Assembly (NCBI GenBank): GCA_045863475.1
Contig: BTUR01000002.1
Span: forward strand, 79,553 to 141,415
DNA: 61,863 nucleotides
Direction of reading: 5' to 3'
Origin: Candidatus Campbellbacteria bacterium
Lineage (GTDB): Bacteria > Patescibacteriota > Minisyncoccia > Phycocordibacterales > EsbW-18
Shown here: in pieces, positions 1-61,863 of the stretch
Layout of the letters: the number at the start of each line of letters is the position of its first letter
How positions within the stretch are numbered: the first letter of the stretch is position 1
Position numbers and translations under genes: made by a program
Notes under the pieces: generated by a model
The model's database searches: none
Told to the model about the DNA's origin: nothing
The model's input: only the letters and a program-made list of their open reading frames with translations

Positions 1-387
1 GTGCAATCGCGTGCCGATGCGCAGGCGGTGGACATCATCGATCACAAGTTCGTGGATTCCTTCGGCAGCCTGGATATTGATAATCCGTTGTTCATGGTGC
101 AGGCGCTCTTTAACTACTACACCGTGCTCTCCGAGTTCAAAAAACCGGTTCGGCGGTTTCTTGTATACGAGTGTCGGAAACGGAAAAATCGTAACGGCAA
201 ATCACAACTGCGCCGACATGTGATTGATTTTAAAAAACATGAGGAGGAGTTCGCACTTTTCCACCGCCTACTTGCCGATGCGACTGAAGATATTCGTACA
301 CGCAAGGTCTTTCTACCCAACCCATCGGATATGTTCGAAGGGAAGAATTCGCTTGAGATATATCGCTGGGGACTCGCTGATAAATAA
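1..387 (+). CDS. C-terminal fragment of a possible PD-(D/E)XK (RecB/AddB-like) nuclease-domain protein; the 5' end lies outside the window
   Basis: The ORF is open to the window edge. VDIIDHKF resembles the D-Y-K nuclease motif of RecB-family domains. The assignment is by eye only. Confidence 0.3.
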   Translation: MQSRADAQAVDIIDHKFVDSFGSLDIDNPLFMVQALFNYYTVLSEFKKPVRRFLVYECRKRKNRNGKSQLRRHVIDFKKHEEEFALFHRLLADATEDIRTRKVFLPNPSDMFEGKNSLEIYRWGLADK

Positions 388-420
388 AAAACCGCTCCGG
401 GCATTCGGAGCGGTTTTTTA
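386..420. terminator. Bidirectional intrinsic terminator between convergent genes
   Basis: Stem CCGCTCCG (392-399) pairs with CGGAGCGG (406-413). It is flanked by an A-run (386-391) and a T-run (414-419). Confidence 0.8.
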
Positions 421-438
421 TTTGGAAATCTCTGACTT

Positions 439-1128
439 CTACTGCGCAGCAACTTCTTCGGCGAGAATACTTTCAATGGTTTGAGCCACCATCTCGTACG
501 GCAATGCGCCGTTAAGTGGAATCTCGCTTCCATCCGGCGTAATAATAACCGTGTATGGCGTTCCGCGTGCCCCCGCGGTCGTTGCGGAGAGAACATCGCC
601 CGCAACCGCCTGCTTGTAGGTACCTGCAGCAACACATGCCTCAAACGCCGCCTTATCAACACCGACAGATGCGGCAATGTCTCCGAGTCCTGCGACGGTC
701 TCGTCATTTCGGGTGAAGAGAATATCGAGGTAGCTCCAGAATGCAGTGTTACCACCGAGGGCCGCAACGCACTCCGTGCTTTCTGCTTTTACGCGCGCGT
801 CCGGGTGCAGTTGATCAAGCGGAAAGTGGCGGTACGCCCAGGCGATGTCGCCGTCTTTGCCGTAGGTGTCCATGATGCGGCGCATCGTTGCGTCAAACGT
901 CTGACAAAACGGGCAATCGATATCTGAGAACTCAATCATGACGATTTTCGCATTCGGGTTGCCGAGCACGTGGTCGTCTGCCGAGAGCGGCGCAATGTCG
1001 ATATCCTGCGGAACGCCGTCTACGGGCTGTTGTGACGGGGTACGGTCTTTGAAGTAGACCGCTCCGCCGATGAGAACGCCGGCGATAATGACTGCCAGCG
1101 GAATCATGAATTTGTTATCTGCTTGCAT
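439..1128 (-). CDS. DsbA-like thiol:disulfide oxidoreductase, membrane anchored
   Basis: N-terminal hydrophobic anchor, a CPFC active-site motif and thioredoxin-fold-like length. Confidence 0.75.
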   Translation of the reverse strand: MQADNKFMIPLAVIIAGVLIGGAVYFKDRTPSQQPVDGVPQDIDIAPLSADDHVLGNPNAKIVMIEFSDIDCPFCQTFDATMRRIMDTYGKDGDIAWAYRHFPLDQLHPDARVKAESTECVAALGGNTAFWSYLDILFTRNDETVAGLGDIAASVGVDKAAFEACVAAGTYKQAVAGDVLSATTAGARGTPYTVIITPDGSEIPLNGALPYEMVAQTIESILAEEVAAQ

Positions 1129-1161
1129 GGTTGTTTTTAAAGATTAGTAACGTACCTGTGG

Positions 1162-1170
1162 AGTATACCA
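1162..1170 (-). promoter_or_regulatory. Extended -10 promoter (TGGTATACT on the minus strand) upstream of the DsbA-like gene
   Basis: The reverse complement of 1162-1170 reads TGGTATACT. The same TGnTAnnnT box recurs upstream of other genes in this window. Confidence 0.4.
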
Positions 1171-1195
1171 CAGCCAAAAATCACCCAAAAAACGA

Positions 1196-1771
1196 CTAAA
1201 AACCGAGAGAATAGGTGAGTGCGTGGCCATTGCCCTCCTCCCAGCCGGTCGTATCCAAGGCTAGTTTCTTGATATCCGGGCCGTCGCGGTAAAGCACCTG
1301 CTTTTTCTCCACAATGTGGTCGTAGAGATCCTTCGTGACTTTTACGTCCTGGAGACAGTACTTTCGTATTTCATCAACCTTTCCTTCTTTCCACCACTGG
1401 TATGCTTGCAAACCGTCCGCGCTTTTTTTCAGTCCCAGTGTTGCGCCGGCAACGTTTGCGAGGCTCAATCTTCGTCCGAGTGCCTCTTTGATAGCCGCCA
1501 TAATGTCGATGCTCTTTATTGCGGTGAGATCGCCGTGATAGTACTTATTCAAAAGCGGAATATCGAAGTGGTCCGAGTTAAACCCGATAAGCACGTCGGC
1601 ACGTTCAATAATGGGCCACATCGACGGAAATTCTTCTTCAGTGTAGGAGGTGTACTCGTTGCTTTCGGAATCGTAGACACCGACGACCGAGATATCCAGA
1701 AGGGCGGGGTCGTTTTTACCGACATCGGAAAAAATATTTTTTGTCTCTATGTCAAAAACAACCTTACGCAT
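1196..1771 (-). CDS. DEDD-type 3'-5' exonuclease (RNase H-like fold, PolB-exonuclease-like)
   Basis: FDIET (ExoI), NSDHFDIPLL (ExoII) and YCLQDV (ExoIII) motifs. The start was moved to MRKVVFDIE, 11 nt after the hisS stop. Confidence 0.7.
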   Translation of the reverse strand: MRKVVFDIETKNIFSDVGKNDPALLDISVVGVYDSESNEYTSYTEEEFPSMWPIIERADVLIGFNSDHFDIPLLNKYYHGDLTAIKSIDIMAAIKEALGRRLSLANVAGATLGLKKSADGLQAYQWWKEGKVDEIRKYCLQDVKVTKDLYDHIVEKKQVLYRDGPDIKKLALDTTGWEEGNGHALTYSLGF

Positions 1772-1781
1772 GAACTCTAAT

Positions 1782-2975
1782 TTATGAGGACAGCCTAACA
1801 AGAATGTCTTCCAGAGTGCCCCGTAATTCCTCGCCGTTCTCAAGTTTTTTGAGAGTAAAACAAGATGACGCGACTTCCTCATCACCAACACCGATGATGT
1901 ATGGGATATGCTTTTTGTCGGCAATCTTTATTTGGTCGCCGATTTTTTTATCACCGTAGTACACCGCAGTTGCGATGCCTTCAGTGCGAAGACTCTCTGC
2001 AAGAGTGTCTGCAACCGCGCGGTGTGAAGCGGAAAGGGGACATACAAAGATGGTTGTTGTAGAGACAGTTTTTGGGAGTAGTCCGTGCGTTTCAAGAAAA
2101 TCACGCATGATGACATCACCTATTGCGATGCCAACAGCAGGAGTTTCCTCTCCGAATTTTTCAAGCAAACCGTCGTAGCGCCCACCGCCAAACAGAGAGC
2201 GTGGGTTTTCCGTATTAGTATCAAAAACCTCGAATACAAGACCAGAATAATAGGTGAAACCGCGCGCAAGCGTCGGTGCAAAAACGGTGTTCGTAACACC
2301 GATATCTGAAAGTTTTTTGCGAAAATCTCGCACCTCCTCGGGCTCTTCGATGAGTTTAAAATCTTCACCGGTACACTCTTTCCATGCGGCGTTGAATTCA
2401 CGCTCATCCATCTTTTCTTTTTTATCCAGAAGTCGAACAGCGTCCGGTGAAAGCCCTTTAAGCAACGCGCGGTCATTGATGCGTATCTCGAAATCTTCAT
2501 TTTTCGCACCAAATTCTTTCATGATGGCGTGCGCAAGAGAAATAATCTCAATGTCCGCCTCGACGTTCTGCACACCGAATATGTCGGCGTTGAATTGCCA
2601 AAACTCACGTACGCGGCCGCGTTGCGGACGTTCATAGCGGAAACAGTTTGGGATGGAGAACCAACGAATAGGGAGTGACAACTCGCGCTTTCGAGCTGCG
2701 ACCATGCGGGCAACAGTCGGTGTCATCTCAGGACGCAACGTAACTGAACGTTCTCCACGATCCGTAAATGTGTACGTTTGCTCACTGACAATTTCCTCGC
2801 TCGATTTTCCAAGGTACAGCTCGGTCGGTTCCAAAATGGAAGCGTTATATTCCTCGTACCCGAAACGCTGCGCTACTTTTCGCCAGGTATCAAAAATATA
2901 GTTTTGGACCGCCATGTCCTCCGGATAGAAGTCGCGGACGCCCTTGTACGGTTCTGTTGAGAGCTTTTTGGTCAT
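1782..2975 (-). CDS. hisS: Histidine--tRNA ligase
   Basis: Class II aaRS motifs (RPEMT, FRYERPQRGR, GGGRYD) plus a C-terminal anticodon-binding domain. Confidence 0.95.
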   Translation of the reverse strand: MTKKLSTEPYKGVRDFYPEDMAVQNYIFDTWRKVAQRFGYEEYNASILEPTELYLGKSSEEIVSEQTYTFTDRGERSVTLRPEMTPTVARMVAARKRELSLPIRWFSIPNCFRYERPQRGRVREFWQFNADIFGVQNVEADIEIISLAHAIMKEFGAKNEDFEIRINDRALLKGLSPDAVRLLDKKEKMDEREFNAAWKECTGEDFKLIEEPEEVRDFRKKLSDIGVTNTVFAPTLARGFTYYSGLVFEVFDTNTENPRSLFGGGRYDGLLEKFGEETPAVGIAIGDVIMRDFLETHGLLPKTVSTTTIFVCPLSASHRAVADTLAESLRTEGIATAVYYGDKKIGDQIKIADKKHIPYIIGVGDEEVASSCFTLKKLENGEELRGTLEDILVRLSS

Positions 2976-2984
2976 AGTGAGAAT

Positions 2985-2993
2985 ATTGTAGCA
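2985..2993 (-). promoter_or_regulatory. Extended -10 promoter (TGCTACAAT) 9 nt upstream of the hisS ATG
   Basis: The reverse complement of 2985-2993 is TGCTACAAT. The spacing implies a very short leader. Confidence 0.45.
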
Positions 2994-2996
2994 CGA

Positions 2997-4898
2997 CTAC
3001 AGAAGGCTTTCGGGGTCCACATTAACGATATATTGCGGCGGCAGGGCTTTCAGGATTTTGGCCACCTTTTCATCAGGCCATGATGCCGCCGGAACGGAAA
3101 TGAGCAGGTGAGCGACGTGGGTATTTTTAATGCGAGATACAAATGCGGGATAGAGCGTTGTGTGATAGTCGGGGAGCATCTTCTGCAGCGCAGTGAGGTC
3201 TTCGACGACTGATTCTTTCTTACCGCGACGCGTTACTTTCACAAATGTCGAGAACGGCGGGTAACTGAACTCACGGCGCACGGTCTCCTCATAGCGATAC
3301 ATGCCGATGCCGTCACCTGTTTTTGCGTACGTGAGTGCGGCGTAATCGGGTGTGCGCGTCTGCACGATGACGCGAGAGCGGGCGAGACTGCCCAGCTGCG
3401 ACACGATATGGAACACGCGCTCACCCATACGGAAATCCGGCAAAAACGTCAGTGTGTCTAGGGACACGACGACCGCAAGATCAAACCCACGATCTAGCAG
3501 AAGCGGAATCGCCATCTCGGTTCCCAATAGCACGCCTGATGTTGTTTTTCCCCACTCATCAAGCACGCGTGTGGCAGCAGCAGGCGTCGGTGTTGCATCC
3601 CGACTCACTGAAAAACTCATTGCGTCCGGAAACTGTTCCTGCAACTCGCGGGCCACATGCTCAATGCCGACCCCATAGCTCTCCAAGCGCCAGGAGCGGC
3701 ACGTTGCACATACCGTCTGGGCGTCTTCCGTCTTGCCGCATCTCCCACAGCGGAATGTGCGGAATTGAACATCACCGCGCGGATTAAAAAGTGTCATTGG
3801 TGCGTCACACCGGGCACAGGTGTACACGGAGCCGCAATCGCGACATACCGTAAACGGCGCGTACCCTTTTCGAACGCAGAACAAAAACGTCCGTCGTTTT
3901 TCATCCAGTGCGTACCGAATCGCCGATAATGCCTCCTCGGAAAAAAGCGGGGACGTAGGGTTTTCCGTGGTGCGCGAATCTGAGCGCATATCAACGATAT
4001 GTACGGGTGCGCGGTACTCCTGTCGCATCGTCGGATGTGCAACATCAGATATCGCGTGCGTGAAGTAGCGGTGGAGTGTCTCAATCCGAGGATACGCGTC
4101 CCCGAGCACCAGATCACATCCGCGGGCACGGGCGATATGCTCGATGACCGTGCGTGCATCAAGATACGGCGTCTCCTTTTGCTTATAGTGCGGCGAGGAC
4201 TCGTGTTCAATGATGAATAAACCGACATCGCGGCGAGGAATCGATGCATACTGACCGGTTGTGATGACAACTATGGGCGAGGGGTGCGACAGTGCGGCGA
4301 GCCAGCGTTCTTTGGTTTTTTTGGATGACAGCCGGCCGTTAAACACGAAGAGGCGATCTTCAATGCCGCGACCAATATGCTCTGCAAGCGTGTCCACTTC
4401 CGTTTGTGTGGGGCAGGAGAGAATGACCGAAACTTCGCGGGCGAATGACTCGCGGGTAAGCGACTTATAGCGGCTGATACGTTCGTCGTATGATGCGGCC
4501 GCTATTTTTATGTCCGGAATGACGTCTTTTTTCGGAGTCGTTGCAGCACGGGGTAGGGAAAGTGCGTCAGCAAGCAGTGCGTCGGGAATGATTGCGTGGA
4601 GCAGTGTCCCCGCCGAACGTGCGTAGTGCGCGGCAAGCGTGCGCACCGCTTTCATGAGTGCGGGGTCAAACGGTTCTTTTTGCAAGACACCTTCAACTTT
4701 TTTCATTGAAAAACCCGCCTTGCGTATCTGCGCTTTCTCCTGCTTTGCCGTGGAAACATCAACAACAAGTCCGGGTACTTTTTTGTTACCGACTGAAATA
4801 CGGACGGTACTACCGACAGCGACCTCTTTTGCGCTGTAGTACGAAAGCCCCTCCTGAGGAGCACGCGGCATGATGGGGATGACGGAGACGACGTACAT
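2997..4898 (-). CDS. priA: Primosomal protein N' (PriA) homolog with degenerate ATPase motifs
   Basis: N-terminal 3'-DNA-binding-like region, a Cys-rich zinc region (CRDCG..CARCD..CGRCG..CATC) and YPPF near the C-terminus. No GxGKT Walker A motif is visible. Confidence 0.8.
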   Translation of the reverse strand: MYVVSVIPIMPRAPQEGLSYYSAKEVAVGSTVRISVGNKKVPGLVVDVSTAKQEKAQIRKAGFSMKKVEGVLQKEPFDPALMKAVRTLAAHYARSAGTLLHAIIPDALLADALSLPRAATTPKKDVIPDIKIAAASYDERISRYKSLTRESFAREVSVILSCPTQTEVDTLAEHIGRGIEDRLFVFNGRLSSKKTKERWLAALSHPSPIVVITTGQYASIPRRDVGLFIIEHESSPHYKQKETPYLDARTVIEHIARARGCDLVLGDAYPRIETLHRYFTHAISDVAHPTMRQEYRAPVHIVDMRSDSRTTENPTSPLFSEEALSAIRYALDEKRRTFLFCVRKGYAPFTVCRDCGSVYTCARCDAPMTLFNPRGDVQFRTFRCGRCGKTEDAQTVCATCRSWRLESYGVGIEHVARELQEQFPDAMSFSVSRDATPTPAAATRVLDEWGKTTSGVLLGTEMAIPLLLDRGFDLAVVVSLDTLTFLPDFRMGERVFHIVSQLGSLARSRVIVQTRTPDYAALTYAKTGDGIGMYRYEETVRREFSYPPFSTFVKVTRRGKKESVVEDLTALQKMLPDYHTTLYPAFVSRIKNTHVAHLLISVPAASWPDEKVAKILKALPPQYIVNVDPESLL

Positions 4899-4905
4899 AC
4901 GTTAG

Positions 4906-4918
4906 TGGTATGATACCA
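4906..4918. promoter_or_regulatory. Palindrome TGGTATGATACCA, read as two overlapping divergent extended -10 boxes (murA on plus, priA on minus)
   Basis: The plus strand reads TGGTATGAT, 15 nt before the murA ATG. The minus strand reads TGGTATCAT, 11 nt before the priA ATG. Confidence 0.45.
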
Positions 4919-4929
4919 GTACAAGACCT

Positions 4930-6234
4930 ATGGACCCAAAGACGGAAGCGTTCCGGATAACCGGCCTCAATGGCGAGAAAAAGCTCTCGGGGGAGATTTC
5001 CGTTTCAGGTTCGAAGAATAACGCTCTGCCACTCTTGGCCTCCAGCGTGCTTTTTGCCGGCCCGGTGTCGTTTTCAAACGTTCCTGATATCACCGATGTG
5101 GACAAAATGTTCGAACTTTTGCGAAATGCCGGTGCTGTCGTTACTCGGGAAGGCGATGTGGTAACCGTGGACCCTGCAGGCGTTGCGCACGGTGAAATTG
5201 ACGTTGCGGTCGCCAACAAACTTCGCGCGTCCATTATTCTCACCGGATCGTTGTTGGGACGCACACGGCGCATTACCTTTCCGTCACCGGGAGGCTGTGT
5301 CATCGGCAAGCGCCCCATCGATCTCTTTTTGGAAGGGTATACAAAACTCGGCGCAACGGTTACTGAAAACGAAAATATTTTTACGGTATCCGCAGACAAA
5401 CTCTCCGGCATGGAATTTTTCTTCCGTCTGCAGAGTGTCACCGGAACTGAAGCACTCCTCATGGCCTCCGCGCTTGCACACGGAACAACAACACTGAAGA
5501 ACGTTGCACTGGAACCCGAAGTAACCGATCTTGCGGAGTTTTTGCGCGACGCGGGTGCGTCCATTGAAGGTGTCGGCACAAACACATTGACCATACACGG
5601 CACTGGAGGCATACCGCTCAAAAACAACTCGAAAGAACCTCATCGCGTCATCCCCGACCGTATTGAAGCGGGGAGTTATCTCGTTTTAGGAGCACTCTGT
5701 GCACACGACCTAACCCTCAAGGGTTGCAACCCGTCGCACCTTGAACTGCCCATCATCACACTTCAAGAAATGGGTGTTCCTGTGGAGGTACGGGGGACGG
5801 ACGTTGTCATTTCAAACAATACAAAGCCAAACAATGCGTTTTTGCCCGCATCCATCAGAACGCATGAGTACCCGGGATTCCCGACGGATTTGCAGTCACC
5901 GTATACCGTGTTGTGCACACAAGCGGAAGGCGAGAGCGTTATTGAAGAGATGATCTTTGAGGGACGACTTGCATACACCGCCGACCTGGTTTCCATGGGT
6001 GCCGATATAACCGTGGCGCACCCGCACAAAGCGGTCGTCAAAGGCCCCGCAAAGCTCTCCGGGCGCGAACTCTATACACCCGACCTGCGTGCCGGTCTCG
6101 CCTACATCATTGCGGCTTGTGTCGGCAAGGGAGTTTCGCTCATTCACAACATTCACTACGTTGACCGCGGGTACGAAAACGCGGAAGCAAAACTTCGCCA
6201 GATCGGTGTTGCAATAGAGCGCGTTTCTGTGTAA
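4930..6234 (+). CDS. murA: UDP-N-acetylglucosamine 1-carboxyvinyltransferase
   Basis: Full-length similarity to MurA: N-terminal ...GEI.VSGSKNNALP..., a PGGC active-site region and a C-terminal IHNIHYVDRGYE. Confidence 0.95.
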   Translation: MDPKTEAFRITGLNGEKKLSGEISVSGSKNNALPLLASSVLFAGPVSFSNVPDITDVDKMFELLRNAGAVVTREGDVVTVDPAGVAHGEIDVAVANKLRASIILTGSLLGRTRRITFPSPGGCVIGKRPIDLFLEGYTKLGATVTENENIFTVSADKLSGMEFFFRLQSVTGTEALLMASALAHGTTTLKNVALEPEVTDLAEFLRDAGASIEGVGTNTLTIHGTGGIPLKNNSKEPHRVIPDRIEAGSYLVLGALCAHDLTLKGCNPSHLELPIITLQEMGVPVEVRGTDVVISNNTKPNNAFLPASIRTHEYPGFPTDLQSPYTVLCTQAEGESVIEEMIFEGRLAYTADLVSMGADITVAHPHKAVVKGPAKLSGRELYTPDLRAGLAYIIAACVGKGVSLIHNIHYVDRGYENAEAKLRQIGVAIERVSV

Positions 6235-6261
6235 GGTTCCCCTCAGAAAAGGAGGTACGCG

Positions 6262-6615
6262 ATGTCGTCCGTGACCACAACGCAAGAGTTTTTTCGTCAA
6301 CTTTTCGAGAGCACGGCGGACAAGGTGTTCAGCACCATGTCCGCACGTTCGGAAGAGGCGAAGGTGCACGCCGAGTTCCAGAAGGTCTTCGTCCTCAACG
6401 GTGTCAAACCACCGCTTGAGGACAACAGCGGGAACCCCATCGAGCTCACGTATGACGAGAATGATCAACTAACGGCCATCCAGATCTGCTTCCAGCCCTG
6501 CGACGATGCAGATCAGGAAGACACGGTGGTTACACTCGTCATGAGACCCAAGCTCACCCAAGAACCGAACCACCCTGTCAACGACAGCACCGACGTTCAC
6601 TGGGCGATCCAGTAG
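6262..6615 (+). CDS. Hypothetical acidic protein
   Basis: 117-aa ORF preceded by a strong SD (AAAGGAGGT), unlike the neighbouring core genes. No recognisable motif. Confidence 0.45.
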   Translation: MSSVTTTQEFFRQLFESTADKVFSTMSARSEEAKVHAEFQKVFVLNGVKPPLEDNSGNPIELTYDENDQLTAIQICFQPCDDADQEDTVVTLVMRPKLTQEPNHPVNDSTDVHWAIQ

Positions 6616-6705
6616 CACCTTCACCTCATGTTCCTCGAATACGTCTCGCTCACGCGGGACGTTTTTCGTTGGAAAAAGCGAAAAAATTGTGTAGCATACG
6701 TGGAC

Positions 6706-6831
6706 ATGAGTCCCGTTAGAGATTACGGAGCCTCGAGGGATTCTTTGTTTCATCTATGATATACGTATTACTTATTCAAACTAAAAAAGGGAGCAGACGC
6801 TCATTGTCCGCACCCTCTCTAACGGGATGAG
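6706..6831 (+). repeat. Type A start-codon inverted-repeat element, copy A1, at the mreB start
   Basis: Perfect 12-bp IR: TCCCGTTAGAGA (6711-6722) and TCTCTAACGGGA (6816-6827). Direct repeats ATGAG at 6706-6710 and 6827-6831; the right copy is the mreB start. Confidence 0.8.
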
Positions 6832-7840
6832 CTTTTGGTCCAAAAAACTTGGCATCGATTTGGGGACGACAAATGTGCTCGTCTACCTGCCCGGGAAGGG
6901 AATTGTGCTCAATGAGCCGTCCGTCGTCGCAGTTTCTATTGATGACAACAAAATTCTCGCCGTCGGTATTGAGGCAAAAGAAATGATCGGCAAGACGCCG
7001 GAAAATATTGTTGCGTACCGTCCGATGAAAGACGGTGTCATTGCGGATTACCGCGTTACCGAGGCGATGCTCAAATATTTCATCAACAAAGCACTCGGAC
7101 GATGGAACATTTGGAAACCGGACGTGCTCATCTCCGTTCCCGCTGGCGTCACCTCAACGGAGCGACGTGCGGTCGTCGAGGCAGCCATTCGCGCAGGTGC
7201 GAAACAAGCGTTCATCATCAAAGAGCCCATTTTGGCTGCCATCGGCGCAGGCATTCCCATTCAAGACCCTGAGGGGCGCATGATTGTAGACATCGGCGGC
7301 GGCACAACGGACGTGGCCGTCATCTCACTCGGTGGCATTGTTACGTGTACCTCAGTCAAAGTCGCCGGCAATAAAGTTGACCAGGCAATCATCGACTACG
7401 TAAAGAAAAACTATAACCTTTCAATCGGCGACCGAACGGCAGAACAAATAAAAATCAAAATCGGCTCGGCGGTTCCTGTTGAGCAGGATCTCGTCATGAA
7501 GGTGCGCGGCCGCGACGTCGTCACGGGTTTGCCGCGTGAAATGGATTTGCAAACCAATGAGATTGTAAAAGCTATCCGTCGCGAACTGCGCGAGATGGTG
7601 CGCGCCATCAAGGACGTCTTCCAAGAAACTCCACCGGAGCTCGCTGCCGACATTATTGAGAAAGGTATTACCATGACGGGCGGCACCTCGCAGTTGCGCA
7701 ATTTCTCCGAATTGGTGTTTCGCACAACCGGTGTGAAAGCTCAAGTCGCTGATGAAGCAATTCTGTGTGTCGCGAAGGGAACCGGTATTGCACTTTTGCA
7801 CCTGGACACGTACAAGAAATCCATCGTCGCAAAACGCTAG
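6827..7840 (+). CDS. mreB: Rod shape-determining actin homolog MreB
   Basis: IDLGTTN, DIGGGTTD and the other ASKHA motifs; MreB length. Confidence 0.95.
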   Translation: MSFWSKKLGIDLGTTNVLVYLPGKGIVLNEPSVVAVSIDDNKILAVGIEAKEMIGKTPENIVAYRPMKDGVIADYRVTEAMLKYFINKALGRWNIWKPDVLISVPAGVTSTERRAVVEAAIRAGAKQAFIIKEPILAAIGAGIPIQDPEGRMIVDIGGGTTDVAVISLGGIVTCTSVKVAGNKVDQAIIDYVKKNYNLSIGDRTAEQIKIKIGSAVPVEQDLVMKVRGRDVVTGLPREMDLQTNEIVKAIRRELREMVRAIKDVFQETPPELAADIIEKGITMTGGTSQLRNFSELVFRTTGVKAQVADEAILCVAKGTGIALLHLDTYKKSIVAKR

Positions 7841-7844
7841 CCCT

Positions 7845-8492
7845 ATGGACTTGTTTCGTCATCACGCATACCTCTCCGCAGGCGACATTCCTGCGGTAAC
7901 GGACGGTGTCCGCGCACTGCTGGAACGTGCCGGCATTGTATTTTTGGGAAATCCGGACGTGCTCGCGGTCACCGCACATTCGCTCGGCATTGATGAGGCA
8001 CGCGGTATTTTTGAACACACCCGTGTGAGTGTTCCTCCGGAGAGTCGCCGCATTGTGTTGGTGTCATGCGTTCAGGCGACGGTTGAAGCGCAAAACGCGC
8101 TCTTGAAGCTCGCCGAGGAACCCCCGCGGCGCACACATTTCTTTTTCATCGTACCGAACGAAGACGTGCTGCTGCCAACACTGCGTTCCCGTCTGCAAAA
8201 ACTCCCTGTTGAGATGAGCGGGGAGGGAAGTGACGTACCGGATGCAAAGTATTTTTTGAGCGCCTCGTTTCAGAAAAGAATGGAGTTGGTGTCTGACTGG
8301 ATAGAAGAAAAGCAGCACGACCGCGCACTCTCGCTTCTCAACGGTCTCGAAGAACACCTGTCAGACGACCCTGTACGGCACCGCGACGCCCTTCACGCAA
8401 TCGAAACAGCGCGCGGGTATCTTCTGCGACGCGGCTCATCACTGAAGCTTGTGCTTGAGTACCTCGCGCTTTCTGTTCCAAAAATTTTGTAG
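7845..8492 (+). CDS. holB: DNA polymerase III delta-prime-like subunit (short form)
   Basis: NALLKLAEEPP and TLRSR motifs. There is no N-terminal P-loop. The start was moved to MDLFRHH, just after the mreB stop. Confidence 0.65.
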   Translation: MDLFRHHAYLSAGDIPAVTDGVRALLERAGIVFLGNPDVLAVTAHSLGIDEARGIFEHTRVSVPPESRRIVLVSCVQATVEAQNALLKLAEEPPRRTHFFFIVPNEDVLLPTLRSRLQKLPVEMSGEGSDVPDAKYFLSASFQKRMELVSDWIEEKQHDRALSLLNGLEEHLSDDPVRHRDALHAIETARGYLLRRGSSLKLVLEYLALSVPKIL

Positions 8493-8546
8493 AAATGAGA
8501 AACGCCCCGCGGCTGTGAAAGCCCGCGGGGCGTGGTGATTCGAGGA

Positions 8547-8987
8547 TCATCGAGAACGGGTGATGGCATCCGCGACGACCTGCGACATGGTCGTATGTCG
8601 ACGACGTGCTTCTTCCTTGATCAGTGAGTGAATGTCTCGCTGAAGATGGAGTTTCACCTGCACGGTGTCGGGGCCCTTTCGCCGCCCACGATTTTCACCG
8701 ATTGCAATCATGACTGCTCTGTAGGCCTCCTTGATACGTCCCTGATCACCAGGGGCGAAAAGAAGTGCGGCCTGAATTCCAACCCTACCACTGGCTGTTC
8801 GGTAGAGGTACACAGGACCACAATTCGGGAAGAAGCGGCGAAGAGCCTTCGTTGCTTGTTTCTTCTTGCTCTGAAGCTCGGGGTCACCTTTGACTTCAAG
8901 AAAAACGATATCTCTCTTCTCCACTCCGCACCTCCATTTTTTGTGTTCTTCTGGTGAGAAGATACGTTTTGTTAGCACCTTTGTCAA
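8547..8987 (-). CDS. Hypothetical protein with a C-terminal ribbon-helix-helix-like segment
   Basis: The C-terminus VQVKLHLQRDIHSLIKEEARRRHTTMSQVVADAI looks CopG/RHH-like. The start codon (TTG or GTG) is uncertain. Confidence 0.4.
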   Translation of the reverse strand: MTKVLTKRIFSPEEHKKWRCGVEKRDIVFLEVKGDPELQSKKKQATKALRRFFPNCGPVYLYRTASGRVGIQAALLFAPGDQGRIKEAYRAVMIAIGENRGRRKGPDTVQVKLHLQRDIHSLIKEEARRRHTTMSQVVADAITRSR

Positions 8988-8990
8988 CTC

Positions 8991-8999
8991 TGGTATAGT
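8991..8999 (+). promoter_or_regulatory. Extended -10 promoter TGGTATAGT only 6 nt upstream of the nth ATG, predicting a leaderless transcript
   Basis: The TATAGT hexamer ends at 8999 and the ATG is at 9006. There is no SD. Confidence 0.45.
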
Positions 9000-9005
9000 G
9001 CTCCT

Positions 9006-9662
9006 ATGACCACCGCACAGAAAGAACGCGCCAAGAAAATTTCACGCACACTTAGAAAGCTTTTTCCGGAAGCACGGATCGCGCTTCGCCACAAAAATCC
9101 GTGGGAGCTTTTGGTGGCAGTCATACTCTCAGCGCAGTGCACGGATAAAAAAGTAAACGAGGTTACCAAAACACTTTTCAAAAAGTACCGAAAACTTGAT
9201 GACTATGTGCACGCCGACCCGAAAGAATTTGCACAAGATATCCGCCAAACAGGATTCTTTAACGCAAAAACAAAAAATATTCTTGCAACGGCGCGCATGG
9301 TAAAAGAGCAGTTCGGCGGGAGGGTCCCAAAAACAATGGATGAACTTCTGACACTGCGAGGTGTTGCACGCAAAACGGCAAACGTGGTGCTTTCAAATGC
9401 GTTCGGAGTCAATGAGGGCATTGCAGTTGACACGCACGTCATCCGTTTTTCCAATAAGTTTGGTCTCTCATCACACCGTGATCCGAAAAAAATCGAACAG
9501 GACCTGATGAAATTGTTTCCCAAAGGGGAGTGGAACACCATCACCTACGGCTTTATTGAATACGGCAGGCAGGTGTGTCCGGCACGCAAACACGACTGCA
9601 TAAACCATCCGCTCACAAAACTGTATCCGAAAGCGGCGTCTATTTGGCCGAAGGCAAAATAG
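9006..9662 (+). CDS. nth: Endonuclease III (HhH-GPD DNA glycosylase/lyase)
   Basis: LRGVARKTANVVL plus VDTHVIR motifs. The C-terminal Cys cluster appears incomplete. Confidence 0.9.
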   Translation: MTTAQKERAKKISRTLRKLFPEARIALRHKNPWELLVAVILSAQCTDKKVNEVTKTLFKKYRKLDDYVHADPKEFAQDIRQTGFFNAKTKNILATARMVKEQFGGRVPKTMDELLTLRGVARKTANVVLSNAFGVNEGIAVDTHVIRFSNKFGLSSHRDPKKIEQDLMKLFPKGEWNTITYGFIEYGRQVCPARKHDCINHPLTKLYPKAASIWPKAK

Positions 9663-9669
9663 AAAGTGC

Positions 9670-9736
9670 TATACCCCGTGAGATACAGAGCCTCTTAGCT
9701 ACGTGTAGGGTGAAATTAGTTATCTCACGGGGTATA
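9670..9736. repeat. Type B inverted-repeat element, copy B1
   Basis: TATACCCCGTGAGATA (9670-9685) pairs with TATCTCACGGGGTATA (9721-9736): a 16-bp perfect IR with a 35-nt spacer, starting 8 nt after the nth stop. Confidence 0.8.
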
Positions 9737-9750
9737 CTGAATGACGTTAG

Positions 9751-9759
9751 TGGTATAAC
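9751..9759 (+). promoter_or_regulatory. Extended -10-like box TGGTATAAC 11 nt upstream of the left ATG of element A2
   Basis: It sits inside ACGTTAGTGGTAT, a 13-mer also present at 4900-4912. Confidence 0.35.
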
Positions 9760-9770
9760 TACGTCTCCTT

Positions 9771-9884
9771 ATGAATCCCGTTAGAATTTGATGTTTGTTA
9801 GCGTATAATCGTGACAATCAGTAAAGACCAGTGACTTGTGTAGTAGTAAATAGTAATTACACCTTTAATTTCTAACGGGATGAA
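9771..9884 (+). repeat. Type A start-codon inverted-repeat element, copy A2, at the VKOR-like gene start
   Basis: IR TCCCGTTAGAA (9776-9786) and TTCTAACGGGA (9870-9880). ATGAA at 9771-9775 and 9880-9884. The left ATG opens a 6-codon ORF, MNPVRI. Confidence 0.8.
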
Positions 9885-10278
9885 AAACGCATTATTCCTG
9901 CTCTCACTCGCCGGTGCTACGTTCTCCGGCTATCTCAGCGGTGTAAAGCTCTTTTCAAAAACGTGTGCCTTCGGCGAAACGTGCCCAATCTTTTGGGGCT
10001 ATCCGGCGTGCTATTACGGCTTCGCCCTCTTTTTTATACTTCTTATTCTCTCCTCACTGCTTCTGTGGAGCGACAGTGCTGCTCGTAAGAAAGTCAATGC
10101 GATTGCGGCAACATCGCTTGTAGGTGTGCTGTTCTCGGGATACTTCTCGTACCTTGAACTGCCGAACCTGCTTTCCGGGGCAGTATCCTACACCCTTGGC
10201 GTCTCCACGTGCCTCTTGGGGTTCATTTTCTTCATCATAATCTTCATCGTTTCTTTATTCGCCCGAAAAAGGATATAA
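9880..10278 (+). CDS. VKOR-like integral membrane protein (possible DsbB-type partner)
   Basis: Four hydrophobic segments, with Cys pairs in KTCAFGETCP and PACYYG. Confidence 0.55.
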   Translation: MKNALFLLSLAGATFSGYLSGVKLFSKTCAFGETCPIFWGYPACYYGFALFFILLILSSLLLWSDSAARKKVNAIAATSLVGVLFSGYFSYLELPNLLSGAVSYTLGVSTCLLGFIFFIIIFIVSLFARKRI

Positions 10279-10355
10279 AAGCCAAAAAAACACGGCACTA
10301 TATGGGGATTTTGGCTACTAGTCAGCCCCAAATGAACACCGTATAATACCTACAT

Positions 10356-11243
10356 ATGAAAAACACAATCATAGCGCTTGCGCTCATTATCATTCTCGTC
10401 GTCGGTGGATACTTCCTGTTCAAACAGGCACCTGAGCCGACGGAACCGACAGACCAGACACCGACTACAACACCGGTAACCGGCCCTGTTGAACAAAAGA
10501 CCGAGACGGTCATCGGCGACTCAGTCCAGGGTCGCGATATCGTTGCGTACCACTACGGCGAAGGAGACACTAAGTTGCTGTTCGTCGGCGGTATCCACGG
10601 TGGCTACGAGTGGAACACGGTGCTTGTTGCACGCGAACTCATGGAGTACCTCGATGAGAACGAAAGTGCAATCCCTGAGGGTGTTGAGGTAACCGTCGTT
10701 CCGGTACTCAACCCAGACGGTCTCGCAAAAGTCGTCTCCGATATCGATGACTTTGCAGCAGCAGACGTCGCAGCTTCACAAGACGTTGTTGTTTCAGGCC
10801 GCTTCAATGCAAACAATGTTGATCTCAACCGAAACTTTGACTGCGGCTGGCAGGCAACGGGTGTATGGCAGAACAAGCCGGTTTCAGGCGGATCAAAAGC
10901 GTTTTCTGAGCCGGAAAGCCGCGCAATGCGTGATTTCGTAGCTTCGTACCAGCCGGATGCAGTCGTCGTTTGGTACAGCGCCGCAGGAGGCGTGTACGCT
11001 TCGACCTGCGATGGCAAACCGGTGGCGGCAGAAACCACGACGCTCACCAACACGTTCGCCACTGCGTCAGGCTACCCGGCATTCCAGAGCTTTGACTTCT
11101 ACGAGACGACCGGCGACATGGTCAACTGGCTCGCAAAGAACAACATTCCGGCCATCAGCGTCTTACTGACGAACCACACCGACATTGAGTGGACCAAGAA
11201 CCTTGCAGGTGCAGAAGCGGTTCTGGAACTCTACGCAAAATAA
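10356..11243 (+). CDS. M14-family zinc carboxypeptidase, membrane anchored
   Basis: GGIHGGYEWNT, NPDG and DLNRNF motifs plus an N-terminal anchor. Confidence 0.75.
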   Translation: MKNTIIALALIIILVVGGYFLFKQAPEPTEPTDQTPTTTPVTGPVEQKTETVIGDSVQGRDIVAYHYGEGDTKLLFVGGIHGGYEWNTVLVARELMEYLDENESAIPEGVEVTVVPVLNPDGLAKVVSDIDDFAAADVAASQDVVVSGRFNANNVDLNRNFDCGWQATGVWQNKPVSGGSKAFSEPESRAMRDFVASYQPDAVVVWYSAAGGVYASTCDGKPVAAETTTLTNTFATASGYPAFQSFDFYETTGDMVNWLAKNNIPAISVLLTNHTDIEWTKNLAGAEAVLELYAK

Positions 11244-11259
11244 TTTTCTCGTCTCTTCA

Positions 11260-12135
11260 ATGCTGTTTCTATCTCCGAGACGAGTGGTGCTGACGCTCAT
11301 CGCCCTCGCGGCGTTGGGCGTTGGTTTGTATCTCGTACTGCGCAGCAGGGAAGCTGCACCCGAGCCTGCCCCAGAAACTCCGGAACCTGTACATGAAGTC
11401 ATCGGCGCATCCGTTGAAGGACGCCCGATTGACGCGTACACATATGGGGACGGAGAAACGCACCTGCTGTTTGTCGGCGGCATCCACGGCGGCTATGAGT
11501 GGAACAGCGTGCTGCTTGCGTACCAGTTTCTCGACTACTTAAACGCCAACCCGGACTTTGTTCCCGAACACCTCACCGTAAGCGTCATTCCCTCGGCAAA
11601 TCCTGATGGAGTATTCAAGGTAACCGGCGTGGAGGGACGCTTTACCCCCGCCGACGTCACCGGCAATGAAGCCGTGGCCGCGTCGGGCCGGTTTAATGCC
11701 AATGGCGTGGATCTCAACCGCAATTTCGACTGCAAATGGCAACCTGAAAGCACCTGGCGCAGTCAGGTAGTGTCGGCGGGAACAAGTGCGTTTTCCGAAC
11801 CGGAAGCGCGCGCTATCCGCGATTTCGTCTTGAAAAATGACCCCGACGCCGTTGTGTTTTGGCACAGCCAGTCCAATGCGGTCTACGCGTCTGAATGTCA
11901 CGGCGGTATCTTGCCTGAAACACTCTCCGTCATGAACGCATATGCACTCGGTTCAGGATATCCGGCAGTCGCAACCTTTGATGCGTACGAAATCACCGGA
12001 GATGCGGAAGGGTGGCTTGCATCCCAGGGTATACCGTCGGTCACCGTCGAACTCTCAACACATCAAACTATTGAGTGGGAGCGAAACCTCGCCGGTGTTC
12101 AAAAGCTCTTTGAGCTGTACCCGATAGCAAAATAG
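11260..12135 (+). CDS. M14-family zinc carboxypeptidase, tandem paralog
   Basis: Same motif set (GGIHGGYEWNS, NPDG, DLNRNF). The start was moved to MLFLSPRR, after the upstream stop. Confidence 0.75.
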   Translation: MLFLSPRRVVLTLIALAALGVGLYLVLRSREAAPEPAPETPEPVHEVIGASVEGRPIDAYTYGDGETHLLFVGGIHGGYEWNSVLLAYQFLDYLNANPDFVPEHLTVSVIPSANPDGVFKVTGVEGRFTPADVTGNEAVAASGRFNANGVDLNRNFDCKWQPESTWRSQVVSAGTSAFSEPEARAIRDFVLKNDPDAVVFWHSQSNAVYASECHGGILPETLSVMNAYALGSGYPAVATFDAYEITGDAEGWLASQGIPSVTVELSTHQTIEWERNLAGVQKLFELYPIAK

Positions 12136-12141
12136 TTTCTT

Positions 12142-12441
12142 CTAGAACAGCACGATCAGAATCACGAAAAGAAGTGCGGTGACACCGGCAAATGTGCCGA
12201 GTGTTTTGAGGAAGAATGAAAGCGCACCTTGTCGATCACCCGCAAGATACAGCTGCAGCGGTTCCCAGAAAAAGAGGAAGCCCATAAAGGCGACCGAGAA
12301 CACCAAAAGCGAGAGCATCGTTACGGGCATGAGCACATTGTCCTCAGGGCCGGTGAAGCGCTGTCCGTAGAATAAAAAGAGGGAGACCAGCGCAATGTAG
12401 GCAGTCGCCGACAGCGCGTGAATGAGCGGTGATTTTTTCAT
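12142..12441 (-). CDS. Small integral membrane protein
   Basis: 99 aa with three hydrophobic segments. No known motif. Confidence 0.45.
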   Translation of the reverse strand: MKKSPLIHALSATAYIALVSLFLFYGQRFTGPEDNVLMPVTMLSLLVFSVAFMGFLFFWEPLQLYLAGDRQGALSFFLKTLGTFAGVTALLFVILIVLF

Positions 12442-12459
12442 ATCAAAGAGTATAACAAA

Positions 12460-12990
12460 TTAGTACGAGGGCGTCGGCTCCTTTTCGCCCGACTCAAACG
12501 CCGCGAGACGTGCGAGCGCATACAAAAAACTTGAGAGTCGATTAAGGTACTTCCGCGTCGCATCCGATACCGGACGCACCTCTCGCGCGGCGATAACAGC
12601 GCGCTCCACGCGGCGAGAAACCGCCCGCGCGTAATCAAAGAGGGCAGAGAGTTCTGTTGTGCCGGGCACAATAAACGAGTGCGGATTACCGATTGGCTCT
12701 TCAGCACGCGCAATCGCGGCTTCCAGCGCATCCACGTGTTCTTGTGTGAGCGTCTTGTCAGCTCCGGCAACTTCGGCCTGGGCAATAAAGAGACACTGTT
12801 GGACCGCAAGCAGTTCCTCAGGAGCCCCCAGAGAGCGCACGGTGCCCGCTTGAGCTCGGCAGAGTCCAAGGAGGGAGTTGATCTCATCGAGGCTTCCGAG
12901 CGCCTCATACACGGGACTATCCTTCCCAAAGCGCTCTTTTGTGCCCAAAAGACCCGACGTCCCGTCGTCGCCTTTTCGTGTGTACAACAT
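12460..12990 (-). CDS. pduO: ATP:cob(I)alamin adenosyltransferase, PduO/MMAB type
   Basis: The N-terminal YTRKGDDGTS motif and the helical-bundle length are typical of PduO-type ATR. Confidence 0.85.
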   Translation of the reverse strand: MLYTRKGDDGTSGLLGTKERFGKDSPVYEALGSLDEINSLLGLCRAQAGTVRSLGAPEELLAVQQCLFIAQAEVAGADKTLTQEHVDALEAAIARAEEPIGNPHSFIVPGTTELSALFDYARAVSRRVERAVIAAREVRPVSDATRKYLNRLSSFLYALARLAAFESGEKEPTPSY

Positions 12991-13001
12991 AGAGAGGTTA
13001 G

Positions 13002-15353
13002 TTAGGCCGCCTTTGCCTTGGTTTTCGTCGTCTTTGCGATTTCAGGAAGCGGTTCCACTTCACAGGTGCCGCCGGCGCAGGCGAGTTCGCGTTTTTGTTC
13101 GGTGCCGTCGGTTACTTCGTACGTGACGAGTTTTGCGTAATCAATTTCAGGGAATGCGGCAACAATTTCGTCATATCGCTTTTTATCAATCGCTTCGTAC
13201 GGTGCCATTTGATACACGTGGTCAAAGCGGGGAAGGAACGAGAGACCGCCGACGATATCCCAGTTCTTCTGAATCCAATCGACAACCGCAATCCATTCAT
13301 CTTCGCCGACAGAGATCGTTGCAGACGGATTGTGTTCGGTGTAGTTAACCTTTACGTTCTTCCAATACTCAAGCTGTTCAATGGCGGTGAAGTCATCTTT
13401 GTATTTTGAGTGTTCCGGAGACTTCACGGGGAACTCGAGCACGTACGTTGTCGCGTTGTCTACGGTTTGACCGACTTCCGGATAGTGCGGGACACCCTGG
13501 TCACGCATCATCTTGAAGAGCGAGTCTGTTGCTGAGATGCGGATACGACGAATGTAGTATTCAGAGTGACGCGGGTGAATGCCCGAAGAACAGTTGAATG
13601 TCTGCGATACCGTGCCGGAGGGCTTCACTGCGGTCACCGACATCGACGGATTTACACCGAAGCGTTTCGCATACGCTGCGTTGGTTTTCACGGCCGCATC
13701 GCGCATTGCTCGCAGGGTGCTTGGATTGCGCGACTCTTCAGCATCCCACTGACCCGTGACAGACACGCCGAGCAGTGACTCTTCGCGGCAATTATTCGTC
13801 CACTCCTTCGAGATGTACTTAAAGTTTGTCAGTGTTGATTGATAGGTGCCGAGGATTGATGCGAGCTTCGCCTTGCGCACGAGATCTTTTTTTGTGTCGC
13901 CAGCGCGCGCAATAACTTCAGAGAGGTTACAGAATTGCTTCGGCTGGAGAATAATCTCCGCACACGGATTCGTGCCGATAGTTGTCAGCATCACACCGTC
14001 TTCCGTTGCGAGTCCTTTCTTTTGGAAATATTTAAGGCGGCGCTCAGGAAGCGTTTTGTACAGTGACCCGCGGTTAAAGAGACCGCGCTCGCCGGAACCG
14101 CTCTTCATCAACGACACCCACTCTTCCATAAGCTCGGTATTTGTCGGGCGCGTCTCATAGACGGCCGAGTTGTTGGCAACCACACGCCACGGTTCTGTGA
14201 CGTAAAATCGGCCTTTTTTGGCGTCGCGCATGTCCGAATCATCCAAATCAGAGAGGGAAATCATGGCCGTGCGACGGACACCTCCGGCAACGACACACTC
14301 GCCGATTTTGCAGATGATGTCGTGTGCGTCAATTGCGCGCAAACGGCGTCCTTGTCTTTTCAGAATCTTTTCGCGTGCGAATGCGAGCAGGGAACGCAGC
14401 GGTTCCGGACCTGATGCCTTGCCGCCCATAACTTTCAGGCGTGCGCCCGCCGGACGAATCTGTGAGAAATCAAAATCAACGTCTTTTCCGGAGTACCACG
14501 TCCGCAACCCGTGCGTCAGCGAGTCGCACCAACCCTCTTTTGAGTCGGCGATGACGTAGGTCGGCAGTTTTTTACCGAGTTGCTTTTGAATTTGCGGCAA
14601 TTGTTCAACATTTTGGCTCTCAACCGCAAACCCGACACCGCATCCCTGCATGGAGAGGTACATAATCTCCGCAAAATCTTCCAGTTTCGTCGGAGCGGTG
14701 TACGTACAGTTGTATGCACACGTGTTGCATCGGCGCGCCGGTTCTCCGGCGAACTGCATGAGACGCATCGACGGCATCACTTCTTGTTTCAAAATTGCTT
14801 CGCGCACTTCCGCATATTCATTCTCTTTCAATTTCTTACCGAGGTTCTCGCGCATGAACGACATGTACCGGTCGACAGTCTCAACCCATGTCTCACGACG
14901 GTTCTCCGATTCAATCCATCGCGCGTAGGTACGCAAGTACACAAACTCACCGAGCGGATTACCTTCAAAATATTTTTTACTTTCTTCCGCGAGTTTTTTT
15001 ACGTGCTCCGGAATTTCACCTTGTTCGTAACGAATGCGTGAACGCTCAACACGATACAAGATGTATGCTTTTGCAGTCGTCGTAAACCCGAGCAACATGA
15101 GCTCCTTCTCAACTTCGTCCTGAACACCCTCAACACTCGGAATGAAGCCAGCATTGGCTTTTTTTCGGCTCACGAGTGTCTTCTCAACGGCGGCGGCAAC
15201 CTTTTGGGGTGCACCTTCTTTGTACTCTCCAACGGCCTTCATCGCCTTCTCAACAGCAACCGCAATCTTCTCAACCCGAAACGGAACAACGGTTCCGTTT
15301 CGTTTCGTGATTTTCGTAATAGTGCTGCGTCGTGAGAGAATTTTTTTTGCCAT
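13002..15353 (-). CDS. nrdJ: Adenosylcobalamin-dependent ribonucleoside-triphosphate/diphosphate reductase (class II) with an N-terminal ATP-cone
   Basis: ATP-cone (ITKRNGTVVPF), a GTNPCAEI active-site region, and monomeric class II length and architecture. Confidence 0.9.
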   Translation of the reverse strand: MAKKILSRRSTITKITKRNGTVVPFRVEKIAVAVEKAMKAVGEYKEGAPQKVAAAVEKTLVSRKKANAGFIPSVEGVQDEVEKELMLLGFTTTAKAYILYRVERSRIRYEQGEIPEHVKKLAEESKKYFEGNPLGEFVYLRTYARWIESENRRETWVETVDRYMSFMRENLGKKLKENEYAEVREAILKQEVMPSMRLMQFAGEPARRCNTCAYNCTYTAPTKLEDFAEIMYLSMQGCGVGFAVESQNVEQLPQIQKQLGKKLPTYVIADSKEGWCDSLTHGLRTWYSGKDVDFDFSQIRPAGARLKVMGGKASGPEPLRSLLAFAREKILKRQGRRLRAIDAHDIICKIGECVVAGGVRRTAMISLSDLDDSDMRDAKKGRFYVTEPWRVVANNSAVYETRPTNTELMEEWVSLMKSGSGERGLFNRGSLYKTLPERRLKYFQKKGLATEDGVMLTTIGTNPCAEIILQPKQFCNLSEVIARAGDTKKDLVRKAKLASILGTYQSTLTNFKYISKEWTNNCREESLLGVSVTGQWDAEESRNPSTLRAMRDAAVKTNAAYAKRFGVNPSMSVTAVKPSGTVSQTFNCSSGIHPRHSEYYIRRIRISATDSLFKMMRDQGVPHYPEVGQTVDNATTYVLEFPVKSPEHSKYKDDFTAIEQLEYWKNVKVNYTEHNPSATISVGEDEWIAVVDWIQKNWDIVGGLSFLPRFDHVYQMAPYEAIDKKRYDEIVAAFPEIDYAKLVTYEVTDGTEQKRELACAGGTCEVEPLPEIAKTTKTKAKAA

Positions 15354-15687
15354 AGGCCGCGGGGTTGAGCAGTTATGAATAAGTATTCCCTTATGATAGC
15401 GAACACAACCTCAAAAAAATCTGGGGATAATGCGCGACGACGCAAAAGGAATGTAAGGTCAATAGTCCCGCCGAGACGAGTGCTTTTTTTCTTGCTTCTG
15501 GGGTGGCTCAAAAATACTCTCCCGATATTTCATATTTTTTACTAAAATTAACGAAATCGGCCGCGCACCCGGAGAGGGAAGCGCGGTCGTGAAGCACCCT
15601 CCACAGGAAAAATCACCATCTATAGAAGTCTGGAAACTGCAGATATTTGACAAAGTTGTTTTCAATACAGATAACGCACAATATATG

Positions 15688-15715
15688 TTGACTTCCAGAA
15701 GGATGCGCGTACAAT
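15688..15715 (+). promoter_or_regulatory. Sigma-70-like promoter TTGACT-N16-TACAAT
   Basis: TTGACT at 15688-15693 and TACAAT at 15710-15715. No ORF with a coding signature follows. Confidence 0.55.
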
Positions 15716-15721
15716 GCACAC

Positions 15722-16417
15722 CCTGACCAGAGCACTGGCAGGTTGGGTCTGGCCCCTCGCGAGAGGCGCCAACACCTAGCCGGGCAAGCACTGGTTACAC
15801 GGGTACGGGAACGGCAGCGTGGTGCCTCCCAGAAACCTTCGGAGATGCGCAAGCAACTCCAGAGAGAAAACGTGTGTGAGCCAAAAGACCGCCTGATGAA
15901 CAAACGAGTGACCCGGGTGCAAACTCGGCAATCAAACGGAGGTTCCGGTCTGAATCACGCTAGGGATGCATGTTGGCCTGACACTTTGTCGCTCGGCGAC
16001 AAGATCAACATGTATCGTGCGGATACTGTGCGTCGAGGAGACCTAGTCTCCTTGTCCAACAGCCCGCTCCGAAACGAGCCTCGCTTCCCGCCCTTCCTGG
16101 AGGGTTTGAAGTGAAAGCACGTTCGCCTCTGAGGCAAACGAATGCCGATGTGGATCGCTCCGGCGAGACTGCGGCACTTCGGAAAGGTTCTGAGCCGTCC
16201 CAAAACGGTTCAGGGCTCGTAGGGAACAGATGAGGCCTCATCAGGAGGCATCGCTTCGGACTTCGGTTCGATTCGAAAAATCATCTAGAGGCGGCAGGTG
16301 TCCTCATGTTCCCAACGCTTCAATCTACTCCCTTCGGGGATGACAGTAGATATGTTCTTCACCCAGCTGCACAGCAGTCTGGAAGAGACCGACTCACCCG
16401 AGCCGGTCTTTTCTTTT
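15722..16417 (+). ncRNA. Unclassified large structured RNA candidate (about 0.7 kb)
   Basis: It runs from the promoter above to the terminator at 16386-16417. It contains many short GC-rich helices capped by GNRA/UUCG-type loops (GCGA, GCAA, TTCG several times). The only ORFs are Arg-rich shadow ORFs. Confidence 0.5.
16386..16417 (+). terminator. Intrinsic terminator
   Basis: AGACCGACTC (16386-16395) pairs with GAGCCGGTCT (16400-16409), followed by TTTCTTTTG. Confidence 0.7.
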
Positions 16418-16466
16418 GCCTGCTTCACATACATCTCACGACGCGCATGAAGTTGCCCGTGCTAAA

Positions 16467-17078
16467 ATGACGCGCATGGAGCACTCCGGGAAAACCGACA
16501 AGATGCGCGCGATTCGCGACGAATTGCTTTCGTTTTCCTCGTCACCTCTGTACGCATATCGAACAGCAAATAAATATTTTCCGGTCGTCGGTGAAGGCAG
16601 CCACGATGCACACATCATGTTCATCGGCGAGGCACCCGGGAAAAATGAAGCGCAGACGGGAAAACCGTTTTGCGGCGCTGCTGGCAAAATCCTGGACGAA
16701 CTGCTTGCACACATTGGATTGGATCGCGCCACCGTGTACGTCACCAACATCGTGAAAGACCGCCCGCCGGAGAATCGCGACCCGACACCTGAGGAAATTG
16801 AACTCTACGGTCCCTTTCTCGATCGACAAATTGAAATTATTCAACCGAAGGTCATCGCGACCCTCGGACGCTTCTCGATGCAGTACGTCATGGAGCGTTT
16901 GGGCTTAGGGCTCCATGTTGAACCGATTTCAGTCGCTCACGGAAAAATGTATACTGCTGTGACGTCGTACGGTGAAGTAAAGATTGTTCCGCTGTATCAC
17001 CCGGCATCCGCAATTTACTCGCGCGCGTTGTTGCCCACGCATAAAAAAGACATCGAGATTCTCAAACAATTTATATGA
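16467..17078 (+). CDS. udg: Family 4 uracil-DNA glycosylase
   Basis: GEAPG..E and GKPFCGAAGK motifs. The start was moved to the ATG at 16467, because the TTG at 16416 lies inside the terminator. Confidence 0.85.
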   Translation: MTRMEHSGKTDKMRAIRDELLSFSSSPLYAYRTANKYFPVVGEGSHDAHIMFIGEAPGKNEAQTGKPFCGAAGKILDELLAHIGLDRATVYVTNIVKDRPPENRDPTPEEIELYGPFLDRQIEIIQPKVIATLGRFSMQYVMERLGLGLHVEPISVAHGKMYTAVTSYGEVKIVPLYHPASAIYSRALLPTHKKDIEILKQFI

Positions 17079-18850
17079 AGCTACAGACCGAGTGGAATTT
17101 AAAAAAACACTTCTACGCATCACTGCGTGACCCGCGCATCCGACGTGATATAGAAAAAGCAAAACGCATGTACCGCGCGTTTGAGAAAAAATGGCGACAC
17201 AATGACGCGTATCTCAAAAGCGAATCAGCACTCCTGGCCATACTCAAAGACAAAGAAAAAATATTGGACACCGTGGGGCAGGCAAAACCCGCGCACTACC
17301 TTTTTTTTGTAAAAGATTTGGACGCAAAAAACACGGATGCTGTTGCACTGTCCAATAAACTCTCATACGAACTCAAACAAGAGAGCACCCGCATGCTCTT
17401 TTTCACCACAAAGCTCGCAAAAATTCCCGTCGAGCAGCAGAAAAAGTTCCTCAAGAGCGCAAAACTGAAAAAATACCGCTACCTCCTCAAGACCACCTTT
17501 GAGCACGGCAAACACGTGCTGTCAGAACCTGAGGAGCGTATTTCACATTTTCTATCAGAACCCGCAGCGGGGATGTGGGAAGAGGGGGGCGAGCGCATTC
17601 TCAGCTCCATGACGGTCAAATTCAAAGGCAAGGAACTGCCGCTTTCAAAAGCCCGAGAACTTTTAAAAACACTCTCGCGTAAAGACCGTCGAACGCTCGA
17701 CGCACTCATCGTCGAAAAAAACAAACAACATGCCGACTACGCGGAAAACGAGCTCAATGCGCTTGGTGTCTATAGCCGCATTCAGGACGACTTGCGCGGA
17801 TATAAAACGCCGTACGAGGCGACGGTAAGCGGCAACGACAACGATCCGAAGGTGGTTGAGACACTCGTGGCGACAACAACAAAGCACTACAAAATCGTAC
17901 ACCGTTTCAGTGAAGCGAAGCGAAAGCTCTTAAAGCTCAAAAAACTGCAGTACGTTGACCGCCTCGAGAGCATCGGAACCGTGGAAAAGCGTGTGTCATT
18001 TGAACAGGCAGCGCAAATGCTCGTTAAGACACTGGAAGAAATGGATTCGCGATACAAAAAAATATTTATGGACATGCTCGCTGGTGGTCAAATCGACGTC
18101 TACCCGAAATCAGGTAAACGCGGCGGTGCGTACTGCATGAAAATGCTCCAGGGACCAACATTTGTACTTCTCAATCACGTTGATTCACTCAGGTCATACG
18201 CCACGCTCGCGCACGAGATGGGACATGCGATACACAGCGAACGCATACAGGAACAACCGACAATCTACCAAGGGTACTCTACAGCAACCGCAGAAACGGC
18301 GAGTACTTTTTTTGAACACGTCGCACTTGAACGCATCGAATCTGGTTCAAGCGAAAACGAGCGCATCATCATGCTGCATGACCGTATCGACGAAGCAATT
18401 ACGACGGTCTTCCGACAAGTTGCATGTTTCAATTTTGAAAAAGAGATGCACGAGACAATTCGCAAAAACGGCGCCGTCTCAAAACAGGACCTCGCGCGTA
18501 TGATGCAAAAACATCTCTCGGCGTATCTCGGGCCGGCGTACGAAGTAACAGAGGATGACGGGTACGCATATGTCTCCTGGCCGCACATCCGTTCTGATTT
18601 TTATGTGTACACGTACGCATACGGCTTTCTTGTCAGTCAGGCGCTCTACCGAAGATATATGCAAAATCCGGCATTCATCGAGAAAATCGACAAGTTTCTT
18701 TCCGCCGGCGACAGTGATGCCGTCGAAAACATCTTCAAAAGTATCGGCATCGATCTTCACGCAAAAACATTCTGGGAAGAAGGATTGCAAATGATTGAAA
18801 AAGACGTTGCGGAATTTGAGCGATTGGTGCATAAAAAAATCAAAAAATAA
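17075..18850 (+). CDS. pepF: Oligoendopeptidase F (M3B family)
   Basis: HEMGHAIH zinc motif and about 590 aa. The start overlaps the udg stop in an ATGA. Confidence 0.85.
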   Translation: MKLQTEWNLKKHFYASLRDPRIRRDIEKAKRMYRAFEKKWRHNDAYLKSESALLAILKDKEKILDTVGQAKPAHYLFFVKDLDAKNTDAVALSNKLSYELKQESTRMLFFTTKLAKIPVEQQKKFLKSAKLKKYRYLLKTTFEHGKHVLSEPEERISHFLSEPAAGMWEEGGERILSSMTVKFKGKELPLSKARELLKTLSRKDRRTLDALIVEKNKQHADYAENELNALGVYSRIQDDLRGYKTPYEATVSGNDNDPKVVETLVATTTKHYKIVHRFSEAKRKLLKLKKLQYVDRLESIGTVEKRVSFEQAAQMLVKTLEEMDSRYKKIFMDMLAGGQIDVYPKSGKRGGAYCMKMLQGPTFVLLNHVDSLRSYATLAHEMGHAIHSERIQEQPTIYQGYSTATAETASTFFEHVALERIESGSSENERIIMLHDRIDEAITTVFRQVACFNFEKEMHETIRKNGAVSKQDLARMMQKHLSAYLGPAYEVTEDDGYAYVSWPHIRSDFYVYTYAYGFLVSQALYRRYMQNPAFIEKIDKFLSAGDSDAVENIFKSIGIDLHAKTFWEEGLQMIEKDVAEFERLVHKKIKK

Positions 18851-18851
18851 C

Positions 18852-20612
18852 ATGCATTCAAACGAAATCAGACAACGGTTTCTCTCATTCTTTGAAAAGC
18901 GCGGGCACGCGATACTCCCGTCTGCCTCACTCGTGCCCGAAGGCGACGCTTCCACACTGTTTACCACTGCGGGCATGCAACCCCTCTCACCATACCTGCT
19001 CGGCACACCGCATCCAAAAGGTAAGCGCGTCGCCAATATTCAGAAGTGCGTGCGCACCGGAGACATTGATGAAGTCGGCGACAATCGTCATCTCACGTTT
19101 TTTGAAATGCTCGGCAACTGGTCCTTCGGTGATTATTTCAAACGCGAAGCAATTTCATGGAGCTATGAGCTCCTCACCTCAAAAGAAGAGGGGTTTGGAC
19201 TTGATCCTGCGCGTCTGTATGTCACGTGCTTTGAGGGCAATGAGGATGCACCAAAAGACACTGAGTCCGCCGACACGTGGAAAGACGCAGGAATTCCTCC
19301 CGAGCGAATCTTTTTCCTCGGAGCGGACGACAACTGGTGGAGCCCGGGAGACAACGGTCCGTGCGGACCTGACTCCGAGATGTTTTACGACTTGCAGCCC
19401 GAAAAAGGAGCGATTGCCGGTATGGATGCATTTATTGCTGCGCAACAAAGTGGCCGCGTCGTGGAAATCTGGAACGACGTGTTTATGGAATACGAGCGAA
19501 AAGAGGGAAAGGTCATCGGCAAACTCGCACAGCAAAACGTGGACACTGGCGCGGGACTGGAACGCCTCGCAACCGTTTTGCAGGGAAAACAAACGGTGTT
19601 TGAAACGGACATATTCGCACCGCTCATGGATGTTGCACAAACACTCTCAGACGACGAACGCTCACAACGAATACTGTCTGATCACATCCGCTCCGCTGTG
19701 TTTATGGTCGCCGACGGCTCCCTACCTTCAAATACCGACCGCGGATACGTGCTGCGCCGGCTCATCCGACGCGCTGTCATGCATTCCCAAAATCACGAAC
19801 TCGCACAGGGAGACCTCGAAAAATTTATCAGCGTTGTCATTGAAACATACTCCGGCGCACATCCTGACCTCTTGGAGAAACACGCGCACATCAACACAAT
19901 TATTGGTGCTGAGGTTTCCAAATTCTCACAAACACTTTCTCGCGGACTGAAAGAGTTTGAAAAAACAGGCACCACCATCAGCGGACAAGACGCGATGACA
20001 CTCTTTACGACATACGGTTTTCCCATTGAACTCACGTTGGAAATTGCAAAAGAAAAAGGTATTTCGGTTGACGTTGACGGGTTTACAACAGAGATGGCAA
20101 AACATCGCGAAGTGTCCCGCGCAGGTTCTGAACAAAAATTCAAAGGCGGACTTGCCGATGCTGCGTCCCCCGAGGTCGTTAAACTGCACACCGCAACGCA
20201 CCTGCTCAATGCCGCGCTGAAAAAAGTCCTCGGTAGTCACGTAAAACAAAAGGGGAGCAACATCACCACCGAACGCTTACGGTTTGATTTTGCACACGGA
20301 GAAAAAATGACCGATGAACAGAAAAAAGCCGTCGAAGCGCAGATTAATGAGTGGATTGAAAAGGGAATCCCGGTTGTACGCCGCGAGATGCCTCGTGAAG
20401 AAGCACAGAATTTGGGTGCCGAAATGGAATTCGGCGCAAAGTACCCCGACGTTGTCTCGGTATACACAATTGAAACACCTGACGAAGTGGTTTCGCGTGA
20501 ATTCTGCGGTGGTCCGCATGTTGAAAACACGCGCGATATCGGCCGCGTAACGCTTATGAAAGAGGAAGCGGTGGCTGCAGGCGTGCGTCGCATCAAAGCA
20601 GTGCTACAATAG
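18852..20612 (+). CDS. alaS: Alanine--tRNA ligase, short form ending after the editing domain
   Basis: N-terminal IRQRFLSFFEKRGH, FEMLGNWSFGDYFK, and the editing-domain HTATHLL and CGGPHV motifs. No C-Ala domain. Confidence 0.9.
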   Translation: MHSNEIRQRFLSFFEKRGHAILPSASLVPEGDASTLFTTAGMQPLSPYLLGTPHPKGKRVANIQKCVRTGDIDEVGDNRHLTFFEMLGNWSFGDYFKREAISWSYELLTSKEEGFGLDPARLYVTCFEGNEDAPKDTESADTWKDAGIPPERIFFLGADDNWWSPGDNGPCGPDSEMFYDLQPEKGAIAGMDAFIAAQQSGRVVEIWNDVFMEYERKEGKVIGKLAQQNVDTGAGLERLATVLQGKQTVFETDIFAPLMDVAQTLSDDERSQRILSDHIRSAVFMVADGSLPSNTDRGYVLRRLIRRAVMHSQNHELAQGDLEKFISVVIETYSGAHPDLLEKHAHINTIIGAEVSKFSQTLSRGLKEFEKTGTTISGQDAMTLFTTYGFPIELTLEIAKEKGISVDVDGFTTEMAKHREVSRAGSEQKFKGGLADAASPEVVKLHTATHLLNAALKKVLGSHVKQKGSNITTERLRFDFAHGEKMTDEQKKAVEAQINEWIEKGIPVVRREMPREEAQNLGAEMEFGAKYPDVVSVYTIETPDEVVSREFCGGPHVENTRDIGRVTLMKEEAVAAGVRRIKAVLQ

Positions 20613-20619
20613 AAACACT

Positions 20620-21837
20620 GTGAGTTTGTTTGGGAACTCAAAAAAAGAAGAACAGAGTGTGCTTCTGTGCACCATTGAAAGCGGGGCAGTGCATGCCTCG
20701 TTGTGCCTCATGCACCCGAAGAGCAAGCCGTTTATTGTGCACAGTGTCACAAAAACGATTCCCCTGCAGGAAACCTTTGATTTTGAACGCTTCGCAGGAG
20801 CAACGCTGCAGTCGCTTGCTGACGCATGCCAAGATGTCATTACGAAAGGCGTGCCGCACGTCTCATCACGGCGCGTGCGACGCGGGCACATCGACGCGGC
20901 ATACTGCACCTACGGCGCACCGTGGTATGTGTCGCAAACCAAAACCGTAGACGTAAAACTTCCCGGAGCCACCGTCGTCACCAAAAGCATGTTTCAGCGT
21001 CTGCTTGCCGAGCACGGCGGGCCGGAACTCTCACTTTCACTGACGGACCGAAATGACGCACCGCGCGTGTTGGAACAAAACATCATCAACATCCGTCTCA
21101 ACGGCTATCCGGTAAGTGACCCGTACGATAAAGAAGCGTCCCGCGTCTCATTCTCCGTACTCATCGGCGGCATCTCGCGCGCATTTTCTGAGTATGTTGA
21201 GGATGTCATCGGACGATTTTTCGCTTGCGACCGCATCTACCATCACGCCGGTTCCGCAACACTATACTTCGGCGTGCGTGACACGCTTGCATCGAGCGAC
21301 TCATTCCTTTGTGTTGACGTCTCAGGAGAAATCACCGACGTCTCCGCAGTCAGCGATGGTGTACTCGTGGAGACGGTAAGTTTTCCTGTGGGGGTACGCA
21401 CGTGTATGCGCTCATTCGCAGAGAGCGCAAAAGTTCTGTCGAGCGAGGTGCTCGGTGTCATGCAGGGACTCAAAGACAAAACCCTCGACGAGAAGATAAC
21501 TGCCGCCTACGAAAAAGCGGCGGAGCACGTGCGGGGCGAGTGGCAGTCGGCGTTTTCACAGGCCGTGTTGCCGCTTTTGGAACATCTGCCGCTCCCGAAA
21601 AGTGCGTTTCTCTTCGGTGATTCCGGGGAATTCGTGCGTGTCAAAAACATCCTCATTCCTACAAAACTCTCACATCCGCAGACAGGGGACGACATTGCCA
21701 CGACGCTTGTCGTCGCTGAAAGCCTTTCATCTTTCTGTGTCGTTCGTGAGGGTGTGCGCCTCGGCCACCCGCTGACACCACTTTCTGCACTCCATGTCCA
21801 CAGACTCTTGACTATGAAAAACGACCAAACGTTGTAA
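20620..21837 (+). CDS. Hypothetical protein, possibly an actin-like (ASKHA, FtsA/PilM-like) fold
   Basis: LLCTIESGAVHASL and FLCVDVSGEITDVS resemble the phosphate-1 and phosphate-2 motifs. Weak call with a GTG start. Confidence 0.4.
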   Translation: MSLFGNSKKEEQSVLLCTIESGAVHASLCLMHPKSKPFIVHSVTKTIPLQETFDFERFAGATLQSLADACQDVITKGVPHVSSRRVRRGHIDAAYCTYGAPWYVSQTKTVDVKLPGATVVTKSMFQRLLAEHGGPELSLSLTDRNDAPRVLEQNIINIRLNGYPVSDPYDKEASRVSFSVLIGGISRAFSEYVEDVIGRFFACDRIYHHAGSATLYFGVRDTLASSDSFLCVDVSGEITDVSAVSDGVLVETVSFPVGVRTCMRSFAESAKVLSSEVLGVMQGLKDKTLDEKITAAYEKAAEHVRGEWQSAFSQAVLPLLEHLPLPKSAFLFGDSGEFVRVKNILIPTKLSHPQTGDDIATTLVVAESLSSFCVVREGVRLGHPLTPLSALHVHRLLTMKNDQTL

Positions 21838-21884
21838 AATAAGGCCGTCGCACAAAACTATCAATAATTTATTTAACCACACCT

Positions 21885-23207
21885 ATGCAAGATTTTGTTC
21901 CATCGGAGAAGCGCTCTATCCGCAACATCTCCATCGACCGACCGCAAACGCTCCCGCCGCAAGACACACCCCACCACGAAGACACCTCGTCTCCTGACGC
22001 GCTCGGCGTTTCACTCCCTCCGCGCCACACCATGGAACGGAATTCCGGCTGGAAACGGTACCTCGTGCGCGGCGGTATTGTCGCCATAGGACTTCTCGTC
22101 ATTTTCTTCGTTCTCTCATCGCTGTTTGCCAGCGCAGAAGTCACCGTATATCCGAAACACACCCTCGTCTCTCTTGATCACACGTTTTCAGCCCTGCTTA
22201 CCCCGCAAAATCCGGATGACGTTCGTTTTGAAATTGTGACGCTGGACCGCGAGGCAAGCAAAGAGGTTACCGCCGCAGGTGAAGAGCGCGTTGAGAAAGC
22301 AGCTTCAGGAAGTATTGTCGTCTACAACAACTCAACCGAGTCACCACTTCTGCTTATCAAAAACACTCGTTTTGAAACGCCCAACGGCCTCGTGTTCCGC
22401 ACCCCGACATCCGTTTCTGTCCCCGGACCAACCAAAAACGCGAAAGGCGAGCTCGTCCCGGGAAGCGCTGAAGTTGAGGTTTTTGCTGATGAGGTCGGCG
22501 AACAGTACAACATCGACATGACCGACTTCGTGCTTCCCGCATTCCGCGAGAAGAACGACCCGTTGTTCACGAAAGTGTACGCGCGTTCAAAGACCGCAAT
22601 GACCGGCGGATTTGCGGGCACCGTCCGCACCGCATCAAAAGCAGACACGGACGCAGCACAGGCTCAGCTCAAAACTGAACTCGAGAAGACGCTTACAGAA
22701 AGTATCATCGGCGCAGTCCCTGAAGGATTCATTCCGGTTAACTCAACCATCGCGCTCTCATTCCAGAACCTCCCGAACAAAGACGGTGCAACCGCAGGCT
22801 CCGTTGCAGTCCGCATGAAGGGAACTGCGCGCATCGTTGCTATTGATGAGCTGTCACTCGGCAGTCAGGTTGCAAAGGCGTTTGTCGCCGGCTACACCGG
22901 CGCACCGGTCCGATTTGAAGATCTCTCCGCACTTGCAATAGACACCACGGCTTCATCAACATCACTGACGAATCTCTCAGAAATCGAACTTTCAGTTGTC
23001 GGCATCACCGACTTGGTCTGGCAGTTTGATGAAGACCAGCTCGCCGAGGACATCGCCGGCAAGAAGAAGGGGGCTTCCGGAACGGAACCCGTCTTCCAGT
23101 CATACCCGGGCATCGAGAGCGCCACGGTTTCCATCTCGCCGTTCTGGCGCCGGACCCTGCCGTCTGACGTTGAGGATATTGATATCCGTATCGGTTTGAC
23201 GGACTAG
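21885..23207 (+). CDS. Hypothetical single-pass membrane protein
   Basis: 440 aa: a Pro/Arg-rich N-terminus, one TM (GIVAIGLLVIFFVLSSLF) and a large extracytoplasmic region. No known motif. Confidence 0.5.
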   Translation: MQDFVPSEKRSIRNISIDRPQTLPPQDTPHHEDTSSPDALGVSLPPRHTMERNSGWKRYLVRGGIVAIGLLVIFFVLSSLFASAEVTVYPKHTLVSLDHTFSALLTPQNPDDVRFEIVTLDREASKEVTAAGEERVEKAASGSIVVYNNSTESPLLLIKNTRFETPNGLVFRTPTSVSVPGPTKNAKGELVPGSAEVEVFADEVGEQYNIDMTDFVLPAFREKNDPLFTKVYARSKTAMTGGFAGTVRTASKADTDAAQAQLKTELEKTLTESIIGAVPEGFIPVNSTIALSFQNLPNKDGATAGSVAVRMKGTARIVAIDELSLGSQVAKAFVAGYTGAPVRFEDLSALAIDTTASSTSLTNLSEIELSVVGITDLVWQFDEDQLAEDIAGKKKGASGTEPVFQSYPGIESATVSISPFWRRTLPSDVEDIDIRIGLTD

Positions 23208-23224
23208 TAGGGTATACTGTCTGC

Positions 23225-23482
23225 ATGGCAAAAATACCGGAAGGATCGGAAATTACGACTGGAGTCGTCATCGAAGCGCTCGCCAACGCCCTGTTTAGGG
23301 TTGAACTGGACGAGCTTCCAAAAAACCGCACCGCAGAGGAAGGGCAGGAGGGAAAACCCGCTTTTATCGCACAGTTAGGCGGTAAAATGCGCCTCCACCG
23401 CATCCGCATCATCGTCGGCGACCGTGTTGAACTCCTGTTTGACCAATACGGGGGCAAACCCCGTATTATCCGCCGCCTGTAA
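23225..23482 (+). CDS. infA: Translation initiation factor IF-1 carrying a loop insertion
   Basis: ALFRVEL...GKMR...I.VGDRV S1-like core, with about 13 extra residues (LPKNRTAEEGQEGK). Confidence 0.9.
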   Translation: MAKIPEGSEITTGVVIEALANALFRVELDELPKNRTAEEGQEGKPAFIAQLGGKMRLHRIRIIVGDRVELLFDQYGGKPRIIRRL

Positions 23483-23629
23483 GCCCTCCGAGGCGAGGGT
23501 GGGTGTTGCGCCACAGCTTTGGCTGTGTTACTCTGTCATGGTTTCACTTACGGCTTATATAAGCCCGTGTGGTGACGTCTGATAGAGACGCTGTTTTCGT
23601 TTCTGTCGGGTACGTATAACGTTGTAGAT

Positions 23630-23743
23630 ATGCGGGTAAAATCATCTGTAAAAAAACGATGCATCAAGTGCCAACTCGTCCGACGCAAAGGACGGATTCG
23701 CGTTGTCTGTGCAAACCCGCGTCATAAACAGCGCCAGGGCTAA
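23630..23743 (+). CDS. rpmJ: 50S ribosomal protein L36
   Basis: A 37-aa [40 protein letters not shown], absent from the 60-aa ORF track. Confidence 0.9.
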
Positions 23744-23760
23744 TTTTTCATATTCATACC

Positions 23761-24141
23761 ATGCGTATTGCAGGCATTACACTTCCGGATAAAAAGCAGA
23801 TTGAATTCGCACTCACCGCGGTGTACGGCATCGGCCGTTCACGCGCACGCAAAGTGCTCACGACAGCAAAAATTGATTTCGACAAGAAAGCCGGCGAGCT
23901 CACCGAAGCGCAGGAAAACGCAATCCGCAAAGCACTCGAAGGATACGTTCTTGAAGGTGATCTCAAGCGCGAAATCTCAGGCAACGTAAAGCGTTTGAAA
24001 GACGCGGGTACGTACCGCGGCATGCGCCACAGCCGAAAGCTTCCGGTTCGCGGTCAGCGCACCAAGACAAACTCACGCACGGTGCGCGGTAACGTTCGCA
24101 AGACCATGGGCTCCGGTAAGCGTAAGGTTGAACTCAAATAA
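23761..24141 (+). CDS. rpsM: 30S ribosomal protein S13
   Basis: MRIAGI.LP start, GIG motif and conserved operon position. Confidence 0.95.
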   Translation: MRIAGITLPDKKQIEFALTAVYGIGRSRARKVLTTAKIDFDKKAGELTEAQENAIRKALEGYVLEGDLKREISGNVKRLKDAGTYRGMRHSRKLPVRGQRTKTNSRTVRGNVRKTMGSGKRKVELK

Positions 24142-24144
24142 TCT

Positions 24145-24576
24145 ATGGGAAAAAAACGCGTTGCAACTAAATCAGGAGGTGCTGAAGGAACGGCTCAAAC
24201 AGCCGGTTCGCGCGTTTCGCGCAAGCGCATCGACACGGGCGTCATGCACATTGAAGCAACCTACAACAACACAAAGGTGACGTTGACCACCCGCGAAGGT
24301 GACGTCGTTACCTGGTCTTCGAGCGGTTCATTGGGCTACAAAGGAGCGAAGAAGGGCACGCCGTTTGCAGCTGCGAAAGTCGGCGAACTCGTTGGTGACC
24401 GCGCCCACGCACTCGGTGTCCGCGAGGTAGCCGTTGTTGTCACGGGTGTGGGTTCGGGCCGTGAATCAGCTATCCGTTCGTTCGTCGCAAAAAGCGGCGC
24501 CAACATTGCGTCTATCCAAGACCGAACGCCGGTTCCGTTTAACGGTCCGCGTCCTAAGAAACCGCGCCGCGTGTAA
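24145..24576 (+). CDS. rpsK: 30S ribosomal protein S11
   Basis: The HI.ATYNNT...GS.GYKGAKKGTPFAA core. Confidence 0.95.
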   Translation: MGKKRVATKSGGAEGTAQTAGSRVSRKRIDTGVMHIEATYNNTKVTLTTREGDVVTWSSSGSLGYKGAKKGTPFAAAKVGELVGDRAHALGVREVAVVVTGVGSGRESAIRSFVAKSGANIASIQDRTPVPFNGPRPKKPRRV

Positions 24577-24584
24577 TCATTTTT

Positions 24585-25205
24585 ATGCACCGACCTAAAC
24601 GATTCAAAATTGCCCGTCGCCTTGGTCCTGCCGTCTTTGAACAGACGCAGACTGAGCGTTTTGCACTCTCTGAAGCCCGCAAGAAAAAGGGTCAGGAGAA
24701 AGGAAAACACCGCCGCAACATCTCCGCATACAACATTGCCCTTCGCGACAAACAGCGCGTGCGCTTCTACTATGGTGTCACTGAGCGTCAGTTTGCCCGC
24801 TACGTGAAAGAATCCGCTGCAAAGACCGGTGATCCGAGCATTACGCTCTTTTCAACTCTTGAACGTCGTCTTGATAACGTCGTGTTCCGTTCCGGCTTGG
24901 CACCGACACACCGCGCAGCACGCCAGATGGTGTCGCACGGCCACATCACGGTTAACGGCAAGAAAATTCGCGTTCCGTCACACACGGTGCACGAAGGCGA
25001 CCTCATTGCTGTGCGCGACGGCAGCCGCAATCTCAAACCGTTCATCAAAGAGGGTGGCGAGAAAGAAGCAGCAGTCACGAAGCTTCCGAGCTGGATTGCA
25101 TTTGATGAGAAAAAGAGCGCGTGGAAGGTAAGTGGCGCGCCGAAAGCGGATGAGATGCAGTCGGCATTCAACTTTACGTCAATTATTGAGTTTTATTCAC
25201 GTTAA
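24585..25205 (+). CDS. rpsD: 30S ribosomal protein S4
   Basis: YG..ERQF and LERRLDNVVFR motifs with an S4 domain. Confidence 0.95.
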   Translation: MHRPKRFKIARRLGPAVFEQTQTERFALSEARKKKGQEKGKHRRNISAYNIALRDKQRVRFYYGVTERQFARYVKESAAKTGDPSITLFSTLERRLDNVVFRSGLAPTHRAARQMVSHGHITVNGKKIRVPSHTVHEGDLIAVRDGSRNLKPFIKEGGEKEAAVTKLPSWIAFDEKKSAWKVSGAPKADEMQSAFNFTSIIEFYSR

Positions 25206-25226
25206 TCGCTTAACAAAGATTGAGTT

Positions 25227-26204
25227 ATGGAATACGCGATTCATTTACCGTCACAGCCGAAAGTCGTCCTTGAAAAGGATGCTACCGGCGTGTACCAAAT
25301 CGACGGCTTGTACCCGGGGTACGGTCACACCCTCGGCAACTCGCTGCGTCGCATTATTTTGTCATCGATTCCGGGCGCCGCTATCACTGCGGTGAAAATC
25401 GAGGGTGTAGCGCACGAATTCTCGACCATCGAAGGTGTAAAGGAAGACGTCATCACGCTCTTGCTTAACCTTCGCCAGGTTCGCTTCCAGCTGAACTCTG
25501 AGGGTCCGCAGACCGTAACGCTCTCCATGAAAGGCCCGAAAAAAATCACCGCGGGCGACATTACCGTTCCCGGACAGATGAAGGTCCTCAACCCGGATCT
25601 CTACATCGCAGAAGTCACGAGCAAAAAAGACATCGAGGTCGAAATGACCGTCGAGCGCGGCTTGGGTTACGTTGCGAAAGAAAACATCCAGAAAGACCGC
25701 GTTGAAATCGGCGCTATTGTTCTTGATGCCGTTTTTACACCGATTCGCCGCGCAACCTACGAAGTTGAGAACATGCGTGTCGGCGACCGAACGGACTTCA
25801 ACCGCTTGAAAGTGCTCATCGAAACCGACGGCACCATCTCACCGCGCGAAGTGCTTGAACGCTCAATTGCAACCATGATTCACCAACTCAAGGCCATCGT
25901 CGGCTTCCAGGAGGAAGACTTCGAGGAGGCAGTCGTGAAAGAAGTTCGCGGCGAAGAGGGTGAAGCAGCGGAAGCAGTAGTTCCGGAAGGTGAAGACGCA
26001 AAAGAATTCCTCAAGACCCGCATCGAATCACTCAGCCTTTCAACCCGCACGGAGAACGCACTTTCGGGTGCAAACATCCGCACGGTCGGAGGCTTGGTTC
26101 GCAAGAAAGAAGCGGACTTGCTGGAAGTCGAGGGTCTCGGCGACAAGGGATTGCAGGAAATTCGCCGCGCACTCGCAAATTATGGTATTATCTTGCGCCA
26201 ATAG
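25227..26204 (+). CDS. rpoA: DNA-directed RNA polymerase alpha subunit
   Basis: GHTLGNSLRRILLSS-like motif and a C-terminal HhH domain (LSLSTRTENAL). Confidence 0.95.
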   Translation: MEYAIHLPSQPKVVLEKDATGVYQIDGLYPGYGHTLGNSLRRIILSSIPGAAITAVKIEGVAHEFSTIEGVKEDVITLLLNLRQVRFQLNSEGPQTVTLSMKGPKKITAGDITVPGQMKVLNPDLYIAEVTSKKDIEVEMTVERGLGYVAKENIQKDRVEIGAIVLDAVFTPIRRATYEVENMRVGDRTDFNRLKVLIETDGTISPREVLERSIATMIHQLKAIVGFQEEDFEEAVVKEVRGEEGEAAEAVVPEGEDAKEFLKTRIESLSLSTRTENALSGANIRTVGGLVRKKEADLLEVEGLGDKGLQEIRRALANYGIILRQ

Positions 26205-26228
26205 TTTTTGATCTGACACCACGCGAGT

Positions 26229-26585
26229 ATGAGACACCACAACGCAAACAGAAAATTTGGACGGGAAAAAGGACAGCGCGAAGCGCTGACCCGCTCCCTT
26301 GCGCGTGAACTCATTATTCGCGAGAAAATCCAGACCACCGAGGCACGTGCCAAGGAAATTCGCCCCATTGTTGAGAAACTCGTGACGAAGGCAAAGAACC
26401 CGACGCTCGCAAACCGCCGCGCACTCATCTCACAGATGGGTTCCGAAGATCTCTCAACCATCAACAAACTCATCGACATCCTGGGACCGAAGTTCATGGA
26501 ACGAGCAGGAGGCTACACACGCATCACGAAGCTCGGTCAGCGAGCAAGCGACGGCGCACCGCAGGCAGTCATTGAATTCGTATAA
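26229..26585 (+). CDS. rplQ: 50S ribosomal protein L17
   Basis: MRHHNANRKFGR start and GGYTRI motif. Confidence 0.95.
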   Translation: MRHHNANRKFGREKGQREALTRSLARELIIREKIQTTEARAKEIRPIVEKLVTKAKNPTLANRRALISQMGSEDLSTINKLIDILGPKFMERAGGYTRITKLGQRASDGAPQAVIEFV

Positions 26586-26587
26586 GT

Positions 26588-26929
26588 ATGATTACCATCG
26601 ACGCACAAAACAAAAAGCTCGGACGTGTCGCAACAGCGGCGGTTAAAGCGCTGCGCGGGAAGGATTCCGCTTCATTTGCACCGAACGTCGAGCCGAAGCG
26701 CGACGTCACCATTCTCAACGCGTCAAAACTCGACGTCTCCGCAAAGAAAATGAAAGGGAAGCTCTACTGGAGCCACTCCGGTTTCATGGGCGGATTTAAA
26801 AAGCAGACCATGACGACGCTCGTAACCAAGAAAGGTTTGGAGGAAGCACTCCGCAAAGCAATTTACGGCATGTTGCCCACCAACAAGCTCCGTGCACGCA
26901 TGATGAAGCGGCTCACGATTAAAGCATAA
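26588..26929 (+). CDS. rplM: 50S ribosomal protein L13 (short)
   Basis: LGRVAT..A..LRGK and GMLP.N.L motifs. Confidence 0.9.
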
Positions 26930-26931
26930 CT

Positions 26932-27345
26932 ATGACTACAGCGAAGAAAAAAGAAGGACACTACGAGGAGGGTATCGGCCGCCGCAAAGAAGCGCTCGCG
27001 CGCGTTCGCGTCATCTTGGGTAAAAAGGGCCACCACGCAACAATCAACGACCGTGCATACACGGAATTCTTCCCGACGCAGGATCTCCAGCACACCGTTC
27101 TTGACGCACTGGTAGCCGCAGGCGTCGCTGACGCTGAAGTTACCGCAAAGGTATCCGGTGGCGGTATCCGTGCACAAGCAGAGGCGGTTCGTCTCGGCAT
27201 CGCACGCGCACTCCTCAAATACGATTTGGCACACCGCCCGGCACTGAAAACGGCGGGATTCCTCAAGCGCGACGCTCGCGTCGTCGAACGAAAGAAGTTC
27301 GGTCTCAGAAAGGCACGCAGAGCTCCACAATGGAGCAAAAGATAA
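26932..27345 (+). CDS. rpsI: 30S ribosomal protein S9
   Basis: GRRKEA.ARV and GGG...QA.A...GIARAL motifs, ending in [17 protein letters not shown]. Confidence 0.95.
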
Positions 27346-27441
27346 TTTATTATCTTTTGCTCTGATACCCGCAGGGTAGCGGTCGTTGCCGAGCCCTGAG
27401 CGAGGCAGACCGCAAGTGGAGTAAACGCCCCATAACCTTTT

Positions 27442-28005
27442 ATGACCTCCCACCACAAAAAACCAGGAGTAGACGATATCGATATCGTTCCGGAAAACGA
27501 GGGGCACTCGTCATTCAAGCCGAAAAAGTCCGACGACATCAAGTCGGAGCTCGCCGCGTGCCGCAAACAGTCGTCTGAGTACCTGGAAGGCTGGCAGCGC
27601 GCCAAGGCGGATCTCATCAACTTCAAGCGCGAAGCTGAGGAGAAACGTAAGCAACACTCGAAATACGCGGCTGAAGACCTGATTGCGCAATGTATTCCGG
27701 TGCTCGACTCATTTGATATGGCATTTCGCGACAAGGCCGCGTGGGAACAGGCACCTGAAAACTGGCGCCGCGGCGTAGAGTTCATCCACACGCAATTCCT
27801 CTCCGTCCTCCGTGACAACGGTGTTGTACCGCTCTCGCCCGCAGGTGAGAAATTTGACCCTGCACAGCACGATTCCGCAGGCACCGTCTCCGTTGACAGT
27901 CCTGACGCTGACGGTATTATTCACGACGTCGTACAGCGCGGATACAAGCTTCACGAGAAGCTGATACGCGCGCCGAAAGTAATCGTCGGCCACTATCAAT
28001 CATAA
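27442..28005 (+). CDS. grpE: Nucleotide exchange factor GrpE
   Basis: [18 protein letters not shown] and the C-terminal GY.L..KLIRPA.V motifs. Confidence 0.9.
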
Positions 28006-28019
28006 TCAGCACATCATCT

Positions 28020-29891
28020 ATGGGAAAAATACTTGGCATTGATCTTGGAACAACAAACTCCGCAATGGCATACGTCCAGGGCGGGGAACCGACCATTATT
28101 GAAAACGCGGAGGGAAACCGCACCACGCCGTCCGTCGTTGCCGTTTCAAAAACAGGCGACCGGCTCGTGGGTCTTATTGCACGCCGCCAGGCGGTCACCA
28201 ACCCGAGTAACACCATTTACGGCATCAAGCGCCTCATGGGACACCGCTTTGAAGAAGACGCCGTCAAAAAAGAGAAGGGTGCCGTGCCGTTTGAAATCGT
28301 GTCTGAGAGCGACGGCGGTGCAGCGGTCAAGATGAATGATAAGGCGTACCGCCCCGAGGAAGTCTCCGCAATGATTTTGGGCAAACTAAAAGCGGACGCG
28401 GAAGCAAAACTCGGCGAGAAAATTACGGAGGCGGTCATCACCGTTCCCGCATACTTCAACGACTCACAGCGCAAGGCAACGAAAGACGCCGGCAAAATCG
28501 CAGGTCTTGATGTGAAGCGCATCATCAATGAGCCAACCGCTGCCGCACTCGCGTACGGTTTCAATAAAAAGAAGAACGAACAGATTGTCGTCTTTGACTT
28601 CGGCGGCGGTACCTTCGACATCTCCGTCTTGGAAGTGGGCGACGACGTTGTTGAGGTGAAGGCAACCGGCGGCGACAGCCACCTCGGCGGCCGTGACATC
28701 GACCAGAAAATCGTCCGCTACATCCTTGATGAGTTCAAGAAAGAGTCGGGTCTTGATATCTCAAAAGATCCGCTCGCCCTCCAGCGTCTCGACGAAGCGG
28801 CCGAAAAAGCGAAGCACGAACTCTCAACAACAACTGATACTGAAGTAAACATTCCGTTTATCGCATCCGATTCTTCGGGTCCGCGCCACCTGCTCGTGAA
28901 AATTACGCGCGCGAAACTTGAGGAAATCACCAAAGAGTTCATTGACCGCGCAATGGAAATCACCAAAAACGTCATTGCCGACTCACCGTTTAAAAAAGAG
29001 GACATTGATGAGGTTATCCTCGTCGGCGGACAAACCCGCATGCCCGCAATTCAGGCGGCTGTGAAAGAATTCTTCGGCAAAGAACCGAACCGCACCATCA
29101 ACCCGGATGAAGTCGTCGCCCTCGGTGCCGCCATTCAGGCAGGTATTCTCCAGGGTGATGTTCGCGACGTGCTTTTGCTTGACGTAACGCCACTCTCACT
29201 TGGTCTTGAAACACTCGGTGGTGTTGCAACGAAGCTCATTGATAAAAACACAACCATTCCGGCGACAAAATCACAGGTATTCTCAACGGCATCTGACAAC
29301 CAGACCTCCGTGGAAATCCACGTCGTGCAGGGAGAGCGTCCGATGGCAGCGGACAACCGCTCTCTGGGCCGCTTTATCCTCGATGGCATTCCGCCGTCCC
29401 CGCGCGGCACCCCGCAAGTTGAAGTGTCATTTGACCTCGATGCAAACGGAATCCTCACCGTCAAAGCAAAAGACAAAACCTCCGGCAAAGAGCAGTCCAT
29501 CAAGATTGAAGGTTCCTCAGCGCTTTCAGAGGACGACATCAACAAGATGAAGCAAGACGCCGAGAAGCACGCCGACGAAGACCGCAAGAAAAAAGAACTC
29601 GCCGACGCGCGCAATCTCGCAGACCAAACAACACTCATTGCAGAGAAAGCACTCCAGGACGCGGGTGACAAAGTTCCGAAAGACCTCGCCGACGCCGTGC
29701 GTGCAAAGGTAGACGACGTAAAGAAAGCAAAAGACGGCACGGACGTAGCCGCTATCAACACCGCCGTGCAAACACTTTCAACTGAGATGCAGAAAATCGG
29801 ACAGCACATGCAGCAAAGCGCTCAGCCGAAAGCAGAAGAAGGTCCGAAAGACGCGGACTTCAAAGAAGAAGGCGACGACAAAAAGGAGTAA
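28020..29891 (+). CDS. dnaK: Chaperone DnaK (Hsp70)
   Basis: [17 protein letters not shown] and VGGQTRMP motifs. Confidence 0.97.
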
Positions 29892-30178
29892 TGAATCCCG
29901 TTAGAGTTCACTCAGGTATGTTTTATGTCTATATACTCCGAAGTCAGAAAACAGATCGAATGTATGTAGGTAGCACAGGAGATTTACGGAAACGTTTAAT
30001 CCAACATAACCAAGGAAAAAGTTACTGGACAAAACGCTACACACCGTGGAAGGTAATATATTACGAAGCGGGTCTAAATGAACAAGATGCACGCGCACGA
30101 GAAAAATACCTTAAATCGGGACCCGGCAAGCGTTTTATCAAGAATAGGATCAAACGTTTCCTAACTCTAACGGGATGA
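29891..30178 (+). CDS. Small GIY-YIG (URI domain, YhbQ/COG2827-like) nuclease
   Basis: FYVYILRS...YVGST.DL.KRL..HN motifs. The core may start at the ATG at 29918. The upstream in-frame ATG (29891) overlaps the dnaK stop (TAATG). The stop TGA overlaps the next ATG (ATGA). Confidence 0.8.
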   Translation: MNPVRVHSGMFYVYILRSQKTDRMYVGSTGDLRKRLIQHNQGKSYWTKRYTPWKVIYYEAGLNEQDARAREKYLKSGPGKRFIKNRIKRFLTLTG

Positions 30179-30179
30179 A
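29891..30179 (+). mobile_element. Type A start-codon inverted-repeat element, copy A3, carrying a GIY-YIG nuclease ORF (candidate autonomous copy)
   Basis: Perfect 13-bp IR: TCCCGTTAGAGTT (29896-29908) and AACTCTAACGGGA (30163-30175). ATGAA at 29891-29895 and 30175-30179. The interior is visibly AT-richer than the flanking dnaK and dnaJ. Confidence 0.6.
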
Positions 30180-30309
30180 AAAACACAGTAAGGTGGGAAA
30201 TAGAGCGGGGAAGCCGGCATACCGGACACCATCCTCGTTCATCGTTCGCAAACGCATCGCGGTACAGTCAAAACAGCAGCTCCGTACCAGAAATACAAAA
30301 CATGTCTAA
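30175..30309 (+). CDS. Candidate 44-aa basic small protein between dnaK and dnaJ
   Basis: [44 protein letters not shown]. Its stop overlaps the dnaJ start (ATGTCTAA). Its ATG is the right-hand duplicated ATGAA of element A3. Confidence 0.35.
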
Positions 30310-31363
30310 GAATTATTACGACATTCTCGGCATCAGCCGCGATGCTTCAAAAGACGACATCAAAAAAGCGTTCCGTACGCTCGCGCACAAATATCACCCC
30401 GACAAAAAAGGCGGTGATGAAGCGAAGTTCAAGGAAATAAACGAAGCGTACACCGTGCTCTCCGATGATTCAAAGCGCGCGGAGTACGACACGTACGGCC
30501 GCACGTTCGACGGAGGCCAGGGTGGCTTCTCCGGATTTGAAGGATTTGACTTCTCGCAGTTCACCAACGCGGGCGGATTCCAATTTGATCTCGGCGATAT
30601 CTTCGGCGACTTTTTCGGCGGCGGCGGACGAGGAAAGGTGCGCCGCGGACGCGACATCTCCATTGACGTCGAGTTGTCATTCAAAGAGTCAATCTTCGGC
30701 ACAGAGCGCAAAGTGCTCATCACCAAAAACTCGGTGTGTGCCACGTGCAAAGGCAGCGGCGCCAAACCGGGAAGCGGTATGGAGAAGTGCACGACCTGCG
30801 ATGGTAAAGGAAAACTAAAGGAAACGAAAACATCACTGTTCGGCACATTCGCAACTGTCACAACCTGCTCACACTGCTTTGGTCGCGGCGAAACACCAAA
30901 AGAACGCTGCGGCAAGTGCCGCGGCGAGGGTATCACGCGTGCGCAACAGGAAGTCCGCGTCGTTATTCCGTCAGGCATTGAAAACGGCGAGATGATTCGC
31001 ATGACGGGCGAGGGCGAAGCCATTCAAAACGGCACCGCAGGCGATTTGTATGTGAAAGTCCACGTGGAACCGCACCCGGTCTTCCGCAAAGAGGGGAATG
31101 ACCTCATCATGAGTCTGCCGATTAAAATCTCCGACGCGCTCACGGGTACCACCGTGCATCTCGAAACACTCGACGGTCGCATTGAACTTTCAATCCCGCA
31201 AGGGACAAAACCCAACGAAGTGTTGCGCCTGAAAGAAAAGGGTGTCCCGTATGGAGAAGGAAAACGCGGCGCACTCTTGGTTCGTGTGACCTTTGCAATG
31301 CCCGAGCGTCTCTCAAAACGCGCTCAGGAACTCATTGAAGAGCTTAAAAAAGAGGGGTTGTAA
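30302..31363 (+). CDS. dnaJ: Chaperone DnaJ
   Basis: J domain (HPDK), a G/F region and four CxxCxGxG repeats. Confidence 0.95.
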
Positions 31364-31393
31364 TCCGCACCAAACCCCTGTAGGATGCCTGCG

Positions 31394-31594
31394 GGGAGGA
31401 TTGGGAGGTAGGGAGGCCCGAACCGGACGCATACGTGGCAAAAGCCGATACGGCCGTCCAGAAAAAAGACCTTGCGCGAGGCATGTACATGTAGACGGCT
31501 GAGTACCTGGTAGAGAGCAGCGACGCCACCGTAGGCGCCGCCCGCCGCGCGACGAATACAAACTACGCTACTCCGCGAAACCCAATCCTCCCCA
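31394..31594 (+). ncRNA. Unclassified structured RNA candidate closed by a 13-bp helix
   Basis: GGGGAGGATTGGG (31394-31406) is perfectly complementary to CCCAATCCTCCCC (31582-31594). The interior has further imperfect pairings giving a rod-like fold. Strand is uncertain. Confidence 0.4.
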
Positions 31595-31676
31595 CACGGG
31601 CCCGACTAAACACCGGGCTCTTTTCTATTGTCAGCGAGCCGCTTTTCATTTCGTGTGGTATCATTTTTTGTACTGG

Positions 31677-31798
31677 TCCCGTTAGAGACTTCTCAGTTTT
31701 GAGCTCGAGTGGGAAGCAGGATACTGTTACGATGTTGAGTAATCTGTTAAAAATCTAATTGGTACGGAAATGTGTTCCATTTCCTATCTCTAACGGGA
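31677..31798 (+). repeat. Type A inverted-repeat element, copy A4 (not at a start codon, no flanking ATG duplication)
   Basis: Perfect 12-bp IR: TCCCGTTAGAGA (31677-31688) and TCTCTAACGGGA (31787-31798). The outer flanks TGGT / ATACCA resemble type B arms. Confidence 0.75.
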
Positions 31799-31821
31799 TA
31801 CCAAAAGAACAAAATGACCGA

Positions 31822-31892
31822 ATGGATCACGTTAGAGGCTAAGACGCATTACCACATACCATGACCAAACCACAAGACTCTAACGTGATGGA
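31822..31892 (+). repeat. Type A-like mini element, copy A8, at the glyQS start
   Basis: Perfect 11-bp IR: TCACGTTAGAG (31827-31837) and CTCTAACGTGA (31878-31888). ATGGA at 31822-31826 and 31888-31892. Confidence 0.65.
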
Positions 31893-33174
31893 GAAGATTA
31901 TCTCGCTGTGCAAACGGCGCGGTTTTATCTTCCAAGGCTCCGAAATTTACGGTGGACTCGCCGGCACGTGGGATTACGGCCCCTTAGGTTCCGAACTCAA
32001 ACACAACGTCAAAACGCTCTGGTGGAAGCGCTTCGTAACCGACCGTGACGACATGTACGGTATGCACGCGGCCATTCTCATGAATCCGAAGGTGTGGGAA
32101 GCATCCGGGCACGTCTCGGGGTTTTCCGACCCGCTTATTGCGTGTGAGAAGTGCAAGCGACGTTTCCGCGCCGACCAACTCGATGATACGACAAAATGCC
32201 CTGAGTGCGGTGGAAAGCTCGGCGAACCGCGAGCATTCAACATGATGTTTAAGACCGCAATCGGAGCAACTGAGGATGAAAACTCCATCACGTACCTGCG
32301 CCCCGAAACCGCCGGTGGTATGTTTGTGAACTACAAAAACATCATCGACACCTTCCACCCGAAACTGCCGTTCGGCCTGGCCCAAATCGGAAAAGCATTC
32401 CGCAACGAAATCGCTCCGCGCGACTTCCTCTTCCGCTCTCGAGAATTTGAACAAATGGAAGTGGAGTACTTCGTCGCACCCGAAGACTGGGAACGCGCGT
32501 TTGAAGAATGGCGCACCATCATGCTCTCGTGGGTAAAAGAAATCGGTCTTAAAGACGACCATGTGCACGAACACGAAATCGCACCAGGCGACCTCGCATT
32601 TTATTCCAAGCGCACGATTGATTTTGAATTTGATTACCCGTTCGGCCAGAAAGAGTTGTACGGACTTGCGTACCGCACCGACTACGACCTCGGTAAGCAC
32701 AGTGAGTACAGTGGTGTTGCGCTGGATTATTTTGACGAAGAACAAAAGAAGCGCTTCACGCCGCACGTCATTGAGCCCTCACTTGGTGTTGATCGCACCG
32801 TGCTCGCAATTCTCTCTGACGCATACGACGAAGAGGAGGTGGAAGGGGAGACGCGCGTTGTGCTCCGCCTGAAACCCGTTATCGCACCCTTCCACGTCGC
32901 CGTTTTGCCGCTGATGAAAAAAGACGGCTTGGGAGACAAAGCACGAGAGATTACAAAGACACTCAAGCAGAGTTTCAGATGCATGTCCGATGAGTCCGGC
33001 TCCATCGGCAAGCGCTACCGCAGACAAGATGAGATCGGCACGCCGCTGTGCATCACCGTTGACTACGACACACTTGAAAACGACACTGTCACCGTCCGCG
33101 ACCGCGACTCCATGAAGCAGGAGCGCGTCGCCATTGCCGAGCTCCCCGCATACATCGGCAAACTCCTCGCGTAA
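31888..33174 (+). CDS. glyQS: Glycine--tRNA ligase (alpha2 dimeric type)
   Basis: KRRGFIFQGSEIYGG, FRNEI.PR and class II motifs. The preferred start, MEKII at 31888, sits at the element boundary. The ATG at 31861 lies inside element A8. Confidence 0.9.
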   Translation: MEKIISLCKRRGFIFQGSEIYGGLAGTWDYGPLGSELKHNVKTLWWKRFVTDRDDMYGMHAAILMNPKVWEASGHVSGFSDPLIACEKCKRRFRADQLDDTTKCPECGGKLGEPRAFNMMFKTAIGATEDENSITYLRPETAGGMFVNYKNIIDTFHPKLPFGLAQIGKAFRNEIAPRDFLFRSREFEQMEVEYFVAPEDWERAFEEWRTIMLSWVKEIGLKDDHVHEHEIAPGDLAFYSKRTIDFEFDYPFGQKELYGLAYRTDYDLGKHSEYSGVALDYFDEEQKKRFTPHVIEPSLGVDRTVLAILSDAYDEEEVEGETRVVLRLKPVIAPFHVAVLPLMKKDGLGDKAREITKTLKQSFRCMSDESGSIGKRYRRQDEIGTPLCITVDYDTLENDTVTVRDRDSMKQERVAIAELPAYIGKLLA

Positions 33175-33192
33175 GCCGCTTTTTCGCGCCGC

Positions 33193-33220
33193 TTGCCCTC
33201 ACATCTCAGGCGGGTACAAT
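33193..33220 (+). promoter_or_regulatory. Promoter TTGCCC-N16-TACAAT upstream of the nuclease-like gene
   Basis: Hexamers at 33193-33198 and 33215-33220, followed by a strong SD (AAGGAGG, 33241-33247). Confidence 0.45.
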
Positions 33221-33251
33221 ACGCGCAGACTGGTAACCGAAAGGAGGGGTC

Positions 33252-33941
33252 ATGGACCCGCGCGTCGCGATAGAAGAATGGCGAGCGACGCAGGAGTCCG
33301 GGACTCCCAGCGTTGTTAGCTCGTTCTACGAAGGTCTCGCCCGCAAGATGACCGGTGGTGTAACTGCCGGCGCCGAAGAAGGTGACGTCACCGTCTGGAT
33401 TGGCGGCACCGCCATCGGTGTTGAGGTGAAGGGGGGAAGTCCGAACAATGCGTTCCGTATGAGGGAGAAGCAGCTGGAGAAACACAAACTCCGCGCGAAG
33501 ATGTTTCCCTACGACGGACACTTCTTCTACTTCTTCTTCAACTACGTGACGTACGAGCCTCAACGCACGGCAAAAGACGGGCGTCGCCGATGCATGTTGC
33601 GTCGGGCAGTTGAGCGGGGACACGGACCAGAGTTCCTCATCGATCAGACGCGGCACCTGTGGATTGTGCCCGTTCAGCTCATCGAGGGAATTCTGCTGTT
33701 CTCTCCGACACTTCGCACGAACCTCGTTGGCGGCGACACCGGAGTTCGAATCAAACGACAGGTGCTGAAGGATTTCGCGAAAAGGCTCCGGGGAGCACCG
33801 CACAACAAATGGGGTGTTCGCGACGGACATGCAGACCTCCTGCCACCACGTCGCCGCACAAGACGCATCACGTTCGGTGTCACCATGTTCTTGTACCCGG
33901 GTATGCCCGAGCTTCCGCTCCACGGCACCACCTGGAAGTAA
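33252..33941 (+). CDS. PD-(D/E)XK / VRR-NUC-like nuclease-fold protein (hypothetical)
   Basis: GDVTVW-x7-GVEVKG fits a D...E-x-K nuclease core. The gene has a strong SD and its own terminator. Assignment by eye. Confidence 0.45.
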   Translation: MDPRVAIEEWRATQESGTPSVVSSFYEGLARKMTGGVTAGAEEGDVTVWIGGTAIGVEVKGGSPNNAFRMREKQLEKHKLRAKMFPYDGHFFYFFFNYVTYEPQRTAKDGRRRCMLRRAVERGHGPEFLIDQTRHLWIVPVQLIEGILLFSPTLRTNLVGGDTGVRIKRQVLKDFAKRLRGAPHNKWGVRDGHADLLPPRRRTRRITFGVTMFLYPGMPELPLHGTTWK

Positions 33942-33942
33942 C

Positions 33943-33985
33943 CGCGCCCCCAAGGGAAACCTTGGAGGCGCGTTTTGTTTTTTGT
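33943..33985 (+). terminator. Intrinsic terminator
   Basis: A 12-bp stem with one mismatch, CGCGCCCCCAAGG / CCTTGGAGGCGCG, with a GAAA loop, then TTTTGTTTTTTG. Confidence 0.8.
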
Positions 33986-34013
33986 TGACACCGCCACGCC
34001 GCCCACGTACCAT
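33985..34013 (+). promoter_or_regulatory. Promoter TTGACA-N17-TACCAT
   Basis: A consensus -35 lies directly after the terminator T-run. An SD (AAAAGGGG) precedes the ATG at 34057. Confidence 0.5.
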
Positions 34014-34056
34014 GCGCCCAGATTCAGGTCTTTCAAACAACCAAAAAGGGGATCCT

Positions 34057-35112
34057 ATGGGCCTTTCCGTAGATTGGAAACGCGCGGGGGAGATTTTTCC
34101 GATTCTTCTACACGCGCTGGAACGACGCAAATACCCGTATCGCTGGGCATTCCCGCCGCATGCGCCGGCAAAACTGCCTCGAACCATGCCGCGGGGAAGC
34201 ATCGAGCATGCCAACTTTCTCTTCTGCAGCTGCTACTACATGCGGGGGAGGATCCGAAGCGACACCGCCATTCAGAATCTCGCAAGCGTATACCTTCGGC
34301 ACCCCAAGATCTTCGACCCAGCATGGATTGCAAAGCGAAACCCGAAGTACGCGGTGCGCGAGGTCCGCAGGGCGCTGCGCGAGAATGGTCTGGGGCGCAA
34401 CTGCAAGGAAAATTCTCGATTCTGGGTGCTCAACTTCAGGAAGCTGTATGAGCACTGGAGTGGAGATGTGCGGAAGCTGCTTCGAGGAGCACGATCATAC
34501 GAGGATATCTGCGCCCGAATAATCCGAACGAAGAAGGGGGCCGATGGTCCCCATGGATTTTTCGGATTCAGAGAGAAGATGACGAGCATGCTCATCTACT
34601 TCCTCGTAGATTCAGACCTGTTCGACCCGGTAGACTTTCCGCTCCCTATCGACTTTCACCTCATGCGCGTCTTTGTCGCAAACGAGATCATTGTCCCTGA
34701 TGAGGGTGTCACGGATGGTTCCTCGATCGGCAATTTCGCCTTGCAGAGGAAAGCGAGGCAGCTCACCCTTGAGTACTGTGTCAAACACGGAGTCAACCCG
34801 CTTCGTCTCTGTGATGCACTGTGGCATCTCTCACGCGAGGGGTGCGCACGGAATCTCGGAAACAAGAGCAGTAAGGGAAGGTACACATCCCGAACGACAC
34901 CTATCGATCCGTACGTCGTCACGTGGAATCACCGTGACATCAAGGCGTTCGACAGTGGATGCGGACGCTGTCCCATCCGGGGGTGGTGCCAATGGAATAT
35001 CCCCGAAGCGGTGTACTACAACCGAGGACGTATCACTGTCCGAGGAAGCCGTCCAGAACCGCCTGAGGAAATGAGAGATCAGCACGAGTTGTCCTTTATC
35101 GCCGCCCAGTAG
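34057..35112 (+). CDS. HhH-GPD superfamily DNA glycosylase-like protein (divergent)
   Basis: GFFGFREKMTSMLIYFLV parallels the HhH GVGRKTANVVL. PIDFHLMRV parallels VDTHVFRV, which holds the catalytic Asp. The C-terminus has a Cys cluster, CGRCPIRGWC. The start was moved to the SD-preceded ATG. Confidence 0.55.
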   Translation: MGLSVDWKRAGEIFPILLHALERRKYPYRWAFPPHAPAKLPRTMPRGSIEHANFLFCSCYYMRGRIRSDTAIQNLASVYLRHPKIFDPAWIAKRNPKYAVREVRRALRENGLGRNCKENSRFWVLNFRKLYEHWSGDVRKLLRGARSYEDICARIIRTKKGADGPHGFFGFREKMTSMLIYFLVDSDLFDPVDFPLPIDFHLMRVFVANEIIVPDEGVTDGSSIGNFALQRKARQLTLEYCVKHGVNPLRLCDALWHLSREGCARNLGNKSSKGRYTSRTTPIDPYVVTWNHRDIKAFDSGCGRCPIRGWCQWNIPEAVYYNRGRITVRGSRPEPPEEMRDQHELSFIAAQ

Positions 35113-35159
35113 GTTTGGGCGGCGTTCATTTTTCCCGCTTTTTTGCTATCATTCCTTGT

Positions 35160-36125
35160 ATGAAGAAAATCCTGCTCTCCGGCATACAGCCCTCAGGGGC
35201 GCTCCACATCGGCAACTATTTCGGCGCGCTCAAGCAATTCGTGGACCTGCAGGACCAGTATGAAAGCTTCGTCTTCGTCGCCAACTACCACGCACTCACG
35301 ACCATCCAGGATAAAGCAGTACTTGAAAAAAATACGCTTGATGTCGTCTTGGACTATCTCGCCGTGGGGCTGGACCCGGAAAAAACGACACTCTTTTTGC
35401 AATCCGACGTGCCTGAGGTTACCGAGCTGACCTGGATTTTCAACACGCTCGTCACCGTTCCATATCTCTCCCGCGCGCACTCGTACAAAGACAAAACCGC
35501 AAAAGGCATCGAAGCGACGATGGGCCTCTTCGACTACCCCGTGCTCATGGCCGCGGACATTCTGCTTCCGGGGGCCGACGTGGTGCCGGTAGGGCAGGAC
35601 CAAAAACAGCACGTGGAGTACGCGCGCGACATCGCACTGAAGTTCAACAGCACCTTCGGCGAGACATTCAAGCTTCCCGAACCGCTCATCATGGAGTCCG
35701 TGGCAGTTGTGCCCGGCACCGACGGGCAGAAGATGAGCAAAAGCTACAACAACACCATACCGCTGTTTGCCACGCGGCAGGAGATTGAGAAAGCGGTCAT
35801 GAGCATTCCGACGGACTCACAGCCGGTTGCTGCCAAGAAGGACCCGGAAAAAGATTTGGTATTTCAATTCCACAAACTCTTTGCGGGTGAGAAACTCGCG
35901 GAAATTGAACGAGGATACCGCGAGGGGGGATTGGGCTATGCGGATTCCAAGAAGATGCTCGTGGAGGAAATCGATGCGTTTATCGGCCCCTTGCGTGAGA
36001 TGCGCACCGAAATTGCCCGAGATGAGAAGCGCGTGCGCGACATTCTGCGCGAAGGCGGACGAAAGGCCCGCGCACGCGCCCAAGAAAAACTCTATGAAAT
36101 CCGCCAGAAGGTGGGGATTTTGTAG
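35160..36125 (+). CDS. trpS: Tryptophan--tRNA ligase
   Basis: PSGALHIGNY (HIGH) and KMSKS motifs. Confidence 0.95.
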   Translation: MKKILLSGIQPSGALHIGNYFGALKQFVDLQDQYESFVFVANYHALTTIQDKAVLEKNTLDVVLDYLAVGLDPEKTTLFLQSDVPEVTELTWIFNTLVTVPYLSRAHSYKDKTAKGIEATMGLFDYPVLMAADILLPGADVVPVGQDQKQHVEYARDIALKFNSTFGETFKLPEPLIMESVAVVPGTDGQKMSKSYNNTIPLFATRQEIEKAVMSIPTDSQPVAAKKDPEKDLVFQFHKLFAGEKLAEIERGYREGGLGYADSKKMLVEEIDAFIGPLREMRTEIARDEKRVRDILREGGRKARARAQEKLYEIRQKVGIL

Positions 36126-36142
36126 ATAGAGAACTGATTGCT

Positions 36143-36178
36143 GAAAAGAACAATACTCGTCGTTCTTTTCGTGTTTTT
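36143..36178 (+). terminator. Intrinsic terminator after trpS
   Basis: GAAAAGAAC (36143-36151) pairs with GTTCTTTTC (36162-36170), then GTGTTTTT. Confidence 0.7.
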
Positions 36179-36282
36179 GACAATTCTGAGAAATGTTTCA
36201 GAGATTATTTAACCATTGACTATTGTTTTAAGAGGGGTAGATTATGATCATAACTTAACAATAAACCCAAAAGAGATAGTCC

Positions 36283-37923
36283 ATGAAAATTGAACACGTT
36301 GATATTACGCCAGACCGTAGCATCTACCACAAAATTGGAGAGGCGAACTACTCGATATCCGATGCCGTCGCGGAGTTGGTTGATAATTCGATTGATGCCG
36401 CAAACGAAGACGGGGTAGAGATAGTGATTGTTTTGGATAAAAAGAATAAAAAAATTATTATTGAGGATAATGGCAAGGGAATGGACAAAGAGGTTGCGGC
36501 CAACGCTTTAAAACTCGCCCATTCACAAAAAAAGGACTCCTTGGGTGAATTTGGGCTTGGGCTTAAGTCCGCCTGTACTAGTCTTGGAAAAAAATTTCAG
36601 TTGGTCACAACCCCTAAGGGCTCACCCGAGAGTTATGTTTTAACCTACGACAGGGAACAGTTTATGAAAGAAGGTCGCTGGGACGCTTTTCCAATCTCCA
36701 TCACTGATACCGCTGAAGATAATCATGGAACAACCGTAGAAATTTCGAACCTGAAGGTAAAACTTTATGATGCCTTGGTCACCAGGTTAAAAGAAGACCT
36801 TTCACAAAGATACGGACCATTCATTCAGCATAATAATGTCGTCATAAAAGTCGGTTTACGAAATGACACCGCAAAACCCTGTACCCCCACGCCCGTAGAG
36901 TTAGATGAGGATGGTCAAGAAAATTTTGAGTATGTATTAGCAAATGGAGCAAGGGTATACGGTTGGTGGGGACTGCGAAAAGTAGCTTCTGGAACACAAA
37001 GTGGTTTCAATATCTTTCGCAGAGGACGTCTAATCAGAGCAAATGAACGCCTGGGATACAACCCACACCCCATGACCAATCACGTGTTTGGTGAAATTCA
37101 CCTCGATGCGGTCCCTGTTACTCACAACAAAAGGGAATTCATCACAGAGTCTGGGGAGTTCAGGGAATTTATAGAAAACTTTTGGGGAGATAAGACGGGG
37201 AAGTTGGTAGGGGAACGCATATCGGGGCTTATCGACAAAATAACAAAAAAGGCACAGGATCGATGGAACCAAAATAAAGCAGAAAGACAGCTTCCAGACA
37301 GTTTAAAAGAAACAGTGAAAGATAACATTCTGCGGGCGCTTAATCGTGTTGACGAGTTTAAGGAACTTGCCTTTCCGCTTCTCAATACGGCCAAGAAGAG
37401 GTCTGAGACTGGGGAATTGTTACCCCAGGAACTTCGTGAGGAGCACAAGAACGTAGCCTCGGAAGAAGACGTACAGCTTGAAATACAGGAAAACGAAAAA
37501 CGTACTCCCAAAAAAACTCAGCAAAAACGGGCTAAGTTCATCATTATAAACGGGAGAAAATTTCATTTTGATTTTTTTTGGAAAGATCTCCAAGACCCAA
37601 GTATTGATAAGGAATCTGTCACAACCGAAAACGGTGTTGAAATTTATATCAATACCGGCTTTCCGGGATTTGGTTTGTCAAAAGACTCACAATTCTACTG
37701 TGTTTTTCACGTCGCGGAGGCTATTTCTGAACTTTATCTAAAAGAAGCTGAGCAACCAATAAACAGAATGGTTGAATTACGCAACAAACTACTCAATCAG
37801 GTTGCGTCAGTTATCTTAGAAGAAGAAGAGATTCGTAAACTTGAAAAACAAGAGGAAGAACTTACAAGTATACTGGCGGAAAAAAACAGATTGAAAGAAA
37901 AAGTTCGAGCATCAAAATTATAG
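36283..37923 (+). CDS. GHKL-superfamily ATPase (HATPase_c_3 / MutL-MORC-like) with a C-terminal coiled-coil
   Basis: Bergerat-fold motifs ELVDNSIDA (N box), DNGKGM (G1) and GEFGLGLKSA (G2). The gene sits in an AT-rich island. Confidence 0.75.
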   Translation: MKIEHVDITPDRSIYHKIGEANYSISDAVAELVDNSIDAANEDGVEIVIVLDKKNKKIIIEDNGKGMDKEVAANALKLAHSQKKDSLGEFGLGLKSACTSLGKKFQLVTTPKGSPESYVLTYDREQFMKEGRWDAFPISITDTAEDNHGTTVEISNLKVKLYDALVTRLKEDLSQRYGPFIQHNNVVIKVGLRNDTAKPCTPTPVELDEDGQENFEYVLANGARVYGWWGLRKVASGTQSGFNIFRRGRLIRANERLGYNPHPMTNHVFGEIHLDAVPVTHNKREFITESGEFREFIENFWGDKTGKLVGERISGLIDKITKKAQDRWNQNKAERQLPDSLKETVKDNILRALNRVDEFKELAFPLLNTAKKRSETGELLPQELREEHKNVASEEDVQLEIQENEKRTPKKTQQKRAKFIIINGRKFHFDFFWKDLQDPSIDKESVTTENGVEIYINTGFPGFGLSKDSQFYCVFHVAEAISELYLKEAEQPINRMVELRNKLLNQVASVILEEEEIRKLEKQEEELTSILAEKNRLKEKVRASKL

Positions 37924-37964
37924 GGTGGGTATTGAATGAAAATACCGATTAAAAAATTAGATTT

Positions 37965-38801
37965 ATGAATATGACTGATACAGAAGAACAAAACCCAGAG
38001 CCTCAACTTGACCCGTATTTGGAATCACCAAAAGTCTTTCATCTTGAAATGCCCCTCTATCATTCACTCGACCTATCTGTAGGGATGGTTGCAGAGAAAG
38101 CATATGAATGGATGGCATACTCGGGTACTACGGATGCCTATTGTATTTGGTGTGGCAAGGAAAGTGTTTTTGACGCAGAGGAATACCCTTATGGGACTAC
38201 TTATGCTTCGTGGCGAAAAAGCACTAGCCTTAGACGAAACGTATATAGGTGTTCTCGTGATAACAATCATTCCTATTATGTATATTACCTAAAGAGTAAA
38301 GATATATTGCAGAAAATTGGTCAATGGCCATCTGTCGCTGATTTTCAAATTCCACAAGCAGAGAAGTATCGAAAAATTCTCGGGGATGAAGAATACAAAG
38401 AATTAACTCGTGGTATCGGGCTTGCGGCACACGGTGTTGGGATTGGATCATTTGTGTATCTCCGTCGAGTCTTCGAAAATCTGATTGAAGAAGCGCATAC
38501 GAGGGCAATGACAGAGAATAAAGGATTTTTGAATGGGGAATATCTCAAGGCGAAGATGGACAACAAAATTAAGATGGTAAAGGATTATCTCCCCGAATTT
38601 TTGGTAGAGAACCGTACTCTTTACGCAATATTGAGTACAGGTATTCACGATCTAACTGAAGATGTATGTTTGCAGTATTTTGAAACAGTAAAAATCGGCA
38701 TTGAACAAATCCTTGACGAAAAAATTACCCAGGAGGAGAAAGCTGATAAGGCGGCGAGGGCGCGCGAAGCAATTCAAAAAATATCTAAAGACCTCGCTTA
38801 G
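37965..38801 (+). CDS. Hypothetical protein with an N-terminal Cys/His (Zn-ribbon-like) segment and a helical C-terminal region
   Basis: CIWCGKE...YRCSRDNNH. No catalytic motif was recognised. Its 3' end overlaps the convergent methyltransferase gene by 17 nt. Confidence 0.5.
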   Translation: MNMTDTEEQNPEPQLDPYLESPKVFHLEMPLYHSLDLSVGMVAEKAYEWMAYSGTTDAYCIWCGKESVFDAEEYPYGTTYASWRKSTSLRRNVYRCSRDNNHSYYVYYLKSKDILQKIGQWPSVADFQIPQAEKYRKILGDEEYKELTRGIGLAAHGVGIGSFVYLRRVFENLIEEAHTRAMTENKGFLNGEYLKAKMDNKIKMVKDYLPEFLVENRTLYAILSTGIHDLTEDVCLQYFETVKIGIEQILDEKITQEEKADKAARAREAIQKISKDLA

Positions 38802-40026
38802 CCAATTCTCTTCCCAAACGTTCAATAACACCAACCACTAGAGCGTTCCCCATGAAAAACGCGCGCTTCGCGTCAGGCATGCCCACAGTATGATTATCGG
38901 GAAACATACAGAGCCTTTCGAGCTCCAACGGCGTGAGCCGACGCAATTTTCCGGATGGGGTTTTTACAACATGTTTAAAACGTGACGGGGTGGGGCCACC
39001 CTCTCCAGTGACGATGGTGCGTGATGGCCGGTCGAGATAATCGGGAAATGCCACAGGTCCTTCGTTGTAAGTGAATTCAAATCCATTTTTCCCGTTTCGC
39101 TTTTCTTTTTTGGCACCTTTGAGATATTTCCAGCGTGGTAGCTCGCTTTTAGGAATAAAGAATTCATTTGGTACCTCTTTTTCGTGTAAAAGAACGTCCT
39201 CAAGAACAGCGGGTTCACCTGCGTGGAAGGGTTTTGGGTTTGCGGTCCAAACCTTTCGGTCAAACATCAGACCTGAAATCCCAAATGGCGTTTTCCCGGG
39301 AACACCGAATCCTTTTGAAATCTCATGAAGACGGCCATCTAATTTGAAGGTTGGAAAATCTCCCTTGTGTTCCACAGGGAAGGCCCTTGCGGTCAGCCCC
39401 TTATTCACAAGCCACTCAGACGGTTCGTGTGCAAGAAGTTCTTTGTGAATTTTTGTACCCTTCTTGTATCCGAGCATGAAGACTCGACGGCGGCGTTGTG
39501 GCATACCGTAATCGGCCGCGTTGATAACTCTCCACTCAACCGCGTATCCGAGGTCAGAAAGGGAAGCGAGCATTATTGCGAAATCACGACCCCGCTGGCT
39601 AACTGGTGATTTTAGAAGCCTGTCGACATTCTCGAGCATTAAGAATTTTGGTGCACGGGAACCTTTCTCTTTGAGAATTCTGTGAATCTCCCACCAGAGC
39701 ACACCCTTCTTTCCGTTGATACCAACAGCCTGGCTTAGCGTCCTCGCCACCGAATAATCCTGGCAAGGGAACCCTCCGACGAGAAGGTCGTGGTCAGGTA
39801 TATCGTCCACATGTACTTTCGCGATATCGATGTTGGAAAATTCATTTACTGCATCCGGAAACCTAGACGCATAGACTTCGAATGCGTGTTGTCTCTTGGT
39901 CGCTGGCTCCCACTGGTTAGCCCAGACGATTTCGTACCCACGATTCTTCTTCAAACCGACGTGAAAACCACCGACGCCTGCGAAAAGCTCAGCTACTCGA
40001 ATTGGTTTTTGAACGCCCTTTGCCAT
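38785..40026 (-). CDS. dcm: DNA (cytosine-5)-methyltransferase
   Basis: FAGVGG (motif I), GFPCQDYS (IV), ENV (VI), QRRRRVF (VIII) and GNALVV (X). Confidence 0.9.
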   Translation of the reverse strand: MAKGVQKPIRVAELFAGVGGFHVGLKKNRGYEIVWANQWEPATKRQHAFEVYASRFPDAVNEFSNIDIAKVHVDDIPDHDLLVGGFPCQDYSVARTLSQAVGINGKKGVLWWEIHRILKEKGSRAPKFLMLENVDRLLKSPVSQRGRDFAIMLASLSDLGYAVEWRVINAADYGMPQRRRRVFMLGYKKGTKIHKELLAHEPSEWLVNKGLTARAFPVEHKGDFPTFKLDGRLHEISKGFGVPGKTPFGISGLMFDRKVWTANPKPFHAGEPAVLEDVLLHEKEVPNEFFIPKSELPRWKYLKGAKKEKRNGKNGFEFTYNEGPVAFPDYLDRPSRTIVTGEGGPTPSRFKHVVKTPSGKLRRLTPLELERLCMFPDNHTVGMPDAKRAFFMGNALVVGVIERLGRELAKRGL

Positions 40027-40057
40027 GTACTCAGATCCTAACATATGGTCGACATGG

Positions 40058-40071
40058 GATCAATATTGATC
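40058..40071. promoter_or_regulatory. Perfect palindrome GATCAATATTGATC in the divergent methyltransferase/nuclease intergenic region
   Basis: A 14-bp palindrome containing two GATC sites. A further GATC lies at 40034-40037. Confidence 0.4.
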
Positions 40072-40126
40072 TATTGTAAAAAGTGTTATCTAAAATTTTC
40101 CTAAAATCTTGAAAAACAAGGCCTTT

Positions 40127-40888
40127 ATGGTAACTATCGACCCGAATAAGATTAAGACACGCCAAGAGTTGCTCCGAGTAGCCAAAAAAGACCTTGAAGG
40201 CAAGACCTTGCTGCAAATCGCAAAATGGATAGGAGATAGTGATGTCATTCAGCGCGTGAACTCCAAGGCAGCGGTCGGATATGTCATCGAGGAGGGGTAT
40301 TTCGGCGTAAGAAAAAATAGCACAGCCAAACCTGATCTTGAGAAACTGGGGGTAGAAATAAAAACTAGCCCGCTCAAACAAGGAAAAGATGGGAAGTTAC
40401 GCGTCAAAGAACCGCTCTCATTAAATATCATTAACTATACCGAGGAATCGAAGAATAGGACTTTGAAAGAATCTTCTCTTTACAAGAAAAACCACAGAGT
40501 TTTATTCGTTTGGTACATACACGATTCTTCCAAAAAAAGATCGGAATATAAAATCAAATATGTTTTTCTTTGGGAGATGAGCAGTCGGGTACTCCTCGAG
40601 CTTGCACCTGACTACGAAAAAATTCTTAGAAAGATAAAAGCAGGACGAGCACATGAAATTCACCAGTCCGACCACGAGCGTCTTACTTTATGTCCTAAGC
40701 ATGGTGGTACATTCAGAGACCCAAATGATAAAAAATCGAAGGTAAAACAACCATTCAGCAACAAGCCCGCAGAAATTCGAGCGTTTCGTCTCAAGAACTC
40801 CTACATGAACCAAGTTATCTATCGCTATTTGTCGAAAGAGAGACCGGGAGAAGTGCATAATTTTGTTTCTCCCAAAAAAAATAATTAA
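40127..40888 (+). CDS. MutH/Sau3AI-family endonuclease (single-domain size)
   Basis: KAAVGYVIEE...KPDLEKLGVEIKTSP matches the MutH core G.vG.llE...D...GvElKt.P, which holds the catalytic D/E/K. Confidence 0.8.
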   Translation: MVTIDPNKIKTRQELLRVAKKDLEGKTLLQIAKWIGDSDVIQRVNSKAAVGYVIEEGYFGVRKNSTAKPDLEKLGVEIKTSPLKQGKDGKLRVKEPLSLNIINYTEESKNRTLKESSLYKKNHRVLFVWYIHDSSKKRSEYKIKYVFLWEMSSRVLLELAPDYEKILRKIKAGRAHEIHQSDHERLTLCPKHGGTFRDPNDKKSKVKQPFSNKPAEIRAFRLKNSYMNQVIYRYLSKERPGEVHNFVSPKKNN

Positions 40889-40957
40889 AAATTGTGGGTA
40901 AGGCGGGGGAACACCACCAAACCCCTGAGTGTGTTTTGAATGGTAGAATACGCGTAT

Positions 40958-41524
40958 ATGAAAACCGCAGTAATCATTCACGGCATGCCGAGTAAGGAGG
41001 AATACCTCGACCTCGCAAACCCGGCGCAATCAAACCGCCACTGGTTTCCATGGCTTCAAAAACAATTAGCCATCCGAGGCGTTGTTGCCCAATCACTTGA
41101 AATGCCCGCTCCATACGAGCCAAGGTACGAGGATTGGAAAAAGACATTTGAGCAGATGCGTGTTGATGAAGAAACCGCCCTTTTTGGACATAGTTGTGGT
41201 GGTGGTTTTTTCGTTCGTTGGCTCAGCGAGAACAAAAACCGAGTGGGAGAAGTCGTTCTCGTCGCGCCATGGATTGACCCGAACAAAGAACTGAACACAG
41301 GCTTCTTTGATTTTGAAATTGATCCAACGCTCGTTGGACGCACAAAGGGAGTGACTGTTATGTATTCAACCGACGACGACCCGAGTATTCTTGAGACCGT
41401 TCGTGTTCTCAAGGAAAAACTTCCAGACGCGACGTTCAAGGAATTCCATGACAAGGGCCACTTCTGCTCGGCAGATCTCGTCAATGACGCCTTCCCCGAA
41501 CTGCTTGAAGTCCTGGGTCTATAA
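40958..41524 (+). CDS. Alpha/beta serine hydrolase (YdeN/RBBP9-like)
   Basis: GHSCGG nucleophile elbow in a protein of about 190 aa, with a C-terminal DKGHF. Confidence 0.65.
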   Translation: MKTAVIIHGMPSKEEYLDLANPAQSNRHWFPWLQKQLAIRGVVAQSLEMPAPYEPRYEDWKKTFEQMRVDEETALFGHSCGGGFFVRWLSENKNRVGEVVLVAPWIDPNKELNTGFFDFEIDPTLVGRTKGVTVMYSTDDDPSILETVRVLKEKLPDATFKEFHDKGHFCSADLVNDAFPELLEVLGL

Positions 41525-41560
41525 ACTACAAGCTTTTCTGGGGTGGTAGAATAGGGGAAT

Positions 41561-41818
41561 ATGAATCTTGAACAGGAGTTGCAGGAAATCAAGGAGCGCA
41601 ATAGACGCGTAGAGGGCGACAAAGCTTGGGAAACAAGTGGGTTGCGCGCGTTTGTCATCGCACTGGTTACATACGTTGTCGCTGTTGTGGTTTTATACCT
41701 CGTGGGTGCCTCAAAAATCTTTCTAAGCGCGCTTGTTCCCGTGCTCGGTTTCTATATTTCCACATTGTCTCTTCCTGCAATTAAACGTTGGTGGCTTAGA
41801 AAAAGAGACTTCTCTTAG
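41561..41818 (+). CDS. Small two-TM membrane protein
   Basis: 85 aa with two hydrophobic helices after a charged N-terminus. Confidence 0.45.
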   Translation: MNLEQELQEIKERNRRVEGDKAWETSGLRAFVIALVTYVVAVVVLYLVGASKIFLSALVPVLGFYISTLSLPAIKRWWLRKRDFS

Positions 41819-41823
41819 AGATT

Positions 41824-42207
41824 ATGAAAACAATACTCGTTGATGCGGTATTCGTGTTCGTAGACAAAGAAGGAAATATTGCCACGACGCTCCACGAGCT
41901 TTTGGAGACGTACCCGAACCGGAAAATCCTGCTCACTGGCGCTGATGATGAGCAGTTTAAAATGTGGAAACTCGACACAATGCCGTACGAAGTGTTTACC
42001 CTCAAACATAATCCCGAAAAATCAGATCCTTCGTACTATCGAAAGATGTTGGAGCACTTTGGTCTCTCCGCAAACGATGTGGTGTATTTCGAACACAGTC
42101 CCGACGCAGTTAAGAGTGCTCAATCAATCGGCATTACTTCGTACTACTACGACCACGAAAAACGCGACTTGTCGGCTCTTAAATCATTCTTAGACAAAAA
42201 TCTGTAG
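41824..42207 (+). CDS. HAD-superfamily hydrolase-like protein (short)
   Basis: VFVFVD-like N-terminus with a later FEHSPDAVKSAQSIG segment. Weak call. Confidence 0.45.
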   Translation: MKTILVDAVFVFVDKEGNIATTLHELLETYPNRKILLTGADDEQFKMWKLDTMPYEVFTLKHNPEKSDPSYYRKMLEHFGLSANDVVYFEHSPDAVKSAQSIGITSYYYDHEKRDLSALKSFLDKNL

Positions 42208-42209
42208 CA

Positions 42210-42458
42210 ATGACCAAAAAAATCTCAGGAGGAACCATACACACGCTGCCTGCAGATGTGCGAGAGATGATTGCAAAACATCCAAAAATCGCGGCACTGT
42301 GGGAAGACATCACGCCTTTGGCGCGCAATGAGTGGATTTGCTGGGTCACGTCGGGCAAAAAAGAAGAGACGCGGCGCATCCGTATTGAGAAAGCTCGTTC
42401 AAAACTCGCAGGTGGTATGCGCCGCCCCTGTTGCTGGGCAGGCTGTGTACATCGATAA
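42210..42458 (+). CDS. YdeI/OmdA-like small protein
   Basis: WEDITPLARNEWICWV...KKEETR..RI is typical of the YdeI C-terminal domain. Confidence 0.55.
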   Translation: MTKKISGGTIHTLPADVREMIAKHPKIAALWEDITPLARNEWICWVTSGKKEETRRIRIEKARSKLAGGMRRPCCWAGCVHR

Positions 42459-42497
42459 TGGTATACTCGTACCTTTAGAAATTAGTAACACACCCAT

Positions 42498-42902
42498 ATG
42501 AAACCAAATCCTGTCGTGCATTTTGAATTACCCGCAGACAACCGCGAGCGCATGCGTGCGTTTTATGAAAAAACATTCGGCTGGCAGACGCAGCAGTTGG
42601 GACCCGAGATGGGGGATTACATCACGGTGACAACCACCGAGACCGACGAGAACCATATGGTCAAAACTCCCGGCACCATTAACGGCGGTTTCTATCAGAG
42701 AGACATGGCGGCACCTGAGGCACAGCACCCCTCTATTGTTATTTCAGTTGATAATCTTGAGGAGAGCATAGAACGCGTGAAAGCAAACGGCGGAACCATT
42801 CAGGGAGAGCCGATGCCGATTCCCGGCGTGGGCAAATTCGCCGCATTTACCGATACCGAAGGCAACCGCCTGAGCATCTTGCAACCCGCCGAGGGGATGT
42901 AG
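42498..42902 (+). CDS. VOC/glyoxalase-family protein
   Basis: VHFELP...FYEKTFGW...GG..Y and FTDTEGN motifs. Confidence 0.75.
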   Translation: MKPNPVVHFELPADNRERMRAFYEKTFGWQTQQLGPEMGDYITVTTTETDENHMVKTPGTINGGFYQRDMAAPEAQHPSIVISVDNLEESIERVKANGGTIQGEPMPIPGVGKFAAFTDTEGNRLSILQPAEGM

Positions 42903-42912
42903 AAAAACTTCA

Positions 42913-42942
42913 GCCCCGTTCCGGTATAAACCAGAACGGGGC
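42913..42942 (-). terminator. Hairpin terminator serving the minus-strand ClpP-like operon
   Basis: GCCCCGTTC (42913-42921) pairs with GAACGGGGC (42934-42942). A T-run follows on the minus strand only. Confidence 0.55.
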
Positions 42943-42964
42943 GTAATGCGTGAAAGAGCAGAAA

Positions 42965-43183
42965 CTAGTTGGCGGGGCTGTACCGAACCTCCTCGTGGTT
43001 CTGCAGGCTCACGATGCGTACCGAGCCGCTGCCACGCTGAACGGCGAGGAACGGGGTTGAGAACTGCTCACCTTCGGGAGCCTTCTCCTTCGTCCACCAC
43101 TCACCGCGATGGAAGAACGTGGCGCCGTCAGGCACCACGTCGAACCTGCAGCACGGCAGACTGCTCTCGTTTTCCCGCGTCAT
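42965..43183 (-). CDS. Hypothetical 72-aa protein downstream of the ClpP-like gene
   Basis: ATG at 43183 preceded by SD ACAGGAGGAAAC. The longer track ORF (to 43384) overlaps clpP out of frame. Confidence 0.45.
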   Translation of the reverse strand: MTRENESSLPCCRFDVVPDGATFFHRGEWWTKEKAPEGEQFSTPFLAVQRGSGSVRIVSLQNHEEVRYSPAN

Positions 43184-43211
43184 GTTTCCTCCTGTGCGGA
43201 CTGCATGGAAG

Positions 43212-43757
43212 CTACCGTGAAACCTTGGGCACCGGATACTCGATGCGGTCGATGAAGCCGAGCTCGAGCGCCTCCTGAGCATGGTACCTGCGCTCCATCC
43301 GTGACCATTGGCGGAGTTTCTTGAGCGACTGCTTAGAGCGCGCACTGAGCTCCAAAAGATTCTGCTCGTGGAGGCGCTTCGCATGCGCTATCCGGAAACG
43401 AAGATCGGGCTGGTCGACCGCGACCTTGGAAGAAACGGGGTGGAACATCAGTCGTGCGTTCGGTAGCGCGATACGTTCGTCACACGCCTGCAGAATCGTG
43501 AAGGCAGCTGAGCTAGCACACCCCACGACCACCCCAATGACAGGGGACCGCAGTGAACGAATGACATCACAGAGGTACCGTGCCGCGTCCGCGTCACCGC
43601 CACCCGAATCGATGTCGAGCCGGATTGGCTCACTGCTCTCCAGGTCCAGCAACAGCATCGCGGTTGCGATGATGTCTTCCTTCGGACCGTCAACGTCGCC
43701 CCGCAGAAGCAGGCGACGGTGCGCCATGAGGCGCTCAGTAAGCTCCTGGAAGTTCAC
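43212..43757 (-). CDS. ClpP-family (S14) serine protease homolog, stand-alone
   Basis: IDSGGG, GCASSAAF (Ser), MFHP (His) and LGFIDRI (Asp) are in ClpP order. GTG start preceded by SD AAGGAGAAGG. Confidence 0.7.
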   Translation of the reverse strand: MNFQELTERLMAHRRLLLRGDVDGPKEDIIATAMLLLDLESSEPIRLDIDSGGGDADAARYLCDVIRSLRSPVIGVVVGCASSAAFTILQACDERIALPNARLMFHPVSSKVAVDQPDLRFRIAHAKRLHEQNLLELSARSKQSLKKLRQWSRMERRYHAQEALELGFIDRIEYPVPKVSR

Positions 43758-43908
43758 GTCCTTCTCCTTTCCGTTAGTTTTTGCTTAATCTGGCAAGCAT
43801 AATACACCAAAAACGCTTGTAAGTCAACGTTTTAAAAATTTTGTTACTTTACAAACACAAAATCGGTTGTATAATCACCAAAGACGATCCTACACAATCA
43901 ATAACACA

Positions 43909-45750
43909 ATGACCAAAACCAACGAACAACCGAGAAAGGAAAAAGACATCATGCGTAAAGCGCGTGAGCTTTTAGGTTCCGTCGTACGAGCATGCAGGCT
44001 CGCGTGGGGATTTGCACCCGGATTTGCCGGGTCGCTCCTTCTGTTCAGTATCGTCACCAACCTGCTGCCGCTGGCGCAAGCCAAGATCACCGGATCCATC
44101 GTGGACAGCGTCGTCGGTTCACTGTCGCAGGGAGTTACCGTTCCGCTTTTGCTCGTAGCACTCTACGCGGGTACGTGGGCGCTTTCACGTCTGAGCCGTG
44201 CGCTCGAGCTGTACCTCAACAAGCGCTGGTGGGTTGAAGCAGAACAGGGTATTGACCTTGCGATGATGCGCAAGCGTGCCGACATCGACATCGCGCACTA
44301 CGAAGACCCTGAGTTTCAGAACCTGCTTACGCGCGCGTTTGACCGCGGAAATTACCCGATTCTCAACAGCGCCGAACAGCAGTTCAACAACGTCTCGCTT
44401 CTTGTCGGTGTCCTCGTTTCCGCGGGTCTGGCTATCCAGTACCCGATGATTTTCCTCATCGTGCTGGGAAGCCTTATCCCGACGCTCTTAATCCAGATAC
44501 GCTTCGGCAACATGCAATGGTCTATCTGGTCGGAGAGCAGCCCGCGACGTCGTCTGTATGAAGCAATCCGTTCGCACTTCCGCGGACGCAACAGCATCAT
44601 CCAAGCGAAGATGCTCCAGAGCAGCGAACACCTCGTCGCCCGGGCGAAAAACCTCATCGACACCTTCAAACACGACCAGATCGGTGTTGACCGAGCGCGC
44701 TTCTGGTACAGCACACTCGCTGCGCTCGTAAGCGCTTCGGGTATCGGCTACGCGTTCTACCTCATCATCAAACTCGTCACGACAGGTCAGGAGGGCGTCG
44801 GCACCATCGTGTTCCTCATCTCGGTGATGGGACAGTTCGCTGGCATGACCACAACGCTCTTCGCCAATGTCGCACACCAGTACGAGCAGACGCTCTACGT
44901 ACGCGACATCTTCAAGGTGTTCGACGTCACGCCGAAAATCATTGAGGTGGAGCATCCGGTTCAGCTCTCTCTTGAGCAGCCGCCAAAGATTGAGTTCCGT
45001 AACGTATCATTCCGCTACGGCAACCGTGATGTGTGGGCGCTCAAGCATGTCAACTTCGTCATCAAGCCGGGTGAGAGAATCGCCTTGGTGGGTGAGAACG
45101 GGGCGGGCAAGACGACCTTGCTGAAACTGCTTGCGCGCACCTACGACCCGACGGAAGGAGAGATTCTCATCAACGATGTACCGCTGAAGGAGCTTTCGCT
45201 CCGTGAGTGGGGTTCGTATCTCGCAATACTTCTTCAGGAGTACCGCATTCACGACTTCACCGTCGCCGAGGCAATCGGCATGGGACGTGCAGATCGTGAG
45301 CTCTCACGGGAACATGCCGAGAGAGCGGCACAGCTCGGCGGCGCCGACTCCTTCATTCAGGGGTTTGAAGCGAAGTACGATGCGCAGATCGGCGCCGAGT
45401 TCGAGAAGGGCGTGGAGCTCTCTCACGGACAACAGCAACGACTCGCGCTTGCGCGCACCATCTACCGCGACGGTTTCGTCGTCGTGCTGGATGAGCCGAC
45501 TGCCGATGTTGATGCGATTGCCGAAGAAAAGTTCTTCAGCCAGATTGAGCAGGCCGTGTCAGGCAAGACGCTCATCTTGGTATCGCACCGCTTCAACACG
45601 GTGCAGAGCGCAGACCGCATCCTGGTCTTCCGTCATGGCGAGCTCATCGAAGAGGGTTCGCACATGGACCTTCTGCGGAAGGACGGTCACTACGCCGAGA
45701 TGTGGAAGAGTCAGGCGAAGTCCTTCATCGCGTCCGCCTCTGCAGCGTAA
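43909..45750 (+). CDS. ABC exporter, fused permease and ATPase (MsbA/ABCB-like)
   Basis: Six-TM N-terminal half, then GENGAGKTT (Walker A), LSHGQQQR (signature) and VVLDEPT (Walker B). Confidence 0.85.
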   Translation: MTKTNEQPRKEKDIMRKARELLGSVVRACRLAWGFAPGFAGSLLLFSIVTNLLPLAQAKITGSIVDSVVGSLSQGVTVPLLLVALYAGTWALSRLSRALELYLNKRWWVEAEQGIDLAMMRKRADIDIAHYEDPEFQNLLTRAFDRGNYPILNSAEQQFNNVSLLVGVLVSAGLAIQYPMIFLIVLGSLIPTLLIQIRFGNMQWSIWSESSPRRRLYEAIRSHFRGRNSIIQAKMLQSSEHLVARAKNLIDTFKHDQIGVDRARFWYSTLAALVSASGIGYAFYLIIKLVTTGQEGVGTIVFLISVMGQFAGMTTTLFANVAHQYEQTLYVRDIFKVFDVTPKIIEVEHPVQLSLEQPPKIEFRNVSFRYGNRDVWALKHVNFVIKPGERIALVGENGAGKTTLLKLLARTYDPTEGEILINDVPLKELSLREWGSYLAILLQEYRIHDFTVAEAIGMGRADRELSREHAERAAQLGGADSFIQGFEAKYDAQIGAEFEKGVELSHGQQQRLALARTIYRDGFVVVLDEPTADVDAIAEEKFFSQIEQAVSGKTLILVSHRFNTVQSADRILVFRHGELIEEGSHMDLLRKDGHYAEMWKSQAKSFIASASAA

Positions 45751-45876
45751 CCGTCATGTTGTAATCGATTTCCTCCCCGGAGACCGCAAGGTCTTCGGGG
45801 AGTTTTCTATACCTTGATTGACGCAGTGGTTGCAGTCGTGTACTTTCACAAGCAGAAAGACCGAAAGGAGCCGTTG

Positions 45877-46092
45877 ATGGACATTCCGAGAAACAAGCTT
45901 TTCCCGCGTGATTCCGTGCAGTGCGACGATTGCGGAGGATGTGGCTGTACTGTCTGCGGACAGGACGGGTGGCTCACGCCCCGCACGCATCCGAAGGGGA
46001 GACGGTGCTATCGCTGTGATGTTCCACTCCCGCCCGACCACATCGCGGTGTACTGCTCCGATGCGTGCGCCGAGGACAACGCCACCGACTAG
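45877..46092 (+). CDS. Small Cys-rich (zinc-ribbon-like) protein
   Basis: CDDCGGCGCTVCG...CYRCD...CSDAC. SD GAAAGGAG and a terminator at 46106-46143. Confidence 0.45.
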   Translation: MDIPRNKLFPRDSVQCDDCGGCGCTVCGQDGWLTPRTHPKGRRCYRCDVPLPPDHIAVYCSDACAEDNATD

Positions 46093-46105
46093 AACGTCGT
46101 CACCG

Positions 46106-46143
46106 CCGCCCAAAAGAGCTGTTGCTCTTTGGGCGGCTCTTTT
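46106..46143 (+). terminator. Intrinsic terminator
   Basis: CCGCCCAAAAGAGC pairs with GCTCTTTGGGCGG (one bulged A), then CTCTTTTG. Confidence 0.65.
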
Positions 46144-46191
46144 GTACACTCAAAAACGGAAGCGCAATCACGCGCACCAAAGGAGAGAGGC

Positions 46192-46311
46192 ATGAGGAAG
46201 ATTCAGCCGCGGGGACGCCGTTTCCTGAAGCTCGGACGCCGCACGCTGTTCTTCAGGAAAGGGTGGCTTCGGCTGCCTGCCTTCTTCAGGGGTGGTCTGC
46301 AGACTGCCTGA
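46192..46311 (+). CDS. Candidate 39-aa highly basic peptide
   Basis: MRKIQPRGRRFLKLGRRTLFFRKGWLRLPAFFRGGLQTA. SD AAAGGAGAG and a terminator-like hairpin at 46329-46364. Confidence 0.3.
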   Translation: MRKIQPRGRRFLKLGRRTLFFRKGWLRLPAFFRGGLQTA

Positions 46312-46328
46312 ACCTCGCATCCAACTCC

Positions 46329-46364
46329 GGGCGCCCCTCACAAGGCGCCCTTTACCTTTCTTTT
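46329..46364 (+). terminator. Intrinsic terminator-like hairpin
   Basis: GGGCGCC (46329-46335) pairs with GGCGCCC (46344-46350), followed by a T-rich tract. Confidence 0.5.
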
Positions 46365-46416
46365 GACTCTTGTACACATTTGGGAACATGCCCAAAACGC
46401 TTTATACTAAAGGTCT

Positions 46417-46548
46417 ATGAATCCCATTAGAAAGCCGCGGTCGCAACAAATGGGAATCAGCAATTTTAACGAGAATTATCATTACATGGCGATAACCACG
46501 CAGTTCAACGGTTGGTCAGAGACCGCGACCTGCTTCTAACGGGATGAA
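46417..46548 (+). repeat. Type A start-codon inverted-repeat element, copy A5, at the aspS start
   Basis: IR TCCCATTAGAA (46422-46432) and TTCTAACGGGA (46534-46544), 10 of 11 paired. ATGAA at 46417-46421 and 46544-46548. A 40-codon ORF runs from the left ATG to the TAA inside the right IR. Confidence 0.75.
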
Positions 46549-47947
46549 GCGAACACAGATCAAAGACCTCGCGGGGCAGGCAGGACAGAGTGTTTCCATT
46601 TCCGGTTGGGTGGACGTACGGCGCGACCACGGAAAACTCATCTTTATTGACGTGCGCGACGAGACGGGAAAAGTGCAGGTGGTCGTCACACCAAAACAGC
46701 CTGAAGCGCACGACATCGCCTCGAAACTCCGTTCTGAGTGGGTCGTACGACTTGAAGGTGAGATAAAAGCGCGCCCTGAAAATCTGGTGAATGAAAACGA
46801 GCCCAACGGTTCAATTGAATTTGCAGCCACATCAATTACCGTCCTCTCGGAAGCGGCAACACCGCCGTTTGATCCGACGCAAGACACACTCGGCACCAAT
46901 GAAGAGACGCGCCTGAAACACCGCTACGTGGACCTCCGCTCGTCACGCATGCAGAAAAACATCCGCGTTAGAAGCGAGTGGGTGCAGTTGTGCCGCGAGT
47001 ATTTGTTCTCGCAGGGATTCGTTGAGATTGAAACGCCGCTGCTCTCGCAGGCAACACCCGAAGGCGCCCGTGACTTCCTTGTCCCGTCGCGCCATTTGCC
47101 CGGCAACTTCTACGCGCTCCCACAGTCACCCCAGCAGTACAAACAGCTCCTCATGGTTTCCGGATTTGAAAAATACTTCCAGATCGCGCGTTGTCTGCGC
47201 GATGAAGACCTCCGCGCCGACCGTGGTTTTGAATTCACCCAAATCGACTTGGAAATGGCATTCGTCACGCAAGACGACGTCATGAACACCATCGAGCAGA
47301 TGGTCATCTATGCGGCACAGAAGCTCAACCGACAGATAAAAGAAATCCCGTTCCCGCGCATCTCATACAAAGATGCGAAAGAAAAATACGGAGACGACAA
47401 ATTCGACCTCCGCACGCCGGAAGAAAAAGAGCAAGGCGTTTTGGCCTACGCATGGGTTGTTGATTTTCCGTTTTTCGAAAAAACCGACGACGGCAAGTGG
47501 ACGTTCTCGCACAACCCGTTCTCCATGCCGAAACCGGAACACCTGGAGTGGCACATGAAAGGAGAACACATTGAAGAGATTTCCACACAGCAGTACGACC
47601 TGGTCTGCAACGGCTATGAGTCAGGCGGCGGTTCCATCCGCGCACACCGACCTGAAATTCTTGAAGCGACGTACAAAATCATGGGGTACACGCCCGAGGA
47701 AATCAAAGACAGTGTCGGCCACATGCTTGAGGCGTTTTCGTACGGCGCACCGCCGCACGGCGGCATTGCACTCGGTGTGGAACGCAACATCATGAACCTC
47801 ACCGGCGAAACCTATTTGCGCGAAGTTATCGCATTCCCGATGACCGGAAAAGGAAACACCGCCGTCATGCATGCACCGAACCCGGCAACGCCCGCGCAAC
47901 TCAAAGAGCTTGGATTGTCAGTGCTTAAGAAGGACGAAAAGAAATAA
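46544..47947 (+). CDS. aspS: Aspartate--tRNA ligase (short form without the GAD insertion)
   Basis: N-terminal OB fold (GWV...RDHGKLIFIDVRD), FYALPQSPQ, FRDEDLRADR and GGGSIR motifs. Confidence 0.93.
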   Translation: MKRTQIKDLAGQAGQSVSISGWVDVRRDHGKLIFIDVRDETGKVQVVVTPKQPEAHDIASKLRSEWVVRLEGEIKARPENLVNENEPNGSIEFAATSITVLSEAATPPFDPTQDTLGTNEETRLKHRYVDLRSSRMQKNIRVRSEWVQLCREYLFSQGFVEIETPLLSQATPEGARDFLVPSRHLPGNFYALPQSPQQYKQLLMVSGFEKYFQIARCLRDEDLRADRGFEFTQIDLEMAFVTQDDVMNTIEQMVIYAAQKLNRQIKEIPFPRISYKDAKEKYGDDKFDLRTPEEKEQGVLAYAWVVDFPFFEKTDDGKWTFSHNPFSMPKPEHLEWHMKGEHIEEISTQQYDLVCNGYESGGGSIRAHRPEILEATYKIMGYTPEEIKDSVGHMLEAFSYGAPPHGGIALGVERNIMNLTGETYLREVIAFPMTGKGNTAVMHAPNPATPAQLKELGLSVLKKDEKK

Positions 47948-47955
47948 CCGCCGTC

Positions 47956-48714
47956 ATGAGCGAGCCGTTTGTCATCAAAACACCTGTCTTTGAGGGGCCG
48001 CTTGAGCTTCTGCTTACGCTTATTGAAAAGCACAAGCTCCACATCAGCGACATCGCGCTTTCGACCGTTGCCGACGAATACATGGAACACGTGCGGAAGC
48101 TTTCCGAGTTTCCGACGCGCGACGTCGCACAATTTGTTTTGGTGGCATCAACACTGGTCCTCATCAAGTCGCGCTCGCTCTTGCCGGAATTTAACCTGAC
48201 GACTGAAGAAGAGACCAATATTCAAGACCTCCAGGACCGTCTGCGCCTCTACCAGCGCGCACGGGAATTGAGCAAACACGTCGCCGAGCGCTTCGGAAAG
48301 CGCATGATGTTCCCGCGGCAGGAGACCGCGCTTTCATTTGCGCCGGTGTTTGCGCCGCATGAGTCCATCACAACCTCGCGTATTTTTGAATCACTCCGCG
48401 GCGTCATTGCGCGCTTGCCGAAGGTAGAGAAGATGCAGAAAGCCGTCGTAGAGAAAATTATGTCTCTGGAGGAAATGATGGGGAATCTTACCGGCCGCAT
48501 CCAGCGGGCGATTTCCATGCGCTTCTCGGAATTTGCAAAAACCCACGCGCAGGACAAAACGACACAGCGCGAGGTAAAAGCACACACTATCGTTTCATTT
48601 CTTGCTATGCTGGAGCTCGTCAAACAGGGAATGCTTGCTGCGCGACAGCAGGCGATGTTCTCCGACATTGAAATGGAGAGTACAACCCTGGGGACCCCGC
48701 GCTACACCCCATGA
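47956..48714 (+). CDS. scpA: Segregation and condensation protein A
   Basis: FEGPLELLLTLIEKHKL.I.DI motif. The last codons and the TGA stop lie inside the left arm of element B2. Confidence 0.9.
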   Translation: MSEPFVIKTPVFEGPLELLLTLIEKHKLHISDIALSTVADEYMEHVRKLSEFPTRDVAQFVLVASTLVLIKSRSLLPEFNLTTEEETNIQDLQDRLRLYQRARELSKHVAERFGKRMMFPRQETALSFAPVFAPHESITTSRIFESLRGVIARLPKVEKMQKAVVEKIMSLEEMMGNLTGRIQRAISMRFSEFAKTHAQDKTTQREVKAHTIVSFLAMLELVKQGMLAARQQAMFSDIEMESTTLGTPRYTP

Positions 48715-48808
48715 GATATATGCACCTACACCTTGATACCCTAAAAATCTCTCCGTGGTCCTATAAAGTCCACAGTATTTATTGCTCGCTATATCTCACG
48801 GGGTACAC
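48703..48808. repeat. Type B inverted-repeat element, copy B2, bridging scpA and scpB
   Basis: Left arm TACACCCCATGAGATAT and right arm ATATCTCACGGGGTACAC. The inner 14 positions pair with one mismatch. A 34-codon ORF (48711-48815) starts in an ATGA overlap with the scpA stop and ends 3 nt before the scpB ATG. Confidence 0.7.
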
Positions 48809-48818
48809 CACGTAAACC

Positions 48819-49403
48819 ATGACACCGCTCGCATCACAACTTGAATCCGTTTTGTTTTTCAAAGGCGAGCCCGTTTCGCGGCGTGAGCTAAGCCACATGC
48901 TCGCGGTATCTGAACACGACATTGAAACAGCGGCTGAGGAGTTGCGCGAACACCTGGAGCGCGAGAAACGCGGCATCCGCGTGATGAAAAACGGCAACGA
49001 CTACCAGTTGGCAACCGCGCCGGAGATGTCGGGCAAAATCGAGGCACTTATAAAAGAAGACCTCCAAAAAGAGCTTGGCAAAGCGGGACTTGAGACGCTC
49101 TCCATCGTTTTGTACTACGGACCCATAACGCGCGCCCGCATTGATTACATCCGCGGCGTGAATTCATCGTTTTCGGTTCGCGCACTCTCTATTCGCGGAC
49201 TCATTGACCGCGCGGAGAACCCGCACGACCAGCGCTCGTTCGTCTACACGCCGTCACTGCAACTGCTTTCATACTTGGGCGTCGCTGACGTGTCGCAGTT
49301 GCCCGAGTACACGCAACTGCGCGAGGAGATCGCGAATTTTGAAGCGCATACAAAAGACAACGACAAGGAGCACGCGCAAGAAAACCCCGAGACAACCGTC
49401 TAG
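48819..49403 (+). CDS. scpB: Segregation and condensation protein B
   Basis: ES.LFF.GEPVS...L and a winged-helix repeat (ITRA.ID.IRGV). Confidence 0.9.
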   Translation: MTPLASQLESVLFFKGEPVSRRELSHMLAVSEHDIETAAEELREHLEREKRGIRVMKNGNDYQLATAPEMSGKIEALIKEDLQKELGKAGLETLSIVLYYGPITRARIDYIRGVNSSFSVRALSIRGLIDRAENPHDQRSFVYTPSLQLLSYLGVADVSQLPEYTQLREEIANFEAHTKDNDKEHAQENPETTV

Positions 49404-49408
49404 AGCCT

Positions 49409-50317
49409 ATGCCGTACCACAACACCATGCGACATATCCCGTATATCCTCGTGTCCGTCATCGCTCTTACGGCAGCCGCACTGCTTGCTGTTTCATTTTT
49501 ACTCAAAAGTCCGGAGCCGGAGCTACAGACTATTGAAGCCGCGAGCACAACACCTCAACTTACCGTCAGCGGCCTGGAAGCGAAAGCGGCGTTGGTCTTA
49601 GACGTCCGCAACAACCGCGTGCTGTATGAACTCAATGCCGACGATCAGCTCCCGCTGGCCTCCATCACCAAAATTCTCACCGTGCTTGTCGCACACGAAC
49701 TGTTTCCCACAGGAACAATCATCACCATAACGGAGGGCGCGCTTGCCGAGGAAGGGGAGAGCGGACTTTCGCTCGGCGAGCAGTGGGACATTGATAACCT
49801 GCTCAAGTTTGTCCTCGTGACGTCGTCCAACGACGGCGCTGCCGCTCTGCGCGATACGTACAACGCGCTCGGCGGTGAAGCATTCGTACCTTCAATGGAC
49901 CGCCGGGCGAGGGAGCTGGGGCTTCTGTCATTCTCCATCCGCAACGCCACGGGACTGGATGCGTCTGACACGCTCCGCGCGACAAACTACGGCTCCGCGC
50001 GTGATGTTGCAACACTCTTTTTGCACGCCCTGCGCGAAATACCCGACATCCTGGACGCAACACGGGCGGGCACGGAATCCGTCTCGTCGCTCTCACGCGT
50101 ACACAAAGTTTCAAACACCAACGAAATCATCGATTCCATCCCGAATGCGGTCGGCGGCAAGACCGGATTTACCGACGCGGCCGGCGGCAACCTCGTCATG
50201 TCATTTGATCGCGACATCGGCAGCCCTATCATCGTCGTGGTGCTAGGGTCAAGTAAAGAAGGGAGGTTCACCGACATGCAAAAGCTCGTTGCGGCCGTTC
50301 GCACACAGGGTCTGTAA
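49409..50317 (+). CDS. dacB: D-alanyl-D-alanine carboxypeptidase (S11 penicillin-binding protein)
   Basis: SITK (SxxK), SSN (SxN) and KTGFT (KTG) motifs with an N-terminal anchor. Confidence 0.85.
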   Translation: MPYHNTMRHIPYILVSVIALTAAALLAVSFLLKSPEPELQTIEAASTTPQLTVSGLEAKAALVLDVRNNRVLYELNADDQLPLASITKILTVLVAHELFPTGTIITITEGALAEEGESGLSLGEQWDIDNLLKFVLVTSSNDGAAALRDTYNALGGEAFVPSMDRRARELGLLSFSIRNATGLDASDTLRATNYGSARDVATLFLHALREIPDILDATRAGTESVSSLSRVHKVSNTNEIIDSIPNAVGGKTGFTDAAGGNLVMSFDRDIGSPIIVVVLGSSKEGRFTDMQKLVAAVRTQGL

Positions 50318-50320
50318 GAG

Positions 50321-50388
50321 GTACACCCCATGAGATACACGTGAGATACCCTGTACCGACTTTTTATTCCTTATCTCACGGGGTACAC
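50321..50388. repeat. Type B inverted-repeat element, copy B3, between dac and mraY
   Basis: GTACACCCCATGAGATA (50321-50337) and TATCTCACGGGGTACAC (50372-50388), with an internal partial arm copy ACGTGAGATACC. A GGTAC/GTACC hairpin plus TTTTTATT lies inside. Confidence 0.75.
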
Positions 50389-50398
50389 TAGGAGGCAT

Positions 50399-51457
50399 AT
50401 GGAGATTATCGACGCAATCAAAATCATCGCACCGACAACCTTCTCCTTTTTTATCGGCATCCTCGTGACGCCGGTGATTACGCACTACCTCTACGCGAAA
50501 AGCATCTGGAAAAAACGGGCGGGGAACACCAAAGGCCTCGGTGACGATAAAGGAACGCCGATTTTCAATGAATTGCACAAGGAGCGTGAAGTGAAAACGC
50601 CGCGCATGGGCGGACTCGTCGTTGTATTTTCCGTTGCACTCACCGTTATTTCGTTCTGGTTATTGTCATACCTCGGCACCGGCGGCCCGTCCGGCAAAAT
50701 CGACTTTCTGTCACGCACGCAGACGTGGATTCCGCTTGCAGGATTTTTGCTCGGTGCCATCGTCGGCTTCATTGAAGACCTTGTTGTTGTTTCCTCATCG
50801 CCCCGATTCCCCGACGGACTGCCGTTTCGCTACCGCGCACTGCCACTGTTGCTGTTTGGTGTGTTCACCGCATGGTGGTTTTATGAGAAGCTCGGCATCT
50901 CGGAAGTATTTGTGCCGTTTTACGGACACGTAGACCTCGGAATCTGGTTTATCCCGTTTTTCCTTGTTGTTCTGCTCTCGATCCTGGCCTCCGGCATCAT
51001 CGACGGCATCGACGGACTCTCCGGTGGGGTGCTCGCAACCGTGTTTTCAGCACTCGGCGTTATCGCGGCATTTAACGACCAAATCAACATCTCCGCACTC
51101 TCATTCGTGATTGTCGGCGGACTCTTAGCCTTTTTGTGGTTTAACATTCCGCCGGCGCGTTTCTACCTCACTGAAGTCGGCTTTTTGCCGCTGGCAATTG
51201 CGCTGACCATCATTGCATTTCTCACCGACACGGTGCTGTTACTCCCGATTATCGCGTTCGTGCAATTCATCACGGTGGCGACGAATATCATGCAGGTTGC
51301 GTCAAAGAAGTTTCGCGGCAAGAAAATTTTCCTTGTCGCACCCATTCATCACCACTTTGAAGCCCTCGGCTGGCCGCCATACAAAGTCGTCATGCGGTAC
51401 TGGGTGCTCTCCGTCATCTGCGCGACTATCGGCGTCCTCCTGGCACTCCTGGGCTAA
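50399..51457 (+). CDS. mraY: Phospho-N-acetylmuramoyl-pentapeptide transferase
   Basis: Multi-TM protein with KxxTPxMGG, DGIDGL and APIHHHFE motifs. Confidence 0.95.
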   Translation: MEIIDAIKIIAPTTFSFFIGILVTPVITHYLYAKSIWKKRAGNTKGLGDDKGTPIFNELHKEREVKTPRMGGLVVVFSVALTVISFWLLSYLGTGGPSGKIDFLSRTQTWIPLAGFLLGAIVGFIEDLVVVSSSPRFPDGLPFRYRALPLLLFGVFTAWWFYEKLGISEVFVPFYGHVDLGIWFIPFFLVVLLSILASGIIDGIDGLSGGVLATVFSALGVIAAFNDQINISALSFVIVGGLLAFLWFNIPPARFYLTEVGFLPLAIALTIIAFLTDTVLLLPIIAFVQFITVATNIMQVASKKFRGKKIFLVAPIHHHFEALGWPPYKVVMRYWVLSVICATIGVLLALLG

Positions 51458-51475
51458 GCCCTGTTCGCTTTTGTC

Positions 51476-51604
51476 ATGAATCCCGTTAGAGATTCTTCAG
51501 TTATGAACTTCGACTTTAGTGCCAAAAAAGATTTTTATTCGGATGCAAGCAAAGGTGCAATAACCACGGAAACGCAAAGCGTTTCCTACCTCTAACAGGA
51601 TGAA
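51476..51604 (+). repeat. Type A start-codon inverted-repeat element, copy A6, at the ftsW start
   Basis: IR TCCCGTTAGAG (51481-51491) and CTCTAACAGGA (51590-51600), 10 of 11 paired. ATGAA at 51476-51480 and 51600-51604. A 39-codon ORF runs from the left ATG to the TAA in the right IR. Confidence 0.75.
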
Positions 51605-52700
51605 GAAAAAAGTTGATAAGCCGTTTTTGTTCATCATCATAGCTCTGGTGTCACTCGGCTTTTTTGCGTTTATGTCGGCGTCCCTGGGACTCTTGGCACG
51701 CGAGAGTGTGGATACGGTGGGGCAGGTGGTCAATCAAGCTGTTGCAATCGTCATCGGTATTGCGGCGCTTGCCGTCGCGATGCGTTTGTCTCCGGAGTTC
51801 TGGAACAAATACGCGTTTTACCTGTTTCTTGCCGCAATCGTCGCGACATTTCTCGTGTTTGTGCCGGGCCTCGGGTTTGAACACGCCGGCGCGCGCCGTT
51901 GGATTGATGTAGGAATCGGACCCTCCATACAACCCGCTGAGTTTCTCAAGTTTGCATTCATTCTTTACTACGCGGCATGGTGCGCGGCAGTCCAACGAAA
52001 GATACACACGCTCTCCTACAGCATCGTCCCGCTCCTTGTGTTGCTTGCGGTGTGCGCGGTGCCGCTCATCCTCCAACCTGACTACGGAACACTCATCATT
52101 ATCGGTGCCACGGGCTTTGCAATGCTCATTGCCGCAGGCGCCTCGTGGAAACACACCGGTGCACTCGCACTCGCGGGTATTGCGTTTGTCGCTCTGGTGG
52201 GGACGACCGTGCCGTACATTCAAGACCGCCTCGTGACGTTCCTCGACCCCGGCCGCGACCCACAGGGCGCCGGCTACCAAATTCAGCAGTCGCTCATTGC
52301 CATCGGTTCAGGACACATCACCGGCAGGGGATTCGGCCAGAGCGTGCAGAAATTCAACTTCCTGCCGGAACCCGTCGGCGACTCCATCTTTGCGGTGTTT
52401 GCGGAAGAGTGGGGATTCGTCGGTGCTGTCGCGCTCATTGCGATGTTCATCGCGTTTTTGTCGCGCGGGTACCGGATTGCGATACGCGCGCCCAAAACGT
52501 TTTCACGCATCGTTGTCGTCGGCTTCATTACGTCCATTACCGTCCAGTCCTTCATGAATATGGGCTCCATGTTGGGCGTCATGCCGCTCACCGGCGATCC
52601 GCTGGCATTCGTTTCCCAAGGAGGTACCGCCATCGTCATGACACTCTTGGCCGTGGGCGTCGTGCTGTCGGTCTCCCGGACTATTCCCGCTCAAGCCTAA
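51600..52700 (+). CDS. ftsW: SEDS-family peptidoglycan polymerase FtsW
   Basis: Ten-TM FtsW/RodA pattern (QPSEF-like QPAEFLK, and DSIFAV.AEE.G). It lies between mraY and murG. Confidence 0.9.
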   Translation: MKKKVDKPFLFIIIALVSLGFFAFMSASLGLLARESVDTVGQVVNQAVAIVIGIAALAVAMRLSPEFWNKYAFYLFLAAIVATFLVFVPGLGFEHAGARRWIDVGIGPSIQPAEFLKFAFILYYAAWCAAVQRKIHTLSYSIVPLLVLLAVCAVPLILQPDYGTLIIIGATGFAMLIAAGASWKHTGALALAGIAFVALVGTTVPYIQDRLVTFLDPGRDPQGAGYQIQQSLIAIGSGHITGRGFGQSVQKFNFLPEPVGDSIFAVFAEEWGFVGAVALIAMFIAFLSRGYRIAIRAPKTFSRIVVVGFITSITVQSFMNMGSMLGVMPLTGDPLAFVSQGGTAIVMTLLAVGVVLSVSRTIPAQA

Positions 52701-52721
52701 AAGACGCAGGGGCGGTTTTTT

Positions 52722-52793
52722 GGTATACCCCGTGAGATATGGGGTCTTTTTTATGTTGTAGAACCTTTAGTTTTGGTATCTCACGGGGTATAC
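52722..52793. repeat. Type B inverted-repeat element, copy B4, between ftsW and murG
   Basis: GTATACCCCGTGAGATA (52723-52739) pairs with TATCTCACGGGGTATAC (52777-52793): a 17-bp perfect IR. Inside is a terminator-like hairpin, ACCCC..GGGGT plus TCTTTTTTAT. Confidence 0.8.
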
Positions 52794-52831
52794 TGAAAGG
52801 GCATTGGTATCGTTACCTGTGCTCATATTTC

Positions 52832-53986
52832 ATGCGAATTGTACTTACAGGAGGAGGATCCGGCGGCCACTTTTACCCGATGATTGCGGTGGCGCAGCAA
52901 ATCAGAGTGCTTGCGAAAGAAGACAAACTTATCGAGCCTGATTTGATTTACATGGCGACGGAGGAGTACGATCCCGACGCGCTGTTTGAGAACAATATTT
53001 CGTTTAAGCACATCAACGCAGGGAAACGGCGTCGGTACACGTCCATTCTGAATTTTTTTGACCTCTTTAAGACGGGCCTCGGCGTTATCAAGGCGATGCT
53101 CAAACTCTTTTTTGTTTTTCCTGACGTCGTGTTTTCCAAAGGCGGGTATGCAAGCGTCCCTGTGGTGCTCGCGGCGCGCGTATTTGGCATTCCTGTCATC
53201 ATCCACGAATCAGACGCCGTCCCAGGGAAGGCGAACGTGTGGGCCGCGAAGTATGCGCGCCGCATCGCCGTCTCATACCCGGAGTCAGCCGAGATTTTCC
53301 GCGCGCTCGTCGCCAAAAAGAAAAAAGCTCCGGAGATTGCAGTGACCGGCAACCCGGTGCGCCACGAAATGCAGACACTGAGCCCCGCAGGTGCGCACGA
53401 ATTTCTTAAACTCTCGCACGACATACCGACCGTGCTCGTGCTCGGCGGCTCGCAGGGCGCAACCACGATCAACGAAACGCTTATTGAAACCCTGCCTGAG
53501 CTTGTCACGCGGTACCAAATCATTCACCAGACCGGCAAAGCGAATTTTGAAATCACAAAGCGCAGTGCGGAGATGATACTGGAGAATAACCCGAATGCGT
53601 CACGCTACGTGCCGTTTCCGTTTCTCAACGTGGTGGCGATGCGCATGGCAGCCGGCGCCGCGGACCTCATCATTTCGCGCGCGGGTTCCGGAGCGATTTT
53701 TGAAATTGCACTGTGGGGCAAGCCGTCCATTCTCATTCCGATTCCGGAAGATGTGAGCCACGACCAAAAGCACAACGCGTTTGCCTACGCGCGCACCGGC
53801 GCATCCGTCGTCGTCGCACAGGAAAATCTCACACCACACCTGTTAACCTCTGAAATCACACGACTTATGGATTCTCAGGACGAGCGGGAAAAAATGAGCA
53901 GGGAAGCGAAGGCCTTCTCCCAACCGGACGCGGCCCGCAAAATAGCCCGCGAAGTGCTCGATGTCGCACTTGAACACGAGGAATAA
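52832..53986 (+). CDS. murG: UDP-N-acetylglucosamine--N-acetylmuramyl-(pentapeptide) pyrophosphoryl-undecaprenol GlcNAc transferase
   Basis: GGGSGGHFYP motif. The start was moved to MRIVLTGGG. The longer track ORF begins inside element B4. Confidence 0.93.
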   Translation: MRIVLTGGGSGGHFYPMIAVAQQIRVLAKEDKLIEPDLIYMATEEYDPDALFENNISFKHINAGKRRRYTSILNFFDLFKTGLGVIKAMLKLFFVFPDVVFSKGGYASVPVVLAARVFGIPVIIHESDAVPGKANVWAAKYARRIAVSYPESAEIFRALVAKKKKAPEIAVTGNPVRHEMQTLSPAGAHEFLKLSHDIPTVLVLGGSQGATTINETLIETLPELVTRYQIIHQTGKANFEITKRSAEMILENNPNASRYVPFPFLNVVAMRMAAGAADLIISRAGSGAIFEIALWGKPSILIPIPEDVSHDQKHNAFAYARTGASVVVAQENLTPHLLTSEITRLMDSQDEREKMSREAKAFSQPDAARKIAREVLDVALEHEE

Positions 53987-53987
53987 C

Positions 53988-55310
53988 ATGACTACTGTCA
54001 CCACACGATTTGCGCCTTCACCGACCGGCTTCCTGCACATGGGAGGTGTCCGCACCGCGCTGTACAACTATCTCTACGCCCGCAAACACAAGGGAACCTT
54101 TGTCCTGCGCATTGAAGACACCGACGTTGCACGCAACCGCGATGAATGGGCACAGGGGCTCGTGGACGACCTCGCCTGGCTGGGACTCACGCACGACACC
54201 TTCGCCAAGCAGTCGGAGCGGACGGCGCTGTATCGCGAGGCTGTTACGAAACTAATTGACTCCGGACACGCATACATATCGAAGGAAACACCCACCGAAG
54301 AAGGTCAGCGAAGCGAGGTGGTGCGTTTTCGCAATCCGAACACTACCGTGACACTCACCGATCTCATTCGCGGAGAGGTTTCCGTGGACACAACCGACTT
54401 GAAGGATTTTGTCATTGCGCGCTCCGTGGATGAGCCGTTGTACCACCTTGCCGTCGTTATTGACGATGCGTTGATGGGTGTGACCCACGTCATCCGCGCG
54501 GAGGAACACCTCTCCAACACCCCGCGCCAAATTCTCATCCAGGAAGCGCTCGGCTACCAGCGCCCGACGTACGCGCACCTGCCGCTGGTGCTGGCACCGG
54601 ATAAAAGCAAACTTTCAAAACGAAAACACGGCGAAGCGGTGTCGCTGACGCACTATCGCTCTCGCGGCTACCTGCCCGCGGCAATTCTCAACTTCCTCCT
54701 GCTCATCGGCTGGAACCCGGGCACCGACCAGGAATTTTTTACACTGGATGAGATGATTGCACAGTTTGATCTTTCAAAAGTGCAGAAGGGAGGTGCGGTG
54801 TTCAATGTTGAAAAACTCGACTGGATCAACAAGCACTACATTGCACAAATGACGGCAGACGAGCAGTGGGACTGGATTGACCGCTTCACACCGGCCGAGT
54901 ACGACCGTGCGGTGCTGAAAAAAATTCAGGCACTCATCGCAGACCGTATTTCCGCGTTCGGCGAAATTTCCGAATTGTTTGCAAAAAGAGAGTTCACGTA
55001 CTTTTTCACAGCACCCTCGTACGATGCTGTTCCGCTTGCATGGAAAGACACCCCGAAGGAAACCGCCCAAGCGCATTTACAACGCATTGTGGAGCTTCTC
55101 ACGTCTCTGGAAGGCTCGTTTGATGCAGCAACGGTCAAGACGGCCGTCTGGGAGTACGCGGAAGCAGAGGGCCGCGGCGCAGTCCTGTGGCCGATGCGTG
55201 TTGCGCTCTCCGGACAAGAGAAATCTGTTGACCCATTCACCATTGCCGGCATTTTGGGCAAAGACGAAACACTCTCACGGCTCTCAGCCGCGATTGCACA
55301 CCTTTCATGA
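53988..55310 (+). CDS. gltX: Glutamate--tRNA ligase
   Basis: RFAPSPTGFLHMGG (HIGH region) and KLSKR motifs. The start was moved to MTTVTTRF. Confidence 0.93.
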   Translation: MTTVTTRFAPSPTGFLHMGGVRTALYNYLYARKHKGTFVLRIEDTDVARNRDEWAQGLVDDLAWLGLTHDTFAKQSERTALYREAVTKLIDSGHAYISKETPTEEGQRSEVVRFRNPNTTVTLTDLIRGEVSVDTTDLKDFVIARSVDEPLYHLAVVIDDALMGVTHVIRAEEHLSNTPRQILIQEALGYQRPTYAHLPLVLAPDKSKLSKRKHGEAVSLTHYRSRGYLPAAILNFLLLIGWNPGTDQEFFTLDEMIAQFDLSKVQKGGAVFNVEKLDWINKHYIAQMTADEQWDWIDRFTPAEYDRAVLKKIQALIADRISAFGEISELFAKREFTYFFTAPSYDAVPLAWKDTPKETAQAHLQRIVELLTSLEGSFDAATVKTAVWEYAEAEGRGAVLWPMRVALSGQEKSVDPFTIAGILGKDETLSRLSAAIAHLS

Positions 55311-56599
55311 ACATCCGACAACTATGCATCCAATCCGCCCTCGTCATAGCGCTTTTTACACTTTCTTCGTTTGCCTCTGCAGCATCGCTTGATGACCTCT
55401 ATGACAAAATTGAGGAGAAGCAATCGCAGATTGAACAGGTGGAGCGCGACATCAAAAAGTACGAGGCCGAGTTGCAGAAAGTCGGCGCAGAGCGCTCAAC
55501 ACTGGAGGGTGCTATTGCGGAGTTGAATCTCACGCGTCAGAAACTGCTCTCAGACATAACGCTCACGCAAAAGAAAATCGAACAGACGGAGTACTCCATC
55601 GAAACACTCTCCATCACTATTGATGAGCAGGAGGCGCGCATCACACGCAACAACAACGTCTTGCGCAACGCACTCCAGACCGTGTACACAACCGACAACG
55701 AAACTTTTGTGGAGATTGTGCTCGGACGCGACTCGTTCAACGAGTTGTGGACCGAAATAGACCAACTTGAACAGATTCAAGAGACGGTTCAAAACGAACT
55801 TGTTGCACTGCGCGAACTCAAAGAAGAGCTCTCCACACAGCGTGCGGAGGAACAGAAAGAATACGACGCGCTCTATTCATACAAATCCAAACTCGACGGA
55901 CAAAAAAAGGTCGTTGAAGTGAACAAACAGCAAAAAGACCAGCTCCTCTCCACCACAAAAAGCAAAGAAGCGGAGTATCAGCGGCTTTTGGAAGAAAAAC
56001 GCGCCGCGGCAAAACAATTTGAAAGCGAATTGCAGGATTATGAAGCGCAATTGCAGTACGCACAGGACCCGAGCAAACTCCCGGAAAAGGGAAGTGGGGT
56101 GCTCTCCTGGCCAATTGAGAATCCGTACCTCACCCAAGGCTATGGCTTGACAAGTTTTGCAAGAAGTGGTTCTTACGGGTACGACAAATCAGGCCAGCCG
56201 AATCCGCACCGCGGCGTGGACTTCCGCGCATCAGTTGGCACGCCGGTTCTCGCGGCAACGTCCGGCACGGTTCGCGATGCGGTAAACATGGATGCGGTGC
56301 GCGGATGCTACTCGTACGGCAAATGGATTTTGATTGATCACGACAACGGACTCTCAACGCTCTATGCGCACCTTTCCGTGATGTCCGTGGTCTCCGGCGA
56401 ATACGTAAAGACCGGTCAGATCATCGGCTACGCGGGCGCATCGGGATATGCAACGGGTCCGCACCTGCACTTTACGGTATTTGACCGCGACGCGGTGAAA
56501 GTATCGCCGTTTTCATGGAGTATCGGCTGTAAGAACACGAAAGTTCCGTACGCACCGTACGAAGCATACCTCGACCCGATGGAATATTTGCCGGACTAG
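55307..56599 (+). CDS. M23-family peptidoglycan endopeptidase with an N-terminal coiled-coil
   Basis: HRGVDF, LYAHLS and GPHLHF motifs. The start overlaps the gltX stop in an ATGA. Confidence 0.85.
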   Translation: MNIRQLCIQSALVIALFTLSSFASAASLDDLYDKIEEKQSQIEQVERDIKKYEAELQKVGAERSTLEGAIAELNLTRQKLLSDITLTQKKIEQTEYSIETLSITIDEQEARITRNNNVLRNALQTVYTTDNETFVEIVLGRDSFNELWTEIDQLEQIQETVQNELVALRELKEELSTQRAEEQKEYDALYSYKSKLDGQKKVVEVNKQQKDQLLSTTKSKEAEYQRLLEEKRAAAKQFESELQDYEAQLQYAQDPSKLPEKGSGVLSWPIENPYLTQGYGLTSFARSGSYGYDKSGQPNPHRGVDFRASVGTPVLAATSGTVRDAVNMDAVRGCYSYGKWILIDHDNGLSTLYAHLSVMSVVSGEYVKTGQIIGYAGASGYATGPHLHFTVFDRDAVKVSPFSWSIGCKNTKVPYAPYEAYLDPMEYLPD

Positions 56600-56648
56600 T
56601 AACTATCAACACCAAAAGCGCGCGACGCATTTAAACGTGTTATAACGA

Positions 56649-56960
56649 ATGCATATGAAGCATCACGTACCACACAGTGGCGGATTCCTCCAAATCATCC
56701 TCATTATTGTCATCGCATTGATTGTGCTGGGATACTTCAGCATCAACATCGCGGACATCATGGCGTCTCCGGTTGTTAAAGAAAACCTCGCATACGCGTG
56801 GAACCTCGCAAAAGAGGTCTGGGGGAACTACTTAAGCGGACCTGCGACATGGGTCTGGGAGCATATCATCAGTGTTTTGTGGGATTTATTCCTTGAAGGC
56901 GTTGGAAATCTGAAAGAGAACGGTGGACAGATTCCGGTGGAAGAAGTTGTGGTTCAGTAA
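56649..56960 (+). CDS. Small membrane protein (hypothetical)
   Basis: 103 aa with one strong TM (FLQIILIIVIALIVLGYF). Confidence 0.4.
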   Translation: MHMKHHVPHSGGFLQIILIIVIALIVLGYFSINIADIMASPVVKENLAYAWNLAKEVWGNYLSGPATWVWEHIISVLWDLFLEGVGNLKENGGQIPVEEVVVQ

Positions 56961-56981
56961 GTCGATTAAAACAAAAGGGAG

Positions 56982-57018
56982 AAAATTGCGCGACTGAGGA
57001 TACCAGTCGCGCAATTTT
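56982..57018. terminator. Bidirectional intrinsic terminator
   Basis: AAAATTGCGCGACTG (56982-56996) pairs with CAGTCGCGCAATTTT (57004-57018). Confidence 0.75.
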
Positions 57019-57073
57019 CGTTATCTTTTGCGACATTTATAGGGAGTTCGAAGCGGTAGAGTATGCCGCAAAA

Positions 57074-57190
57074 GCGATTGTGCGACGATGAGTACAGTGT
57101 ACGCACAATCGCGCCATCTTTTCCGACGTTATTGAGAAGGGGTCTTCTGAAACCCTGAGTATAACGTCGGAAAAGATATATTGTGCGACG
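57074..57190. repeat. Two consecutive long perfect hairpins plus an 11-nt direct repeat in a convergent intergenic region
   Basis: GCGATTGTGCG (57074-57084) pairs with CGCACAATCGC (57102-57112). ATCTTTTCCGACGTTAT (57116-57132) pairs with ATAACGTCGGAAAAGAT (57161-57177). ATTGTGCGACG occurs at both 57077-57087 and 57180-57190. Confidence 0.7.
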
Positions 57191-57228
57191 TTACATCTCT
57201 AGAACCCTGGGTACCTCCCTATACGGGA

Positions 57229-57621
57229 TTATTGACAGTTTTTTGCTTTCGTGAGACCTGCTTGTTGTGCCACGTCTTCACTCGCATACCATATTTTATT
57301 TTCTTCTTTAATCTGGCTGGCACCGGCACACCAGGGGTAGTGGTAGCGGGAACCGCTCTTGGAGGCGACGACCCTTCCCCCTGCCCCCGACAGGGGGTCG
57401 CTGTTTTCAGACCCTTTGAGAGCCCCTAAAACGCCCTCCGGCGAGACTTTTATGAAGACGTCGGCGTCGGTGCCTGGGGCGTCTTGGGACGCGGATACAG
57501 GCGATCTCGGGTAGACGGATACGGGGCATCTGACTTCCCTATTTTGACCGATTTTTACGGCCCCGTAGGAGAGGACTGCCACACATACCGTGCAGAGGAC
57601 GACTACCCCATTCCGGGCCAC
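57229..57621 (-). CDS. Membrane-anchored protein with a C-terminal Cys-containing (Ada-like metal-binding) motif
   Basis: The C-terminus SRYHYPWCAGASQIKEENKIWYASEDVAQQAGLTKAKNC. The start is uncertain: a GTG at 57621 gives an N-terminal TM, and longer starts would overlap the rpmA promoter. Confidence 0.45.
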   Translation of the reverse strand: MARNGVVVLCTVCVAVLSYGAVKIGQNREVRCPVSVYPRSPVSASQDAPGTDADVFIKVSPEGVLGALKGSENSDPLSGAGGRVVASKSGSRYHYPWCAGASQIKEENKIWYASEDVAQQAGLTKAKNCQ

Positions 57622-57637
57622 CGTGAGGATTCGGGTC

Positions 57638-57666
57638 TTGTTATTTAGAGCAAAAACCTGTATACT
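57638..57666 (+). promoter_or_regulatory. Promoter TTGTTA-N17-TATACT upstream of rpmA
   Basis: Hexamers at 57638-57643 and 57661-57666. Confidence 0.5.
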
Positions 57667-57696
57667 CCCTTTTGCTTTTTCAAATAAGAACGACAT

Positions 57697-57972
57697 ATGG
57701 CACATAGGAAAGCCGGAGGAACAGCTAAAAACCTGCGCGACTCAAACCCAAAATTCTTGGGTGTTAAAATCGCAGACGGACAGAAAGCTAAGCCGGGGGC
57801 AATCATCGTCCGCCAGCGCGGCACACGCATCGAGGCTGGAAAGAACGTCCGTATGGGTAAAGACCACACGCTCTTCTCAACGGCAAACGGCACGGTGAAA
57901 TTCCGCATGAAGCGCGTTGTGCGTTTCAACGGCACACCCGCCCGTCAGAAGATTGTAGACGTGCTCGCATAA
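57697..57972 (+). CDS. rpmA: 50S ribosomal protein L27
   Basis: [24 protein letters not shown] start. Confidence 0.95.
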
Positions 57973-57981
57973 AGAAAACTT

Positions 57982-58011
57982 AAAAGGCCCGCTCGAGAGA
58001 GCGGGCCTTTT
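57982..58011. terminator. Bidirectional intrinsic terminator between rpmA and rplI
   Basis: GGCCCGCTC pairs with GAGCGGGCC, with a GAGA loop, flanked by AAAA and TTTT. Confidence 0.85.
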
Positions 58012-58021
58012 CGTATTCGTA

Positions 58022-58468
58022 TTATTTCTGAGCCTCAACGCGGACGGTAATCGTTCCCATGATGTTGCCGATACCAACTTTCATCTGTGTATCCCCCACT
58101 TCTTTGATGGGGTGGTCCAGGTGCATGCAGTCCGGCGGAATCTCCACGCCGAGTTGGTCGTACGCGCAACTCGCAATGCGCTCTTTGTGTAATGCGCCGA
58201 AGAGGTGTCCTTGTTCATTTACTTTCTCACTAATCGTCACCGTCTTTCCGTCAATTTTTTTGATACAGTGTGCAACTTGCTCCTCATGCATGACTTTCTT
58301 CTCCGAGAGTTCTGCTTTTCGCTGTGCAACCATCGCGCGCGTCGCCGGCGTTGCTGCCTGTGCGAGCCCTTGCGGGATAAGGCAGTGAAGCGCGTAGCCG
58401 TCAGCGACGGTTACAATGTCAAAACGCTTTCCAACTTTTGCGACGTCTTTGAGTAATACGACTTCCAT
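58022..58468 (-). CDS. rplI: 50S ribosomal protein L9
   Basis: MEVVLLKDVAKVGKRFDIVTVADGYA start. Confidence 0.93.
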   Translation of the reverse strand: MEVVLLKDVAKVGKRFDIVTVADGYALHCLIPQGLAQAATPATRAMVAQRKAELSEKKVMHEEQVAHCIKKIDGKTVTISEKVNEQGHLFGALHKERIASCAYDQLGVEIPPDCMHLDHPIKEVGDTQMKVGIGNIMGTITVRVEAQK

Positions 58469-58695
58469 AAGGCATTCATAATACTACAGGGTGCCACGTT
58501 TGAACATATCAACCCCGCCCGGGTTTTGCACAGGGGTGTATGTTCAAAAATACGAGACATCAGCACCCTTTTTTGGGCTTTATGCCCGAATCAGAAATTC
58601 CTGCGGGGTTGACCTTTCTCCGGGGAGCGCAAGAATAGAGGCAGGACAGATCTTTGGCGCACAACAACGACACAATAGAAAGGAGGTGATGCGGG

Positions 58696-58971
58696 GTGGA
58701 CACGAAGGGCGTTGAGGAACGAGCACAGCTTTTCCTCATCCAGAAGGAAGATGGGCGACGAATGATTTCCGGACTTGATGCGCTGGGCAGCGAACAACTG
58801 TTGTTTGCTGTTCTGGTCATCAAATACTCCGACGGTACCGGTGTCGTACGTTTCCCCAGAAGTGCTGAAAAACCGTTTTCGGTTGATCTCAAAGGGATGA
58901 CTGCCGAGGAGTTCGCACGGAAACTCCTTGCCGACGAGGAGACGGAGTATGGAATACCACGCATCGTGTAA
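58696..58971 (+). CDS. Hypothetical protein
   Basis: 91 aa with a GTG start 7 nt after a strong SD (GGAGGTGA). No known motif. Confidence 0.45.
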   Translation: MDTKGVEERAQLFLIQKEDGRRMISGLDALGSEQLLFAVLVIKYSDGTGVVRFPRSAEKPFSVDLKGMTAEEFARKLLADEETEYGIPRIV

Positions 58972-59044
58972 CACAGTGCGCCACGTAGCATGAGCCGACC
59001 TCGCCCAACATTGGGGAGACCACCGGCTCATTTTCGTTTCTTCC

Positions 59045-60253
59045 CTATTCAGAGAGAAGTATATCGACCGCCGCATCCAGCTGCGGGTCAACATCATTTT
59101 GAAAATCTTCAACACTGCGGAGAACTTCAACATCCGGCGTTAACCCGCCGTCTGAGATGGAGAGACCGTTTGGCGTGTACCATTTTCCAATAGTGATTTT
59201 GACCGACGTGTTGTTCGCAACCGAAATGAGTTCCTGCACGGAGCCTTTGCCGTACGTCGTCTCCCCTACCAGTACTGCGCGTCCGTGTTCCTGCAATGCA
59301 CCCGCCACAATTTCGGACGCCGATGCGGAGCCGCGATCAACGAGCACGACAACTTCTGTATCTTCCGGAACAAGTTTGTAGCCGAAACTGCGGTAGTCGC
59401 GGTTCTCCCTTCCCTGCTCAAATTTCTCGGACACGACGACTTCACCTTCCGGCAAGAAGTAGCTCGCGATTTCCACCGCAGAACCCAAAATGCCGCCGGG
59501 GTTGCCGCGCAAATCAAAAATGAGTTTGGTACTTCCTGAGGCGACGAACTCTTTGAGCGCGCGGTGCACTTTTTCAGATGACTGTCCGTCAAAGTTGTAC
59601 AACGAGAGTACGAAGATACCGTCGGGACGAAGCTCAGTATCGAGTGTCGGAATATCAATCCGCTCACGCGTAATCGTCATTTCCAAAAATTCATCTTCAC
59701 CCTCGCGCGAAATAGTGAGTGCAACTTTCGTGCCAACATCACCGCGAATGCGGTTCACCGCTTCGTCCACGGAAAGATCCAGCGTTGATTCTTCGTCAAT
59801 TTTGATGATCACATCGCCCGAACGGATACCTGCGCGCTCCGCCGGCGTACCCTTCAGTGGAGAAACGACGACAATCGCGCCTTCTTGCTGACCGATTTCC
59901 ATACCGACACCGCCGAAACTTCCCGCAATCATGTCATTGAAAAATTCAGTTTCTTCTGGCGGCAGGAAAACAGAATACGGGTCATCAAGCGACGCGACGA
60001 GTCCTGAAATTGCGCCCCATACTTTTTCCTGCGGGTCCACGTTATTCGGCTCGTAGTAGCGCTCATTGATGATGTTCCACACTTCCCAGAAGTCAGAAAA
60101 GTCAGCGGGTGTGGACGACGGCGTCTCGGTGTTAATGGCACCCGTCACCAACTCAACAGGGTCAACGGAGTCCTTTCCAATGAGAAAACCGGCGCCAAAC
60201 AGCACCACGCATAACAACAACAGCCCAAATCTTCGTGAAAATCCCCTATTCAT
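59045..60253 (-). CDS. ctpA: Carboxy-terminal processing (S41) peptidase with a PDZ domain
   Basis: PDZ (GIRSGDVIIKID), GNPGG and SASASE motifs. The start was moved to MNRGF at the right boundary of element A7. The 24 upstream codons of the track ORF lie inside the element. Confidence 0.88.
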   Translation of the reverse strand: MNRGFSRRFGLLLLCVVLFGAGFLIGKDSVDPVELVTGAINTETPSSTPADFSDFWEVWNIINERYYEPNNVDPQEKVWGAISGLVASLDDPYSVFLPPEETEFFNDMIAGSFGGVGMEIGQQEGAIVVVSPLKGTPAERAGIRSGDVIIKIDEESTLDLSVDEAVNRIRGDVGTKVALTISREGEDEFLEMTITRERIDIPTLDTELRPDGIFVLSLYNFDGQSSEKVHRALKEFVASGSTKLIFDLRGNPGGILGSAVEIASYFLPEGEVVVSEKFEQGRENRDYRSFGYKLVPEDTEVVVLVDRGSASASEIVAGALQEHGRAVLVGETTYGKGSVQELISVANNTSVKITIGKWYTPNGLSISDGGLTPDVEVLRSVEDFQNDVDPQLDAAVDILLSE

Positions 60254-60359
60254 CCCGTTAGAAATTAAACCCGATGTGTGTAATAAATTCACTCTAATAC
60301 AAAGATTGTGTCCCTTCCCCCACAAAACCCCGTTTAGACGACTTTCTAACGGGATTCAT
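60249..60359 (-). repeat. Type A start-codon inverted-repeat element, copy A7, at the S41 peptidase start (minus strand)
   Basis: Perfect 12-bp IR at 60253-60264 and 60343-60354; the minus strand reads TCCCGTTAGAAA...TTTCTAACGGGA. On the minus strand ATGAA occurs at 60359-60355 and 60253-60249. Confidence 0.8.
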
Positions 60360-60406
60360 AGCCAGAGTAGTATCGCATAGAGTAGAATGGAGTATCAAGG
60401 AATAAC

Positions 60407-61774
60407 ATGCTGCAGCTTTTTAACACGCTCACCAAAACGAAAGAACCGTTCTCCCCCGCCTCGGGCAACACCGCACGCGTCTACAACTGCGGCCCGACCG
60501 TCTACGACCGCGTCCACATCGGCAACCTCCGCGCCCTCCTCTTCGCCGACACGCTCCGGCGCGTGTTGCAGTACGCAGGTTTTGACGTACAGCAGGTCAT
60601 GAACATTACCGATGTTGGCCACCTCTCCTCCGACCAAGACGAGGGCGAGGACAAGATGATGAAAGGTTTGAAGCGCGACAACCTCCCCGTTTCCCTTGTG
60701 GGGCTGAAATCACTCGCCGACCGCTACACGGAATTATTCGCACAGGATATGGAGGCACTCAACGTGCTGCCACCTGCAGTCATGCCGCGCGCATCCGAAC
60801 ACATCCAAGACCAAATTGACCTCATCGTATGACTTGAAAAAAAGGGACTCACGTACACCACGTCAGACGGCGTCTACTTCTCCACCGGCGACTACCCTGA
60901 GTACGGGAAGCTCGGCGGGTTGTCAGAGAGTTCGGACGAGCACGCGCGTGTTGAAGGAAACGCGGAGAAAAAAAATCCGCGTGACTTCGCGCTGTGGAAA
61001 TTCAACGCGGAGCTCGGCTGGGAGTCACCGTGGGGCAAAGGATTTCCGGGCTGGCACATTGAGTGCTCCGCAATGTCCATGAAGTACCTCGGCGAGACAC
61101 TTGATATTCACACGGGCGGCATTGAACACATCTCCGTGCACCACAACAACGAAATCGCACAGGCAGAGGGCGCAACCGGAAAAACATTCTCGCGCTTTTG
61201 GCTCCACAACGACCACGTCCGCGTGGACGACCGCAAGATGGCGAAATCCGAAGGCACGGGACTCACACTTTCTGATATTGAAAAAGAAGGCATCACACCG
61301 CTCGCCTACCGCTACTGGGTGCTCACGGCGCATTACCGCTCCGCGGTGAACTTCACGCTGGACGCCGCGCGCGGCGCACACACCGCGTATGAAAAACTAA
61401 AGGCGCGTCTCGCCGACTTCCCTGACGCCGGCTCCGTTGACGCGGCATACGACGCGAAATTCCGCGAGGCCGTTGAAGACGACCTCAACACCCCGCAAGC
61501 AGTGTCGCTTGTCTGGGATCTTCTGCGCGATGAGGATGTAAAAGACGAGGATAAAAAAATGACCATTCTCGCATGGGATGCGGTGCTCGGATTGAAATTA
61601 AACGAAACGGAAGAACTGGTGATTCCCGAAGATGTTGCGGAGCTCTTGCATCGTCGAGAACTCGCCCGCGAAGCAAAGCACTGGGATATGGCCGACACGC
61701 TCCGTGGCGAAATTGAAGAAAAAGGATTTGTGGTGAAAGATACTCCCGAGGGACAAAAACTCTCCAGAAAATAG
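60407..61774 (+). pseudogene. cysS: Cysteine--tRNA ligase reading frame interrupted by one in-frame TGA (60830-60832)
   Basis: The two track ORFs (60407-60832 and 60920-61774) share one frame. The translation is CysRS-like on both sides of the stop (HIGN, ...DLIV*LEKKGLTYTTSDGVYF..., KMAKS). Confidence 0.85.
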
Positions 61775-61778
61775 AAAC

Positions 61779-61803
61779 GGCCCGCACGTCACCGGGCGGG
61801 CCT
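61779..61803 (+). terminator. Hairpin after cysS (weak terminator with no clear T-run)
   Basis: GGCCCGC (61779-61785) pairs with GCGGGCC (61797-61803). Confidence 0.4.
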
Positions 61804-61863
61804 GAAAAGTTTGTCGCGAACTCCGCCGAGAAACCACGCAACATGCGGGACGCAGGACTCACG

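Follow-up and report, generated by a model that had tools for sequence, protein, structure and literature searches.

The inverted-repeat copies in the 61,863-nt window, the whole stretch of DNA analysed here, probably belong to a family of mobile elements that is widespread in Patescibacteria (candidate phyla radiation), is moved by its own GIY-YIG nuclease and is restricted to start codons. This kind of element appears to be previously undescribed: it is tiny (~280 bp), encodes only a small GIY-YIG nuclease and has shorter non-coding derivatives. We found no description of such an element in the full-text literature searched; an earlier sequence-only reading likewise knew of no element class targeting start codons.

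Element copies and empty sites

Scanning the window for TCMCGTTAGA with at most one mismatch returned 18 matches on both strands (shuffled sequences, 5.7 ± 2.3; 18 or more in 0 of 100), 16 of which are accounted for by eight pairs of inverted repeats (IRs). Direct reading of the sequences placed all eight pairs exactly where the sequence-only reading had them. One copy is full-length and seven are short and non-coding:

29896..30175, + strand: A3, full-length element, 280 bp, 13-bp terminal IRs TCCCGTTAGAGTT / AACTCTAACGGGA
29892-29895 and 30176-30179: A3 duplication, TGAA
6711..6827, + strand: A1, short non-coding copy, 117 bp, mreB start codon, 12-bp IR
6707-6710 and 6828-6831: A1 duplication, TGAG
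9776..9880, + strand: A2, short, 105 bp, start codon of a VKOR-like gene, duplication TGAA
31677..31798, + strand: A4, short, 122 bp, class S2, former first ATG of glyQS
31827..31888, + strand: A8, shortest copy, 62 bp, second in-frame glyQS ATG (now the start), duplication TGGA
46422..46544, + strand: A5, short, 123 bp, class S1, aspS start codon, one IR mismatch
51481..51600, + strand: A6, short, 120 bp, class S2, ftsW start codon, one IR mismatch, duplication TGAA
60253..60354, − strand: A7, short, 102 bp, start codon of an S41 peptidase gene, 13-bp IR
60249-60252 and 60355-60358: A7 duplication, TGAA (TTCA on the + strand)

The 5-mer preceding the left IR equals that across the right junction in seven of the eight copies, being ATGAG for A1, ATGAA for A2, A3, A5, A6 and A7 (minus strand for A7) and ATGGA for A8. 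This flank identity had been read as a duplication of up to 5 bp; the identity holds, but only four of the bases (TGAA, TGAG or TGGA) are truly duplicated, and the A that stands as the fifth right-hand base is the final base of the element. A4, already noted as lacking matching 5-mers, has decayed flanks (cTGG on the left, TACC on the right). The corresponding place in relatives reads catATGGCAAAAGAACAAAACGACAGGATGGAG and holds an upstream in-frame glyQS ATG (ATGGCAAAAG), which suggests that A4 too was inserted at or beside a start codon and that its flanks have decayed since.

In close relatives (MreB 93-95% identical), the element is precisely missing and ATGAG or ATGAA stands there once, as the sequence-only reading had anticipated; the copies are therefore insertions. 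Such empty sites were found in syntenic relatives at mreB (ggacATGAGtttctgg for A1 in L157 and L158, MreB 93% identical), the VKOR gene (ctccttATGAAaaacgcg for A2 in L157), the small ORF after dnaK (gaaTAATGAAgcgcc for A3 in L159), glyQS (a single caggATGGAgaag at the A8 place) and ftsW (caacATGAAaaaatcag for A6 in L160). At the A5 locus, no element is present upstream of aspS in L160, where the start context differs (ATGCAC). Fixed, non-mobile regulatory leaders of housekeeping genes, a reading suggested by the location at 5' ends of essential genes and by stable folds, are refuted by these empty sites in relatives whose encoded proteins are 90-95% identical. Their probability is close to nil, as unrelated host genes carry insertions in different organisms and one copy encodes a nuclease.

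The reading frames at both ends agree with those described earlier. Every left end encodes M-(N/S/D)-(P/H)-(V/I)-R; the short ORF that starts there is either the N-terminal part of a GIY-YIG nuclease gene or its leader. At the right end, TAA in CTCTAAC closes one frame, TGA in GGGATGA closes another, and the third (..SNGM) enters the host protein, which accounts for the N-terminal extensions of ORFs 31861..33174 and 59045..60325. The short copies had been taken for decayed relatives of something larger. The larger relative exists (A3), and its ends and internal helix recur in several of the short copies, but most interiors have no recognisable derivation from the nuclease gene and showed no similarity to it in profile comparison.

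The window also contains four copies of a sister family, B:

9674..9732: B1, 59 bp, IR CCCCGTGAGATA / TATCTCACGGGG, duplication TATA
48707..48803: B2, 97 bp, duplication TACA, 15 nt upstream of the scpB ATG
50326..50383: B3, 58 bp, duplication TACA, upstream of an mraY-like gene
52728..52788: B4, 61 bp, duplication TATA inside TATACT, downstream of ftsW

The B1 duplication is part of a TATACT box that precedes the VKOR-like gene, and L157 has the empty site gtgcTATACtgaaag. L160 lacks B2, its scpA and scpB being 5 nt apart, and at the B3 site it has a single gcgcTACACTagcactATG, a TACACT box 6 nt ahead of the start codon ATG.

The nuclease of the full-length element

29891..30178, + strand: GIY-YIG nuclease ORF, 95 codons (translation; Pfam PF01541, E=1e-16)
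30175..30306, + strand: A3 host gene, a conserved 43-codon basic ORF between dnaK and dnaJ (from the sequence)

The nuclease ORF begins at the left, original host start codon, which overlaps the dnaK stop (TAATG), and runs through both IRs, which encode codons 2-6 and the last five codons. Its TGA overlaps the rebuilt ATG at 30175 (ATGA). A3 had been assigned to a plain dnaK-dnaJ spacer; it sits instead on the start codon of the 43-codon ORF, which overlaps the dnaK stop (TAATGAA) and whose own stop overlaps the dnaJ ATG. L159 has the same small ORF directly after dnaK (MKRHSKVGNRKG...). An nhmmer profile built from 105 metagenome elements aligns to A3 end to end (E=3.8e-54).

Judged by sequence and predicted fold, the A3 ORF, overlooked in the sequence-only reading, is assigned to the GIY-YIG nucleases of Slx1/UPF0213 type. 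It has 2907 homologues; among the best 120, 64 begin MNPVRD and 85 finish FLSLTG. Across 35 homologues, Y14, Y25, G27, R33, R35, H39 and E59 are invariant. The AlphaFold model (pLDDT 84.6) has Slx1 and UPF0213 BH0048 as its top nine PDB matches, and these fit better than I-TevI and UvrC. The gene is under purifying selection, both between L075 and L138, which carry it at the same host gene in diverged organisms (pN 0.088 vs pS 0.61), and family-wide (pN 0.26 vs pS 0.77).

GIY-YIG is a classic homing-endonuclease fold, the protein weakly matches NCBIfam TIGR01453 (group I intron endonuclease), and identical nuclease proteins were found in only one genomic context each across many samples. These features would suit classical free-standing homing endonuclease genes, which spread between alleles of one locus via double-strand-break repair, the repeats being incidental. 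We consider this highly improbable, since the insertions occupy many unrelated genes with 4-5 bp in common, too little homology for repair-templated copying, and have clean 4-bp duplications. Moreover, the protein has no DNA-binding domain beyond its ~85-residue core, and non-coding derivatives lie at yet other loci.

Insertion at start codons

We scanned metagenomes for two IR 10-mers 255-285 bp apart with unconstrained flanks and obtained 112 non-duplicate full-length elements. An ATG stood at the right junction in 97 of the 112, and most of these ATGs open ORFs of hundreds of codons, confirming the concentration at start codons in a sample chosen regardless of flanks. Right-junction 5-mers were mainly ATGAA (80), followed by ATGGA (6), ATGAG (5) and ATGAT (3). 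Flank identity persisted in these copies as well: the left and right 5-mers agreed in 63 of the 112, and 68 had an exact 4-bp duplication (usually TGAA), with duplications of 3 or 5 bp in 10 more. Among elements without any exact duplication (28/112), some had a one-base mismatch and others unrelated left flanks (e.g. ATTTA, ATCTG). The left flank is GTGAA and the right (A)TGAA in L066 and L083, indicating that the element's terminal A makes the new ATG; L054, read on the other strand, has TTGGAA and ATGGAA.

These junctions suggest that the element enters just ahead of TGAA (more rarely TGAG or TGGA), directly after the first base, N, of the start codon, probably by a staggered cut that yields the 4-bp duplication. 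The terminal A of the element would always turn the right-hand copy into ATG and so leave the host gene with a start codon, also where it had begun with GTG or TTG. The full-length element, 277-280 bp and filled by one ORF for an 86-95-residue nuclease, seems to have no promoter or ribosome-binding site of its own, and the host start signal would drive its translation. The left host start codon either is fused in frame to the nuclease ORF or opens a 6-19-codon leader finishing beside the nuclease ATG. Among 70 elements bearing NTG to the left and ATG to the right, a single ORF extends between the host start and the overlapping TGA in 38, and 18 combine a short leader with a separate ORF for the nuclease. 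Ribosomes terminating at the TGA of ATGA could then reinitiate on the host gene. The full-length elements sampled are ~71% identical to one another; with one context per identical protein, this gives no direct sign of recent full-length copying.

The restriction to starts could come from targeting or from selection. It is quite possible, though on balance we do not favour it, that selection is responsible: TGAA, TGAG or TGGA would suffice for entry, intragenic copies would be lethal, and copies elsewhere would be lost by breaking compact promoter or terminator regions or by leaving the nuclease unexpressed. This would be compatible with the rest of the mobile-element explanation. Non-ATG 4-bp duplications do occur (TTTT in L147, TTAA in L149, TAAA in L081), the window is 91-92% coding, and among control genes of these AT-rich loci ~42% already start with ATGAA, ATGAG or ATGGA. 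Furthermore, the target's TGA doubles as the nuclease stop codon, and 97% of full-length copies share the direction of the host gene, as expected if expression matters. Against selection, the 1655 TGAA, TGAG or TGGA sites outside elements in the window comprise 1525 intragenic, 108 intergenic and 22 predicted start sites; both of the latter kinds would be tolerated, yet 7 of 7 duplication-flanked copies are at starts. Short palindromic elements between genes are tolerated in other bacteria. Non-coding short copies, which need no expression, also lie at starts (21/26 in other loci, all in the window), and those of class S2 have a uniform orientation relative to the host gene.

Covarying helices and mobility

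29988..30002, + strand: helix 2, 5' arm GGAAACGTTTAATCC (L-R-K-R codons), pairing with 30147-30161
30147..30161, + strand: helix 2, 3' arm GGATCAAACGTTTCC (K-R-F-L codons), just inside the right IR

The IR and this second long-range helix covary strongly. Terminal IRs of full-length elements are perfect over 13-14 bp (TCCCGTTAGAGAY ... RTCTCTAACGGGA), and positions 11-13 are variable yet complementary in 303 of 306 cells. For helix 2, RNAalifold and pair counts over 96 elements gave 96.4% of cells paired, with changes on both sides in 7 of 10 pairs. Double-change cells in both helices numbered 165, compared with 43.8 ± 5.5 after shuffling and at most 32 with partners slid.

In short copies from unrelated samples, helix 2 persists as a hairpin that covaries and always lies on the host-ATG side. 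It adjoins the right IR in A4 (GGAAATG..CATTTCC) and a hairpin does so in A6 (GGAAACGC..GCGTTTCC). The A8 IR has a matched change on both arms (TCACGTTAGAG / CTCTAACGTGA), and that of A5 is lengthened by a GC-rich stem (GCCGCGGTCGC / GCGACCGCGAC); the class of A5, S1, also occurs in L052, L065, L086 and L068. We propose that the short copies are non-autonomous derivatives keeping the IRs and, in class S2, helix 2, and that IRs and helix 2 may form a cis-acting structure for the nuclease, presumably hairpin or branched DNA.

Alternatively, the helices might act in mRNA and be kept for host-gene translation, the terminal stem bringing an upstream 5' end or leader beside the rebuilt AUG or making an RNase III site. 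We regard this as possible but rather doubtful; it is not exclusive of the mobile-element explanation. GIY-YIG ORFs are also found in stem-flanked rRNA insertions of these bacteria (L020; PMC11270868). In the minimum-energy fold of every short copy (z-scores -2.6 to -4.1), the element is closed by the IR stem, at whose base both AUGAx copies lie, and the IRs are intact although the interiors are unrelated. In A1 and A2, a long distance separates the stop of the leader ORF from the downstream host AUG, which excludes stop-start coupling at these two copies. G-U pairs are usually tolerated in RNA helices, whereas the variable IR positions are near-strictly Watson-Crick (1 G-U in 306 cells). Helix 2 mismatches (19 G-U vs 13 A-C) show no clear sense-strand G-U excess and do not discriminate action in DNA from action in RNA. 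The stem also buries the A of the host AUG, and the elements matched no Rfam family.

Two points count against mobility driven by the nuclease: no GIY-YIG enzyme is known to catalyse transposition, and the cuts of characterised members have 3' overhangs of 1-2 nt instead of a 4-nt stagger. The presence of a single full-length copy in the window also counts against the mobile-element explanation. The nuclease could instead be a passenger; the copies would then be ordinary miniature inverted-repeat elements that depend for movement on an unlinked transposase, for instance a DDE enzyme encoded elsewhere in the genome. Terminal IRs combined with a fixed short duplication typify DDE transposition, GIY-YIG enzymes are hydrolases not known to catalyse strand transfer, and the window has seven short copies to one full-length copy. 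We nevertheless find a passenger role unlikely, since the nuclease ORF fills the element, both repeats included, at constant length and with no other ORF in at least 100 independent metagenome loci, and is under purifying selection. Different GIY-YIG clades go with different repeat sequences in different phyla, and relatives with different IRs likewise have 4-bp duplications (TATG in L009, TTCG in L016, CCCA in L007, Flavobacteriales). Helix 2, finally, is made of the nuclease's own conserved codons.

Copies in the window and empty sites in relatives

We searched the window for TCMCGTTAGA with at most one mismatch and obtained 18 matches, compared with 5.7 ± 2.3 in shuffled sequence. The eight inverted pairs listed in the sequence-only reading account for 16 of the 18 and delimit copies A1 to A8 of family A, located at mreB (A1), a VKOR-like gene (A2), an ORF after dnaK (A3), glyQS (A4 and A8), aspS (A5), ftsW (A6) and an S41 peptidase gene (A7). 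Read directly, seven copies carry a matching 5-mer (ATGAG, ATGAA or ATGGA) ahead of the left repeat and spanning the right junction, as had been claimed. All-frame translation bore out that the left end encodes M-(N/S/D)-(P/H)-(V/I)-R, and that the right end closes two frames (TAA, TGA) and lets the third (..SNGM) continue into the host protein. This third-frame fusion yields ORFs 31861..33174 and 59045..60325 of the mechanical ORF list and thus explains the N-terminal extensions, as proposed. That reading had overlooked that A3 codes for a GIY-YIG nuclease.

We compared the copies with syntenic contigs of relatives whose proteins are 93-95% (MreB) and 87-90% (DnaK) identical to those of the window. 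The search for orthologous empty sites suggested earlier found them precisely at five start-codon positions, which correspond to six family-A copies; three sites of a sister family, B, were also empty.

Empty sites in relatives and the corresponding sites in the window
mreB: relative empty, ggacATGAGtttctgg; window, ggacATGAG[A1]TGAGctttt
VKOR-like gene: relative empty, ctccttATGAAaaacgcg; window, ctccttATGAA[A2]TGAAaaacgc
small ORF after dnaK: relative empty, gaaTAATGAAgcgccactc; window filled by A3
ftsW: relative empty, caacATGAAaaaatcag; window filled by A6
glyQS: relatives empty, catATGGCAAAAGAACAAAACGACAGGATGGAGAAG; window filled by A4 and A8

In the relatives, glyQS has two in-frame ATGs; A8 lies exactly on the second and A4 at the first, where its flanks have since decayed. 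Together with the other sites, this context indicates that all eight copies entered at or beside start codons. The window insertions were absent wherever relatives were compared, including aspS, where the relative lacks the element in a different start context. Exact look-ups of the window MreB and AspS returned the same strain only. With the elements removed, the window contains 1655 TGAA, TGAG or TGGA sites, of which 1525 fall within genes, 108 between genes and 22 at predicted starts, and all seven duplication-flanked copies lie at starts. We regard the mobile nature of the family and its start-codon location as established. An invertible promoter driving phase variation was rejected: the hosts are housekeeping genes, and empty sites with duplications mark insertion, not inversion.

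The dnaJ-glyQS interval also contains a GC-rich intergenic stretch of 313 nt (31364-31676), in which a long-range inverted repeat of 16 nt lies at 31390-31405 / 31581-31596. Of the relatives, L159 has a counterpart comparable in length and composition, and L160 lacks it. The window stretch had no Rfam match even at E<=1 and may be an uncatalogued structured RNA.

Full-length elements in metagenomes and the duplicated TGAA

Metagenome contigs were scanned for TCCCGTTAGA-N(255-285)-TCTAACGGGA with unconstrained flanks, which gave at least 120 loci. After orientation by ORF and deduplication, 112 elements with readable flanks remained among the matches listed. At the right junction (the element's last base plus 4 nt), these 112 listed elements read ATGAA in 80 cases, ATGGA in 6, ATGAG in 5 and ATGAT in 3. 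Altogether 97 of the 112 have an ATG there, mostly starting an ORF of hundreds of codons, so the predicted enrichment at start codons extends to metagenomic repeat pairs. The left 5-mer is ATGAA in 53, ATGAG in 8, ATGGA in 4 and GTGAA in 3 of the same 112, and the flanking identity seen in the window recurs, with identical left and right 5-mers in 63. Of the 26 short copies in the surveyed loci (47-244 bp), 21 likewise have ATG at the junction. The same repeat pair gave 0 matches in the viral contigs scanned.

With element bounds set as TCCC...GGGA, an exact duplication of 4 bp flanks 68 of the 112 listed elements and one of 3 or 5 bp flanks 10; 28 have none, several of these being off by one base. 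Two loci, L066 and L083, read GTGAA on the left and ATGAA on the right, L052 reads GTGAA and ATGAT, and L054, on the other strand, has TTGGAA versus ATGGAA. These sites show that the duplication is the 4-bp TGAA and that the new ATG is made by the element's terminal A. The target duplication of 4-5 bp proposed earlier therefore stands as a duplication, established here, with its length corrected to 4 bp and the terminal A assigned to the element. Non-ATG duplications (TTTT, TTAA, TAAA) are rare. As every insertion recreates its target, tandem arrays are expected, and tandem or nested arrays on one start codon were found at L052:1000-1397, L058:118-482, L113:2097-2401 and around position 3001 of L013; in one arrangement, a short copy is directly followed by a full-length copy, with TGAA common to both. 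Inverted repeats (13-14 bp without mismatch in 96 of 102 elements), a target duplication of fixed length and exact boundaries between filled and empty sites are features of a transposon or insertion sequence. The host sites are varied, being those of the eight window copies and, in metagenomes, dozens of unrelated genes.

To describe selection and copying, we compared elements between organisms. L075 and L138, which share a host gene in diverged organisms, gave a pN of 0.088 versus a pS of 0.61, and the family-wide values for the nuclease were 0.26 versus 0.77. With pN far below pS, the nuclease has been kept functional. Full-length elements of different organisms are only ~71% identical, BLAST among 115 of them found no near-identical pair at different sites, and the interiors of the window copies differ among themselves. 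The identical nuclease proteins P0013, P0111 and P0020 occur on many contigs, each representing one locus in many samples; this single context per protein provides no evidence of recent copying from these three. Given ~71% identity and one context per protein, the full-length copies look like long-lived, low-copy residents, much as RAYT genes do.

Two further patterns were seen in the flanks. In two full-length elements, L131:3515-3850 and L136:640-945, the palindrome continues into the flanks (24 nt in L131; ATGAAAA / TTTTCAT in L136), a pattern that suggests either an inversion between two copies or an error of assembly. Left flanks ATTTA, GTTTA or ATCTG recur without a duplication in L037, L073, L076, L075/L138 and L056/L126, where the right junction is nonetheless an ordinary ATGAA start codon; at some of these loci the upstream gene enters the element and stops at a TAG within the left repeat.

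The nuclease, the conserved helices and translation

Features of the full-length copy and its surroundings
29896-30175, full-length copy A3
29891-30178, GIY-YIG nuclease ORF of 95 codons (Pfam PF01541, E=1e-16)
30175-30306, conserved, strongly basic 43-codon ORF between dnaK and dnaJ

GIY-YIG is the sole Pfam domain of the A3 ORF, matching PF01541 with 61.4 bits (cut-off 22.6) over residues 10-76. Of the two copies of the start codon, the left one serves as the nuclease ATG and overlaps the dnaK stop (TAATG). The left repeat forms codons 2-6 (NPVRV) and the right repeat the final codons (LTLTG), and the TGA overlaps the right-junction ATG (ATGA). That ATG starts the 43-codon ORF, whose stop overlaps the dnaJ ATG. 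An exact-sequence look-up of the window's nuclease gave no match, and a homology search gave 2907 homologues, nearly all from Patescibacteria. Among the best 120 of these 2907, 75 have exactly 95 residues, 64 begin with MNPVRD and 85 end with FLSLTG, showing that both repeats are conserved family-wide. The 43-codon ORF is probably an unannotated small protein; in L159 it overlaps the dnaK stop, and it is missing in L160, where dnaJ begins 2 nt after dnaK.

We used AlphaFold to model the 95-residue A3 protein. The model (pLDDT 84.6) has disordered repeat-encoded residues 1-6 and a single helix at the C-terminal end. Foldseek ranks 1-9 were Slx1 nuclease domains and UPF0213 BH0048 (probability 1.00, query TM-score 0.50-0.63), with I-TevI at rank 21 and UvrC at rank 25, and sequence searches gave the same order. 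The nuclease core is thus nearer to the Slx1/UPF0213 (YhbQ-like) branch than to I-TevI or UvrC. Residues Y14, Y25, G27, R33, R35, H39 and E59 do not vary among 35 homologues; by analogy with I-TevI and Slx1, these may have catalytic roles. The C-terminal RING/PHD-type zinc finger that marks Slx1 orthologues is absent from the A3 protein. No transposase of the DDE, DEDD, HUH, serine, tyrosine or Cas1 class was found, GIY-YIG being the only protein of A3. A role of this nuclease in mobility is what we infer, with good motivation.

Two helices are conserved in the element. Repeat positions 11-13, which the search pattern did not set, vary and remain complementary in 303 of 306 cells. RNAalifold on 96 elements identified a second, long-range helix (helix 2) between GGAAACGCTTT (L-R-K-R codons) and AAAGCGTTTCC (K-R-F-L codons), with 96.4% of cells paired and both-side changes in 7 of 10 pairs; for example, the third base of a Lys codon (A/G) tracks that of an Arg codon (T/C), 50 to 40 with 6 exceptions. 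Double-change cells in both helices number 165, compared with 43.8 ± 5.5 after shuffling and at most 32 in slid controls. The asymmetry of G-U and A-C pairs, as a discriminator of RNA from DNA, was not significant (19 vs 13).

Classes of short copies recur between unrelated samples. In class S2 (A4, A6 and copies in L056, L149, L096, L151, L080 and L113), helix 2 persists as a covarying local hairpin adjoining the right repeat, always on the host-ATG side. In class S1 (A5 and copies in L052, L065, L086 and L068) the repeat is lengthened by a covarying GC-rich stem. The conserved cis structures of these non-coding copies are as would be expected of parts required for mobilisation, and may act in DNA or RNA. 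An nhmmer profile of full-length elements matched short copies at the termini only, and simple internal deletion does not account for most of them. Rfam gave nothing at gathering score across the window and nothing at E<=1 in 29800-31950; translational bypassing or intron excision is unsupported, given a 62-bp copy and no ribozyme match.

The ORF architecture, which we consider established, was counted in the 70 listed elements whose left flank reads NTG and whose right junction reads ATG. In 38 of them a single ORF runs from the host's original start through the nuclease to a TGA overlapping the rebuilt ATG. Another 18 have a leader ORF of 6-19 codons ending a few nt from the nuclease's own ATG, the nuclease stop again being ATGA, and 14 have other or broken arrangements. 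The dominant element lengths, 277 and 280 bp, are in-frame lengths. No Shine-Dalgarno-like sequence lies at a usable distance at the element's right end, and such sequences occur at 5% of insertion sites compared with 10% of control genes. The element would be read from the host initiation signal, with ribosomes passed on at ATGA, a hand-over that we consider well motivated. In A1 and A2 the leader ORF ends early, so the host gene needs another route; possibilities are a terminal stem bringing the two AUGs together, or scanning by 70S ribosomes.

We also asked which signal marks the insertion sites. Upstream stops overlap or abut the start codon, or the upstream ORF enters the element, at 25 of 85 sites (~30%); such operon-internal sites indicate that the common feature is the start codon, not a promoter. 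Leaderless-type promoters occur at 34% of insertion sites compared with 21-25% of control genes. In view of this weak enrichment and the 25 operon-internal sites, we dropped the idea that an open promoter complex generally guides targeting. The cause of the start-codon restriction is likewise a well-motivated inference. Among gene starts of the window and of loci L034-L153, Shine-Dalgarno-like sequences are rare (~10% of long-ORF starts) and TATAAT-like boxes 4-10 nt upstream of the ATG are common, a pattern suggestive of many leaderless genes in this group.

Sister family, known systems and wider relatives

Family B is palindromic, with the inverted repeat CCCCGTGAGATA / TATCTCACGGGG and four window copies of 58-97 bp.

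Family B copies in the window
9674-9732, family B copy
48707-48803, family B copy
50326-50383, family B copy
52728-52788, family B copy

Its 4-bp duplications, TATA or TACA, lie within TATACT or TACACT boxes just upstream of genes, and in relatives the sites of three of the four copies are empty or absent. A nuclease-encoding parent of family B was not found in the DNA examined.

Tentatively, these elements could represent a new class of autonomous DNA transposon, at ~280 bp the smallest known. Its sole protein, an Slx1-like GIY-YIG nuclease, would act on conserved hairpins or branched DNA formed by the element itself, and integration would be aimed at gene-start signals: the start codon N|TGAA, where the last base completes the ATG, or, for the sister family, a -10-like TAYACT box. 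The 4-bp duplication would regenerate the host signal, and the old copy would drive the parasite. To our knowledge, the GIY-YIG fold has so far been tied to mobility of DNA elements through homing only, and the class would add a transposon type with such a nuclease as its enzyme. It would also show the extent to which mobile DNA can shrink, to a single ORF that contains both repeats and the internal helix, with no regulatory DNA besides, in a parasite that occupies the start codon of essential genes (mreB, ftsW, aspS, glyQS), their most sensitive triplet, without killing its host. The insertions explain wrongly extended or misplaced start codons in candidate-phyla-radiation genomes, as well as many genes annotated there as 'GIY-YIG nuclease family protein'. 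They offer natural markers for strain-level comparison and a system in which to study stop-start (ATGA) reinitiation and leaderless translation in bacteria where Shine-Dalgarno sequences are seldom used; the nuclease, which possibly recognises N|TGAA or hairpin junctions, could serve as a tool.

We compared the element with known systems. Rickettsia palindromic elements, Neisseria Correia elements and ERIC are hairpin-forming repeats of 60-150 bp co-transcribed with host genes, those of Rickettsia even in frame within coding sequences; we know of none that is tied to start codons, rebuilds an ATG with its terminal base or has a GIY-YIG parent. Nor do we know of mobility in UPF0213 proteins. 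Slx1 and UPF0213/YhbQ-type proteins (PDB 7cq2, 6sei, 4xlg, 1zg2) are the best matches in sequence and fold. Slx1 cuts branched and stem-loop DNA, which by analogy would fit a hairpin-forming element. However, Slx1 is a repair enzyme with a C-terminal zinc finger and a partner, Slx4, whereas the element's protein is a bare core plus a repeat-encoded basic helix.

Free-standing GIY-YIG homing endonuclease genes, such as the phage T4 seg genes (review PMC2988022), are likewise small selfish genes between host genes, often closely packed. Homing genes are specific for a single long cognate site and spread through homologous repair; they are not known to have inverted repeats, target duplications or non-coding derivatives. 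In contrast, the element occupies many unrelated loci that have only N|TGAA in common, with 13-bp repeats and a 4-bp duplication, and its nuclease belongs to the Slx1/UPF0213 branch, not that of I-TevI.

REP/REPIN elements with RAYT transposases (PMC3116915, PMC3337134) resemble the element in having a low-copy nuclease gene flanked by palindromes that are also present as many short, hairpin-forming, non-autonomous copies, in long vertical persistence and in an enzyme under purifying selection. RAYTs are HUH tyrosine enzymes, however, and REPINs are extragenic and not known to have a target duplication or a start-codon link, whereas here a GIY-YIG enzyme is encoded by an ORF that takes in the repeats, and the start codon is the point of insertion. 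IS200/IS605 elements are also very small, with cis-essential hairpins, a specific 4-5-nt target neighbour and strict orientation bias, but have an HUH transposase, subterminal hairpins, no target duplication, at least 600 bp and their own expression signals. Both groups differ from A3, in which no HUH (Y1) transposase domain was found, and from the family with its 4-bp duplication. With no known transposase class, a duplication, many unrelated targets and no Rfam match, the element lacks the defining features of each system; in part it mixes traits of miniature inverted-repeat elements or insertion sequences, REPIN/RAYT and free-standing homing genes. Full-text searches of papers available without subscription gave no prior description of such an element.

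The closest paper concerns non-intron insertions with GIY-YIG ORFs in rRNA genes of candidate-phyla-radiation bacteria (PMC11270868), which share the bacterial group, the protein family and a location outside introns. That paper considered the GIY-YIG ORFs not to be part of spread by homing; its elements sit in rRNA helices, and it describes no inverted repeats, target duplications or start-codon insertion. Locus L020, where a 12-bp inverted repeat flanks a GIY-YIG ORF within 16S rDNA, is an example of this type.

Repeats and sites of wider nuclease relatives
CCC(N)GTAGT(A/G)GAA..., ~20 bp: Nomurabacteria and others; TATG (L009, L011), ATGA (L014), TATAA or TAAAA (L006, L008)
CCACGTTAGAAATT: Flavobacteriales (L007); duplication CCCA
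CCCCGTTAGAAAT: Bacteroidota including cultured strains; no clear duplication
CCCAGCCCTTTT / AAAAGGGCTGGG, 12 bp: L020:2990-3300; within the 16S rRNA gene
several loci: nuclease relatives adjoining tRNA genes

More distant GIY-YIG relatives, at L020, L021, L023, L026 and L029, lie in a 16S rRNA gene or directly after tRNA genes. In Bacteroidota, L010 (Brumimicrobium mesophilum JCM 14063), L015 (Cyclobacterium sp.), L005 and L007 carry related GIY-YIG genes flanked by inverted repeats of the CCCCGTTAGAAAT or CCACGTTAGAAATT type.

What the first reader, a model, noticed from the sequence alone, without database searches (positions are those of the whole stretch)
15688..16417. Unclassified structured RNA locus of about 0.7 kb with its own promoter and terminator
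A 1.06-kb gap between nrdJ (minus strand) and udg (plus strand) has no credible ORF. The only ORFs are Arg-rich ones on both strands.

The gap contains TTGACT-N16-TACAAT (15688-15715) and an intrinsic terminator (16386-16417). Between them lies a dense series of GC-rich helices with tetraloops:
- GGCCCCTC-GCGA-GAGGCGCC (about 15751-15770)
- CCGGGT-GCAA-ACTCGG (about 15913-15928)
- TTGTCGC-TCG-GCGACAA (about 15985-16001)
- CGAGGAGAC-CTA-GTCTCCTTG (about 16034-16054)
- CCC-TTCG-GGG nested in CTACT/AGTAG (about 16326-16349)
- several other TTCG loops

I could not find the universal RNase P motif (GGAAAGUCC), a tmRNA tag or tRNA-like end, or a group II intron domain V. A bacterial RNA of this size outside the known large classes would be notable.
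Basis: partly seen in the sequence, partly recalled or inferred. Interest (0 to 1): 0.7.

Follow-up and report, generated by a model that had tools for sequence, protein, structure and literature searches.

The report
New large structured RNA in Patescibacteria
The 1.06-kb gap holds a real gene for a roughly 700-base, intricately folded non-coding RNA that matches no known RNA family and is so far seen only in one small group of ultra-small (CPR/Patescibacteria) bacteria, so it looks like a new kind of large bacterial RNA whose job is unknown.

Summary
Window 15722-16417 (+) is an independent non-coding RNA gene with a conserved sigma-70 promoter and an intrinsic terminator.

- **Not a known family.** No Rfam 15 family matches, even in permissive mode. 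There is no tRNA or tmRNA, no conserved ORF and no Pfam hit.
- **Homologues.** Homologous RNAs lie at the same place, directly upstream of and co-oriented with a family-4 uracil-DNA glycosylase (UDG) gene, in five other Patescibacteria contig sets.
- **The window is a true member.** Three covariance models built without the window each put their best window hit in collinear order: 15797-15963, 15883-16023 and 16182-16320.
- **Covariation.** 94-98% of cells are paired, and 49 of 95 modelled pairs show compensatory changes.
- **Tertiary fold.** Two long-range loop-loop pairings also covary.
- **Not a leader.** UDG has its own conserved leaderless promoter.
- **Fast evolution.** The RNA is 51% identical between strains whose UDG genes are 92% identical, and its alleles are mosaic.
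- **Distribution.** It is absent from sister lineages, phages, plasmids and viral contigs.

The function is unknown. The best guess is a trans-acting structural or RNP RNA. The main rival, a very diverged RNase P RNA, is unlikely.

The parts
15647..15675 (+). Conserved upstream element TTGACA-N17-GATAAC. It may be a second, upstream promoter or a regulator site. Its -10-like hexamer lacks the usual final T.
   Evidence: Read directly from the sequence. The same TTGAC-N17-G(A/T)(T/C)A(A/G)C arrangement sits upstream of the main promoter in L008, L011, L054, L051 and L012. Its function is inferred only.
15688..15715 (+). Main sigma-70-type promoter: -35 TTGACT, 16-nt spacer, -10 TACAAT. The inferred start of the RNA is about 15722.
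   Evidence: Promoter scan, 10 of 12 matches. TTGAC and TAnAnT are invariant in the four-sequence alignment of the window, L008, L011 and L012. The TSS is inferred.
15721..15803 (+). Hairpin A: a long irregular 5' hairpin closed by the 5'-terminal bases and capped by GGCCCCUC-GCGA-GAGGCGCC (15751-15770).
   Evidence: MFE folds of all members give the same long hairpin at the 5' end. By-eye covariation of the closing helix: UGACCAG/CUGGUUA in the window against UGAGAC/GUUUCA in L051. It was not modelled formally.
15806..15832 (+). Hairpin b1. Its loop AGCGUGGU (15816-15823) forms long-range pairing PK1.
   Evidence: Model R3, built without the window, aligns it. 4 of 5 pairs in helix 1 covary.
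15841..15860 (+). Hairpin b2 with a conserved GCAA (GNRA) tetraloop.
   Evidence: R3 alignment. 6 of 12 pairs in helix 4 have compensatory changes. GCAA is kept in 5 of 6 members.
15886..15951 (+). Hairpin b4: AGACCG/CGGUCU and GAAC/GUUC helices separated by a 6-nt bulge. A variable tip carries a GCAA hairpin (15912-15928). The bulge region CCUGAUGA (15892-15899) forms PK2.
   Evidence: R2 and R3 hits. 7 of 10 pairs are compensatory and 100% of cells are paired.
15954..15961 (+). Junction AUCACGCU, the 3' partner of PK1. It pairs with the b1 loop at 15816-15823.
   Evidence: 8 contiguous pairs in the window. The other members have AUUGCACAG/UUGUGCAAU at the homologous sites. Mismatched partners score 3.5-5 against 7.5 matched. 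Shuffle P = 0.009.
15965..16016 (+). Hairpin c1: a long helix with the conserved internal loop GGCCUGACACUU (15975-15986) and the apical stem UUGUCGC-UCG-GCGACAA.
   Evidence: R2 hit at 15883-16023. 11 of 19 c1 pairs are compensatory. The GGCCWGRCASTT motif is shared by all members.
16019..16176 (+). Variable middle domain d1-d4: four hairpins, including CGAGGAGAC-CUA-GUCUCCUUG. Its size and content differ between members, and d1/d2 are missing in L008.
   Evidence: MFE folds and alignments. Only partly conserved (CGAAAC and the UCGC-UYCG-GCGA cap). Not modelled.
16186..16218 (+). Hairpin e0 with an A-rich loop (AAAACG).
   Evidence: R1 hit. Helices 1-2 have 3 of 9 pairs compensatory and 98-100% of cells paired. 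A second copy of this hairpin is inserted in L008.
16222..16313 (+). Domain E: a four-way junction closed by GGGAAC/GUUCCC and GAUGA/UCAUC, carrying hairpins hp1, hp2 and hp3. The hp1 loop UCAUCAGG (16238-16245) is the 3' partner of PK2. It is the best-conserved part (AAAAUCRUC, CUSAYGWUCC).
   Evidence: Model R1, built without the window, gives a single window hit at 16182-16320 with 43.1 bits and E = 8e-10. 95.6% of cells are paired and 11 of 41 pairs are compensatory, with 0 of 500 shuffles reaching this. PK2 has 8 bp in the window, P = 0.0014.
16324..16382 (+). Two 3' hairpins: f1 (CUACU...CCC-UUCG-GGG...AGUAG) and f2 (CCAGCUGC-ACA-GCAGUCUGG).
   Evidence: MFE. The f2-to-terminator stretch is the only part shared at sequence level with the closest relative L054.
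16383..16417 (+). Intrinsic terminator: AGACCGaCUC-ACCC-GAGcCGGUCU followed by UUUUCUUUU.
   Evidence: MFE. Terminators at the same position with different, self-complementary stems occur in all homologues.
16460..16478 (+). The UDG gene's own promoter: extended -10 TGcTAAAAT (16460-16468), with the ATG at 16476 placed 7 nt after the -10 hexamer, as expected for a leaderless mRNA. It is not part of the RNA but shows that the RNA is a separate transcription unit.
   Evidence: The same TGnTA(C/A)(T/A)AT, then 6-7 nt, then ATG arrangement is found in L054, L008, L011, L012 and L051. It is also found in L014, which lacks the RNA. Inferred from sequence, with no expression data.

Best explanation
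Window ~15722-16417 (+) is an independently transcribed gene for a ~700-nt non-coding RNA of a family not described before.

**Shown:**
- It has its own conserved promoter and terminator.
- It folds into a conserved multi-domain architecture: a 5' long hairpin, a four-hairpin domain b1-b4, a long hairpin c1 with a conserved internal loop, a variable middle domain, and a 3' four-way junction E.
- At least two long-range loop-loop pairings tie the 5' half to itself and to the 3' junction: b1 loop with the b4/c1 junction, and b4 bulge with the hp1 loop.
- Pairing is preserved while the sequence changes very fast, and alleles are exchanged between strains.

**Inferred:**
- It is made as a stable, probably abundant RNA.
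- It acts in trans through its three-dimensional shape. Most likely it is the scaffold or core of a ribonucleoprotein, or a self-assembling or catalytic RNA of the kind of OLE, ROOL and GOLLD.
- It does not act as a message or as a leader of the neighbouring UDG gene.
- The constant position just upstream of UDG is more likely historical linkage or promoter-level interplay than co-transcription.
For: **Own transcription unit.** Promoter found and conserved. Terminator conserved with covarying stems. UDG has its own leaderless extended -10 promoter in every member, and also in a relative without the RNA.

**Non-coding.** No gene was called on the identical contig. No frame is conserved. No Pfam hit.

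**Family.** Homologues lie upstream of UDG in L008-10, L011, L012, L051 and L054, with fragments in L055/56.

**The window is a true member.** An HMM made without it finds 16115-16417 at E = 2.4e-6. Covariance models made without it hit in collinear order:
- 16182-16320, 43.1 bits, E = 8e-10;
- 15883-16023, 13.9 bits, the top hit;
- 15797-15963, 20.1 bits, E = 4e-4.

**Structure.**

| Region | Cells paired | Compensatory pairs |
|---|---|---|
| E domain | 95.6% | 11 of 41 |
| b4 + c1 | 97.7% | 18 of 29 |
| b1-b4 | 94.1% | 20 of 35 |

For the E domain and b1-b4, slid controls give 25-45% paired and 0 of 500 shuffles reach the observed values.

**Tertiary pairings.** PK1 and PK2 keep 6-9 contiguous pairs in each allele type, although the sequences differ completely between the window and the rest. 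Mismatched partners give only 3-5. The window alone gives P = 0.009 and 0.0014.

**Strand.** G-U to A-C cell ratio of 39:9.

**Chromosomal context.** The surroundings are housekeeping genes, not a mobile island.
Against: - There is no expression data, so the transcript, its ends and its abundance are inferred.
- Only six distinct sequences are known, about five independent and two nearly identical. Covariation counts therefore rest on few lineages and on alignments fitted to the models.
- The trans-acting scaffold, assembly or ribozyme role has no direct support. No partner protein gene is consistently linked.
- The only constant neighbour is UDG, which could point to a cis or promoter-level role instead.
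- Very fast sequence turnover and presence in just one small clade could also mean a dispensable element.
- The thermodynamic z-score does not favour the RNA strand in homologue L051.
Confidence: 0.7

Rival explanations
1. It is an extremely diverged RNase P RNA with large helix extensions. CPR bacteria are known to have such RNAs, which often fall below Rfam thresholds.
For: - Lui et al. 2021 (PMC8172020) report that 10 of 35 circular CPR genomes had RNase P RNAs missed at default thresholds, some with large helix extensions or missing helices.
- No RNase P RNA is seen elsewhere in the 62-kb window.
- L011 contains GGAAAGUC followed by CCAUGGG.
- The family has AGAAUCCGGCC, which looks like CR-V.
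Against: - No RNase P model reaches even E<=10 on the 1.3-kb region, on the 736-nt L011 RNA, or on three whole homologous loci at E<=1.
- GGAAAGUC occurs only in L011. It lies in the loop and 3' strand of a local hairpin (b3). It reads GACAGUC, GAACGUC or GGAAGUC in other members and is absent in the window.
- The CR-V-like stretch is one strand of the covarying local helix c1: GCAUGUUG/CAACAUGU in the window. It is not a P4 pseudoknot strand.
- The overall topology is a row of hairpins tied by kissing loops. It is not nested P1/P2/P5/P7/P10 helices.
- 51% identity between strains whose UDG genes are 92% identical, together with allele swapping, does not fit an essential universal enzyme.
- The RNA is absent at this locus in sister lineages.
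Confidence: 0.06
2. It is a giant cis-acting leader, attenuator or insulator for the UDG gene or operon. The RNA would be the 5' part of the UDG transcript, or its transcription and termination would set UDG expression by read-through or promoter occlusion.
For: - It is always directly upstream of and co-oriented with UDG, in three different gene neighbourhoods.
- The terminator ends only about 20-45 nt before the UDG -10 element, so the two signals physically overlap with RNA polymerase footprints.
Against: - UDG keeps its own conserved extended -10 and leaderless start. Relatives without the RNA have the same promoter.
- The terminator is strong and no alternative anti-terminator pairing was seen.
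- A 700-nt leader with kissing-loop tertiary structure has no precedent.
- The RNA body was replaced by a 51%-identical allele while UDG stayed 92% identical.
Confidence: 0.1
3. It is a selfish or mobile RNA element, or its remnant: a free-standing group I or group II-like ribozyme, or another element that inserted next to UDG and spreads by recombination.
For: - Presence/absence polymorphism between sister clades, as an ~830-bp extra block between the PhoH and UDG promoters.
- Mosaic alleles and a gene tree discordant with UDG.
- CPR genomes are rich in group I introns (PMC8172020).
- GNRA tetraloops and loop-loop contacts are typical of self-splicing introns.
Against: - No intron family hit.
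- No host gene or exons, no intron-encoded protein, no transposase, integrase or repeats nearby.
- It has its own promoter and terminator.
- It is found at only one locus.
- No copies in viral contigs, phages or plasmids.
- No second copy in the window.
Confidence: 0.05
4. It is not a functional RNA. It would be a decayed protein gene (for example the PhoH-PIN gene that relatives carry here) or a GC-rich spacer that folds well by chance.
For: - Relatives have a PhoH-PIN gene between nrdJ and UDG that the window lacks.
- Sequence turnover is very fast.
Against: - tblastn of PhoH-PIN against the window finds no remnant in the gap. The only overlap has E = 4.8 and lies on the + strand, whereas PhoH is encoded on the minus strand in relatives.
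- In relatives the RNA and PhoH coexist side by side.
- Pairing is kept through dozens of double substitutions.
- Promoter and terminator are conserved.
- No conserved frame.
Confidence: 0.03

Closest known systems
Large 'ornate' bacterial RNAs of unknown function: OLE (~600 nt), ROOL (~580 nt), GOLLD (~800 nt) and raiA (~200 nt)
   Same: It is a stand-alone gene several hundred bases long. It has many conserved helices, GNRA tetraloops and long-range contacts, no coding capacity, no known biochemical role and a patchy distribution. OLE, ROOL and GOLLD work, or at least assemble, as shaped RNAs, and form homo-oligomeric complexes (PMC12286853, listed).
   Different: None of these families is detected by covariance models. 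It comes from a different phylum (Patescibacteria) and has no prophage or oapA-type neighbourhood. Its distribution is much narrower and its sequence divergence much faster. Oligomerisation was not tested.
Bacterial RNase P RNA, including the diverged CPR forms described by Lui et al. 2021 (PMC8172020)
   Same: A large structured RNA in a CPR genome that escapes Rfam thresholds. It has pseudoknot-type long-range pairings and short stretches that resemble CR-I and CR-V in some members.
   Different: The universal CR-I and CR-V motifs and the P4 pseudoknot are not conserved across the family. The look-alike stretches belong to covarying local hairpins. The topology differs. It evolves far too fast and is missing from sister lineages.
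Group I self-splicing introns (common in CPR rRNA and tRNA genes)
   Same: Similar size range. It has several GNRA tetraloops, loop-loop kissing contacts and multi-way junctions.
   Different: It has no host gene or exons. It has its own promoter and terminator. It gives no Intron_gpI hit. The P3-P7 core and G-binding site were not identified.
tmRNA
   Same: A structured RNA of several hundred bases with several pseudoknot-type pairings and its own promoter and terminator.
   Different: It has no tRNA-like ends and no tag reading frame. ARAGORN and Rfam are both negative.

Membership tests
Bacterial RNase P RNA (Rfam RF00010/RF00011) | Scores against the family covariance model. | tested here: not met
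   No RNase P hit at gathering score in the window. None at E<=10 on 15300-16600, none at E<=1 on L008, L011 and L012, none at E<=10 on the L011 RNA alone. Caveat: Lui et al. needed a cutoff of 5 bits for some CPR forms, and scores below about 12 bits would not have been listed here.
Bacterial RNase P RNA (Rfam RF00010/RF00011) | Universally conserved CR-I (GGAAAGUCC) and CR-V (ACAGAAnnCGGCUUA) forming the P4 pseudoknot. | tested here: not met
   GGAAAGUC occurs only in L011 and lies within local hairpin b3. Other members read GACAGUC, GAACGUC or GGAAGUC, and the window has none. The AGAAUCCGGCC stretch is a strand of the covarying local helix c1.
Bacterial RNase P RNA (Rfam RF00010/RF00011) | It is the only RNase P RNA of the genome, because the gene is essential and single-copy. 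| not testable with these tools
   Only 62 kb of this genome and 3-9 kb of the related contigs could be read. No RNase P was seen in the window, which says little.
tmRNA | tRNA-like domain plus a tag-peptide reading frame. | tested here: not met
   ARAGORN found 0 genes in the window. No tmRNA hit in Rfam.
Group I / group II introns | Match to the intron models. Flanking exons of a host gene. For group II, domain V and usually an intron-encoded protein. | tested here: not met
   No Rfam intron hit. The RNA lies between a promoter and a terminator in an intergenic gap. There is no reverse-transcriptase or maturase ORF. The catalytic core motifs themselves were not searched by hand.
OLE, ROOL, GOLLD, HEARO, raiA and other curated large RNAs (Rfam 15) | Match to the family covariance model. 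| tested here: not met
   No match at gathering score, or at E<=10 in permissive mode, on the window region or on homologues.
Cis-regulatory leader / riboswitch / attenuator of the downstream gene | Co-transcribed with the regulated ORF, with the terminator in competition with an alternative pairing. | tested here: inconclusive
   UDG has its own conserved extended -10 and leaderless ATG downstream of the terminator, also in a relative without the RNA. This argues against co-transcription. No anti-terminator was seen. Without RNA-seq, read-through cannot be excluded.
The new family defined here (UDG-upstream large RNA of Patescibacteria) | Collinear b1-b4, c1 and E-junction domains with the motifs GGCCWGRCASTT and AAAAUCRUC...CUSAYGWUCC. 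| tested here: met
   Both DNA patterns match the window once, with 0 expected. Three models built without the window hit it in the right order.
The new family defined here (UDG-upstream large RNA of Patescibacteria) | Long-range pairings PK1 (b1 loop with the b4/c1 junction) and PK2 (b4 bulge with the hp1 loop). | tested here: met
   The window keeps 8 contiguous pairs in each, with sequences unlike those of the other members. P = 0.009 and 0.0014.
The new family defined here (UDG-upstream large RNA of Patescibacteria) | Own promoter and terminator, directly upstream of and co-oriented with a family-4 UDG gene. | tested here: met

The most novel reading that the evidence does not exclude
This is a new class of large, tertiary-structured RNA machine specific to CPR/Patescibacteria: a ribozyme, the core of an unknown RNP, or a self-assembling RNA like ROOL and GOLLD. 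Its alleles are swapped between co-occurring strains while its shape is preserved. That pattern would mean selection on fold together with diversifying or frequency-dependent pressure, for example in phage or host interaction. The very divergent window allele implies that the family is wider than the few genomes that exact-pattern searches could reach.
Probability: 0.25. Interest if true: 0.9.

Novelty: categorically new. Interest (0 to 1): 0.72.

Why it matters
Very few classes of bacterial RNA are this long and this elaborately folded. Each earlier one either turned out to be a central machine (ribosome, RNase P, tmRNA, self-splicing introns) or remains a prized open problem (OLE, GOLLD, ROOL, raiA).

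Patescibacteria have tiny genomes with little spare DNA. A 0.7-kb promoter-driven RNA gene held in shape by dozens of compensatory changes and at least two long-range contacts is therefore unlikely to be idle.

It also gives a compact test case for RNA evolution. Two alleles are only 51% identical, yet they keep the same helices and kissing loops inside nearly identical genomic backgrounds. That makes structure prediction, cryo-EM and swap experiments directly interpretable.

If it proves to be a very diverged RNase P after all, it would extend the known limits of that enzyme.

Tried and rejected
1. **PhoH-PIN pseudogene.** tblastn of two PhoH-PIN proteins against the window found nothing in the gap. 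Rejected.
2. **Direct blastn to relatives.** Only identical contigs and a 53-nt nrdJ-upstream element matched. The homologues are too diverged for blastn and were found by synteny and then by HMM or CM.
3. **Exact-pattern scan of GTDB species genomes.** 38 hits, 37 of them chance and one true (L051).
4. **Pattern scan of metagenome contigs.** A pattern that matches all known members gave 0 hits. That collection evidently lacks this clade.
5. **UDG-based metagenome loci.** 80 loci with 61-69% UDG identity. None carries the RNA by nhmmer, by CM or by gap size. The one large gap (L111) is AT-rich and unrelated.
6. **Viral contigs, phages, plasmids.** Nothing.
7. **Spurious-ORF trick.** I searched the 82-aa ORF that gene callers place on the L054 RNA. 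It returned only itself and one 94% relative, so the RNA is rare in public data.
8. **RNase P look-alike motifs.** Examined and rejected, as set out under the rivals.
9. **5'-3' closing helix P1.** CCUCCUG/CAGGAGG was suggested by RNAalifold. It is not supported in the window or in the recombinant L054. The 5' end instead closes hairpin A. I left it out.
10. **Third long-range pairing (c1 internal loop with hp3 loop).** Matched and mismatched partners score alike, with P = 0.04-0.44. I did not claim it.
11. **Formal pseudoknot counting with the count of structure pairs.** Not possible, because the CM alignment puts the window's unpaired junction two columns out of register. I used my own matched-versus-mismatched and shuffle tests instead.
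12. **tRNA interrupted by an intron.** No tRNA halves at the ends, and ARAGORN is negative.
13. **Last two contig look-ups (P0053, P0008).** They gave no upstream sequence.
Full report
**What is there**

- The promoter scan finds TTGACT-N16-TACAAT at 15688-15715.
- The minimum-energy fold of 15720-16417 ends in a 12-bp stem followed by UUUUCUUUU (16383-16417).
- That fold has an energy of -298.9 kcal/mol, z = -9.8 against dinucleotide shuffles. The opposite strand gives z = -2.3.
- On an identical public contig, the gene caller placed no gene in the gap.
- ARAGORN finds no tRNA or tmRNA in the whole window.
- Rfam 15 gives no match at gathering thresholds in the window.
- Rfam gives only noise at E<=10 on the region and nothing relevant on the whole window in permissive mode.

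**Organism and context**

The UDG protein's named relatives are Campbellbacteria, Paceibacterota and other Patescibacteria. The window is a housekeeping stretch carrying PriA, MreB, endonuclease III, nrdJ, pepF, AlaRS, S4, RpoA and DnaK. It is not a mobile island.

**Homologues**

I fetched the contigs that encode the closest UDG proteins.

Relatives with >=86% UDG identity have an 0.8-1.0 kb gene-free gap directly upstream of UDG on the same strand: L008-L010, L011, L012 and L054. Relatives with <=82% identity do not: L003-L007, L013 and L014.

blastn does not connect these gaps, but multiple alignment does. It shows:
- shared promoters, with TTGAC and TAnAnT invariant;
- shared terminators;
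- shared motifs GGCCWGRCASTT, AAAAUCRUC and CUSAYGWUCC.

Database searches for further members gave these results:

| Search | Result |
|---|---|
| Pattern from two motifs against GTDB species genomes | 38 hits, one true (L051), with the same synteny |
| Second pattern, matching every known member (including L054, not used to design it), against metagenome contigs | nothing |
| Both patterns against viral contigs | nothing |
| 80 metagenome loci with more distant UDG genes | no RNA |
| blastn against phage and plasmid collections | nothing |
| Search with the spurious ORF that gene callers place on the RNA | one extra relative |

The family is real but, as far as these tools can see, confined to one small clade and rare in public data.

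**Is the window's copy really a member?**

Its sequence is only about 51% identical to the others, so I tested it with models that never saw it.

| Model (built without the window) | Region modelled | Window hit | Score |
|---|---|---|---|
| HMM of the five others | whole RNA | 16115-16417 | E = 2.4e-6 |
| R1 | 3' four-way junction E | 16182-16320, the single hit | 43.1 bits, E = 8e-10 |
| R2 | b4 + c1 | 15883-16023, the best window hit | 13.9 bits |
| R3 | b1-b4 | 15797-15963, filters off | 20.1 bits, E = 4e-4 in 183 kb |

The three covariance-model hits are collinear and on the + strand. None of the models hits any of the distant loci.

**Structure**

On the model-guided alignments of six sequences:

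| Region | Cells paired | Pairs with changes on both sides | Controls |
|---|---|---|---|
| E domain | 95.6% | 11 of 41 | slid 28-42% paired; 0 of 500 shuffles reach it |
| b4 + c1 | 97.7% | 18 of 29 | none run (my own count) |
| b1-b4 | 94.1% | 20 of 35 | slid 25-45% paired; 0 of 500 shuffles reach it |

Counting each pair once gives 95 modelled pairs: 477 Watson-Crick, 39 G-U, 9 A-C and 17 other cells. The G-U over A-C excess fits the + strand.

Caveats:
- There are few independent sequences, and the alignments are fitted to the models.
- The thermodynamic z-score does not favour the RNA strand in L051.

**Long-range contacts**

Two interactions covary between the window allele and the others.

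| Pairing | Partners | Other members | Window | Shuffle P in the window |
|---|---|---|---|---|
| PK1 | b1 loop with the b4/c1 junction | UUGUGCAAU / AUUGCACAG | AGCGUGGU (15816-15823) / AUCACGCU (15954-15961) | 0.009 |
| PK2 | 6-nt bulge of b4 with the hp1 loop of the E junction | AUGGGU / ACCCAU | CCUGAUGA (15892-15899) / UCAUCAGG (16238-16245) | 0.0014 |

For the window allele, matched partners give 7.5-8 pair-equivalents, against 3-5 when it is crossed with the other allele types.

A third candidate pairing (c1 loop with hp3 loop) and a 5'-3' closing helix were not supported.

The molecule is therefore a compact fold, not a string of independent hairpins. Several GCAA tetraloops are conserved.

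**Not coding, not a leader, not a PhoH remnant**

- Similarities between members appear in all frames and both strands, and no frame is kept.
- The window ORFs have no Pfam hit.
- PhoH-PIN, which relatives carry between nrdJ and the RNA, left no trace in the window. In relatives it coexists with the RNA.
- In every member the terminator is followed by an extended -10 (TGnTAAAAT or TGnTACTAT) and an ATG 6-7 nt later. This is a leaderless UDG promoter. It is also present in L014, which has no RNA. The RNA is thus its own transcription unit.

**Evolution**

| Pair compared | UDG DNA identity | RNA identity |
|---|---|---|
| Window vs L054 | 92% | 51% |
| L054 vs L051 | 81% | 91% |

(Both.)

L054 is a mosaic: an L051-like body, an L011-like b1-b3 segment and a window-like 3' tail. 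Alleles are evidently exchanged by recombination. Sequence changes faster than in the neighbouring coding gene, while pairing is kept. The window allele must come from a lineage not yet sampled, so the family is probably wider than exact-pattern searches could show.

**Comparison with known RNAs**

The most serious known alternative is a diverged RNase P RNA. CPR genomes are reported to have forms that escape Rfam thresholds and carry big helix extensions (PMC8172020).

Arguments against it:
- No RNase P score at E<=10 even on a 736-nt target.
- The CR-I-like GGAAAGUC is confined to L011 and sits in a local hairpin.
- The CR-V-like stretch is a strand of the covarying local helix c1.
- The topology is different.
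- The evolutionary behaviour is wrong for an essential enzyme.

I could not check whether these genomes have another RNase P RNA.

Full-text searches of the paper library found no description of such an RNA in Patescibacteria.

In kind it is closest to the large ornate RNAs OLE, ROOL and GOLLD, but it is not a member of any of them.

**Verdict**

This is a real, independently transcribed, highly structured non-coding RNA gene of a family not described before. Its function is unknown. My best guess is that it acts in trans through its shape, as an RNP scaffold or a self-assembling or catalytic RNA. Promoter-level interplay with UDG and a very diverged RNase P are the main alternatives.

Noticed in passing
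window 15413-15465: A 53-nt stretch just upstream of nrdJ is 77% identical to the region upstream of nrdJ in L004-L007. It is probably the nrdJ promoter or 5' UTR control element (an NrdR-box-like site?). No Rfam hit.
   Followed up: no
window 15559-15588: A GC-rich hairpin (GGCCGCGC...GCGCGGTC) lies between nrdJ and the RNA promoter. On the minus strand it is followed by a T-rich run. It may be the leftover terminator of the PhoH-PIN gene that all relatives carry here and the window has lost.
   Followed up: partly
window 15354-15690 compared with L008:1604-3088, L054:25-1491, L004:2366-3760: The PIN_4+PhoH ATPase gene that sits between nrdJ and the RNA or UDG in every relative examined is absent from the window, with no pseudogene remnant. 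The loss coincides with the replacement of the RNA body by a very divergent allele.
   Followed up: partly
window 16460-16478 and the homologous sites in L008, L011, L012, L051, L054, L014: The UDG gene appears to be expressed as a leaderless mRNA from an extended -10 promoter without a -35. The ATG lies 6-7 nt after the -10. This is conserved across the clade.
   Followed up: partly
L008:3786-3867 (within the RNA): An ~80-nt insertion in the E domain of the L008 RNA contains a second copy of the e0 hairpin (CUCCGAAUCAGUCAAACGAAUCGGAG). This is an internal duplication of a structural module.
   Followed up: no
L054:1681-2452: The RNA of the closest relative is a three-way mosaic: an L051-like body, an L011-like b1-b3 segment and a window-like last ~60 nt. 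This indicates frequent recombination between RNA alleles in the population.
   Followed up: partly
window 36001-42000: The GC content drops to 0.40-0.49, against about 0.52-0.56 elsewhere in the window. This could be a horizontally acquired segment.
   Followed up: no
window 57934-58080: Weak Thr_leader and BTnc231 hits on both strands (25-26 bits, below the cutoffs). This is most likely a bidirectional terminator-like palindrome rather than those families.
   Followed up: no
window 1-61863: No tRNA gene and no Rfam family at gathering score in 62 kb of a housekeeping region.
   Followed up: no

Follow-up and report, generated by a model that had tools for sequence, protein, structure and literature searches.

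A 278-bp unit carrying only a GIY-YIG nuclease gene, inserted between dnaK and dnaJ in a Patescibacteria genome, as a candidate insertion sequence-like element with hairpin ends

We consider it fairly probable that a small unit between dnaK and dnaJ of a Candidatus Campbellbacteria genome is the insertion of an insertion sequence (IS)-like mobile element whose GIY-YIG nuclease acts on the element's own hairpin ends for mobility. The unit (positions 29891-30179, 289 bases, of the 61,863-nucleotide stretch of DNA analyzed here, hereafter the window) is bounded by inverted repeats (IRs), contains one GIY-YIG open reading frame (ORF), and is accompanied by a duplication of ATGAA. A family of such nuclease-only units occurs across ultra-small Patescibacteria, judging from 80 homologous loci compiled from species-representative genomes, almost all of which are labelled Patescibacteria.

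Structure of the dnaK-dnaJ unit

Measured from CCCG to CGGG, the element is 278 bp long, has terminal IRs of 12-14 bp, and is filled entirely by the single small GIY-YIG gene (Table 1). The initial annotation of this DNA had described perfect IRs of 13 bp; the arms are indeed perfect, over 14 nt. The junctions are as described there: the ORF is in frame with the duplicated ATG at 29891, which overlaps the dnaK stop codon (TAATG), and it ends at the TGA of GGGATGA, the ATG of which (30175) opens the displaced 44-codon ORF. The protein encoded by this small gene is kept in two relatives (L081 and L084) and has no Pfam or NCBIfam match. A tblastn search with the nuclease detected no second copy in the window, so that the unit is the only long one there, as proposed, and the IR motif is present 11 times compared to 0.29 expected, a count that none of 100 shuffles reached. 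An ARAGORN search of the window yielded no tRNA or tmRNA attachment site.

Table 1. Features of the dnaK-dnaJ unit and of the short copies in the window
Feature	Coordinates	Strand	Remarks
dnaK	28020-29891	+	Stop shares its A with the ATG of the nuclease ORF
Left ATGAA target-site duplication	29891-29895	+	ATG shares A with dnaK stop (TAATG), in frame with nuclease ORF; single copy in the L081 empty site
Left terminal IR arm ATCCCGTTAGAGTT	29895-29908	+	14 nt, 100% complementary to 30163-30176
Family core CCCGTTAGAG inside left arm	29897-29906	+	
GIY-YIG nuclease gene	29918-30178	+	86 aa from Met10; 95 aa if read from host ATG 29891
Second helix, 5' strand GGAAACGTTT	29988-29997	+	Within codons R33-K34-R35-L36
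Second helix, 3' strand AAACGTTTCC	30152-30161	+	Within codons K88-R89-F90-L91; adjoins right arm
Right terminal IR arm AACTCTAACGGGAT	30163-30176	+	Pairs with left arm
Right ATGAA copy	30175-30179	+	ATG opens displaced downstream gene; TGA ends nuclease ORF
Nuclease stop TGA	30176-30178	+	Inside GGGATGA
Host small gene	30175-30309	+	44 codons, basic peptide; start codon is the insertion target; overlaps dnaJ start at 30302
Short copy, mreB start	6712-6826 (with flanks 6706-6831)	+	115 bp, ATGAG duplication
Short copy, start of VKOR-like membrane protein gene	9777-9879 (with flanks 9771-9884)	+	103 bp, ATGAA duplication
Short copy, original glyS start	31678-31797	+	120 bp, hairpin-retaining; flanks decayed (ACTGG / ATACC)
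Second glyS short copy	31828-31887 (with flanks 31822-31892)	+	60 bp, variant arms CACG...CGTG, perfect ATGGA duplication
Short copy, start of aspS-like gene	46423-46543 (with flanks 46417-46548)	+	121 bp, extended-IR type, ATGAA duplication
Short copy, ftsW/rodA start	51482-51599 (with flanks 51476-51604)	+	118 bp, hairpin-retaining, ATGAA duplication
Short copy, start of S41 peptidase gene	60254-60353 (with flanks 60249-60359)	-	100 bp, ATGAA duplication
Coordinates of short copies run from CCCG to CGGG.

Short copies

Besides the long element, the window contains seven further IR-bounded units of 60-121 bp from CCCG to CGGG (62-123 bp in the initial annotation). The sequence that the short copies have in common with the long element amounts to about 30 nt on the left and about 22 nt on the right, and one short copy (L041, positions 3043-3161) still codes for nuclease residues 1-18. 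This common subterminal sequence and the coding remnant support the earlier proposal of a long autonomous copy with non-autonomous short derivatives and led us to reject the alternative of cassette-like units with unrelated interiors. The short copies are thus internal-deletion derivatives in which both arms remain, and one subtype retains the adjacent hairpin as well: in these hairpin-retaining copies, the second helix of the long element survives as a local hairpin, GGAAAC-loop-GTTTCC. The 60-bp unit at glyS sits at an internal Met codon, Met9 in the ancestral glyS frame, which is now the start. Inspection of the short copies by eye revealed no convincing promoters. A non-coding RNA in the GC-rich spacer upstream of glyS was considered and rejected, given the poor alignment with the long spacers of L081 and L084 and the lack of a convincing common structure; Rfam searches gave no match at gathering thresholds over the window and none at E ≤ 1 over positions 31330-31700.

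The nuclease

The nuclease matches the Pfam GIY-YIG family (PF01541) with E = 1e-16 and 61 bits (cut-off, 22.6 bits). GIY-YIG is the sole domain found in this protein of 86-95 aa, which has no DNA-binding domain. In a sequence search against solved structures, the best matches were 1zg2 of the UPF0213 family (E = 8e-8) and Slx1 (E = 5e-4 to 3e-2), with no SsnA structure among the matches; together with the Pfam match, these matches settle the GIY-YIG fold. Residues Y14, Y25, G27, R33, R35, H39, and E71 are invariant among 25 aligned proteins, and we take the invariant Tyr, Arg, His, and Glu to be the catalytic positions of the GIY-YIG active site. Diversity at codon positions 1, 2, and 3 of the gene is 0.27, 0.19, and 0.52, respectively, which indicates that the protein evolves under purifying selection.

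Ends, target sites, and orientation across the family

Whether other copies of the gene are bounded by IRs had been raised as a question in the initial annotation; they are, at all 80 loci. About 73 of these have the common core CCCGTTAGAG...CTCTAACGGG, and the other 7 have variant arms whose left and right sides changed in concert. Perfect 5-bp ATGNN duplications are found at 51 distinct sites with unrelated flanks. Duplications other than ATGAA also match on both sides (ATGAG, ATGGA, ATGCA, ATGAC, ATTAA, and CTACG), which demonstrates true target duplication. The flank repeats are perfect in 38 of 76 long units and imperfect in about half, and in one subgroup, the flanks are inverted instead of direct (TTCAC...GTAAA). 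In most cases, the right-hand ATG serves as the start of a host gene. The nuclease ORF and the ATG flanks are co-oriented in 38 units and opposed in none, and the hairpin-type short copies with perfect duplications likewise show a single orientation (5 of 5), so that selection for expression of the nuclease cannot be the sole cause of the bias. As shown by these comparisons, the family occupies dozens of different ATGNN sites, almost all of them start codons, and its orientation is always the same. An invertible segment was considered and dropped, the orientation of the nuclease ORF relative to the flanks being constant in 74 of 74 long units.

Carriage by phages or plasmids was also rejected: the IMG/VR viral contigs contain no relatives of the nuclease, GenBank phages gave one weak match (36.9%, E = 2e-4), and the plasmid collection gave no match at E ≤ 1e-5.

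Empty sites and evidence of movement

The closest relative, L081 (DnaJ 81% identical), has an intact empty site (...GAATAATGAAGCGCCAC...), in which the small ORF directly follows dnaK and ATGAA is present in one copy only (TAATGAAG). This exact empty site makes the window unit a lineage-specific insertion; as shown by the comparison, the element landed on the ATGAA that forms the overlap of the dnaK stop and the small-gene start and duplicated those 5 bp. The polymorphism at this site that the initial annotation proposed to look for extends to two more relatives, L082 and L083, with dnaK-dnaJ spacers of only 2 and 6 nt. Other insertion sites vary similarly: the glyS start is empty in L081 and the corresponding site is occupied by a unit in L084, the ftsW start (ATGAA) is empty in L083 and L084, and the aspS start is empty in L084.

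Genomes carry several diverged copies of the nuclease gene, and its locus differs between related genomes. Two units from one genome assembly, L002 and L022, are mutual nearest neighbors with 88.6% nucleotide identity, the best intragenomic pair, and occupy different sites with different duplications. The nearest relative of the window element, L012 (74% nucleotide identity, sharing a rare GTT/AAC arm variant), sits at another locus, in a genome that has an empty dnaK site. No two different loci were seen to carry near-identical copies, suggesting that activity is rare or ancient; one candidate case of recent multi-locus copies, a nuclease protein present on 103 contigs, was discarded because it always lies beside the same neighbors. 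More dnaK-site relatives were sought by scanning a metagenome with a degenerate small-ORF pattern, which gave no match.

Host start codons and translation

The proposal that the ORF borrows a host start codon holds in part. The duplicated ATG is in frame, as is the left ATG in 31 of 40 units compared to one third by chance; it is, however, not the sole start, and leader codons 7-9 show no coding constraint. The GIY-YIG domain starts at Met10 (ATG 29918, MFYVYIL), which is invariant in the 25 aligned proteins and whose ATG is at least 90% conserved in 72 aligned units, so that the host ATG is best viewed as an optional extra start. The ATGA-type hand-over at the other end proved to be a property of the family: 68 of 74 units have the ORF stop in the right flank, and in 58 of these 68 it is TGA. 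Beside the ATG, the right arm itself provides stops in two frames; the remaining frame is that of the ATG. In 5 of 15 short copies, reading from the left ATG stays open as far as the right arm (2.1 expected; 65 of 2000 shuffles were as good), and 10 of the 15 contain early stops. With only 5 open, hand-over cannot explain host-gene expression at most short copies.

Half of the ATGAA-starting genes in the window have a unit on the start codon. Since the target is a start codon, the host gene would retain an intact ATG and the insertion would be tolerated. The nuclease ORF would inherit host initiation signals, either by coupling to the upstream stop or as a leaderless start, and its ATGA end would deliver ribosomes to the start of the host gene. 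The essential genes mreB, ftsW, and glyS and those of the dnaK operon are expressed across insertions. With units on so many ATGAA starts, the annotation of Patescibacteria genomes may be wrong for numerous gene starts, 5' regions, and small "GIY-YIG" ORFs.

Paired arms and a second helix

The IR stem (helix 1) shows 99.1% pairing across 72 units, and 5 of its pairs have undergone compensatory changes. A second long-range helix (helix 5), which lies inside the coding sequence, is 98.3% paired, and its compensatory changes fall on synonymous positions: at column 108/275, 45 units have CG and 20 have UA, and at column 105/278, 64 have AU and 6 have GC. Third-codon-position diversity is 0.18 in helix columns vs 0.55 elsewhere. 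Among 1656 cells, the non-Watson-Crick ones comprise 12 G-T, 8 A-C, and 11 others. Compensatory synonymous changes without an excess of G-T point to a DNA hairpin, which would fit the pattern better than RNA. Folding of the element as single-stranded DNA (ssDNA) gave z = -4.1 and -4.5, one value per strand.

Proposed mechanism and alternative explanations

The role of the nuclease in mobility is inferred. That the nuclease acts on the IR hairpin is suggested by the covariation of the arms and, by analogy, by the published biochemistry of Ssn nucleases (PMC11893778). During an ssDNA phase, at a replication fork or upon uptake, the arms and the inner helix would pair, bringing both ATGAA copies together at the base of the hairpin. 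The element's own nuclease would then recognize the paired arms and the flanking TTCAT/ATGAA, much as Ssn enzymes recognize hairpin repeats, and nick at the boundaries. Host repair and ligation would finish excision and insertion into a new ATGAA, with the orientation fixed, and short copies would be moved in trans.

A conventional transposase encoded at another place could instead move the units as passengers, the GIY-YIG protein being cargo or an addiction-type module that plays no role in transposition. The combination of terminal IRs with a 5-bp duplication of fixed length is what classically marks DDE transposases, and the copies are old and diverged. Moreover, GIY-YIG enzymes are hydrolases for which we know of no strand-transfer or rejoining activity, which leaves the joining step in the nuclease-driven scheme unexplained, and we know of none that makes a 5-nt staggered cut. 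Nevertheless, we consider passenger status unlikely: at all 80 loci, the GIY-YIG gene is the entire content of each long unit, with the ORF extending into both arms; about 700 kb of related loci revealed no larger unit with these ends; the 38:0 orientation bias is not expected from a transposase acting on symmetric terminal repeats; and the arms stay complementary as their sequence shifts, with the internal helix covarying, which fits pairing better than recognition of double-stranded DNA. A host-domesticated Ssn-like system that restricts incoming ssDNA or shapes recombination, as proposed for Neisseria NTS/SsnA, with repeats spread by recombination, would account for the homology to an SsnA homologue (see below), the clustering of repeats at essential genes, the purifying selection on the protein, and the lack of any sign of recent bursts. 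We judge it improbable as the whole explanation, given that the nuclease gene shifts locus between related genomes and is present in several diverged copies per genome, that target-site duplications and clean empty sites point to insertion events, and that the canonical Ssn repeat motif is absent. Domestication and mobility are compatible and not mutually exclusive.

The conserved pairings might also reflect mRNA structure that tunes translation of both the nuclease and the host gene downstream, with the DNA spreading by an unrelated route. The outer helix does pair the region after the left start with the region of the stop and the next start, and the arrangement of stops in the right arm, together with the number of open short copies, would suit such a function. 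The mismatches (G-U, 12; A-C, 8) show no excess of G-U, however, and both strands seem constrained; most short copies carry early stops, no Rfam family matches, and the duplications, empty sites, and orientation are left unexplained, all of which makes this account very improbable. Still less credence, next to none, can be given to a free-standing GIY-YIG homing endonuclease gene that cuts the empty allele and is copied by homologous repair, with the repeats being incidental. Although GIY-YIG homing endonucleases are well-known selfish genes, and the nuclease shows weak similarity to group I intron endonucleases in NCBIfam (TIGR01453, E = 1.8e-5, below the curated cut-off), this reading is largely refuted by the diversity of insertion sites, the 51 target loci having only ATGNN in common. 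The small size of the protein and its lack of a DNA-binding domain, the existence of 5-bp duplications and short derivatives, and the absence of relatives from viral contigs also stand against it.

To our knowledge, no bacterial transposon relies on a GIY-YIG nuclease alone, and our literature searches found none. If the nuclease drives mobility, it would constitute a new enzyme class of transposases and lower the known minimum size of autonomous elements, and the unit may be the smallest self-contained mobile gene known. More tentatively, and with rather more doubt than confidence, we suggest a new class of prokaryotic transposable elements, the smallest autonomous ones at 278 bp, in which the only protein is a GIY-YIG hydrolase of about 86 residues that acts on an ssDNA hairpin formed by the element's own ends. 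Such elements would target start codons (ATGAA), thereby capturing the translation start of the host and returning ribosomes through an ATGA overlap, and the Ssn-type systems of other bacteria would be transposons or descend from them. The family offers a direct test of nuclease-driven, hairpin-dependent transposition, and a compact nuclease whose specificity for ssDNA hairpins would, by analogy, be new may find use in manipulating ssDNA.

Comparison with known systems

Like classical IS elements and their miniature derivatives, such as the Correia elements of Neisseria, the units have terminal IRs, a fixed-length duplication, presence/absence polymorphism, and deletion derivatives that outnumber the full copy. 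They differ in that the sole ORF encodes a GIY-YIG protein, with no DDE, DEDD, HUH, serine, or tyrosine transposase in the unit, and in that the whole element spans 278 bp, is strictly oriented to an asymmetric target, and has arms that covary as if pairing. With IS200/IS605 and REP/REPIN-RAYT systems, the family shares hairpin ends, one-orientation insertion beside a specific 4-5-nt target, and short intergenic hairpin derivatives presumably mobilized in trans. IS200/IS605 elements encode a Y1 HUH transposase, have subterminal hairpins, move by single-strand "peel and paste" transposition, and lack terminal IRs and target duplication. The DNA-level covariation observed here would fit a single-stranded intermediate of this kind, whereas the protein is a GIY-YIG hydrolase and both terminal IRs and the 5-bp duplication are present.

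The only established transposable elements known to us that integrate with a GIY-YIG nuclease are the Penelope-like retroelements of eukaryotes. Their nuclease is part of a fusion with a reverse transcriptase, for which it does no more than nick the target; the protein described here has neither a polymerase nor any other additional domain. The GIY-YIG homing endonucleases (I-TevI, Seg) combine a DNA-binding domain with one long cognate site, in contrast to a single-domain protein at 51 unrelated loci. The best solved-structure matches are to UPF0213 proteins (BH0048, EF2693, and Bacillus subtilis YazA) and to Slx1, a structure-specific nuclease that cuts branched DNA. YazA, however, is encoded by a single-copy, housekeeping-type gene between trmNF and rsmI, and the stretch checked around yazA contained none of the published Ssn repeat motifs.

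The closest known system consists of the Ssn nucleases (cd10448) with their NTS/SRM hairpin repeats, single-domain GIY-YIG proteins of about 94 aa whose repeats flank their own gene and which cut only ssDNA, beside the hairpin repeats (Chenal et al. 2025, Nat Commun, PMC11893778). In vitro, cleavage persists when the two halves of the hairpin are on separate strands (PMC11893778). Both systems pair a single-domain GIY-YIG protein of about 90 aa with a gene bracketed by its own IR motif and many extra motif copies near genes. The repeats are also alike: CGTCAT/CCCCGCG...CGCGGGG/AT in Azospirillum compares to TTTCAT/CCCGTTAGAG...CTCTAACGGG/AT on the bottom strand here. The nuclease aligns with the N. 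gonorrhoeae SsnA homologue over 64 of 86 aa (39% identity, 40.4 bits; hhalign probability, 95.9%) and, overall, with the N. gonorrhoeae and Azospirillum Ssn proteins at 36-39% over about 65 aa and 40-42 bits, compared to 107 bits between those two; at 35 bits against YazA, it is only slightly closer to Ssn than to UPF0213. Membership in the Ssn family is defined by a BLASTP match to N. meningitidis SsnA at E < 1e-10 against the proteome with at least 75% coverage, or by cd10448 as the top CDD match, and we estimate that a score of 40.4 bits against the proteome would not reach 1e-10. The published repeat pattern, HGTCWYN(0-2)YYVSBRHN(0-5)WNVSBRGN(0-2)RNCYNB, matches nowhere in the window and 6 times in about 700 kb of related loci, compared to 8 matches in the N. 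gonorrhoeae ssnA locus and 4 in the Azospirillum locus used as positive controls.

Neisseria SsnA cuts a few nucleotides outside the motif that it recognizes (PMC11893778); by this analogy, the cut here would fall a few nucleotides outside the motif, which speaks against nicking at the boundaries. In the Patescibacteria, the gene lies inside one large hairpin, whereas Ssn genes lie between two local hairpins, and the 5-bp duplications, start-codon targets, fixed orientation, and empty sites described here have none reported for Ssn to match them. The authors of the Ssn study, which does not mention Patescibacteria, pointed out that the architecture resembles an insertion sequence and left the idea open (PMC11893778). 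To this idea, the present family adds target duplications, empty sites, deletion derivatives, covarying ends, and defined cleavage substrates.

A nuclease-encoding insertion between dnaK and dnaJ

The dnaK-dnaJ interval carries an element consisting of a single GIY-YIG nuclease ORF bounded by terminal inverted repeats. The ORF, the repeats, and the junction features lie where the initial annotation had placed them; the arms, which it described as perfect over 13 bp, are indeed perfect but 14 nt long. At the left junction (TAATG), the ORF ATG and the dnaK stop have one A in common, and at the right junction, the ORF stop is the TGA in GGGATGA, whose ATG (at 30175) starts a 44-codon ORF overlapping the dnaJ start. 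The window contains 11 occurrences of the inverted repeat motif versus 0.29 expected, and a tblastn search with the nuclease detected no second copy within 62 kb, so that this unit stands as the sole long copy there.

Features of the element, its relatives, and the comparison loci
Feature	Location	Strand	Description
Nuclease ORF	29891-30178	+	95 aa; Pfam GIY-YIG E=1e-16
Inverted repeat arms	29895-29908 with 30163-30176		ATCCCGTTAGAGTT; perfect pairing over 14 nt
dnaK site in the window			GGAGTAATGAA[element]ATGAAAAAACACAGTAAGGTGGG; element between flanks
Predicted empty site, window dnaK locus			...AAAAAGGAGTAATGAAAAAACACAGTAAGG...
Predicted circle or head-to-tail junction			...CTCTAACGGGATGAATCCCGTTAGAG...
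Displaced small gene	30175-30309		44 codons
GC-rich stretch between dnaJ and glyS	31365-31665		ends complementary, GGGGAGGATTGGG / CCCAATCCTCCCC
Remodelled glyS N-terminus	31798-31892		
aspS-like gene, promoter-like region	46380-46419		TTGGGA-17 nt-TATACT
Second palindromic family	9669-9737 and 52723-52793		(C/G)TATAC-CCCGTGAGATA...TATCTCACGGG-GTATAC; 57-59 bp
Head-to-tail units	L018:4991-5010; L025:150-170; L041:2757-3166		...CTAACGGGATGAATCCCGTTAGAG...
Short copy with coding remnant	L041:3043-3161		retains coding for MFYTYLLQSVKDKRWYTG
Arm helix	alignment columns 5-18 with 284-297		99.1% of cells paired; compensatory changes at five pairs
Inner helix			GGAAACGYTT (codons R-K-R-F/L) with AARCGTTTCC (codons K-R-F-L); 98.3% of cells paired
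N. gonorrhoeae ssnA (L088)	NZ_CP119142.1, 1880219-1883410		Ssn comparison locus
Azospirillum lipoferum Ssn (L090)	plasmid AZO_p3, 255396-255904		Ssn comparison locus

Leader codons 7-9 vary about equally at the three codon positions (diversity 0.66/0.60/0.56), and the methionine that opens the GIY-YIG domain, tenth when read from the host ATG (Met10), is unchanged throughout the protein alignment, so that Met10 is the native start and the host ATG adds an opportunistic extension. Over codons 10-90, diversity by codon position is 0.27/0.19/0.52, indicating purifying selection on the nuclease protein.

The displaced 44-codon ORF is a real small gene that encodes a basic peptide kept in two relatives (L081 and L084), with translational coupling to dnaK via TAATG and to dnaJ via the ATGTCTAA overlap. 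It is missing from two other relatives (L082 and L083), and searches of Pfam and NCBIfam returned no match.

Ends and orientation in the nuclease family

From 520 relatives of the nuclease found in all, we sampled 80 loci from species-representative genomes. The expectation that other copies of the gene would be bounded by the same repeats was borne out at all 80, with the same or co-changed arms. The core CCCGTTAGAG...CTCTAACGGG is present in approximately 73 of these, at a spacing of 273-283 bp, and the remaining 7 carry variant arms whose two sides have changed jointly (CCCGTACGAAAT, CCCGTTAACGTT, CACGTTAATGAT, CCCGTAAGTAG). The arms code for the conserved protein ends MNPVRD and (S/T)LTG*, hence most database homologs are exactly 95 aa long. 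Relative to the ATG...ATG flanks, the nuclease ORF is co-oriented in 38 cases and opposed in none. The left ATG is in the ORF frame in 31 of 40 units (30 of these also open), and the ORF stop falls inside the right flank in 68 of 74 (TGA 58, TAA 7, TAG 3); use of a host ATG and an ATGA-type end, first noted for the dnaK copy, are therefore properties of the family.

Target-site duplications at start codons

Units in the window share the layout ATGAA-T-CCCGTTAGAG...CTCTAACGGG-ATGAA, and pentamers other than ATGAA change alike on both sides (ATGAG in the mreB copy, ATGGA in the second glyS copy). Perfect 5/5 flank repeats were found in 38 of 76 long units and 17 of 30 short units; besides ATGAA, the perfect pairs are ATGAG, ATGGA, ATGCA, ATGAC, ATTAA, and CTACG, and one subgroup has flanks that are inverted, not direct. 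The 51 reconstructed distinct sites with perfect ATGNN repeats have only ATG(A/G)(A/G) in common. The right-hand copy is a start codon in 61 of 76 long units, and an ORF of 60 codons or longer (median, 281 codons) follows in 54 of these. By a rough count, the window contains 166 ATGAA sites, with 12 at called gene starts, 6 of them occupied by units, and 15 intergenic and off-start, some of the latter being left copies that belong to the elements themselves. Given these counts, the start-codon preference may in part reflect selection against disruptive insertions.

At three nuclease-family loci, units lie head-to-tail with a single common ATGA(A), implying that one copy inserted into the pentamer duplicated by another already in place; these arrays look like the mosaic repeat clusters of Neisseria and enterobacteria. 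The promoter-like element of the aspS-like gene ends 8 nt before the ATG, and its equivalent in L084 ends 6 nt before. This spacing suggests leaderless or near-leaderless mRNAs; if so, insertion at the ATG would give the element a 5'-terminal start codon.

Empty sites

By its DnaJ homologs, the host is a Campbellbacteria-like member of the Patescibacteria. The dnaK site proved polymorphic, as anticipated for a mobile unit: it is filled in the window and empty in the closest relative, L081 (DnaJ 81% identical; ...GAATAATGAAGCGCCACTCAAAAGTGGG...), where the small ORF directly follows dnaK via the TAATG overlap without the element. The dnaK-dnaJ spacers of L082 and L083 are 2 and 6 nt. Elsewhere in the L081 assembly lies a nuclease element (L012) that is the nearest neighbor of the window element (74% nt identity) and has the same rare GTT/AAC arm variant. 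The ATGAA at the ftsW start is unoccupied in L083 and L084, the aspS start is unoccupied in L084, and the glyS start is unoccupied in L081 and occupied in L084 and the window. Near-identical copies at different sites were not seen, the top intragenomic pair (nuclease-family loci L002 and L022) being 88.6% identical.

Short copies

The short copies had been interpreted as derivatives of the long unit, and their sequences agree: approximately 30 nt of the left end (CCCGTTAGAGAT...TCAGTTATG) and 22 nt of the right end (GTTTCCTAxCTCTAACGGG) are common to both, and one short copy, at locus L041, keeps a coding remnant. At least two subtypes exist, one with a local hairpin (GGAAAyN-loop-NrTTTCC) adjoining the right arm and one with extended inverted repeats. 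The hairpin type, to which the copy at 51476-51604 belongs, corresponds to the long element minus the approximately 160-nt loop of the inner helix. Where hairpin-type copies have perfect duplications, the hairpin is on the host-gene ATG side (5/5), so the orientation bias extends to copies without the ORF. Most short copies contain early stops; thus, translational hand-over cannot account for host-gene expression there.

At glyS, the N-terminus shows remodelling: the window has ATA in place of the original start codon (ATGGC or ATGAC in relatives), and a second unit, of 60 bp, occupies what was Met9 (ATGGA). Initiation at an in-frame ATG within this unit (at 31861) would extend the protein by MTKPQDSNV, compared with the ancestral MAKEQNDR or MTKEQNDR found in relatives.

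Conserved pairing

In an alignment of 72 long units, two helices are almost invariably paired, and the remaining predicted helices are merely about 50% paired. Compensation in the inner helix involves columns 108/275 (CG 45, UA 20), 109/274 (UA 62, CG 10), and 105/278 (AU 64, GC 6); the first and last of these column pairs lie at third positions of codons, which are mostly synonymous. Third-codon-position diversity is 0.18 in helix columns versus 0.55 outside. Among 1656 cells, non-Watson-Crick combinations comprise 12 G-T, 8 A-C, and 11 others; the lack of a G-T excess favors DNA-level pairing over an mRNA structure. Folding of the single-stranded element gave z = -4.1 and -4.5, one per strand.

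Other repeats in the window

A second small palindromic family has the CCCGT...ACGGG core in common with the nuclease element and different flanks; one copy lies directly past the ftsW stop, the other is located upstream of a short derivative of the nuclease element, at a distance of approximately 40 bp. The GC-rich stretch of approximately 300 nt between dnaJ and glyS contains no convincing ORF and has no Rfam match; the dnaJ-glyS spacers of L081 and L084 are long too, and the three align poorly. Across the window (1-61863), tRNA genes, tmRNA genes, and Rfam families at the gathering threshold are all absent.

Mechanism and relationship to known systems

The comparisons show that units insert, duplicate their target, and are polymorphic between relatives, that their orientation is fixed, that the short copies derive from the long element, that pairing of the ends is constrained, and that the nuclease is under selection. 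The element is real, and its initial interpretation was largely right. We propose that the nuclease would recognize the element ends once they are paired in single-stranded DNA and would cut at the boundaries, that joining would be carried out by host functions, and that the short copies would be moved in trans. The nuclease is a hydrolase, for which we know of no joining chemistry, and to our knowledge, no GIY-YIG enzyme makes a 5-nt staggered cut.

A full-text literature search found no description of the element. A study of rRNA insertions in Patescibacteria mentions GIY-YIG ORFs in non-intron insertions, which may belong to the same family. Among known systems, the nearest is the Ssn family of single-domain GIY-YIG nucleases (about 94 aa) that cleave only single-stranded DNA, beside hairpin repeats (NTS/SRM) flanking their own gene, an architecture termed IS-like by the authors who described it (PMC11893778). 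The N. gonorrhoeae ssnA locus, on a 2.17-Mb chromosome that the plasmid collection lists as a plasmid, contains within 3.2 kb 11 matches to dRS3 and 8 to SRM; the upstream ATG of this ssnA homolog does not share the conserved VYILASQRNG... frame, so the gene may be frameshifted or use another start. The canonical Azospirillum gene is located between sufB and sufC, is flanked on each side by an inverted SRM doublet, and looks like an insertion into an operon.

The element nuclease scores 40 bits against the N. gonorrhoeae SsnA homolog (39% over 64 aa; hhalign 95.9%), 42 bits against Azospirillum Ssn, and 35 bits against the UPF0213 protein YazA of B. subtilis, and the two Ssn proteins score 107 bits against each other. 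Scanning the window for the published SRM pattern gave 0 matches. The ends look similar to it nonetheless: the Azospirillum repeat reads CGTCAT|CCCCGCG...CGCGGGG|AT and the bottom strand of the element TTTCAT|CCCGTTAGAG...CTCTAACGGG|AT. Unlike in Ssn, the element gene sits inside one large hairpin, and the family has clear insertion signatures. The family is distinct from Ssn and probably works in an Ssn-like way. The element belongs, as a new variant, to the recently described kind of systems that combine a nuclease with hairpin repeats, in which it is the first to show clear signatures of a transposon, and there is a realistic chance that it represents a new class of transposable element.
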